Assembly (NCBI GenBank): GCA_012799755.1
Contig: JAAZKQ010000604.1
Location: 1 to 32,144 of the forward strand
DNA length: 32,144 bases
Reading direction: 5' to 3'
Source: Lentisphaerota bacterium
GTDB taxonomy: Bacteria; Verrucomicrobiota; Lentisphaeria; Oligosphaerales; Oligosphaeraceae
A program made the translations under genes and the position numbers. Positions 1 through 32,144 of this stretch are shown here, piece by piece (the first letter of the stretch is position 1; the number at the start of each line of letters is the position of its first letter). The notes beneath the pieces were generated by a model. The model worked only from the letters and a program-made list of their open reading frames with translations, had not been told where the DNA came from and ran no database searches.

Positions 1-6
1 AATCAG

Positions 7-26
7 GCGCCTCGGAGAGGCGCTAC
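7..26 (-). repeat. GTAG-type REP-like hairpin
   Basis: The minus strand reads GTAGCGCCTCTCCGAGGCGC: a GTAG tetranucleotide running into a GCGCCTC/GAGGCGC stem. Confidence 0.5.
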
Positions 27-116
27 AGAAGACTGCCAAAAGAAACCGAAAATGTTAATTTAATTTCTGTACAGATCCTAAATAGTCAGTCATGCATCAA
101 TAAGAGGAGATTCACC

Positions 117-917
117 ATGCATCGTTGTATTTTTCCAATATGGGGACAGGAACGTCCATTTGCCGTGCCTGAAGATGCCGTTGACAAAGAGCATTTCAAG
201 GAGAGCACTGACGGCAATGAGCGCATCACCGATGTCAGTGAACCCACTCTTTCTTTTTTCCCGGCCTCGGGGCCTGGCGTCCATCCGGCCCTGCTGATCT
301 GCCCGGGCGGAGGCTACTCACACCTCTCGTGGCTGGTGGAAGGACTGGATATTGCCGGCCTGGCCAATTTGGCCGGCATCTCGGCATTCGTGCTAAAATA
401 TCGTTGTCCTCAACGCCGTGAAGCCGCTCATGCGGATGCGGCGCGCGCGATGCGTCTGATTCGTCATCGTGCGCAAGAGTTCACCATCTGTCCTGAAAAG
501 GTCGGCGCCATCGGCTTTTCGGCCGGAGCGCATTTGGCAGCGACCATTTCTGCGCCGGCCAATCCAGTGCCCTATCCGGCCATTGATGCAGCCGATGAAT
601 GCTCCTTCCGGCCCAATTTCCTGGCCTTGATTTACCCGGCATATTTGGCTGATGACCAGCTGAAACTGGCGCCGGAGTTCCGCATTGACGAAGCGACGCC
701 CCAGACTTTTTTGGTTCAGAGCGAGAATGACTCTGTGCGGGTGGAAAACAGCCTTGCCTGGTATTGGGAACTGAAAAAACACCAGATACCGGCGGAGATG
801 CATCTCTATCCCGACGGCGGTCACGGTTATGGACTTCTTCGCACCGGCAGCGCGGCTTCCGCCTGGGGCGAAGCCACCAGTGCCTGGCTGAAACGCATCA
901 ACGGGATACCAAGATAG
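117..917 (+). CDS. Alpha/beta hydrolase (acetyl-xylan/feruloyl esterase-like carboxylesterase)
   Basis: PGGGY oxyanion motif, GFSAG nucleophile elbow, and candidate catalytic Asp (END) and His (GGHGYG). Strong RBS AAGAGGAG upstream of the ATG. Confidence 0.85.
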   Translation: MHRCIFPIWGQERPFAVPEDAVDKEHFKESTDGNERITDVSEPTLSFFPASGPGVHPALLICPGGGYSHLSWLVEGLDIAGLANLAGISAFVLKYRCPQRREAAHADAARAMRLIRHRAQEFTICPEKVGAIGFSAGAHLAATISAPANPVPYPAIDAADECSFRPNFLALIYPAYLADDQLKLAPEFRIDEATPQTFLVQSENDSVRVENSLAWYWELKKHQIPAEMHLYPDGGHGYGLLRTGSAASAWGEATSAWLKRINGIPR

Positions 918-1042
918 AAGACAGCCGGCGGAGTAACTCCGGGGACTGCCCGGAACCCTCAGCGAACCGTGCTTACAGATTTCCAGTACACGGCCTCCCT
1001 ACGTTTCCGGTGCAAGACATTACGCGGCGCAGTCAGTCGCAT

Positions 1043-1406
1043 CGTCCGGCTCCCGACTGTGCTGCGGCCTTTCAGCCCGCAGCATTTTTTTCTATCCGCA
1101 GATTACGCGGATTAGCGCAGATTTTTTTGTAGGGTTGATTGCTTGGCAGTCCAAGGCTTCTTCCAGTGTCAGATCGTCTTCGGGCGTCCAAGCCGCACAC
1201 CCAACATCATCCATCTCCCGGCTGTGCTGTGGCCTTTCAGCCCGCAGCGTCACATGATTCCGCAGACGAAAACCAAGCGTCCGGCGCCCGGCTGTGCTGC
1301 GGCCTTTCAGCCCGCAGCGTCACATAACCCCGCAAACGAAAAACCAAGCGTCCATCTCCCGGCTGTGCTGCGGCCTTGCAGCCCGCAGCGTCACATGATT
1401 CCGCCA
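1043..1406. repeat. REP/BIME-like cluster: four copies of CCCGGCTGTGCTGCGGCCTTTCAGCCCGCAGC (three in ~70-71 bp tandem units) plus a 9-bp-periodic GCAGATT element
   Basis: Copies start near 1052, 1217, 1287 and 1358, each with an internal GCTGCGG...CCGCAGC stem. The cluster lies between convergent genes. 1085-1128 is TTTTTTTCTATCCGCAGATTACGCGGATTAGCGCAGATTTTTTT. Confidence 0.85.
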
Positions 1407-1473
1407 GCCGCCCCCTATGCGTCTCTCTCTCCAGCCATTTCCGCGCTTTGATTCCTCCGTAAGCCGAAGATAT

Positions 1474-4400
1474 TTACCGCCTTCCCTCGCTGATCTTTGC
1501 CAAAAACACCTGTTGTTGCTCTGGGCTAAGCTGCCGGAAGCGTTCTACGAGCCATTCAATCGCCAGTTTGCTCAAATGGCCTTCGATCTTCGCCAGCATC
1601 GCACGCCGCCGATCACGTCCCGAAGCCGACAAGAATGCCGGCGCAGCGGTAACGCGCTCATGCAATGTGTTGACCTCGGCCGAGCTAAGCTGCGCTAGCT
1701 TCGCCGTGCGTTCTTCCAGTTCAGCGAGCCATGCTGTGGCTTTGCGTTCCCGCTCGGCGAGATGCCACTGGCAGAATGTCTCCATGGTCTCTGTCGGGTC
1801 CCACGGCAGCTCTGCGTCAGCTAGCCGCTCATAGACATCGGCGCAGATTTTGGCTGTATGAGCAGCATACTCGTCAGGGGTCAGCAGGTCATTTTCAAGA
1901 TTACGATACGCCTCCATAAAGATACGCAGCGCCTGACGTATCGCTTGGAAATCCTCAAGGTCGTCCGGGCAGCCCTCATAGATGGCGAAGAGTTCATTAA
2001 TCTCATTGTTGATTATTTCCAAGTCATCATATGATGCGATCTCGCTTTGCCACAGTTCATTCGCGCGCTTGCTGACCTTATCTATCTCCGCTTCAACAGC
2101 ATTGAGGAAGCCCGACAACTTAGCCCGTAATGGCGGCAGATCGGGCAAGTCCACATTCGCAGCAAACTGTTTGAGTTTTTTCGCATAGTCCGGACCCGTT
2201 TTTTGCAGAGCCCGAAGCTGTGCAATCCGCACTTGCCGAAAAGCCTGCTGATTACTCGTCAGCCACAAATCCACCTCGCGTATCGTCTGCCCGGCGGCGG
2301 CAAAGAGTTCGGCTTGCCGACAGGCATTCATCGTATGCTTGTTCAGCGCTTCAGATAAATCGTGCAGATTCAGCTTTTCCAGGTTCAAGCATATTCGGTG
2401 AGTCATCTTCTGCTTAAATTGCCCAACCGCATCCGGCGATTCATTCGGCGGCATTTGCCGCGGCAACCATGCCGGGAATATCTCAATGAGCTCCTGGCGC
2501 CTTTCCAGAATGATCGGAGTGTAGCCGTCGATTTCCGCATCAGTCCAGCGTGGCTTTTCCTCTTTCATTTTTTCCTGCAGCGCCACAAGCTCGGCCAGCC
2601 CCCAGGAAAGTAGCCCGGCGTCCTGCTTCTCCAAACCATCTTCAGTCTTGCGAATAGCCTTATTTGCCTCATCCTCAACCACCTTGATCTGCTGCATAGC
2701 CGTCTTCAGTCGCTCGACAAGAGTCTCCCTTTTGTACCCAAGCGTCGTCGGCAGGGGTATGCGCTTTTTCAGCTCTTCCGCGCGCAAGAAGCACTCCTTT
2801 TGCGCCGAATAGGTCTCGACCTGTTCCCACTCATCCAACAAGACCTCCCATTCCGATGACATTTCCCCAGATTGGAACAACACGACGTCATGCAGTCCAT
2901 TGAGATCGAGAAAAGCCCCCTTGAACGCGCCTTCATTCAGCCATTCGCTGACCGCGATGGTCTGATCATTTTTGACGATTGCCACTTTGTCCGTACGGGC
3001 AGCCAAGAACGCGCCAAGAAAAAGCCCGGCCGAGGCAATATTCGCGCCGTATGGCGGCGCGCAGAGGCCGCGTATGGCTTCGCCAAGATGGAGACGATTG
3101 TCAGCACCGCTCAGCCGTTGTTCCCACTTTTCGGCGACGCTTTTCAAAATTGGGTTTTCAGGTCGCGGTCGCACCGAGCCATTTTTGGCGTAGATTCCCC
3201 AGGCATCCTTGAGCACCGTGCTAGCTCGGTTTTGATCTTTCGATGGCTTGGCCATAACCGCGTTCCAGTCCAGACGCCCAAGCATCAGCTCCGTCGTCAA
3301 ACTCAGGCAGGTCTTGGCGGCATTGCCGCGCGCCGTACCAAAACCGTCAAAGGGAAAAATGACGGGCTTCGGATACACGCGCGCAAAGATTTCTGAACAC
3401 ACCCGGTCGAGCCGCCGCGCCATTAATGGCTCGCTGAACGCCGTGACATAATGCCGCTCCTTGATCATCGTGTCCAAGCGCGATTTCAGATCCTGGAGCA
3501 TTTTGTCCTCATGCGCAGCAATAAGATGGCCGAATTTGGCAGCGTCCTGTGGATTGATTTTGTCTTTCATGACGTCGATTTCAGCCAGGGCCTGCCCGAG
3601 CTTGCCTTCGTCATCAACAAGCAGGACGACGAGAATGGGCACGCCGGCGACCTTCGCATCCTTGGCTGCAGCACGCAGCTGCTGGCTTATTTGCCGTTCG
3701 ACACTCTCAAAATCACGATTGGGCTCGACATAGCAGTAAATGACCGTTCCACGCGGTTGGTCGCAGGCGAACGCATTGAGCCACTGGTCCACGGCAGCTT
3801 TGATGTGGATATTCACAAGGTCCAGGTGCGATGTCACCGCCTGATAACGCCATTAGGTCGTGCTAATCTTGTTCTCTTCGCCAAAGTCACACTCGCGATC
3901 GCCTAAATCATCACACCATTCCTTGGCTTTGGACGAAAACAAATTTGCCTTGCCCTTAACGTCATAAGTGCTGTTAACACGTTGACGAATGTAGGCCAAA
4001 AACTGGGCCTTGGGCACCGCATCCCCGAGGATGTCGAACTGCTTGAAGCCCTCGTCCCACTCCACAATGTTGAACTCGTCGCTTAGCTCCTGCAAGTTCC
4101 CGGCGGCGATTTCAACCGACAACCCAGCCAGTGCGGCCAGTGCGGCAGTCGCGTCATTTTTATGGCTTACCCGCAAGCCCATTTTCGCCGCCAGCACAAT
4201 CGCCTGCAGTATTCTGATGTGGTCGGTCATAAATTGCATGCCATGCCGCGCCATGGCCGATGCATACGAGTGCGTAATGGCGCCCTGCTGGCCGCTCTCT
4301 TCGGAGCTTATGAGCTCATGCTGCAGCGACTCAGTCAGCAAATCAACCGGCCACAGCACGCTGCTCTTGCTGCCGTCAATTGGGTAGTTCTGAAAACGGT

Positions 4401-5763
4401 CGAAGGTCTCACCCAGCAGCGCCAGGACAGAACGTTCCTGCAGATGCTTGCCGGCCGCAGCAAGGTGGAAGAGCAGCCACACCGCATAGGGCGAAAGCGG
4501 CCAGCAGCCCTTGCGGACGACATTGTGAAAGCGGCTGTCGTCTTGCCAAAGATGGTGATGCTGCGACGAGGGAAACCATTTACCAATAGACGACATAATC
4601 TGCATTGATTCTTCCCTGGCCGCATCCGTATTAAGCATGCTGTCAAGGAACGGCACATCGCGCTTTTCAATCAAATTGGCTATCAGGGTTTCCAGGTTGA
4701 TGGACAGAAAAGCCTTGTTGGCTGTCTGGTACCTGGTGACATAGCGCATGATCTCATTGCGGTGTTCGACGGCCACACGCTGGACGTAGGCATTGAGCTC
4801 AAACTGGATAAATCCCACAAAGCAGACTTTGCCAGTGTTGTTCTGCACGGCCTCAAACAAGTCTTGCAAGGCGCCGCTACCAGCTATGTGACTTCGCGTC
4901 GTCGCAAATTCCGTGTAGCGGCCAAATTCGTCGAACAAAATAAGGATGGACTTGAACGCTTTTCCCACCCCACAGTATTCGCGCGCGGCGAGGTCAATAA
5001 CATCCCGAACAGACTCACCACCATAGGCTGAGATACGGATGTTATGTTGTTCGAGCACGGTGTTAACCTGCCGGTACACCGCGTCGTCCTGTTGCTCCAA
5101 CTTGGCGATAATCTCGTCAACAGTACTGGCGTCACAGGCGCTAAGGACCGCGTTGATCAACTCAAGGTTATCCTTGGCCATTCGGAGCAAACTCTCGGCT
5201 TGCTTGAAACGCGGACGAAGCTCGTCCAGTGGCCGGGTGTTCAGCCCTCTTTTTTGCACCTGACGAATGATTTGCCGGGTCGTCTCAGAAGCGAGATCGA
5301 CACTTCGCATGCCGTTCAAGGCCAGAACCAGGCACGGCTGTTTGGTGTCGGTCAACAAGGTCCGCAAATTAGCCGCGATGTTCTGATCAGCGGCGGCCAG
5401 ACCTGCCAGAATGCTGTCCGCTTCCGAGCCGGTAGGATTGTCCAACAGCCGGCCAATGGTAAGTGCGAGGTGTGATTTGCCCGTGCCATAACCGGCGATG
5501 GCCAGCGTAAAAGGAACGTCATCCAAACCGTAGCAGTGGTCGACCACCGCTTTGACAAAACTGGCACTGTCCTGCAGGCGATGGCCATGGCTACTGCCGA
5601 TATCCGCCTGTGAAACGCCGTGGTATGTCGGCCCATGAAAAACGAATGCGGCTGAGGCCGCGGCGGCTTTCTTCTCATCGGCATCGAACCAATCAATGCT
5701 AACGGCGCCGTTAAAGAGCTTGTCGCCACGAAAACGAACCACCGAACCAAGTAATGTGGACAT
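1474..5763 (-). pseudogene. Second SspC/BrxC-like P-loop ATPase (1429 aa if intact), interrupted by an in-frame TAA at 3853-3855
   Basis: ORFs 3853..5763 and 1474..3837 are in the same frame: AAG ATT AGC ACG ACC TAA TGG CGT TAT CAG GCG GTG. Walker A AGYGTGKS, Walker B ILFDEFG, and the WPLSP, QERS and APPYG motifs parallel those in the 18095..21484 protein. Strong RBS AGGAGG at 5763; no convincing RBS at 3837. Confidence 0.72.
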
Positions 5764-5777
5764 ATCCCTCCCTCCTC

Positions 5778-6626
5778 CTATATCATGTCGTCATAGATCA
5801 TTTTCCAGGCCGCGTCAGCACTTTTCTTGGGATGGATCAGCCATGGCTGCATGTGCCTGTCCACGCCAATCAGGCCTTTTTGTTCGATCAGCGCCAGTAC
5901 ACGCAGAGTTTCGTCAGCATCCCAACCAGGAATACTCTTCCAGCCGGCTTCCTGGTCTAGTTCAACAACTGATAGCTGCTCATTCTTGGGAAAATGCAGC
6001 TCAATCAATCTGAGAAGCCAGGCGCCCAAGCCATAACCAAATTCATCGCGAATAGGTGTGGGCTGGCGCGTGATGACGTCGCCGTTTTCTGACAGCGCAC
6101 CGCAGGCTCCAAAGGCCGCGTTGTCTTCGTACATGCCGACCATGGGCCCAATGATGCCGGAGGCTGGGCAATCGAGCATCTGCCCCAGGTAGTTTTCGAG
6201 TTGCGTACGCGTGAACGTCATGCCCAATCGCTGCTTGCCTGGGAAGAAAGTCTGGTACCACACCTCGGCACCATGTAACGGGCTACAAAGCTGGAAATGC
6301 GCAAGCCACTGGGTTATGGGCAGCTTGAGGTAGGGATCTTCAAAAAACACCACGCGACCAAATGGCGTCAACTCGAATCGCTTAACGGCGCTACGCGGCG
6401 CCCCCACTAACGAGATCAAGCCCATGCCCCGGCAGTAATCAACAATTGCCGGGACTTTTCCGGACGATTTTCCCGTGGGAATCCCAGTTTCGGCGGCAAT
6501 GCTTTGACTGTCGCCCGCCTTGCCTGCCGCGGCGAAACGAAGTAGCGCATTGATGTACTGCCGCTCAGGCTTGAAAGTCGTATGAAAATTGCGCGCCAGG
6601 CGCGATGCATTAGCACTCAAAACCAC
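5778..6626 (-). CDS. DUF4007-family protein, divergent second SspB-like copy
   Basis: FHTTF, GKVPAIVDYCRGMGLI and LTPFG...EDPYL...TQWLAHFQL align by eye with GHQTF, GKNMVGSIQYWCELTGII and VTPFA...DPYLED..SWWLLHWRL of 21481..22374. Start is GTG 6626 or TTG 6620, overlapping the upstream gene's stop. Confidence 0.72.
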   Translation of the reverse strand: MVLSANASRLARNFHTTFKPERQYINALLRFAAAGKAGDSQSIAAETGIPTGKSSGKVPAIVDYCRGMGLISLVGAPRSAVKRFELTPFGRVVFFEDPYLKLPITQWLAHFQLCSPLHGAEVWYQTFFPGKQRLGMTFTRTQLENYLGQMLDCPASGIIGPMVGMYEDNAAFGACGALSENGDVITRQPTPIRDEFGYGLGAWLLRLIELHFPKNEQLSVVELDQEAGWKSIPGWDADETLRVLALIEQKGLIGVDRHMQPWLIHPKKSADAAWKMIYDDMI

Positions 6627-9600
6627 GTTCCTCCAAGGGCGTGATGCGTATCTTCACGGCCTTCTTGACGAGTTTGTTCCGCATGGGGTCCCATTGTTGG
6701 CCAATGGAGTAACATTCGCCCTTGCCAAGAGCGGACAATCTGCGGATCCATTCATCGGCACTTCGACGATCAATCTGGCTGAGAATCTTTGCAAAGTTTT
6801 TCATCTCTGTATCCGAGGGCCGAAAGAACAGCTGCTGGTCAGCTAAAAACATTCGGGTAATTTCATCGGCTTTCATACCACTCATGCTTTGGGTTGCGAG
6901 CATCAACGATATGCCGAATTTGCGTCCTTCTCGCAAGTATTTGGCCAAGGGGCTGTCTTCTCTGTGGTCGAGGTTTTGCACCTCATCCAACACAATGACC
7001 TTGGGGTTGGTTTTGACACCACGGGCTTGTAGGAAACCATACAGATCCCAGAGGATAAATTCGGTAATGAGCCGGCCAGAATGCGTATCCATCCCATAGA
7101 GCTGGAAAATGTTACAGAGAGTCTCTGGAGCGGAAAAAAGCTGATCCCAGTTATAGCTGCTCGGGCCGGAGGCAAAGGGGCGATCAAGAACAAAGGGACG
7201 CAACTTGTTAGATAGGGATAGTGCAGGAGATTTGCTTTCCTTGCTTTCTCTCAGCTCATCTAACATGGCTAGCATTTTCTCCAGGTCCATTTCTGTTCCC
7301 CAACGCGCAACACCATCCATGATGACTTGGTGCAGACAGGAGTATTGCTGGTCACCGATGGCATACACCGAATCAAAGAGCCCGGCTATGCGCTTAGCAA
7401 TGTTGTTGGGGGTTTCGGTGAACTCAATACCGCCATCATCCGATGTTTGTGCCAGGAAGGGATTGATTGGCAATGGATTATTGCGCACCACGTGCTGGGT
7501 GGGATGCAAAACCACCTGCGTCATCTCTTCCAACTGATTGGGCAGGAAGCCATTAGTGTAATCAACAATCAAGCTGTGCTGCTGCAACTTCTGCATCTCA
7601 CAGAGAATGGCCTGGATGGCGTAGGTCTTCCCCTGCCCCGACGAGCCAAAGATGATCATGTGGCGATTAGGAAGCTCTGGATGATTAAATTCCCAGTACA
7701 CGGGCTGGTCACCGGGAATGCTCGTACCCAGCAGAATTTTTGCCGGCTTGATGGACGATGGCAGAATAATATCCGTCTCATCGGTGGCACCAAAATCAGC
7801 AACCTGCACCAGACCGGCGGGATGTGAAACAATGACGGGGGCTATCGCCTGCGGGGATGGTGGCAGGGGCATCACGATCGACGCCGGCGTGCTGGCCCCA
7901 TCGCCTGCTATCTTCTCGCCGTCAGCAGCAGCCTTCTCAGCAGCAGCCTTCTCAGCAGCCCTCTCAGCAGCAGCCCTCTCAGCAGCGGCCCTCTCAGCAG
8001 CGGCCCTCTCAGCAGCAGCCCTCTCAGCAGCGGCCCTCTCAGCAGCAAGCTCTGCACCATCGTCGGCGCTGTCGTCATCGTCATCCTCATCGTCATCGTT
8101 TGCTGCATAATCATCTTGAGCAAATCTGCAGTCGTCACTACCCGATGGCGCTGCCAGTCCTTCGCCCTGTCCGTTGAGGCTGGACCAGTCAATTGGCACG
8201 GCATCACTACCACAGCACAGACGACGCACAAAACCACCGCCAATTTCGTAGACGTTCCCCGTAATCCCTGGCATCCCCGCGCTTGGCCAGTAATAGGAAC
8301 GCCTGATCTCGTCTTCGCCATTGATGCCAAAGAGAAAAACCGACGCCGCCCAGCTGAGCTTAAAATCGCCTTCGGCGAGGCGTTCCAAGGCGTCGCGCGC
8401 GGCTTGGTAACGCCCTCTTTCTACCTCGGTCTTGCATGCAATCAGGCGGTGCAGTTGCATCCACCAGTAGCGTTTGTCCGGCCGTTGTTCGGAGCCCGCC
8501 GTATTGGGCGCAAAAGCCGCCGCAAGCACCAGCAAACCGTTATCGATTTGCCCCTGGGCTTTGTTGACATAATCCGAGGGCTTGGAACCCAGCTTACATT
8601 CGACGAGCTGAATACGGACGTGCAAGCGTCCATCGTCCTTAATGGCGACCTGCAGCCACATAAGATCGGGTCTCGTGTTATTCTCGGCTAGATCGAACCA
8701 ATGCCGGTAGGCGTCCAAGGACACCAGTGTTTCGCAAAGCAGCGACTCGCCCTCGCCCGATTGTAGCATCATGCGTGACAGAGCATAGGCCATAAAGTCG
8801 TGAATATAATTGTCATGTACCCCCGTAGCCCGCACCAGCGACAAGCCAGAAAGGGTACTGGCAGTGGCGATGATTTTCTCAGCGCTTTCTTTACACTCGT
8901 CAGGCGTCCAACTTGCCTCGGGGACATAAAGCTCTTTAATGGCCTGGCTCACCCGACGCTGGATGTTCTCCAGGGTAAATGCCTCAGTTGAGATGGTGTA
9001 GTTATCTTCGCCTTGGTTGCCGACACCAGAACCGAACCCGATGATATCACGCTTGTTGCCGGACGTTTTGTCACCAGGTTTGATAAGGCGTTCGTCCATA
9101 TTGGGGTCAATACACACCACCCATTCGGCTTTTTCATGGAGACGATTCACTAATTCAATCCAAGGGTTGAATACGCCCGTAGCCACAACCAGCGTCCCGG
9201 GTTGCGAGGTCTTAGTACGCAAGGAGTGAAGCAAGTTAGCGTGCTTATCCGCCAACCCAAACTGCCGATTGCTGGTAATGCGCTGACGGCGGTATTGGCC
9301 ATGAGGATCATTTGTTGAACAGCAGGCTTTTTCCAGGATCGGATACATGAGTTTATGACTGGTTATGTCGAATTCATTCACCTTCTCGAAGCTACTACCA
9401 CTACAAGCACCGACAAAGTCATACAAAACGGCTATGTCAGCCTCAAAATGCTCTTTAATAAGCTTGACGAAGGCACCTTGGTCGCCTTGCTCGATAATGC
9501 GATGGGCGATGGAGAAACGGCAGTAGCGATACAGCTCATACGCCTTCTCCGTTTCGGCTGCTTCCCAACGTTCTCGCCACTGTTGCACCCACATGGCCGC

Positions 9601-12168
9601 CGCAGACTCATCGGGTGATTCCGTAAACAAGGTCACGCTTATGGCATAGGGGTGCTGGCGTTCCAGACCAAGTATATAGCGTTTGTCCTCGTCGTCATCT
9701 GTGACCTCTATCTTCTTAGCCAAATTCTTGAGATAGGCATGAACAGCGGCGATAAGGGGCTGTATGTCCTTGTTCCGATAGACTGCAATGCTCAGGCCGT
9801 CACGGGCATGCGGATGCAAGCGAAAGTAATCCAGCATCAAAAGGGTTAACTGCTTCGACTCACTGGATTCACGGAACATTTCTTTGTCACTGAAGTTTCT
9901 CTCGTCACCGGCGTCTTCGCCGTATTGCAGCTTCAGTCGGGTGGAGAGCAGCGCATCCGCCATCGGGGCCTTGCCAATACGGTGCACCAGCCCCTCTCCA
10001 CGCACATCGGTACTGAGGTTGTCGTTTTCGTCAAGCAAGCCCACCAAGGGCGATTGTATGGCCGCCAAGTCTACATAGCGCTGCCAGGCAAAAGGCTTGA
10101 AGGCATTGTTTGGTTGATCTCGCCGGATCTCTTCCTTAACCCGATTATTGAAACAGTGGAAAAGAAAGACGGTTTGTGCCTGGAACATCTCCAGAACCGA
10201 TGGATGTAAAATGGTCGCTACCCCAGAGCTTTCATGCGTTTCCGCATGCCAGCTTTCACCCAGGTCAACAGAGCGAGGATAAACGACGAGAAAAGCTCGG
10301 GTGAGCATACCCATCATTGATGACTGCGCGTTCTCCACATAAGCAGTCGCCTTCTGCATGGTCTCTTGGTAGGCCTTCCGTAGATCATGCCATCTGCCAT
10401 TTTGGGCAAAGATGGCCGTAAAAAGCCCTTGGCTTCTTGCCTCTTCAAGGAAAGTCCGGTAACACAAGGCCAGTTTTTCAAGATCACCCTTCAAGGGATC
10501 AGTCATTTTGACCCACTCGGGACTCAACAGGTTTGTCAGAACCTTGCCGCTCCCAACAGCGCTCTGGATAGCGTGGAGCAGTATCTGCCTGATCTCATGC
10601 TCCGACGAGGTATTCAAAAGTTCTTCATAATACAGGAGGTGAAAGACCGGGAGATTGTAGAGCTCTGAGGAGGCCGCGACTTTTTCGCTGGCCAGTTTGA
10701 GCAGATCAACCGACAGCCGAAATTGATGATGATCCGGGAGCAACCAGACAAAATGGCGTTTGAACGGCTCCAGGCCCCCTTGAATCTCAACGTCGAACTC
10801 AAGAGCCGGTTCAGCCGTGGAGCTGTAAGGACAGGTCATCTCCGAGTTAATGATGCTGCAGCTGATGGCAATGTCCTCGCCATCGGGACCAGCAATCAAC
10901 ACCTGGTCCTTGACTAGCTCGTCAATGCCACCAAGCAGGCGCTGGAGATAGTTCTCAGCCAGCTCGGCAGTCTCCTCATTGTCACTACTATCGTCTTGGT
11001 TATGCTTAAATCGCCGCCCAATGATGCTGATGTGCTCAATACGGCGTTCGTCTTCATGTCTGTTGCTCTTGGAGAATTCCTTCAGGGACTGCCAAAGCGC
11101 CGACAAGAGAACCTCAACCGGATTGCCATGCAAGAAATGCGGAGTATCCTTTTTCTTCGTGTTCGTCTTTGCCTTTTTAAACTTGAGAATCTTATCGCTG
11201 ATGAAGACAAAATCACAGCGCAGCAGGCGTGCTCTGTCACTGGAGTTCTCGTTCCGAATGTACTCAATCAAGCCTTCAAGGAACGCCTCGGCGGACTGGT
11301 AAGGACCAATAACGTCATCATCCAGCGTGAAGGGAAGCGGCTCGCCCTCATCAAGGGACTCGCGAAGGCCTGCAACCGCCTCTATCGCCTTTTTTTTCGG
11401 TGATGGTTCCATGAAGAGATTATAGTTGAAAAATCCCTCGGCTTTATTGATATAAGGCTCAAGTCTCTTTCTCGTACGGATGGGAAAACGGGCGAGCACG
11501 GGCAAGCCAAAATCTTGCAGGTTGGCCAGCAGATAACCAGGAACTTCGGCGACACTGTCAAGATGGCTGAAGTCCTGCTTGCTTAGCCAGTTGTCAATGC
11601 TGATCAAATCGCCGCGACCACAGGCGAAGATCGGCGTTAGGATGCGGTTGATGGTACTAAGGTCTTTCTCACTGATATCGGTAAAGCCCGATGCCTGCAA
11701 TTTTTGCATAATCCAGCCCTTGAAGCTCGGAGCCTTTTCATTCCCCCATTTCATTTCACTTTCCCAGATGGTGGCCGGATCGCAGCGATGAAAGTCAGCC
11801 AAGCTGGAGGCATCAGTCACCCGATCGGCGCCACATAAGATGATGATATGGCATTTGTTGGGTGCCGCGGGCAGATTGCGATAGTGGGTCAGATTGCCAT
11901 GCTCATCATACCAGCCCATGCTCCGTAGGGTGTCTTTGCCCGTGTCGGACCAAGTATCGGCAACCACAGAAGCAACTTTCAAGGTCAGCTGCACATCGGG
12001 AGCAGCGTAGGTAGCGGCATGTATGGCTCCCGCGACTGCCAACATGGAGCCTTCGGGCAAATCGGGGATCGTGAACAGCATTTTGGGGCTGCTGACCAGC
12101 GGGGCCTCCCGATACTTGTCTAACTCTCCCGTGATATGCGCTGCGTAGCATTGAGCCAAGTAATTCAT
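6610..12168 (-). CDS. sspH: DndH/SspH-like large protein (1852 aa) with C-terminal HerA/FtsK-type ATPase and candidate PD-(D/E)xK domain
   Basis: Walker A IFGSSGQGKT, Walker B IVLDEVQN, HerA-type REGRKFG and LATQS, plus RPD...VECK. It is the third gene of the F-G-H trio. Start moved to ATG 12168, which gives an ATGA overlap with the upstream gene. The symbol rests on analogy and synteny. Confidence 0.68.
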   Translation of the reverse strand: MNYLAQCYAAHITGELDKYREAPLVSSPKMLFTIPDLPEGSMLAVAGAIHAATYAAPDVQLTLKVASVVADTWSDTGKDTLRSMGWYDEHGNLTHYRNLPAAPNKCHIIILCGADRVTDASSLADFHRCDPATIWESEMKWGNEKAPSFKGWIMQKLQASGFTDISEKDLSTINRILTPIFACGRGDLISIDNWLSKQDFSHLDSVAEVPGYLLANLQDFGLPVLARFPIRTRKRLEPYINKAEGFFNYNLFMEPSPKKKAIEAVAGLRESLDEGEPLPFTLDDDVIGPYQSAEAFLEGLIEYIRNENSSDRARLLRCDFVFISDKILKFKKAKTNTKKKDTPHFLHGNPVEVLLSALWQSLKEFSKSNRHEDERRIEHISIIGRRFKHNQDDSSDNEETAELAENYLQRLLGGIDELVKDQVLIAGPDGEDIAISCSIINSEMTCPYSSTAEPALEFDVEIQGGLEPFKRHFVWLLPDHHQFRLSVDLLKLASEKVAASSELYNLPVFHLLYYEELLNTSSEHEIRQILLHAIQSAVGSGKVLTNLLSPEWVKMTDPLKGDLEKLALCYRTFLEEARSQGLFTAIFAQNGRWHDLRKAYQETMQKATAYVENAQSSMMGMLTRAFLVVYPRSVDLGESWHAETHESSGVATILHPSVLEMFQAQTVFLFHCFNNRVKEEIRRDQPNNAFKPFAWQRYVDLAAIQSPLVGLLDENDNLSTDVRGEGLVHRIGKAPMADALLSTRLKLQYGEDAGDERNFSDKEMFRESSESKQLTLLMLDYFRLHPHARDGLSIAVYRNKDIQPLIAAVHAYLKNLAKKIEVTDDDEDKRYILGLERQHPYAISVTLFTESPDESAAAMWVQQWRERWEAAETEKAYELYRYCRFSIAHRIIEQGDQGAFVKLIKEHFEADIAVLYDFVGACSGSSFEKVNEFDITSHKLMYPILEKACCSTNDPHGQYRRQRITSNRQFGLADKHANLLHSLRTKTSQPGTLVVATGVFNPWIELVNRLHEKAEWVVCIDPNMDERLIKPGDKTSGNKRDIIGFGSGVGNQGEDNYTISTEAFTLENIQRRVSQAIKELYVPEASWTPDECKESAEKIIATASTLSGLSLVRATGVHDNYIHDFMAYALSRMMLQSGEGESLLCETLVSLDAYRHWFDLAENNTRPDLMWLQVAIKDDGRLHVRIQLVECKLGSKPSDYVNKAQGQIDNGLLVLAAAFAPNTAGSEQRPDKRYWWMQLHRLIACKTEVERGRYQAARDALERLAEGDFKLSWAASVFLFGINGEDEIRRSYYWPSAGMPGITGNVYEIGGGFVRRLCCGSDAVPIDWSSLNGQGEGLAAPSGSDDCRFAQDDYAANDDDEDDDDDSADDGAELAAERAAAERAAAERAAAERAAAERAAAERAAEKAAAEKAAADGEKIAGDGASTPASIVMPLPPSPQAIAPVIVSHPAGLVQVADFGATDETDIILPSSIKPAKILLGTSIPGDQPVYWEFNHPELPNRHMIIFGSSGQGKTYAIQAILCEMQKLQQHSLIVDYTNGFLPNQLEEMTQVVLHPTQHVVRNNPLPINPFLAQTSDDGGIEFTETPNNIAKRIAGLFDSVYAIGDQQYSCLHQVIMDGVARWGTEMDLEKMLAMLDELRESKESKSPALSLSNKLRPFVLDRPFASGPSSYNWDQLFSAPETLCNIFQLYGMDTHSGRLITEFILWDLYGFLQARGVKTNPKVIVLDEVQNLDHREDSPLAKYLREGRKFGISLMLATQSMSGMKADEITRMFLADQQLFFRPSDTEMKNFAKILSQIDRRSADEWIRRLSALGKGECYSIGQQWDPMRNKLVKKAVKIRITPLEERGFEC
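7923..8048 (-). repeat. Coding 15-bp tandem repeat (about 8 units) encoding (AAAER/K)n
   Basis: The plus strand has repeated CAGCAGC[A/G]GCC[C/T]TCT. The translation is LAAERAAAERAAAERAAAERAAAERAAAERAAEKAAAEKAAAD. Confidence 0.92.
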
Positions 12169-13823
12169 TTCCCGTCTCCCCCATTGTCGATTGGATTGTG
12201 AACCAACGCACACGAATCAGAGAGCTGAACCAGAAAGCCGGCGCCTTCCAGCATGGTCAATAGCCACTTGTCAATATCTGCCGGGAGATGGAGGCCCTGC
12301 TTTTTGCTCTCCAAATTGGCCTTATTCAGGCCGACAGCGTCAAGCACAAGTCCGTGCCGCGATTTCAGCTGCTTCTTGAAGGTGTCATAGGTGAGACGGC
12401 CATTGTGCGGTACGATGGTGACGACCAAGTAACGCAGGAGCTGCTCGTTGAGCACAAAGCGCGCCCCAGCACTTCTCTTGGGAACAATCAGGCCAATGCG
12501 TTTGGCCAGGCTGGTAAACAACTTCCAGCCGTAGGCGTCATCGGCGTTTTTGTAGATGCTCTCAAGCGATTTCTGCTTGCCGCTGGCGTGTTCAGCCGAT
12601 GCTTTCACCTCATCCAAAATCTCTTCTACTCGCAATGAGGCAAAGATCATTTTCCGGATATCTTTGACCGACTGCTGAGACAAACGACGCACTGCAGGCT
12701 GGACCTCATCGGGAGCCGAGAGAGCCAGGAGATACCCAAGCCCAGTGTCCGGCGCATCAGCTTGTTTGGTCACACGGGCACTTTGACTGGCCAGGGCGCG
12801 AAGCACCTGCATGCAGCATGCCGTCTCAAGCAACGCAAGGCGATCCATGATATCAAGTTTTGCTGTCAACAGCCTGCGCAACTCAACAGCAAAGAGATAA
12901 CCCTCCCGCCAACTGTCCGCATTGCAATAGCCGGCTTCAACATATCGATTCGCTTGATCTTTTCTGTCTATGTCAGTATACGATGCCGTCTCGTCCTCCA
13001 GGCCGACATCTATCAGCTCCGCAATCTCAGTCAAGGTTTTCGGGCAGGATTTCTCACGTAGTTGACCAAAAGCCTGGTTCAAACTTTCACGAAGCCAAGC
13101 GGGATCGCGCTCGTTATCTGTGAAACCGAGGTCATCGCCATCACACCATTGCCCAATGCTTTCAGAACTCTGCCGTAAGGCATTGCAGACCTGCAAGTAG
13201 AGGAGCTCACCGCCACGGGCGAGAAATAGATGCTGGGTCATATTGAAAACTGAAGATAGGTTTGATAAAAGATCGCACCAATTCTGAGAAGAGAGTTTTT
13301 TGGCTTTCGACTCGCTCCATATTGTTTCGCCTGCGAGGAAAGCAGGTGACACTGGCAGGAAGCTCTGTGCGCACCACGTCCGTCCGCCGCCGGCGCCCTG
13401 GAAGCCCATGAACAGATTGGTCAAGGTTCGAACCACGTCCTCCTCCTGGCTGGCACCGTTTATGTCTATGCAAGACTTGAGGTTATCAACCAACTCTTGG
13501 TAGTGTTCCCTATGCGACGCGTGTCTGGTCTCCAACTGCGATGCGCCGAGGAAGGAGAAGAGTTTTAGATTCAGACGGGCCTTGGGCGAATACTGTAACT
13601 TTGTCCAAGAACAAGCATCGCTTGTCAGCGGAGGTAAAGCGTCAGAAACAACATCTCCGTCGTTGACTTTTTTTGGGGAAAAAACAAGCAGCAGTAATTC
13701 CACCAGGAACTCGCAGGGCGACTGATCTTTGTATAGCCGTTTCCCGTAAAGCAGAAGGGAAGGATTTGTTACACTGCCTGTTTCATCTGAACGAGAACTC
13801 TCAGTTGGGAAGTACTCAAGCAT
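12165..13823 (-). CDS. sspG: DndG/SspG-like protein (552 aa)
   Basis: The C-terminal IGLIVPKR...FVLNEQLL...RHGLVLD...GFLVQLSDSCALV resembles the DndG C-terminus (xSDSxxAxxV). It sits between the F-like and H-like genes. Start is ATG 13823 with RBS GGAGGTG and an 8-bp overlap with the upstream stop. Confidence 0.6.
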   Translation of the reverse strand: MLEYFPTESSRSDETGSVTNPSLLLYGKRLYKDQSPCEFLVELLLLVFSPKKVNDGDVVSDALPPLTSDACSWTKLQYSPKARLNLKLFSFLGASQLETRHASHREHYQELVDNLKSCIDINGASQEEDVVRTLTNLFMGFQGAGGGRTWCAQSFLPVSPAFLAGETIWSESKAKKLSSQNWCDLLSNLSSVFNMTQHLFLARGGELLYLQVCNALRQSSESIGQWCDGDDLGFTDNERDPAWLRESLNQAFGQLREKSCPKTLTEIAELIDVGLEDETASYTDIDRKDQANRYVEAGYCNADSWREGYLFAVELRRLLTAKLDIMDRLALLETACCMQVLRALASQSARVTKQADAPDTGLGYLLALSAPDEVQPAVRRLSQQSVKDIRKMIFASLRVEEILDEVKASAEHASGKQKSLESIYKNADDAYGWKLFTSLAKRIGLIVPKRSAGARFVLNEQLLRYLVVTIVPHNGRLTYDTFKKQLKSRHGLVLDAVGLNKANLESKKQGLHLPADIDKWLLTMLEGAGFLVQLSDSCALVHNPIDNGGDGK

Positions 13824-16107
13824 CGAACACCTCCAGCCTGCCTTTCTGAACGGTAAATTCTTGCCCGCAGAAAGCATGATTGGTTTTGAGACGCACGAGC
13901 AGGATGCTGTCATCAGAATCGGTCTTTGCGCGTGATAAGATGGCATTTTTGAAGCGATCCAGGCGCTGCAGATATGATGCGTCAAGCATTTCACCCAACT
14001 CGCCATTATGCCGCATCATAACAAAATCTAGAAATGGCAGCTTCAAGGGTAACTCGATCTTATCGTACTGGTTCCTGCTGCAGATGAGCAGATCCTGTCG
14101 TTGTTGCATCAGTGCGTTGCCGCTCGTTTCCAGGACAAGCTCAAATGCATCTTTCCAGTTGACGGCGGCAAGAACGACTTGCGCGCTCTGGCGGATTTCA
14201 TTACTGCGCCGATTCAAGGTGATGTAGAGCCGAGTGTCCGTCTGTGATGAACCTTCCGGCAGGCGTACGCCAGTGAAGTACTCCTGTAAAACCCGGAATA
14301 TCTGTTTATCTAGGATAGCTTTTTGCGGGGTCGGCAAGCCGTGATTGCTATCTTGCCAGGACAGCCAGTCCAATATCGCGGGGGAATTGAGGTATTGGCT
14401 CAAGTAATACCGCTGATCTTCTGGAAATTCATAGAGGAAATAGTAGAGGCGGCGGACTTGCTCGCGGGCCCGCGCGCTTTCCTCCTCATCGTGGGCCATA
14501 CTCGATCCTTTTCGCAGCAGCGAAATGATGGCGCCCTGCAGGAGAGGTATCTTGATATCTGGCTCAAGACTTCTGTTGCGTAGCCACATGCCACGCTCCC
14601 AGCCTGGGCTGGGACGAGAACCATAGTGCTGCTCGGTGATCGCCCGGACGGCTTTCATCTCCTGGGCATCGGGGTCCGCCTTCACCCCGTCATGGCCAAA
14701 GAAACGATTGGTGAACAGATAGGCCGTTGGCGAGAGCGTACGGTCCTTTTTCAGCAGCTCCTGGATGGTAACTTCATTCAGACCGGACGTGATGATATAA
14801 GCCAGATGCTCGGTCAGCTGCCGCATGGTCAAACGCGTGCCATATTCGTATAGCCGGCGGTAGGCCAAAAATATCCGCGATACCGCCAAGTCCTGCATGT
14901 CCCAAAGTACCCTGACGTTGGTGTAGACAGGACAACGCTCGGCATTTTCACAGCTGCCACAGCATTGCCAGCGCTCTTTAGCAAGCATCTTCGCAAAAAT
15001 GCTTTGCGCAATGTCAAGATTGTCAAGTTGCGCCAAGTTGAAAACCAGGAAGTGCAAGTCATCAGCCAAGGCGAGTTCGCCCTGCCCATCCTGACTGTCG
15101 ATGGCGTTGAGCACGGCGTCCTCTAGTTCCACCGGGCTTTTTCTTATATTGGCGTGCTGACTTTTGACCAAATCCAGCAGCGTGCCGGTATTCGATACCA
15201 ACAAAAAACGGCGGCTCCGTCCCTTGAGTTCCTTGATCAGTTCGTGGTCTTGCTGCCGATTGCGCTCACTCAAGTCTTTGATGATCGTGACGCCATTGCA
15301 TTCTTCACGATCCAGCATGGGGGAACTCAATGGCGCCACGGAAGGCACCCCCCGCAAGCGCTTCAATATCTCCAACGCTATCGTCGTCTTGCCATCACCA
15401 GCATGACCAGTCAAGATGACGTGATGACCACGCGGAGAGACTAACTCGTCGTAAATGATATTCGCTAATGGATGAGATACCTGTATCAACGAAAAATCTT
15501 CAGCGCAGGCCTGCGACTCTGCCAAGGCATTCTCATTGCCACCACCACTGCGCTGTAAGGTATTCAAATAACGAACAAATGAATTGCATGAAGGAGGGAT
15601 AAGATTAAGAGCATACTGAGTAGAACCCATTGATTGATTGATGTTCAACGTCTCACCCCCGTACAATTCGATTAAGGTTTTCCGGGCCAATAATCTATGT
15701 TCTTTATTCTGTAAAAACAAGTGTACTCTATTGTTTACTTTTGCGCCACTAAAAACATCAATAATACGTTTTTTTGTGAAACGAGAATGCTTGATGTTGA
15801 GAATGTCATTGTACTCTTCTTGTTTATCTGGTTTGATTAAAAGAACATATATTTTGTCATTTTGAAGATAATAAAAGGGAGCCTCAATCATTGATGATAA
15901 AAAATCTGATTGCGGTGATAACTGATTATACCAGTATTCAAATAGAGACTCTAACTGGGAGTCTAGATTAATAATATCATCACGTCCCGGTGATTCTTCA
16001 TATAAATCAACGATTGCTAGAAGCAAGGCAAATTTATGTGGTTTTGGTTCCCCATCAAATTGTCCTGCACGAATGTTCCGAAATAATTCAAGCACTTCGT
16101 CATTCAT
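13816..16107 (-). CDS. sspF: DndF/SspF-like P-loop NTPase with N-terminal SBD-like (PT-DNA sulfur-binding) domain (763 aa)
   Basis: Walker A LTGHAGDGKT, IIKDLSE, VSNTGTL and a CxxCxxxxxCP cluster. The N-terminal ~150 aa contain KPHKFALLLAIVDL...LFEYWY...EAPFYYLQND. Start is ATG 16107, overlapping the desulfurase stop (ATGAATGA). Confidence 0.62.
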   Translation of the reverse strand: MNDEVLELFRNIRAGQFDGEPKPHKFALLLAIVDLYEESPGRDDIINLDSQLESLFEYWYNQLSPQSDFLSSMIEAPFYYLQNDKIYVLLIKPDKQEEYNDILNIKHSRFTKKRIIDVFSGAKVNNRVHLFLQNKEHRLLARKTLIELYGGETLNINQSMGSTQYALNLIPPSCNSFVRYLNTLQRSGGGNENALAESQACAEDFSLIQVSHPLANIIYDELVSPRGHHVILTGHAGDGKTTIALEILKRLRGVPSVAPLSSPMLDREECNGVTIIKDLSERNRQQDHELIKELKGRSRRFLLVSNTGTLLDLVKSQHANIRKSPVELEDAVLNAIDSQDGQGELALADDLHFLVFNLAQLDNLDIAQSIFAKMLAKERWQCCGSCENAERCPVYTNVRVLWDMQDLAVSRIFLAYRRLYEYGTRLTMRQLTEHLAYIITSGLNEVTIQELLKKDRTLSPTAYLFTNRFFGHDGVKADPDAQEMKAVRAITEQHYGSRPSPGWERGMWLRNRSLEPDIKIPLLQGAIISLLRKGSSMAHDEEESARAREQVRRLYYFLYEFPEDQRYYLSQYLNSPAILDWLSWQDSNHGLPTPQKAILDKQIFRVLQEYFTGVRLPEGSSQTDTRLYITLNRRSNEIRQSAQVVLAAVNWKDAFELVLETSGNALMQQRQDLLICSRNQYDKIELPLKLPFLDFVMMRHNGELGEMLDASYLQRLDRFKNAILSRAKTDSDDSILLVRLKTNHAFCGQEFTVQKGRLEVFDA

Positions 16108-17230
16108 GTTGATTCTCAAGTAGTTTATGAACTGTATTAATAAAAAGATCAAGCCCATCCAAAGACGACTGAGAACCGAAAGATATCCTAACCACGCATT
16201 CCCTGTAACCTCCTTCAACAATTAGGTTGATTACATGTGATACTCCAACAGCTCCATTACAGGCCGAACCCCTTGAAATACATATCGTTTTACAGTTTGC
16301 CACAAGGACATCAGAGTTAACTTTAGGAAAAATCACACTTAGTGTTCCCGGAAGAGATTTTTCAATAGGGGTTATTACTCTCGCAGTTGGAATTTTTTCA
16401 TGAAGAATACCACGGAAACGTGTCGTTAGCTCATCAAGAAAACGCCTTTTCTTATCCAAATTCATTGCGGCAATTTTGCATGCTTCGCCGAAGCCGACGA
16501 TAGCAGGCACGTTTAGCGTTCCGGGTCTGAGATCAGCTTCCTGTCCTCCCCCGCGAAAGGGTCTTACCCAAGGCCAGCAGCGAGCACCGCCACGGACAAA
16601 GAGCGCGCCGATGCCCTTGGGGCCATACAGTTTGTGGGCGCTGAAAGACGCAAAATCGCAATTGATCTTCAAGACGTCAAATGGTATTCGTCCCAGCGCC
16701 TGCGCTGCATCGCTGTGGAAATACGCGCCATTGTCGTGTGCAAGGCGCGCCAGTTCGGCAATGGGCTGGATGGTACCGATCTCGTTGTTGGCTGCCTGGA
16801 CGGAGACCAGCAAGCAGCGTGGCGTGATAAGACGGGCGGCCGCCTCGAGGTCAACGGCGCCATTCTTATCAACTGGCAACTCAATGAGCTCGAAGCCGCG
16901 TTCCTGAAGCAATCGCGCTGGCTCCAGGACAGACTTGTGTTCAATGGCGGATACGGCGATCTGCCGGCGCTCCTGCAGCGGAGAGAGGAGTACCCCCAGG
17001 AAGAGCAGATTATTACTTTCGGTTGCGCCGGAGGTAAAGACAATTTCCTCTGGGAGGGCATTGGCCAGGGTTGCGACCTGCTGGCGTGCTTTGTTGACGG
17101 CAGCGGCGGCACGGCGCCCCATGATGTGACTGCTGGCGGGATTGCCAAAGTCGTCGTTCCAGTAGGGGCGCATGGCTTCCACGACTTCGGGAGCGCATGG
17201 CGTGGTCGAATTATGGTCCCAGTAGATCAT
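16100..17230 (-). CDS. sspA: Cysteine desulfurase (SspA/DndA/IscS-like sulfur donor)
   Basis: YWDHNSTTP, FTSGATESNN, IEHKSV, HSDAAQ, PLP lysine in SAHKLYGPKG, RPGT and catalytic GSAC. Embedded in the PT operon. Start is ATG 17230 or TTG 17239. Confidence 0.88.
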   Translation of the reverse strand: MIYWDHNSTTPCAPEVVEAMRPYWNDDFGNPASSHIMGRRAAAAVNKARQQVATLANALPEEIVFTSGATESNNLLFLGVLLSPLQERRQIAVSAIEHKSVLEPARLLQERGFELIELPVDKNGAVDLEAAARLITPRCLLVSVQAANNEIGTIQPIAELARLAHDNGAYFHSDAAQALGRIPFDVLKINCDFASFSAHKLYGPKGIGALFVRGGARCWPWVRPFRGGGQEADLRPGTLNVPAIVGFGEACKIAAMNLDKKRRFLDELTTRFRGILHEKIPTARVITPIEKSLPGTLSVIFPKVNSDVLVANCKTICISRGSACNGAVGVSHVINLIVEGGYRECVVRISFGSQSSLDGLDLFINTVHKLLENQHE

Positions 17231-17241
17231 TCTGCTCAATC

Positions 17242-18075
17242 CTACAAATGACAGATCGTGCAGGCGATGGCCTCGCCGCTATCGGCGCCGTCACCCCATA
17301 CATCCTTAAGTTTTTGATGCCCCTTGAAAGCAAGGGCGTTGCGTTCTTTGCGTTTCAGGTAGTCGGCTTTAATCTCATCGGCGCGCTGGGCCAACTCATC
17401 CAGCGACTCGCCTTGATTCCACGTGTAGCGCTCTCCCGTCACGGGATCAACTTTCTCATAGGCCTTGGCTTTTTCGAATAAGTCTGGGTGGTTCTCCAAC
17501 AGGCCAATCCACTCGCGCTTCTGCTGAAAAAAACAAAAATAGCAGCCTGATCGAGAGCGCCAGGAGTAGTATTTCGGCAATCCCAGACCGGCCTCCTCAA
17601 GTATCCTCACGACGTCAGCATGACGAATGTTGTTCTCAATAAAGGGAAAGACGGCCTTGATGTTCGGCTTCGTCGATATATACCCCGTGCGATGCGGCTC
17701 GTCAGCCCGAATACCAACATAGCTCACAACCTCGTCGTCGCCGATATACTGCTCGTAGGACTTGAGTTTGAGCATTCTGGTACACCAGCGGGTTTGTGCG
17801 TCAGGCAAAACCCCTTTATACATGTCCAGGTAAAATTTGAAGTCCTTGATAGATTTTAGCCACTGAATTTTCTTGCCCAAAAAGGCTTCTAGCAAACCTA
17901 AGTATTCATAGGTTTCATCAAGCTCTTCTCCGGTATCACAGAAGACGTATTCGACATTGGGAATCTTGCCACGGAGGTACACAGCAAGGGCCGAGCTGTC
18001 TTTCCCCCCGGATAAGGCGATAATATGCCGCACGGGCTTAGCTTCTTTATCTGATGTGTGCGTAGCGACAGGCAT
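17242..18075 (-). CDS. sspD: PAPS-reductase-family protein (SspD/BrxP-like PT-installing enzyme)
   Basis: PP-loop SGGKDS, FCDTG, RWCTRMLK, GIRADE, SRSGCYFCFFQ and C-terminal CTICHL. Lies between an SspC-like ATPase and a desulfurase. Confidence 0.85.
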   Translation of the reverse strand: MPVATHTSDKEAKPVRHIIALSGGKDSSALAVYLRGKIPNVEYVFCDTGEELDETYEYLGLLEAFLGKKIQWLKSIKDFKFYLDMYKGVLPDAQTRWCTRMLKLKSYEQYIGDDEVVSYVGIRADEPHRTGYISTKPNIKAVFPFIENNIRHADVVRILEEAGLGLPKYYSWRSRSGCYFCFFQQKREWIGLLENHPDLFEKAKAYEKVDPVTGERYTWNQGESLDELAQRADEIKADYLKRKERNALAFKGHQKLKDVWGDGADSGEAIACTICHL

Positions 18076-18094
18076 TTAATACAATCCTTGATGG

Positions 18095-21000
18095 TCACGT
18101 TTGGTCTGATTCAAAGGTCGTCAGTAGTTCTCGCAAGGCGGCAACCAGCGCCCGCGGGCTGCCTTGCGGGGCAAGCTGGCGGATCTGGCTTTCAATGGAT
18201 AAACGTATGTGATCCTTTTGACGCTGTTCCTCTCCGGACAGGACCACTGCACCGTCACCATAATTTTGCCAGACCCGTTGGAAGAGCTCACCCATCCCCT
18301 GCGCCAAGCCGGTAAAGCTGTCAATGTCCATGTCGCTCCAATGCTCAAACGGCCGGTTGCAGATCAAGGACAGGGCGGCAACAGGACTGTGCTCGTTCCC
18401 AGCGGCATTGCTGACGCAAGTCAAGAACGGCGAAAGGATGTCGTGCTTCATCCGTGGCAAGAGCCAGGCAGCCCGCCGTTCGAGTTCCAGCCAGGCGTCG
18501 CTGCCCGTTGCCAGTCCGCAAGCACGTAGCAGCACATCGCGTTTCTCCGTCTGCAGCGCAGGCGCAAAACCAGCCAGCGAGGACAGGCTGACATTGAGCT
18601 GGTTGAAAAAGGACTCGACGTCCTTATCACGTTGTTCCCCAGCCCGGAAGGGCGCGAGGCCAAAGCAAGCCGGCAGGTCTTCGAACAAGAGCTGGTCTGG
18701 CGCGGCCGCCAGGAGCAACTTGTCGCGAACGTCCATCGCGGTGTGATCGCCGAGCTTGGCGGTTTTTTGCGTCAACGGCGGCAGGCTGTTGAGCATCCGA
18801 TAGAGCGCACGCACGACTGACGCTGTCTTCGCGGGCTGCTTCAGGCCACGCGCGAGGCGCTCGACGACGGCTTGGCGAATGCCATCGACCTTGGCGCCGG
18901 ATATAGCAAATAGCTCCGGCCGGCGTTGCAACAATTCCAGATGGCCGGTCTGCACTTCAGGAACGAAGGTCTTCTCGCGGTAAAGAAATAGTTCATCCTG
19001 GTAGTGGATATAAAAGGCTGTGAAGAGTATAGGATGAACGCCTTCCGGCAGGCCGTAAGGCACTTGAGCGAGGCGGCTGAACAACTCATCAAGAGGAAGC
19101 TGCGCGATGTCCTCACCGAAGATGCTCTCTTCGAGCAGGTCCCAGCAAGGGCGTAGGTTGCAGGGGTTGTCAGCGGCAGGTGGGCATATTTCCCACTGTT
19201 GGGTATCCGGATTGAAGACGTGCATGCCCGCCGCACGCATAACCGACTCGTAGATGCTTCGTTCAGGCGGATAGCCTTCAATGCCCAGGCACTCAACACC
19301 GCTGTGGGTCAGCATGCGCTCCAGCAGGCTTCGGCGGGCGCCAGCCGCCGCGCTGGAGAGCTTGCCGCGAACGACCAGTTCGTTGCGGACTCTAGGGCTG
19401 AGGTGGTAAATGTGGTCACAGGCGTCCGAGAGCATGCGGTTGACATCGACGGGTTGTCGCGGGTGTTGATTGCGGCCGCGCCAGAGCCATTTGCAGGCAT
19501 TGCCGGCGGGTGCTGGTCGGGGATCAAGCAGTCCCTGTAGTTGCTGAGCGATACGTTGTTCGCCCATGGCCAGGCGGAGACTGAGTTCGCGGCGGGCGAT
19601 GCGGTCGTCGCGCAGCTCGGGAGTGTTCTTCTCGGCCCAGCGCAGGCAGGCCAGTTCTTCGGCAATGCCGCGCAGAGAGTCGATCTGCGTGGGCAGCGCG
19701 ATGATGAGCCGGGGGTGGTCCTGGCTGATTTGCAGTGCGTCCTTGAGCAAGGCGTCCACATTCGCTTGTGGGAGGAGGACGATGATGGCGCCGGCAGCGT
19801 CGGCAAAGTCCTCGGCTCTGCTGAGCAGGCTGCTACTGAGGGCATCGGCATAGAACAGCTGAAAGAAGCGGTTGATGCCGGTCTGCAGGCTGTGGCGGCG
19901 GGCGACCAGCGTGCGCTGGGGCAGGTGCTGGCAGAGCGTCTCCAGCGGCGATACGCTCTCCAGCTGCAGTACGCGGCGGCCTTCATTGAGGCGTGCGAGC
20001 AGGTCCACGTCGCTGCCTTCCCACACGCGGTAGGAATTGTCCAGGCGCCGGTGGGTAATGATGGACTGCCGGCGCAGGAATTCCAGATCATCGGTAAGGA
20101 TATCGGGATTGCCCACCGTGCTGCCCAGGATGTTCGCCGTGGCGCGCAGGGGGCAGATCTCGGCAAGGACATTCATCAGCGCGATGTCCTGAACGAGCTC
20201 CAGCTGCGCGGGGCTGAGTCCATGCCGGCTGTTGATGATGTCGTTGGCTTCCAGCAGGCGCTTGCCGTGCGCGACCCGCGCCAGACTGGCCTCGAAATTG
20301 GCCATGAGGTACGCGAACAGCGCGTGCAGGCGGATGAAGGGATCGGCGGGCGTCATAGTCTGGTCCAGCTGGTATTGGAAGGCGTAGGGCTCGGAGCTGG
20401 TCAGATACGAGAAGATGGACCGCTCATTCTGCGCGAGGCGCCGGAACAGATAGGGCATGGCCAGCAGCAGGGTCGGATGTAGTGGCCAGGCGCGACGAGC
20501 CAAGGCCGCAAACTCGTTGTAATCAAGACCGATGGGCAGCGGCAGCTGCTTGCTGCGAATGGCTTCCAGCGCGGCGGCGAGACCCTGGCGGAATTCCTCG
20601 GGCAGATCGTTGCGGGGCTGCAGGGCCTCGGCGATGAGCCGGATGGTGGTACCGGCCGACTCGTTGAACTGAATGGACTGAAAGCGCTCCTGGACCTTAT
20701 TCCACTCGTTGCGCATGGTCCGGTCTGACAACTCAACGTAGTCATCGAACATCTGATGCAGGGTGATGATGAACAGCAGCGGTATGGCCGTCTGCCGGCT
20801 GGCGTACTCAGCCAGCTCCTGGAAAATATAGACGTCGCCGCCCGCGCGGTCCTGCAGGGCATACTCGAGGGTCTTACCGGCTTCGTCAACCAGCAACAAC
20901 ACGCCGGCGTACTGCTGGGCCTTGGCCTCGCGCTGGATTTCTCCGAGGAACGCGACGACGACGGCCGTGTCGGTCCAATTCTTCGCGCTGATGGCGATTC

Positions 21001-21484
21001 CCAGGCGGCTGCGAATGTCCAACACCCTGGCGCCCTGCTTCATCTCCTTAAGGGCGTCAAGCAGGCCCTCCAACAGCAGCTGGGTGATGGGCCGGCGCCG
21101 CGCCGTGACGGGTATGAGCAAATAGCCGTTGTCGCCGGTCGCCGGCTGGCACAAGGCGTGGAAGCGCTCCCGCAAGTAGGCGTTGTCGCCCTGCAGAGCT
21201 TTGTCAAGATGTTCAGTGGCGGCGGCATTGCGCGTAAGCAGTTGGCAGAGGAACACGGCGAAGGCCGATTTGCCGGTGCCGTAGGGCCCAATCAACGCAA
21301 AAGCCCGCTGGCCATTCTCGGCCAGCAGGCCGTCGCTGAGCCGCTCCAATGCTTGGGCGACATTCGGGGTGACGATGTAGCCATCGGCACTGCTGCGGTT
21401 ATGCCAGTCATTGCGTAAATTGACCGACCGCAAAAAGCGCGGCGCGACAGCGACGTAATCAGATCGTTTCGTCTCGGCAGTCAT
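18095..21484 (-). CDS. sspC: SspC-like P-loop ATPase (1129 aa)
   Basis: RFLRSVNL, Walker A GPYGTGKS, Walker B LLVDEAGK, ITLHQ, WPLHP, QNERSIFSYL, WEGSDVD and PYGL. Start is ATG 21484 with an ATGA overlap with sspB. Confidence 0.8.
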   Translation of the reverse strand: MTAETKRSDYVAVAPRFLRSVNLRNDWHNRSSADGYIVTPNVAQALERLSDGLLAENGQRAFALIGPYGTGKSAFAVFLCQLLTRNAAATEHLDKALQGDNAYLRERFHALCQPATGDNGYLLIPVTARRRPITQLLLEGLLDALKEMKQGARVLDIRSRLGIAISAKNWTDTAVVVAFLGEIQREAKAQQYAGVLLLVDEAGKTLEYALQDRAGGDVYIFQELAEYASRQTAIPLLFIITLHQMFDDYVELSDRTMRNEWNKVQERFQSIQFNESAGTTIRLIAEALQPRNDLPEEFRQGLAAALEAIRSKQLPLPIGLDYNEFAALARRAWPLHPTLLLAMPYLFRRLAQNERSIFSYLTSSEPYAFQYQLDQTMTPADPFIRLHALFAYLMANFEASLARVAHGKRLLEANDIINSRHGLSPAQLELVQDIALMNVLAEICPLRATANILGSTVGNPDILTDDLEFLRRQSIITHRRLDNSYRVWEGSDVDLLARLNEGRRVLQLESVSPLETLCQHLPQRTLVARRHSLQTGINRFFQLFYADALSSSLLSRAEDFADAAGAIIVLLPQANVDALLKDALQISQDHPRLIIALPTQIDSLRGIAEELACLRWAEKNTPELRDDRIARRELSLRLAMGEQRIAQQLQGLLDPRPAPAGNACKWLWRGRNQHPRQPVDVNRMLSDACDHIYHLSPRVRNELVVRGKLSSAAAGARRSLLERMLTHSGVECLGIEGYPPERSIYESVMRAAGMHVFNPDTQQWEICPPAADNPCNLRPCWDLLEESIFGEDIAQLPLDELFSRLAQVPYGLPEGVHPILFTAFYIHYQDELFLYREKTFVPEVQTGHLELLQRRPELFAISGAKVDGIRQAVVERLARGLKQPAKTASVVRALYRMLNSLPPLTQKTAKLGDHTAMDVRDKLLLAAAPDQLLFEDLPACFGLAPFRAGEQRDKDVESFFNQLNVSLSSLAGFAPALQTEKRDVLLRACGLATGSDAWLELERRAAWLLPRMKHDILSPFLTCVSNAAGNEHSPVAALSLICNRPFEHWSDMDIDSFTGLAQGMGELFQRVWQNYGDGAVVLSGEEQRQKDHIRLSIESQIRQLAPQGSPRALVAALRELLTTFESDQT

Positions 21485-22374
21485 TTCCCATCCCCCCGGC
21501 GATAATACGCGCTCAGCAACGACTCGGCCGCGCCGCCCTCCAGACGGCAATGGACTTGGGCAATGCCGGCCGATTCTGTAAAATTGATGGCCGCGCCCCA
21601 GGCGGGTTCCTCTTGCAACTCCTCAATGGCCTCAATCAGGGTGTTTTCATCCAGCATGAAGACTTGGCCCGGACTGCCCTCTTTGTACAGCACGCTCTGG
21701 ATGGTCATCGCTTTTTTGTTCGCGCGAGCAAAATACTCACTGAGCGCATAGCCGATGATCGCCGCCGGCAATGACGCCTTGGCGCCAATGGCAAAACGAT
21801 AGAAATCGCCGCCATTCATCGCCTGGATGAGCCCCAACTCCTGAAACGGACAGTCGAAGCTGTCATCGCCGCTCTTCTTTTTCTCAAAGCGCCGGCTGCC
21901 GCAATAAGACCGCACATAGCAATCGACGTCGCGCATGACCACGCTGTCCGCCGGCGGCTTCTTGCCCTCAGCCCAGAAACGCAACAGCGCCTCGGCCACG
22001 TCCTGCCGCGTGAACTCCGGCTTGCGGATGTGCGAAAACATCGCTGTGCCGGCGGTCGCGTAATACGGATTGGCCATGAGTCGCCAATGCAAGAGCCACC
22101 ACGACGCCTGGTCTTCCAAATACGGGTCCCAGCCGCCGTCCTCAGCCAGCAAGGCCCGGGCAAAAGGCGTGACCGCGCCGTCGGCAATGATGCCCGTCAG
22201 CTCACACCAGTACTGAATGCTGCCGACCATGTTCTTGCCAACCCCGAGGTCGACGATGGCCGTTTCAGCAGCAAAACTCTTCTCCCCAAGCGTGTACTCG
22301 TAGCCCTTCTGCAACCACCCATATCGTAGCGAAAAGGTCTGATGACCCGATAATTTCACCCGCTGTTTGCTCAT
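21481..22374 (-). CDS. sspB: DUF4007-family protein (SspB)
   Basis: SGHQTFSLRYGWLQKG, LGVGKNMVGSIQYW, WDPYLED...WLLHWRL, CPFQELGLI and SPGQVF are typical DUF4007 motifs. It is the first gene of the operon. Confidence 0.88.
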   Translation of the reverse strand: MSKQRVKLSGHQTFSLRYGWLQKGYEYTLGEKSFAAETAIVDLGVGKNMVGSIQYWCELTGIIADGAVTPFARALLAEDGGWDPYLEDQASWWLLHWRLMANPYYATAGTAMFSHIRKPEFTRQDVAEALLRFWAEGKKPPADSVVMRDVDCYVRSYCGSRRFEKKKSGDDSFDCPFQELGLIQAMNGGDFYRFAIGAKASLPAAIIGYALSEYFARANKKAMTIQSVLYKEGSPGQVFMLDENTLIEAIEELQEEPAWGAAINFTESAGIAQVHCRLEGGAAESLLSAYYRRGDGK

Positions 22375-22715
22375 GTCTCACCCTTATATGATCATCGCCA
22401 TGGCCGGCAATGCTGTCTCCCAACCCGCATCCGCAATCCCGATTCCGGCTGAGGTCGCTTATCCACTGTCGGCGGATGGCAACCGCCTCCCCGCCACGTT
22501 TTCATCTCAAATTAACCATTGGCACCATAACAGACGTCCCGGCAATGCAATGTACAATCCAGCACCATACGCACTCACTGAGCGCCAAAGACTGGCCCAA
22601 GGGGAGCAACGCAGAACTATGCCTCCACCTTACTGAGCTCTGCAGGGTAGAGCGCATAAAGTAACGCTAGTTCCCACCTTTGCCCAATTTTTGCCAGGCG
22701 GAGAAGAGTGCGCGT

Positions 22716-24357
22716 GTAACCGGTCACTCTTTGATATTGACCAGATGTCAGCAACTGGACAACTTAGCGCCGTCGGCGCTTAACCATGCTTAACCCCAGC
22801 CTTCAGGCTGGGGTGGCGAGCTTTCCCATGAGGTAGTGCCTTGTAAAGGCACAACAGCAGAAAATGACCACCGGTATGACCGCTATCAATCGGTGCCGGT
22901 TACGTGCGCGTGAAGGCTCTGCCGCGCGTCTGGGATATTCGCGTCATGCGAAGAGCTGCCGCGAGAGGTAAAACAGGAAACAACGGTATACAAGACCACC
23001 AGGAGAAAGGACGAAAAAGACCGAAAAGACTAAAACAACAAAGAGATACGAAAGACTATGCCAACTTGTGTCCATTGAGTCCATGGATGTGTGCCCGACG
23101 CTCTCCTAAGGCGCGGGCCTACGACAACAGCGTAAACGAGTTCGCCGCGGGGACGGCGGGCGTTCCCGGGTGGGCGTTCCCGGCGTATGAGCAGGCTGCG
23201 GGTGGTGGCGAGGGGAGGCAAAAAATAAAAAACTGGAATTCCATGTAAATTCTTTCCAGACAGTGGCGGCGCTTGTGTATGGCTTTAAGTCGAAACAAGC
23301 GCAAAGGCTGATTTTGTCTGGGAAGAGTTTCCAGATTGCGGTTATACTGGAAGACAGAACCGGTAGAAGCCACGTAAACAAGCGACGCAGACTCAGCGCC
23401 GGAGAAAAATACGGTGTTATTGAGGAGGCTCAAGTGGATTGCGTTGCCCGCTCAGAGTCCAACGGTGTCGTTGAGCGTCAGCGCTGCCGCACCAGCGCGG
23501 CGGCGCGCAGCGAGCTGTCGCCACCCCGTACTATCAGCAATCCAAGACGTCGTTGCGGCGCAAGCGGTCACCCATTGGTATTCGCAGCCTCGGCAAGCTG
23601 CCATGGACAGTATGGACGCTGCACATGTGTCGCCTTTCCAAGGCTCTGTTTCGGGGGGGACGCCTGGCCCCGGGTTCCGCTTCGCTCCACCCGGGGTTAC
23701 TCATGGTGCCAGCTCTCCGAGCTTGCCTTTCAACCAGTGCTTGTGTCGCGTCGCGCACTGGGCGCAGTTATCAACGGATGCCGCTACCATTGCGGTCGTA
23801 AGCGGTCACTCATTGATATTCACAGCACAGTCGGGAAACAGGCGTGCTTGGTGTTGCTTGCGGGGTGATGTTCCGCTGCGGGCTGCAAGCCCGCAGCACG
23901 GTCGGCGTATGTGTGTGCTGGGGGGCGTTTGCGGGGTCATGTCACGCCGCGTGCTGCAAGCCCGCAGCACGGCCGGGAAACAGGCGCCTGTCCACCATGT
24001 CCACTTTATCAATGGGTGACCGGCTACTTGCGGTCCGTAACCGGTCACCGATTGATAATTGGCTGTTTTCTGTTGCTTTGCGATGGAAACCATCTTTCGT
24101 GTTGGCTATGTCGCACCCTTGCAGGGTGCAATTTCGGAGGGACGCTCCACCCAGGGCGGCGCGCGCTTTCAGCGCAGCTTGCCCTGGGCTGGTATGTTTT
24201 GCGCCTTCAGCGCTGAAAACCAAAGAGGCGACAGGAAAACGCAAACACAGCGGCCTTCCTACACCAAGCAGCCTACTCTCAAAAAAATCTGCGCAAATCT
24301 GCGGAATCTGCGGATAAAAAACGTCTGTTATCAATGGGCAACCGGTTACTTGCGGTC
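22716..24357. repeat. Series of imperfect palindromes (TATCAATGGGTGACCGG...GTAACCGGTCACCCATTGATA) enclosing different hairpin elements
   Basis: Full or degenerate copies at 23532-23580, 23769-23818 and 24007-24057; half copies at 22716-22736, 22884-22903 and 24329-24357. Confidence 0.75.
23821..23978. repeat. Inverted copies of the 71-bp REP-like unit seen at 1043-1406
   Basis: GCTGCGGGCTGCAAGCCCGCAGCACGGTCGG at 23875, a second copy at 23946 (71 bp period) and a partial CAGCACAGTCGGGA at 23823. These match the reverse complement of the left-hand unit. Confidence 0.8.
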
Positions 24358-24520
24358 TGGCTTGAAGACGACAACGGACAGCGCCTACCCGGCGGACTGC
24401 GTTATATTAGGGCTGTTGACTGCGTCTGTTGACGCAGGTGTCCAAATGGGCGCGGTATAGCAAGCAAGCCAAGGGGCCTGGTGCTTATTTTTTCCAATCC
24501 CGGGGAAGTTAGGACAAAGT

Positions 24521-25468
24521 ATGACCAAACAAGGAATCGCTGTCGTGGCGGTGGGCGGCAATGCCCTCATCAAGGATAAAAACCGCCAAAGCATCCAGGA
24601 TCAGTACGAGTGCGCAAAGGACACGATGGTTCACATCGTGGACATGATTGAAAACGGCTGGGAGGTGGTTGTCACCCACGGCAACGGCCCCCAAGTCGGA
24701 TTTAATTTGCGCCGCTCTGAACTGGCAAGGGAGGTTCTGCATGAAGTCCCACTGGACAGCTGTGGCGCGAACACCCAGGGCACCATCGGCTATATGTTCC
24801 AAATGGCTCTGTACAACGAATTCAAGCGCCGCGGGCTCAATAAGGTCGCGGCCACGGTCGTCACCCAGGCCGTTGTTGACAAACACGACCCGGCATTTGA
24901 GCATCCTACCAAGCCCATCGGCAGTTTCATGGATGAGCTTGAGGCAAAATCCCGCCGAGCCAATGACGGCTGGACTGTTGTGGAAGATGCCGGCCGCGGC
25001 TGGCGGCGAGTGGTGCCCTCGCCACGGCCGATTTCAATTGTTGAAGCCGATGCCATCCATCAGCTGATTGATGCCGGCTTTACGGTGGTCGCTGTGGGCG
25101 GTGGCGGTATCCCGGTAATTGAGCTTGAGGATGGCACGCTGACTGGCATCGAAGCGGTGATTGACAAGGATTTCGGTTCGTCATTGCTGGCAAAATTGAT
25201 TGGCGCGGATTTGTTTGTGATCAGCACCGCAGTCGAAAAGGTAGCGCTTGATTTCAACACGCCGGCGCAAAAGTGGCTGGATCGCATGACCATCGCAGAA
25301 GCCAGGCAGTACGTTTCAGAAGGTCATTTTGCCTCCGGCAGCATGCTGCCAAAGATTCAAGCGTGTATTCAATTCATCGAAAATGGCGGCAAAAAAGCCC
25401 TGATTACCGATCCTGAGCATATCAGCGACGCCCTGGCAGGCAAGACCGGCACCTGGATTCTTCCTTGA
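24521..25468 (+). CDS. arcC: Carbamate kinase
   Basis: VVAVGGNAL, THGNGPQVG, TQGTIGY, DPAFEHPTKPIG, EDAGRGWRRVVPSP, GGGGIPV, EAVIDKD and GSMLPK. Confidence 0.95.
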   Translation: MTKQGIAVVAVGGNALIKDKNRQSIQDQYECAKDTMVHIVDMIENGWEVVVTHGNGPQVGFNLRRSELAREVLHEVPLDSCGANTQGTIGYMFQMALYNEFKRRGLNKVAATVVTQAVVDKHDPAFEHPTKPIGSFMDELEAKSRRANDGWTVVEDAGRGWRRVVPSPRPISIVEADAIHQLIDAGFTVVAVGGGGIPVIELEDGTLTGIEAVIDKDFGSSLLAKLIGADLFVISTAVEKVALDFNTPAQKWLDRMTIAEARQYVSEGHFASGSMLPKIQACIQFIENGGKKALITDPEHISDALAGKTGTWILP

Positions 25469-25596
25469 CCACCTGAGCCTGCCGCGCCTGTTTTTGCCAA
25501 TTTCCGGGGAAGTTAGGCTGAAGTCCGCAGTACGGTTGGGAAACAGGCGCTTGGCTGGCGAGGGTGAACGGGGACGATAGGGCGAGGTGGGGCCGA

Positions 25597-25619
25597 AAGC
25601 GGCTGGAAGCCGCTTCTAC
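25597..25619 (-). repeat. GTAG-type REP-like hairpin
   Basis: The minus strand reads GTAG-AAGCGGCTTCCAGCCGCTT, with a perfect 8-bp stem. Confidence 0.6.
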
Positions 25620-25668
25620 TCTGGTCGGGGAACGGGGTGTTTAGGCCCCATTGTCCCCTGACATAGGT

Positions 25669-25755
25669 CCCATTGGTCTCCTACGTCCCATAGGGCCCAT
25701 TGGTCTCCTACGTCCCATAGGGCCCATTGGTCCCCTACGTCCCATAAGTCCCATT
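25669..25755. repeat. 27-bp tandem repeat (3 copies plus partial) with 9-bp sub-periodicity
   Basis: CCCATTGGTCTCCTACGTCCCATAGGG at 25669 and 25696, and a variant at 25723. It lies between the convergent arcC and leuB. Confidence 0.9.
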
Positions 25756-25811
25756 TCTTGTTTTTGCGGAACGCTTGGCGAAGCGGCTGGATCACTGACG
25801 CTCCGGGCGGT

Positions 25812-26875
<1,064 letters not shown>

Positions 26876-26879
<4 letters not shown>

Positions 26880-27355
26880 GCGAGTTCCTCCATGGCCTTG
26901 AAGAGGCCGCCCTTGCTGATGATCTTCTGCAGAAAGGGCGGGAAGGGGGGGAAGTTGCCCTCGCTGTTCTTGCTGAGATTGCGGACTTTGCCCTCGGCAA
27001 AATCAATTTCGAGCTGGTCGCCTTCGTCAATGTCGCCGGGGAATTCGACGATGGGCAGTCCGATATTGATGGCATTGCGGTAGAAGATGCGGGCGAAACT
27101 CTTGGCGACGACGCAGGCGATGCCGGATTCTTTGATGGCGATGGGTGCGTGTTCGCGGGACGAGCCGCAGCCGAAGTTGTTGCCGCCGACCATGATGTCG
27201 CCTGCTTTGACGCGCTTGACGAAGGTCGCGTCAAGGTCTTCCATACAATGCGCGGCCAGTTCTTTGGGGTTGGAGGTGTTCAGATAGCGTGCGGGAATGA
27301 TCACGTCGGTATCAACGTTGTCGCCGTAGCGGATGACAGTGCCGGTTGTTTTCAT
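26876..27355 (-). CDS. leuD: 3-isopropylmalate dehydratase small subunit (short type)
   Basis: [27 protein letters not shown] and [14 protein letters not shown]. Confidence 0.95.
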
Positions 27356-27383
27356 CGTGAGTGTACCTCTTTTTCTACATGCT

Positions 27384-28643
27384 TCAGGGTTTGGCGGGAT
27401 CGGTGATGACGCCGGTCAGGGCGGACGCGGCGGCGACTTCAGGGCTGGCCAGGTAAACTTCGCTTTCGGGATGGCCCATGCGGCCGACGAAGTTGCGGTT
27501 GGTGGTGGCTACGGCCCGTTCGCCTCGGGCGAGGATGCCCATGTGTCCGCCCAGACAGGGACCGCAGGTCGGCGTGGACACGGCGGCGCCGGCTTCGACG
27601 AAGATTTCGAGCAGGCCTTCTCGCAGGGCTTGCAGGTAGATTTTCTGGGTGGCCGGGATGATGATGGTGCGGACCTGCGGGCTGACCTTGCGGCCCTTGA
27701 GGATTTTCGCGGCGACTTGCAGGTCGGAGAGGCGGCCGTTGGTGCAGGAACCGATGACGACCTGGTGGATTTTCACTTCCGGCATATTGTCGAAGGTGCG
27801 GGTATTGGACGGCAGATGGGGGAAGGCGACGGTGGAGGTGATGCTGCCCAGATCAATGTCCATGACGTCGTCGTATTCGGCGTTGGCGTCGGCTGCGAAA
27901 GTCACGGGTTTCTTTTGCGAGTGGTCGGCGATGTATTGCAGGGTCTTGGCATCCACGGGGAAGATGCCGTTTTTGGCGCCGGCCTCAATGGCCATATTGC
28001 AGATGCAGAGGCGGTCGTCCATGCTCAATGCGGCAACGCCGTCGCCGGTGAATTCCATGGACTTGTAGAGGGCGCCGTCCACGCCGATTTTGCCGATGAT
28101 GTGGAGGATGACGTCCTTGCCGCTGACCCATTGGCGCAGCTTGCCGCGGAGCTTGATTTGCATGGCCCGGGGCACCTTGAACCAGGCTTTGCCGTGGGCC
28201 ATGGCGACGGCCATGTCCGTGGAGCCGACGCCGGTGGAGAAGGCGCCCAGCGCGCCGTAGGTGCAGGTGTGGCTGTCGGCGCCGATCACCAAGTCACCGG
28301 CGACCACCAGGCCGCGTTCCGGCAACAGCGCGTGTTCGACGCCCATGTCGCCGACGTCAAAGTAGTTGACGATGCCCTTTTCGGCGGCGAAGTCGCGGAC
28401 TTTTTTGGTTTGTTCGGCGGCCTTGATGTCTTTGTTGGGGGTGAAATGGTCCATGACCAGGGCGATCTTCCGACAATCGAAGACGCCGCAGGCGCCGGCC
28501 TTGCGGTACTCGTCAATGGCGACGGGGGCGGTGATGTCGTTGCCGAGCACGAGATCGAGCTTGGCCATGATCAACTCGCCGGGGCTGACGGATTCTCTGC
28601 CGGCGTGCGCCGCCAGGATCTTCTGACTCATTGTCATTTTCAT
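27384..28643 (-). CDS. leuC: 3-isopropylmalate dehydratase large subunit (short LeuC/HacA type, 419 aa)
   Basis: [29 protein letters not shown] and NRNFVGRMG. Likely start is ATG 28643 ([10 protein letters not shown]) with RBS GGAGAG. Confidence 0.95.
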
Positions 28644-28729
28644 GTGGGTCTCTCCGTATACAATCTGTCTCATTGTCACTTCCATGTGGACGAGTGTTTA
28701 TTTGTGAGATGTTAAACGATGGCGTTGGC

Positions 28730-30286
28730 TTATTTGAGAATGTACTCGATTGAATCAACCAGCGCGAGCCAGCTGGCCTCAATGATGTCGGTTGAGACGC
28801 CGACGGTGGTCCAGACCTTCTCGCCATCGCTGCTTTCCATGAGGACGCGAACCTTGGCGGCGGTGGCCTGTTCAGCGCCGAGGACACGTACCTTATAGTC
28901 GGTCAGGTAGACCCGGCTGACTTCCGGGAAGAAGACAGCCAGGGCCTTGCGCAGGGCCAAGTCAAGGGCGTTGACGGGGCCGTTGCCCATGGAGGCGGCG
29001 GTTTCGGTCTTGTCACCGACTTCAATCTTGAGCATGGCGTAGGCGCTCATCTCGCCGTCGGGGCTGGGATATTCGCCGCTGGTCTTGTACATGTTAAGCT
29101 TGAAATGCGGGCTGAAGCGTCCGAGCACGTTCAGCACCATGAGCTCGAAGCTGGCGTCGGCCGACTCGAACTGATAGCCTTCGTGCTCCAGTTCCTTGAG
29201 GCGCCGGACGATGGCGGCCGTTTCCGGCGAGTCCTTGGTCAGTTCCGGCGCGATGCGTCCGAGCTTGGCCAGCACGGTGGTGCGACCGGATACTTCGCTC
29301 ATCAGAAAGCGCCGCTTGTTGCCGACGGATTCGGGCTCGACATGCTCAAAAGACCGCGCGCATTTGCTGACGCCGTCAATGTGCATGCCGCCCTTGTGGG
29401 CGAAGGCGCTGAGGCCGACGTAGGGCTTGTTCAAAGGCACCGGCATGTTGCAGATTTCCGAGATGGCGTAGACCGCTTCGGAAAGTCGGTTGAGGTCGCT
29501 GTTGATGCAGTCGTAGCCCTGCTTCAGTTGCAAATTGGGCACGATCACGCTGAGATCGGCGTTGCCGCAGCGCTCGCCGATGCCGATGAAAGTACCCTGC
29601 ACCTGGCTGGCGCCGACGTCCACGGCCAGCATGGAATTGGCCACCGCGCAGCCCATGTCGTTGTGGCAGTGGATGCCGATCTGCCGGCCGGGGAAGAGCT
29701 CCACGATCTCGCGGGTGATGCGCATGATTTCGTCGGGCGTGCAGCCGCCGTTGGTGTCACAGAGGCAGAGCGAGTCGGCGCCGGCGGCATCGGCGGTTTT
29801 GAGCACATTGATGGCGCAATCGCGGTTGGCCTTGAAGCCATCGAAGAAATGCTCGGCGTCAAAGATCAGTTCCTTGTCTTTCTTTTTGAAGAAGTTGACC
29901 GTGTCATGGACGAGCTCGAGGTTGTGTTCCTCGCTGATGCCCAGGATTTCGCGGATGTGGAGGTCCCAGGATTTGCCGAAGATGACCACGACGTCCGTGC
30001 GCGCTTTGAGCAGGGACAGGACGTTCTCGTCTTTTTCGACGGCGAGATTTTTGCGACGAGTGCTGCCGAAGGCGCAGAGCTTGGCATTCTTGAGCTTGAT
30101 TTCCGCGGCGCGGTTGAAGAACTCGATGTCCTTCGGATTGGAGCCGGGGTTGCCGGCTTCAATGTAATCCACGCCGATATCATCCAGGGCCTGGATGATG
30201 TGCAGCTTGTCGGAAACCGAAAAGGATATGCCTTCGCTCTGGGCGCCGTCGCGCAGGATGCTGTCAAGGATGTGTATTTTTTTCAT
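28730..30286 (-). CDS. cimA: Citramalate synthase
   Basis: LRDGAQSEG, PGSNPKD, FGKSWDLH, FDAEHFFDG, LCDTNGG, AFAHKGGMH and GYQFESADASFEL. Confidence 0.92.
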   Translation of the reverse strand: MKKIHILDSILRDGAQSEGISFSVSDKLHIIQALDDIGVDYIEAGNPGSNPKDIEFFNRAAEIKLKNAKLCAFGSTRRKNLAVEKDENVLSLLKARTDVVVIFGKSWDLHIREILGISEEHNLELVHDTVNFFKKKDKELIFDAEHFFDGFKANRDCAINVLKTADAAGADSLCLCDTNGGCTPDEIMRITREIVELFPGRQIGIHCHNDMGCAVANSMLAVDVGASQVQGTFIGIGERCGNADLSVIVPNLQLKQGYDCINSDLNRLSEAVYAISEICNMPVPLNKPYVGLSAFAHKGGMHIDGVSKCARSFEHVEPESVGNKRRFLMSEVSGRTTVLAKLGRIAPELTKDSPETAAIVRRLKELEHEGYQFESADASFELMVLNVLGRFSPHFKLNMYKTSGEYPSPDGEMSAYAMLKIEVGDKTETAASMGNGPVNALDLALRKALAVFFPEVSRVYLTDYKVRVLGAEQATAAKVRVLMESSDGEKVWTTVGVSTDIIEASWLALVDSIEYILK

Positions 30287-30293
30287 GTGTGCC

Positions 30294-31793
30294 TCATAGC
30301 AGACGATTCAGGCCATTGACATAAGCGATGATGCTGGCCTCGATGATGTCGGTTGAGAGCCCGCGGCCGATGACACTTTTGTCCCCGCATCTGATTTTCA
30401 CGATGACTTCACCGAGGGCGTCGTTGCCTTCGGTGACGGAGAAGATCGTGTAATCTTCGAGGATATGCTCGGGTGCCGGCATCAACTTGTCAATAGCATT
30501 GTAGGCGGCGTCAATGGGGCCATCGCCTATTGCTACCTCCTCAAGCAGCTTGTCTTCGTGTTTGAGTCTGATGATGGCGCTGGACGTGACGTAGTTGCCG
30601 CAGTTGACGGTGAAGCGGTCAAGCGTGAAGGCCCCGGAGGCGCCGACGACGCTGCGGTTGGCCAGAGCCTCGAGATCGTGGTCGTTGATGATCTTCTTTT
30701 TATCGGTCAGCTTTTTGAAGCGTTCGAACAGTTTGTCTATGTCTTCTTTGCTGAGGGCATAGCCCAGTTCAGTCAGGCGTTGTTCGATGGCATGGCGCCC
30801 GCTGTGTTTGCCGAAGACCATCTTGTTTTCGAGCAGGCCGATGGACTGGGGCGTCATGATCTCATAGGTTTCGCGGTTGGCCAGAACGCCGTGCTGATGG
30901 ATACCGGCCTCGTGGGAGAAGGCGTTGGCGCCGACGATTGCCTTGTTGATCGGCGCCGGCAGTCCCAGCAGATTGTAGACCAAACGGCTGGAGGGATAGA
31001 TCTGGGTGCTGTCAATATTCGTCTTGCAGTTGTAATAGTTTTTGCGGGTGTGGATACCCATGACGATTTCTTCCAGGGCGGCATTGCCGGCGCGTTCGCC
31101 CAAGCCATTGATAGTGCATTCAATCTGGCCGGCGCCGGCGCTGAGGGCGGCCAGCGAGTTGGCCACGGCCAGTCCCAGGTCGTCGTGGCAGTGAACAGAG
31201 AGAGTTACGTTCTCAATGCCGCGGACATTGTTTTGCAGGTAGTTGAGCATCTCAACCATTTCCATGGGCGTGGCGTAGCCGACGGTGTCGGGGACATTCA
31301 CCGTCGTCGCGCCGGCGGCGATGGCCGTTTCCAGCGCGCGCGCCAGGAATTCCTTGTCGCTGCGCATGGCGTCCTCGGCGGAGTATTCCACGTCGGGCAG
31401 GTATTTTTTGGCGTAGCGGACCATGGCGTCAATGGTTTCCAAAACCTTCTCAGGCGTCATCTTCAGCTTATACTGCATGTGGATGGGGGAGGTGGCCAGG
31501 AAGGTGTGGATGCGTGCGCTTTTGGCCTTGCGCAGCGATTCATAAGCCGCGTCAATGTCCTTGGGCACCGCGCGCGCCAGGCTGCAGATGGTGCTGTTCT
31601 TGACGACTTCGCAGATCTTTTGGATGGACTCGAAATCGCCCTGGGAGGCGATGGCGAAGCCCGCTTCGATGACGTCAACGCGCAGGCGTTCCAGCGCCAG
31701 GGCGATCTCAATTTTTTCGTTGAGATGCATGCTGCAACTGGGTGCCTGTTCGCCGTCTCTCAGGGTTGTGTCAAATATCTTAATGGTTCTCAT
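30294..31793 (-). CDS. leuA: 2-isopropylmalate synthase
   Basis: [45 protein letters not shown] and a C-terminal regulatory domain. Start is ATG 31793 or 31829. Confidence 0.95.
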
Positions 31794-31937
31794 GATGCCT
31801 TGCTCCGTATCTGGTTGCTTGATTGTCATCAGCGTTTTGTTTGGTGGCTCCGGCTCTTGTTTGGCCGGTTTTGCGGCCTTGTTCCCGCTGATCGCAGCGG
31901 GCCGCCGCGTCGAGACTTGCCTTAGGTGCTTGCTTGC

Positions 31938-32144
31938 TCAATCCTTGAAGGCTGCGCCTTGGTCGGCGGAGGTGACGGCTTGCGCATAGCGTCTAAGGTA
32001 GCCACTAAGGCCCTCCTGCTTGCGCAGAAGCATGCTTTGGCGACGCTTTGCCCATTCGTCGTCCGTAAGCAGCGCATTGAGGGTGCCCTTGCTGATGTCA
32101 ATGGCGATACGGTCGCCGTCTTGCAGGTAGGCAATGGGGCCGCC
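31938..32144 (-). CDS. ilvD: Dihydroxy-acid dehydratase, C-terminal part (runs off the window edge)
   Basis: Manual translation, not in the ORF track: GGPIAYLQDGDRIAIDISKGTLNALLTDDEWAKRR...GYLRRYAQAVTSADQGAAFKD*. Confidence 0.9.
   Translation of the reverse strand, partial: GGPIAYLQDGDRIAIDISKGTLNALLTDDEWAKRRQSMLLRKQEGLSGYLRRYAQAVTSADQGAAFKD

Follow-up and report, generated by a model that had tools for sequence, protein, structure and literature searches.

The closest described relative of the locus examined here is SspABCD-SspFGH, in which a phosphorothioate (PT) writer is accompanied by a restriction cassette that functions with three genes, damages non-PT DNA and is toxic when PT is missing (PMC8092258), besides blocking the replication of phages. 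A related trio occurs in DndFGH, and how either DndFGH or SspFGH senses PT has been called poorly understood (PMC12914056). In PMC10853773, DndF carries variable N-terminal fusions including NERD, tandem kinases and a wHTH. The sulfur-binding domains (SBDs) characterised in the studies cited here are parts of PT-cleaving nucleases (PMC6224610, PMC10602919), and SBD-Hga binds CpsCA plus other PT motifs (PMC10602919). Type 4 BREX comprises BrxP, BrxC, PglZ and BrxL, and PglZ is kept in all of its taxa (PMC12839542). Oligomerisation of BrxC depends on ATP, and BrxC is bound by BrxA, which inhibits its DNA binding (PMC13326643). Finally, sspBCD has been noted near brxCZL (PMC12914056).

We analysed a 32,144-nucleotide stretch of contig JAAZKQ010000604.1 from a Lentisphaerota bacterium (hereafter the window), in which positions 1474-22374 hold ten co-directional minus-strand ORFs. 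The final two are a single 1,429-aa gene broken by an in-frame TAA, giving nine genes in the order sspB-sspC-sspD-sspA-F-G-H-B2-C2. Most of these touch or overlap, every junction being an overlap or a gap of 2-20 nt, in agreement with the nine tightly coupled genes of the preliminary description. The features are:

sspB (B1), 21481..22374, minus strand: DUF4007/triple-wHTH protein of 297 aa, writer module (PADLOC SspB E 1.2e-80; Pfam DUF4007 E 5e-76)
sspC (C1), 18095..21484, minus strand: Orc/Cdc6-type AAA+ ATPase of 1,129 aa from ATG 21484, writer module (PADLOC SspC E 6e-289)
sspD, 17242..18075, minus strand: PAPS-reductase family protein of 277 aa with an SGGKDS motif (PADLOC SspD E 2e-109; Pfam PAPS_reduct)
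sspA, 16100..17230, minus strand: cysteine desulfurase of about 376 aa (PADLOC SspA E 8e-119)
F, 13816..16107, minus strand: SBD-SspF/DndF-like protein of 763 aa, P-loop GHAGDGKT at 234-241 (PADLOC SspF E 3e-28, weak; model pLDDT 84)
SBD of F, 15655..16107, minus strand: residues 1-151, with a pocket of H24, K25, A76, P77 and Y80; residues 152-172 after it form a linker modelled at low confidence
G, 12165..13823, minus strand: SspG/DndG-like protein of 552 aa (PADLOC SspG E 2e-23, weak)
H, 6610..12168, minus strand: SspH/DndH-like protein of 1,852 aa (PADLOC DndH 5e-54, SspH 2e-21, weak; Pfam DUF87)
B2, 5778..6626, minus strand: remote DUF4007 (BrxA-like) protein of about 280 aa, with GTG 6626 or TTG 6620 as its start codon (Pfam DUF4007 E 2.7e-7)
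C2, 1474..5763, minus strand: BrxC-like AAA+ ATPase of 1,429 aa once its single stop is read through, with a long helical C-terminal region
In-frame TAA, 3853..3855, minus strand: codon 637 of C2, peculiar to this assembly, either an error or a rare nonsense allele

No tRNA was found in the window and a promoter scan stayed at chance level. An empty-site search did not find the flanking genes in two congeners. Contigs from RNA libraries overlap portions of the operon, although contigs as such give no evidence of transcription.

The SspABCD writer set is complete, with the DUF4007 protein, AAA+ ATPase, PAPS reductase and cysteine desulfurase recognised by PADLOC and by motifs in one operon in the order B-C-D-A. 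The Walker A (GPYGTGKS) and Walker B (VDEAGK) motifs of SspC are kept in 47/47 sequences, and sspA is optional in the clade, adjoining the operon in 30/55 loci. By homology to the characterised SspABCD, SspA would give the sulfur and SspB/C/D would put single-strand PT into the host DNA. Beside sspBCD stand F with its P-loop, G, and H with a nuclease motif and a C-terminal FtsK/HerA ATPase, and their homology to SspFGH is real but remote. The matches, strong for SspA/B/C/D and weak for SspF/G/H, bear out the earlier assignment to an SspABCD-FGH-type system, but F/G/H are remote from the models, with E values of 1e-21 to 1e-28 as against 1e-133 to 0 in two canonical plasmid loci. As the PADLOC models match F, G, H, B2 and C2 only weakly, current tools would likely mislabel the locus. 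In H, the PD-(D/E)XK motif (1167-1192) and an acidic/(AAERA)n linker precede the ATPase (GSSGQGKT at 1508, LDEVQ at 1727), with nuclease motif and Walker A each kept in 55/55 homologues. The N-terminal profile of H, a region considered for a conceivable PglZ-like docking role, showed no similarity to one BREX-arm PglZ sequence (probability 0.1%).

Nine canonical sspBCD-FGH loci are without B2, C2 and the SBD, whereas here F bears an SBD and two conserved genes follow H, beyond a three-gene restriction cassette. The layout is absent from all of these canonical loci, in line with what had been proposed, although a wHTH at the N-terminus of DndF had been listed before (PMC10853773). No description of the nine-gene layout was found in the literature searched; the supplements of PMC10853773 and PMC12839542 may list such neighbourhoods. 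From its predicted proteins, we identify the locus as an SspABCD-FGH variant with an SBD on F and a BREX-like B2/C2 pair.

The N-terminal 165 aa of F match SBD-Hga (PDB 8H0L) by sequence (E 7e-8; 9e-24 with an alignment profile), and the predicted domain model agrees with that structure at TM 0.84-0.87 and rmsd 2.2-2.4 Å (VIA Z 19.9, 144 aligned). The VIA scores (Z 19.9, 13.3 and 12.6) indicate a fold of the SBD-Hga/ScoMcrA-SBD type. H24, K25 and P77 of F align with H25, K26 and P76 of Hga, and A76 and Y80 take the place of L75 and H79. Throughout the family, the first pocket position is H in 54/55, the second K or R in 54/55, the Pro position P in 55/55 and the last H or Y in 54/55. The restriction enzymes ScoMcrA, SprMcrA and Hga have the same sulfur-pocket fold (VIA Z 12-20), but there its fusion partner is a PT-cutting nuclease of the HNH or PD-(D/E)XK type and here an NTPase within an operon predicted to make PT. 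The PT-reader domain previously proposed for F is thus matched in sequence and predicted fold, but it is not universal, being absent in 14/68 loci of the clade. Five of these 14 (L024, L035, L048, L081, L098) have an intact sspD and no SBD remnant, and the SBD therefore cannot be the sole self sensor. The domain has a mean identity of 27%, tracks neither the writer nor the restriction module (rho 0.22 or less) and is exchanged between two subtypes, one with 33 sequences and the other with 23. Two loci, L079 and L089, encode SBD-NERD-kinase-kinase-F fusions. The core of F gives at best middling AAA+/STAND-like matches (Z 8-9) and, with BrxB missing from these, we do not claim that F replaces BrxB.

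On balance, and by no great measure, we think that the locus combines an SspBCD plus SspA PT writer with what is likely a restriction machine of five proteins (F-G-H-B2-C2), which would damage unmarked DNA and take the SBD as its off signal. The inhibitory direction is suggested by the toxicity of SspFGH without PT. The SBD could instead switch this five-gene module on in response to PT, much as SspE is activated, or direct the module to foreign PT DNA of another motif, which we regard as unlikely. Precedent exists in the characterised SBDs, which direct cleavage of PT DNA and, being parts of PT-cutting nucleases, act as activators there (PMC6224610, PMC10602919), and in SspE, which host PT activates (PMC8092258); the variability and exchange of the SBD and the intact writer of SBD-free loci would also suit an activator. 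However, the toxicity of SspFGH means that PT restrains it, and a PT-activated nuclease in a host predicted to mark its own DNA would need extra control.

The two genes after H were at first described as a second, duplicated sspB/sspC pair, and this part of the preliminary description has to be given up. C2 reaches the PADLOC SspC model at E 2e-11 and has no match to the PADLOC BrxC model, and C2 and B2 profiles found no match in a PDB sequence search. With the predicted fold of C2, Foldseek ranks 1-7 are all BrxC chains (9ZLL/9ZDX on top, E 9e-9), and the model aligns with BrxC by VIA at Z 17.0 (458 aligned, rmsd 5.0, residues 3-579), resembling it in the N-terminal Orc/Cdc6-type AAA+ and wHTH region. 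The C2 profile matches BREX-arm ATPases at 1e-30 and 3e-29, compared with 2e-8 or weaker for SspC. A quick-method tree, in which the motif filter dropped two BREX-arm ATPases, separated C2 from SspC with support 100, and a FastTree rerun that took them in clustered C2 with the BREX-arm ATPases (support 0.998). C2 and C1 are 24% identical across 231 aa (E 0.001), and the B2 profile finds B1 with a probability of 20%; its best non-self match comes from the BREX arm of L107, a DUF4007 protein (E 9e-19). With the second pair so remote from the first, not nested within SspB/SspC and, in C2, grouping with BREX-arm ATPases, a recent duplication is ruled out. The Walker A (GYGTGKS, 91-97) and Walker B (FDEF, 277) motifs of C2 are kept in 108/108 full-length representatives. 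A complex prediction for C2 (1-578) and the F core (420 aa) scored 0.00, which speaks neither for nor against binding.

Among the proteins compared, those most closely related to B2 and C2 lie in the BREX arms of L106 and L107 (DUF4007, small ORF, ATPase, PglZ, BrxL). Those loci likewise combine a complete sspBCD with a second remote DUF4007 and a BrxC-like ATPase, but their effectors are PglZ and BrxL in place of F-G-H, and our locus has no small BrxB-sized ORF. Type 4 BREX shares PT marking (here predicted), DUF4007, PAPS reductase, BrxC ATPase and cysteine desulfurase, whereas here two DUF4007/ATPase pairs accompany a HerA-nuclease effector. BrxB, PglZ and BrxL are all missing from the locus; PADLOC, Pfam and NCBIfam gave no PglZ match among the operon ORFs, and all gene positions are accounted for in conserved loci. 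BRC and the Orc/Cdc6-HerA capture systems (PMC12839542, PMC10853773) also unite a BrxC-like or Orc/Cdc6 ATPase, a DUF4007-like wHTH and a HerA/FtsK translocase. BRC combines PglZ, GNAT, TGT and a STAND NTPase with HerA and DUF6079 but includes neither F/G nor a PT writer, whereas the operon has no match to GNAT or TGT in the three databases either and its HerA is fused in H. DndFGH shares the trio and the F fusions, but the trio here is paired with sspBCD, not dndBCDE, and an Orc/Cdc6 ATPase with DUF4007 next to DndFGH is not described in the part of PMC10853773 that we used.

Loci for comparison were collected with a G query (640 homologue clusters among 7,998 candidates scored), so the set cannot reveal C2 occurring without FGH. 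B2 follows H in 56/57 loci and C2 follows B2 in 52/54, so that the last two genes proved to be conserved next to H. Where 3 kb or more of upstream sequence is available, sspC lies upstream in 54/55 loci and sspD in 51/55. Across 401 genomes of the phylum, six carry the clade's F, all six also carry C2, and a seventh C2 lies on a 3.2-kb contig. Among the candidates scored, clustering at 90% identity gives the C2 clade 1,065 full-length-range clusters; at 50% identity and E up to 1e-30 there are 353 clusters, with two further distant subclades. C2 searches of viral contigs and of 401 genomes of the phylum of G401 found none, a search of plasmids gave no near-full-length match, and genome contigs scanned with a single C2 half yielded one weak, unrelated stretch and nothing else. 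Unrelated cargo is inserted into some such operons (AAA_21 and DUF4276 in L021, RhuM in L095).

Pairwise divergence across 27 dereplicated loci correlates for B2/C2 with F/G/H (rho 0.71-0.81), compared with 0.29-0.35 for B1/C1 and 0.45-0.48 for D, which fits the separate writer and surveillance modules suggested before. B2/C2 share 29-42% of tree splits with F/G/H and 29-38% with B1/C1, and as the former is barely higher, the signal of co-evolution depends on distances between loci that are related and not independent. Conserved order, canonical loci without B2/C2 and the SBD, a BREX-like C2 and divergence of B2/C2 along with F/G/H lead us to read the locus, at the level of sequence, as a swappable writer (BCD, A) plus a five-gene restriction module, F-G-H-B2-C2.

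The same distances bear on whether B2/C2 could be a second target-selection module of the writer, sharing SspD/SspA and placing PT at a second motif (cf. BrxP plus BrxC in type 4 BREX). This we find quite improbable: although a DUF4007 protein and a BrxC-like ATPase whose Walker motifs are intact would suit such a role, their divergence is nearer to F/G/H than to D, they never replace B1/C1 (C1 in 54/55), and they are placed after H, their nearest relatives occurring alongside PglZ and BrxL, next to an sspBCD that is separate. Very improbable, in our estimation, is a left-over or independent BREX-derived passenger of a defence island with no working tie to F-G-H. Canonical SspFGH functions with three genes, which makes B2/C2 dispensable in principle, and cargo does enter these operons, as in L021 and L095. 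Against a passenger, however, stand the fixed position and overlap with H (56/57 loci), a mean identity of 57-58% for B2 and C2 that is as high as the 54-55% of F and G, the intact ATPase motifs, and the presence of C2 in every one of the six genomes with the clade's F.

The TAA in C2 is replaced by Glu in 45/45 aligned homologues, and position 3855 is C, giving a Glu codon, in contigs of 8/8 sequencing runs. Recoding is therefore ruled out. If the TAA is real, the C2 copy of this strain is crippled and that of the population intact.

Returning to the five-protein machine, the SBD on F, with its recognisable fold and pocket, would bind PT-marked DNA as a self signal that restrains the nuclease. 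By analogy with type I BREX, and given the homology and co-divergence of the pair, C2 probably forms oligomers on DNA and serves as a scaffold or loader for F-G-H, and B2 would be its BrxA-like regulator. The HerA/FtsK motor and PD-(D/E)XK nuclease of H, their motifs intact, would translocate along phage or plasmid DNA that lacks the mark and nick it. With writer and SBD varying independently of the five-gene core, the machine could re-pair with different PT motifs.

More tentatively, and with some doubt, we propose a widespread Ssp-BREX hybrid in which the BrxA/BrxC-like pair is obligate in the F-G-H machine and a swappable SBD on F is the gating self-mark reader. If true, the PT sensor of an FGH system could be named, an SBD would be seen to inhibit rather than direct cleavage, and there would be evidence for BrxA/BrxC as a general loader of varied effectors (PglZ-BrxL or F-G-H). 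A structurally known sulfur reader fused to F, with natural variants that have and lack it, makes the sensing step testable by one point mutation. The conserved BrxA/BrxC-like pair ties PT restriction to BREX and offers a route to the role of BrxC outside it, and the locus may thus serve as a test case for how restriction machines tell marked from unmarked DNA.

The operon and its immediate surroundings comprise the following features:

1474-22374, minus strand: operon, filled by ten ORFs
about 7920-8050, in H: an (AAERA)n repeat in the linker between the nuclease and HerA domains
1050-1450 and 22670-22900: short repeats flanking the operon
23620-24370: further short repeats

The ten ORFs represent nine genes transcribed in the order B1, C1, D, A (sspB, sspC, sspD and sspA, the phosphorothioate, PT, writer), F, G, H (SspF/G/H-like restriction genes), B2 (a DUF4007, BrxA-like protein) and C2 (a BrxC-like AAA+ ATPase), the last interrupted by a single in-frame TAA; neighbouring genes overlap or are separated by 2-20 nt. 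B1, C1, D and A score strongly in PADLOC as SspB, SspC, SspD and SspA, whereas F, G and H match weakly (SspF E 3e-28, SspG 2e-23, SspH/DndH 2e-21/5e-54); as two canonical plasmid loci score 1e-133 to 0 with these models, the F-G-H of the window form a divergent clade. The SspABCD-type writer with FGH and the nine co-directional genes of the preliminary description stand, but its final duplicated sspB/sspC pair does not. The operon has an esterase gene on one side; carbamate kinase and leucine genes lie on the opposite side. The genome holds no other copies of the operon genes except two cysteine desulfurases. The short repeats have approximately 50-280 genome-wide matches, and ORFs called inside them are probably not genes. 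The linker of H is acidic and variable among relatives, and one sequencing run lacks one 15-nt unit of its repeat.

B2 matches DUF4007 only remotely (Pfam), and C2 is a distant SspC-like ATPase (PADLOC). A fresh sspB/sspC duplication was rejected: C2 and C1 match at 24% over 231 aa and fall in separate groups, and, among the proteins compared, C2 is nearest to the BREX-arm ATPases of two plasmid loci, L106 and L107 (profile E 1e-30 and 3e-29; SspC reaches 2e-8 at best). C2 clusters with these ATPases with a support of 0.998 in a midpoint-rooted FastTree and 0.968 in a second tree, and the best non-self match of B2 is the second DUF4007 of one sspBCD-BREX-arm locus. In a model of residues 1-1150 of the intact homologue L025 (pLDDT 81, pTM 0.46), Foldseek ranks 1-7 are all BrxC chains; the similarity to BrxC (Z 17.0; ORC/Cdc6 12.7) spans residues 3-579, with the region past 580 barely covered. 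Both Walker motifs (A and B) are intact in 108/108 full-length C2 representatives. Two further subclades of the C2 tree (P0261-P0393; ~1,410 aa and 1,430-1,500 aa), also with intact Walker motifs, may mark other effector modules.

With its TAA read as X, C2 is 1,429 aa long. The C2 search gave 1,065 clusters among 7,994 candidates scored, and nearly all of the 120 matches listed span the full query and are ~1,428 aa long. Codon 637 is Glu in 45/45 aligned homologues and position 3855 is C in contigs from 8/8 sequencing runs; therefore, the TAA is private to this assembly, and an assembly error and a rare allele are indistinguishable on these data.

The gene order was compared in 79 related loci, drawn from the best 80 of the 115 stretches that a G-anchored metagenome scan confirmed, and in six genome loci. 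Counting near-duplicate loci, B2 comes next after H in 56/57 loci that extend 300 nt or more past H, and C2 next after B2 in 52/54, the misses being two contig ends and one broken B2 (L026); upstream, 54/55 loci have sspC, 51 have sspD and 30 have sspA. The placement of the last two genes beside H is conserved. With five error-rich or duplicate loci set aside, 31 loci, window included, hold near-full-length copies of all eight core genes (28 without near-copies). Three loci carry insertions: a 393-aa transposase-like ORF breaks C2 twice in L014 (G006:C2), the rest of the operon being intact; an AAA_21 ATPase and a DUF4276 gene lie between H and B2 (L021:16472-18255); and a RhuM-family gene separates sspC from sspD (L095:4961-5998). 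Across 401 genomes of the phylum, F of this clade occurs in six, all with C2 (6/6), and a seventh C2 sits on a 3,245-bp contig; the system was found in 4/351 genomes of a class-level sample and in none of 46 genomes of the same family. Such patchy occurrence would be expected of a mobile defence locus.

Pairwise divergence over 27 dereplicated loci resolves the operon into two blocks. The writer pair B1-C1 co-diverges (rho 0.94), as do F, G and H among themselves (0.93-0.97) and B2-C2 (0.89), and B2/C2 go with F/G/H (0.71-0.81) rather than B1/C1 (0.29-0.35). This is support and not proof, because related loci are not independent and shared tree splits separate the cases only slightly (29-42% for B2/C2 with F/G/H, 29-38% with B1/C1). 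That B2/C2 are passenger genes is improbable next to the conserved order and intact Walker motifs. A second writer is also unlikely, if slightly less so: brxP and brxC are enough for PT in type 4 BREX (part of PMC12914056), yet B2/C2 diverge more in step with F/G/H than with D; we prefer to place B2/C2 on the restriction side.

The PT-reader domain claimed for F is borne out, with binding itself predicted from sequence and model. Residues 1-165 match the sulfur-binding domain (SBD) of Hga (PDB 8H0L, E 7e-8), and the AlphaFold2 model (pLDDT 84) superposes at TM 0.84-0.87, with Z 19.9 for 144 aligned residues; the SBDs of ScoMcrA and SprMcrA come next (Z 12-13). The Hga pocket residues H25, K26, L75, P76 and H79 (PMC10602919, in part; pocket defined in PMC6224610, in part) align with H24, K25, A76, P77 and Y80. 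Across 55 SBD matches in related loci, the pocket has H in 54, K/R in 54, P in 55 and H/Y in 54, the H and K counts, unlike P, being partly circular since the profile was seeded from 45/47 extensions picked by a PH[KRQ]-like filter. No part of the operon varies more than the SBD (mean identity 27%), and its divergence follows neither module (rho ≤0.22, 24 loci). Of 68 loci with room upstream, 51 have it joined to F, three carry it on a split ORF and 14 lack it: five of the 14 keep sspD with no remnant, two (one duplicated locus) have a partial remnant, four are cut by a contig end, interrupted or preceded by other genes, and three of one lineage (L038, L045, L049) have jointly lost most of sspD, sspA, the SBD and the start of F, which fits loss of the mark with F. 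In that lineage a small ORF and an HNH gene stand in their place (region ~6300-8320), and G-H-B2-C2 are intact in DNA 94-97% identical to complete relatives. An SBD acting as activator seems unlikely beside the report that DNA lacking PT is damaged by SspFGH, which is toxic when PT is absent (PMC8092258, in part); a restraining SBD is our preferred reading. A long F of ~1,530 aa (SBD, NERD, two protein-kinase domains, F core) occurs in L079 (5407-9996), L084, L085, L089 and L091 within sspBCD-F-G-H-B2-C2, and the SBD homologues (3%) described as linked to a kinase and an unknown domain (PMC10602919, in part) are probably this form, as in L079/L089. Locus L111 (G031) has a stand-alone 205-aa SBD protein after H (E 7e-29 to the SBD profile), and the part of the locus read holds no ssp writer.

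The operon may be likened to SspABCD-FGH in its mode of action, although judged by sequence its restriction side departs from the three-gene pattern. Nine canonical sspABCD-FGH loci, six on plasmids (6 of 9 plasmid matches) and three chromosomal ones of the same phylum, have no B2 or C2, and their F is ~600 aa without an SBD. Nor is it BREX, because it has no PglZ or BrxL (PMC12839542, in part). The nearest relatives of B2/C2 among the proteins compared lie in a sister hybrid, L106:9206-24769 (NC_011961.1) and L107:7600-26194 (NZ_CP112879.1), ordered sspBCD, second DUF4007, small ORF, ATPase (1,400-1,800 aa, no PADLOC or Pfam match), PglZ-like or PglZ-position gene, BrxL and desulfurase. Loci L109-L113 (G364, G031, G293) encode NERD-kinase-F, then G and H, in G364 after an N6 methyltransferase and a specificity-subunit gene; a PADLOC mad8 match on H and a preprint gene list suggest that they resemble MADS mad6-8. 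Three methyltransferase-type NERD-kinase-F-G-H loci are without B2/C2 in the stretches read. Fusions of wHTH, NERD and kinase to DndF are listed in PMC10853773 (in part), where the SBD is called wHTH. F N-terminal fusions, the SBD pocket and SBD-kinase proteins have been seen before; for a BrxA/BrxC-like pair beside sspBCD-FGH, no account was found in literature judged mostly from listings, with the supplements of two comparative papers outside its scope.

SspABCD writes single-strand PT (PMC8092258, in part), and BrxC oligomers are ATP-dependent, with BrxA binding BrxC and inhibiting its DNA binding (PMC13326643, in part). Gene content, homology, intact motifs, conserved order and the two divergence blocks are established, and we lean modestly toward F-G-H-B2-C2 acting together as a single restriction machine, in which C2 would be a loader or scaffold, B2 a regulator and the SBD a self-mark sensor holding H back.

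Follow-up and report, generated by a model that had tools for sequence, protein, structure and literature searches.

Sulfur-binding domains (SBDs) that recognise phosphorothioate (PT) DNA have previously been described in Hga of Hahella ganghwensis (8H0L; PMC10602919) and ScoMcrA (5ZMO; PMC6224610), where they sit on a polypeptide with its own nuclease and restrict foreign PT DNA. According to the Hga report, the pocket of its domain consists of H25, K26, L75, P76, and H79 (PMC10602919). Such PT-dependent type IV enzymes carry the nuclease in the same chain and usually lie away from a PT writer; homologues of the SBD-HNH enzymes near dnd clusters are given as less than 3.6% (PMC7461809). The closest writer operon is SspABCD-SspFGH of Vibrio anguillarum FF-93, in which unrestrained SspFGH damages PT-free DNA and protection needs sequence-specific PT (PMC8092258). 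For DndFGH, a published summary states that PT represses both ATP hydrolysis and translocation (PMC11662687). Ssp systems are reported to make CpsC, mainly in CCA (PMC12914056).

Domains added to the N-terminus of DndF are also in print. Rakesh, Aravind, and Krishnan (2024, PMC10853773) describe 'wHTH' and 'wHTH-NERD-inactive kinase-active kinase' fusions, elsewhere equate the SBD with a wHTH, treat the fused domains as backup co-effectors, and propose G as the PT discriminator; the sections consulted draw no tie to SspD variation. Among the SBD clades of Hu et al. (2023, PMC10602919), one (3%) combines the SBD with a kinase and an unknown domain. Furthermore, the BREX type 4 and ssp-brx hybrids (Yuan et al. 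2026, PMC12914056; Rakesh and Krishnan 2026, PMC12839542) combine a PAPS-reductase writer with DUF4007, a BrxC-like ATPase, PglZ, and BrxL, and an mcrA-like gene is mentioned inside one PT-writing operon; the term 'SBD' is absent from the main texts of both papers.

The present study examines a 32,144-nucleotide stretch of DNA from a Lentisphaerota bacterium, referred to here as the window. On its minus strand it carries, in this order, sspB, sspC, sspD, sspA, F, G, H, a second DUF4007-like gene, and a second SspC-like gene. The expectation of the first-pass annotation that this host writes its own PT agrees with a neighbouring predicted writer set that is complete (PADLOC E 1e-80 to 5e-289): sspB (DUF4007; 21481..22374; SspB E 1.2e-80, Pfam PF13182), the sspC ATPase (18095..21484; SspC E 5.4e-289), sspD, a PAPS-reductase-family PT writer (17242..18075; SspD E 1.8e-109), and the sspA cysteine desulfurase (16100..17239; SspA E 7.5e-119), whose stop overlaps the start of F. 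One ssp set and one SBD were found in the genome, which is 88% complete; neither dndC nor a second ssp set was found in that 88%.

Downstream, F (with a Walker A motif), G, and H (FtsK/HerA) form one gene run with overlapping stops and starts, and their PADLOC matches are weak. The sspG-like subunit (12165..13823; 552 aa; SspG E 1.4e-23) is diverged from canonical SspG. The sspH/dndH-like subunit (6610..12168; 1852 aa; DndH E 5.1e-54, SspH E 2.3e-21) has, as read from its sequence, a nuclease-type PD...ExK motif, and ends in a HerA/FtsK ATPase with Pfam HerA-type matches. The second DUF4007-like gene (5778..6626; PF13182 E 2.7e-7) is kept after H throughout the clade, and the second SspC-like ATPase gene (1474..5763) is kept downstream of it; the latter is split by one in-frame stop (3853-3855) that is confined to this assembly. 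F, G, and H thus match the canonical models only remotely (E 1e-21 to 1e-28) and belong to a divergent five-gene arm. In place of a three-gene arm with an F of about 600 residues, the window has a 763-residue F with an extra SBD and two more conserved genes after H; the SspFs of E. coli C11 and Ca. Tenderia have no SBD. The operon shares the sspBCD(A) writer and the F, G, and H genes with the Vibrio system, and by its sequence it is a variant SspABCD-SspFGH that departs from the canonical form.

F (763 aa) is read on the minus strand from 16107 to 13816. The first-pass annotation had proposed that its first ~150 residues resemble an SBD, joined to an NTPase body near NSFVRYLNTLQ in place of the HNH nuclease. 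All the motifs it quoted lie in this frame: KPHKFALLLAIVDL (H24, K25), LESLFEYWYNQL, and EAPFYYLQND (P77). Among PDB sequences, phmmer matched residues 1-171 to SBDHga 8H0L (E 7.6e-8; residues 9-102 covered), and a profile of 51 SBD sequences gave E 7e-39 for 8H0L and E 0.35 for the ScoMcrA SBD, 5ZMO. An AlphaFold2 model of full-length F, built from a 48-sequence alignment (mean pLDDT 85), has a compact N-terminal domain, a low-confidence linker (pLDDT <50 for 154-172), and a P-loop body; it was used in place of a single-sequence model of the SBD, which was discarded at pLDDT 45.5. Foldseek placed this model on 8H0L (E 1.6e-6; TM by target 0.84-0.86), the two 8H0L chains being the only matches at E <0.001, and on 5ZMO with probability 1.00 but E 0.045 (TM by target 0.62). 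The isolated domain found no match in the local Pfam, NCBIfam, and PADLOC libraries. PF26340, which we take to be the SBD family, is precomputed on 6 of 120 homologues (best 120 of 685 matches). The pocket residues H24, K25, A76, P77, and Y80 correspond to H25, K26, L75, P76, and H79 of Hga, A76 and Y80 occupying the two variable positions. Thus, from sequence and model together, residues 1 to about 150 of F are a member of the PT sulfur-binding family and a predicted reader. The domain (residues 1 to ~152; 15650..16107, minus strand) shares the fold and the His-Lys...Pro pocket of the Hga and ScoMcrA SBDs; an Arg/Lys-rich loop, RFTKKR, lies at 109-114. The window's type differs from Hga in a longer, basic L4 loop and in lacking the R70/N72 contacts.

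Behind the linker (residues ~154-174; 15586..15649, minus strand), the SspF/DndF-type P-loop body occupies residues 175-763 (13816..15585, minus strand). N175, the first residue of NSFVRYLNTLQ, opens the PADLOC SspF match (E 2.8e-28; residues 175-473), which begins at profile position 1. The signatures of DndF-type P-loop kinases are present, namely Walker A GHAGDGKT (234-241), the Asn-ending Walker B strand LLVSN (302-306), and IKD, whose acidic residue ends strand 2; G234, K240, D278, and N306 are unchanged across 48 homologues. Pfam gave weak P-loop matches only, and AAA+ matches by Foldseek were weak (E 5e-3 or worse). No HNH, NERD, or other nuclease domain was detected in the 763-residue F by domain-library searches, so that the SBD is indeed carried by a putative F NTPase instead of an HNH nuclease. 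In contrast to the Hga and ScoMcrA domains, this SBD sits on a P-loop subunit with no detected nuclease, directly behind sspBCDA in a PT-writing operon. SBDs without HNH are already in print (PMC10602919), against the rarity that the annotation implied.

The fusion is real, because the SBD-F junction lies inside contigs from other runs (X4 12721-16731, X5 15274-16152, X3 15524-16812). An assembly artefact, which the annotation had raised as a concern, was rejected on these contigs and on the N-terminal extensions of at least 150 aa in 88 of 119 other listed homologues (best 120 of 685 matches); the 29 short homologues may include miscalled starts. Among 72,556 plasmids no close relative of F was found, the best being 24-27% identical. 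The fusion is also less rare than the annotation implied. We analysed 76 GTDB loci, mostly from MAGs and drawn from the best 80 of 157 confirmed stretches; 6 were cut by a contig end. In this sample the SBD is fused to F in 60 of 70 informative loci, split or truncated in 2 (truncated in L005), and absent in 8. Every fused locus with upstream sequence (54/54) has sspD upstream. Three SBD-less loci have a convergent, downstream writer, and no SBD lies within the stretches fetched. The fused loci comprise 41 of the short form and 19 of the order SBD-NERD-kinase-kinase-F, which matches the published 'wHTH-NERD-inactive kinase-active kinase' DndF architecture (PMC10853773) and has an intact-looking NERD nuclease after the SBD. 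This SBD-NERD layout resembles a foreign-PT nuclease. On a FastTree phylogeny rooted on two distant SspFs, with a long-branch warning, the short and long forms are interleaved. The 150 best matches of the SBD profile in a 50%-identity library were 31 SBD-F, 22 long-form, 14 partial SBD-NERD, and 12 SBD-DUF4007-like proteins, 45 of at most 200 aa, and 26 others, HNH and NOV_C nucleases included.

Of the eight parts compared, the SBD diverges fastest (mean distance 0.72 vs 0.47-0.65), and the His-Lys/Pro pocket is its best-conserved part: over 61 SBDs, P77 is found in 61/61, H24 in 59/60, and K/R25 in 58/60. The domain is dispensable, as judged from canonical SspF and the 8 SBD-less loci. In 57 of 59 loci the GC content of the SBD-coding DNA falls below that of the F body (0.34 vs 0.52 in the window). 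Low GC was considered as proof of a recent swap in the window and rejected, being common to those 57 loci.

By unsupervised clustering, the F-fused SBDs fall into two types, ~21% identical to each other. One carries R-P-H/Y-x-P and a short GGP loop; the other, to which the window belongs, carries I-E-x-P and RFTKKR. When 35 complete loci are placed on trees of F, H, SspB, and SspC, the SBD type changes 13-14 times, against a mean of 12 for shuffled labels; the types shuffle freely on these trees. The relevant part of sspD was available for 53 of the 61 SBD loci, and SspD residue 100 matches the SBD type in all 53, being E/D in 28/28 loci of the R-P-H/Y-x-P type and R/K in 25/25 of the window's type. 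Residue 86 is K/R with the first type and Y/F with the window's type, with no exception in 49 de-duplicated rows. Agreement between SBD type and residue 100 held in 14/14 independent pairs on the starred branches of the F tree (p 1.2e-4) and in 13/13 on the SspC and G trees. These counts are descriptive, because the loci on which the SspD residue was noticed also supplied the counts; a column scan and a second system serve as controls.

In the leave-one-out scan of nine proteins, columns predictive of SBD type at 0.8 or above were found in SspD (6), SspG (2), and SspA (1), and none in SspB, SspC, the F body, H, or the two downstream genes. The SspD columns fall within residues 79-100 (17776..17841, minus strand; Y86, V89, D92, and R100 in the window, beside the RWCT motif), and the SspA column lies in the end that is exchanged together with the SBD. 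With residues 47-112 removed, SspD loses its tracking of SBD type (15 changes vs a shuffled mean of 17.8), whereas the patch alone follows it with 4 changes. In SspG, positions 170 and 199 (patch 170-199; 13227..13316, minus strand) each predict SBD type at 0.88, a link that at 88% is incomplete; they are mostly Asn and Arg in one type, and Lys/Arg/Ser and mostly hydrophobic in the window's type. By whole-protein distance correlations (rho 0.02-0.14), the SBD seems to follow neither writer nor effector; a reading of this as evidence against matching was dropped, the signal being localised to the short SspD patch. A one-to-one pairing of SBD and SspD is also what a reader avoiding the host's mark would give, if there are two motifs.

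The type-specific positions of the SBD include loops that contact DNA in Hga. The position matching the DNA-contacting N72 of Hga is Arg in 32/32 SBDs of one type and Gln in 24/24 of a third type, and is mostly hydrophobic in the window's type. The combination Y86 plus R100 of the window's SspD is common to three gammaproteobacterial SspDs; an E. coli search with the window's sspD gave no match. Residues 79-100 of SspD are considered a candidate determinant of sequence specificity. A predicted complex of SBD and SspD scored 0.00 and was weighed neither for nor against binding.

Natural operon pairs show the same three regions changing together. L015 and L023 are ~93-100% identical in most 150-base windows over 18 kb, with identity dropping to 0.57 at the SspD patch, to 0.43-0.48 at the sspA 3′ end and SBD, and to 0.53-0.74 at the N-terminus of G. 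The three patches are set apart by stretches of ~1.2 and ~1.6 kb in which the DNA is 95-100% identical, and a single tract therefore cannot explain the swaps. L018/L019 repeat this three-drop pattern, L034/L070 drop at the SBD and G, and in L013/L027 mainly the SBD is swapped, with mild divergence of SspD and G. The 3′ third of sspA is exchanged jointly with the SBD in related operons.

A second, BREX-like system also carries this family of SBDs, fused to a DUF4007-like protein. Its order is sspB, sspC, sspD, [SBD], DUF4007-like, a small gene, a 1400-aa SspC-like ATPase, PglZ, BrxL, and sspA. These loci (L083-L137) share the published BREX type 4 and ssp-brx components and differ from them in a full sspBCD and in a stand-alone or DUF4007-fused SBD that heads the PglZ/BrxL arm. 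The SspD motif is readable in 43 of them, a set in which the query favoured SBD-bearing loci. The third SBD type (QxxPP) occurs in 20, all with R100 (20/20), and an RxHxP-type SBD in 2, with E or Q100 in 2/2; 21 of the 43 have no called SBD, some being short contigs, and 15 of these combine K/R86 with E/Q100. In these loci, therefore, an SBD behind sspD(A) heads an effector arm unrelated to FGH, with the SspD pairing kept.

These observations lead us to propose, with a probability of somewhat under 0.6, that the SBD is an accessory reader of the host's own PT that brakes the FGH nuclease. By analogy with the described systems, SspA and SspBCD would put sulfur on a fraction of host sites, and F, G, and H would assemble into a complex that translocates along DNA and nicks it, with PT repressing its ATPase as reported for DndFGH. 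The SspD patch may choose the motif, and G and the SBD may recognise that same motif. Bound to sulfur, the SBD would slow or stop the complex on host DNA, and unmarked phage DNA would be nicked by the nuclease in H. If the motif is shared, a change of specificity needs all three patches together, and one shared DNA motif is the simplest account of their coordinated change. Since the SBD changes in step with the SspD patch and two SspG positions, it probably reads the host's own mark. Of the two roles the annotation had offered, the direct self/non-self sensor thus gains support from the covariation, and the extension of targeting to foreign PT DNA stands as a rival that we consider unlikely. 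In that account, the SBD binds foreign PT motifs and directs FGH, or in the long form NERD, against invaders that carry the mark of a competing Ssp or Dnd system, and it pairs with SspD type because the host's own mark must be avoided. All SBD enzymes tested in the cited work restrict foreign PT DNA, and it has been proposed that they coexist with a writer that marks another context (PMC7461809); the NERD domain adjoining the SBD in 19 loci, the tolerated loss of the SBD, and its fast divergence and frequent exchange would fit. Nevertheless, G, in the same complex, changes with the SspD patch as well, which a single common motif explains more simply than two opposed ones; besides, no nuclease adjoins the SBD in the short form. 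Hga is reported to bind all natural PT contexts, CpsCA included (PMC10602919), which would make self-avoidance hard, an argument that is weak because identity to Hga is only 24-31%.

The same SspD and SspG covariation would equally suit a reader of the own mark with the opposite sign, where host PT licenses or positions the complex, or where, in the long form, a suicidal NERD/kinase backup is turned on the host's own marked chromosome. The SspE and DndI NTPases are reported to be stimulated by PT, and N-terminal DndF fusions have been interpreted as suicidal co-effectors (PMC10853773). Canonical SspFGH, however, is toxic without PT, and so PT restrains it (PMC8092258); moreover, loci that lack the SBD retain the complete arm, and we regard this alternative as quite improbable. 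Still less probable is that the covariation reflects contact between proteins, with the SBD or G docked on SspD, or joint transfer as a cassette, and not shared DNA recognition. SspD residues 86 and 100 do swap charge between types, like positions of an interface or an internal salt bridge, and the travelling sspA 3′ end and the low GC of the SBD would be expected of a moving cassette. Against it, near-identical DNA separates the three patches of L015 and L023, and the type-specific SBD positions fall in loops that touch DNA in Hga while the sulfur pocket is conserved. Finally, the window's own SBD might be a decaying, functionless remnant: Trp87 is replaced, by Tyr, in this one of 61 SBDs, and the domain is truncated or absent in relatives. 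Yet H24, K25, P77, F78, L81, R109, and T111 are intact, 163 bits is an ordinary profile score for this domain, the 7 differences from a 99% identical protein all lie outside the SBD, and the SBD type agrees with the window's SspD type. Decay is therefore hardly credible here.

A broader extension of the own-mark reading is that Ssp specificity is a modular, swappable code resembling that of type I restriction-modification. The ~20-residue SspD patch would pick the motif, and a matched SBD cassette and SspG patch would read it, with at least two specificities exchanged many times. The same cassette in front of FGH and of BREX-like PglZ/BrxL arms would then serve as a general sensor of the self mark and supply readers and writers of PT that are sequence-specific. 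We put this forward tentatively, at somewhat less than even odds; two Ssp specificities are a prediction, because the published mark is mainly CCA (PMC12914056).

The layout itself was largely anticipated by the DndF fusions (PMC10853773) and the SBD-kinase clade (PMC10602919), although our literature search returned no paper joining SBD, SspF, and phosphorothioate; no paper on PptA (PDB 21FY) came up in a separate search. The SBD-F fusion alone is therefore a modest finding, and the three-way covariation is the new element. It is strong at the level of sequence and unreported in the literature searched, a search with most subscription papers outside it; the supplement of PMC10853773 may list these proteins.

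The literature raises two questions: by what means FGH complexes detect PT with only 10-15% of sites carrying it, and which writer subunit chooses the motif, to which a BrxC swap gave no answer. In this clade, F comes with a reader of a structurally understood kind, and there are natural, near-identical operon pairs that differ mainly in three patches. Therefore, both questions become small swap experiments. If reading of the host's own mark holds true, SBDs would move from detectors of foreign PT to parts of the defence of PT-writing hosts, and an Ssp motif other than CCA would be predicted. The covariation also singles out the components that probably determine which sequence receives the mark.

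The phosphorothioate writer genes and the five-gene arm (F, G, H, the second DUF4007-like gene and the second SspC-like gene) appear, from sequence comparison, to be exchangeable modules. Distances correlated at 0.73 to 0.92 within modules and at only 0.14 to 0.45 between the writer and the arm. Furthermore, the related loci L062/L078, L064/L079, and L012/L080 carry an arm of identical layout without the sulfur-binding domain (SBD) of F, and these SBD-less arms are paired with a distant writer set lying downstream in convergent orientation. The sspBCD operon also occurs with a BREX-like arm (L083-L137; e.g., L094 4794-20849 and L104 4870-20911) comprising a DUF4007-like gene, a small gene, a 1400-aa ATPase, PglZ, BrxL, and sspA, with an SBD at the head, either stand-alone or fused; no methyltransferase was noticed among its clustered ORFs. 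Among other proteins matching the SBD profile, P0139, P0140, P0149, P0184, P0190, and P0208 each have two SBD-like stretches without a recognised nuclease domain.

The 3′ third of sspA (window 16100-16450) has a low GC content, as does the SBD, and in L015/L023 it has been swapped along with the SBD. Together, this co-exchange and the low GC suggest that recombination would start within conserved sspA and end in the conserved beginning of the F body. Upstream of the island, window 24521-31829 holds housekeeping genes: an ORF resembling carbamate kinase and a run of genes resembling those for leucine biosynthesis, named by reading translations rather than by a family scan.

In nearly all loci with sufficient flank, two further genes lie downstream of H (window 1474-6626), encoding a second DUF4007-like protein and a second SspC-like ATPase. 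Since neither covaries with SBD or SspD type, the comparison counts against a role for them as the sequence-specific reader. In the window, the second of these genes is interrupted by a single in-frame stop (3853-3855, minus strand), leaving parts of 636 and 787 aa. Either misassembly or a change confined to this strain probably accounts for the stop, because base 3855 differs from the assembly in all four sequencing runs compared, and the gene is a single ORF of ~1400 aa in relatives.

In H, the linker preceding the HerA/FtsK domain contains AAERA/AAEKA repeats after an acidic run (residues ~1375-1415; window ~7900-8030), and the length of this tract is different in contigs from two other runs. 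In the related locus L034 (12225-21620), the 3′ end of G and the 5′ end of H are apparently duplicated locally within the operon, which may be an assembly issue.

SspD had a sole match among solved structures, PDB 21FY chain C, named PptA (E 5.4e-5); a literature search for a paper on PptA found none. The alignment spans the SspD patch that covaries with SBD type. The 21FY structure could place SspD residues 86 and 100.
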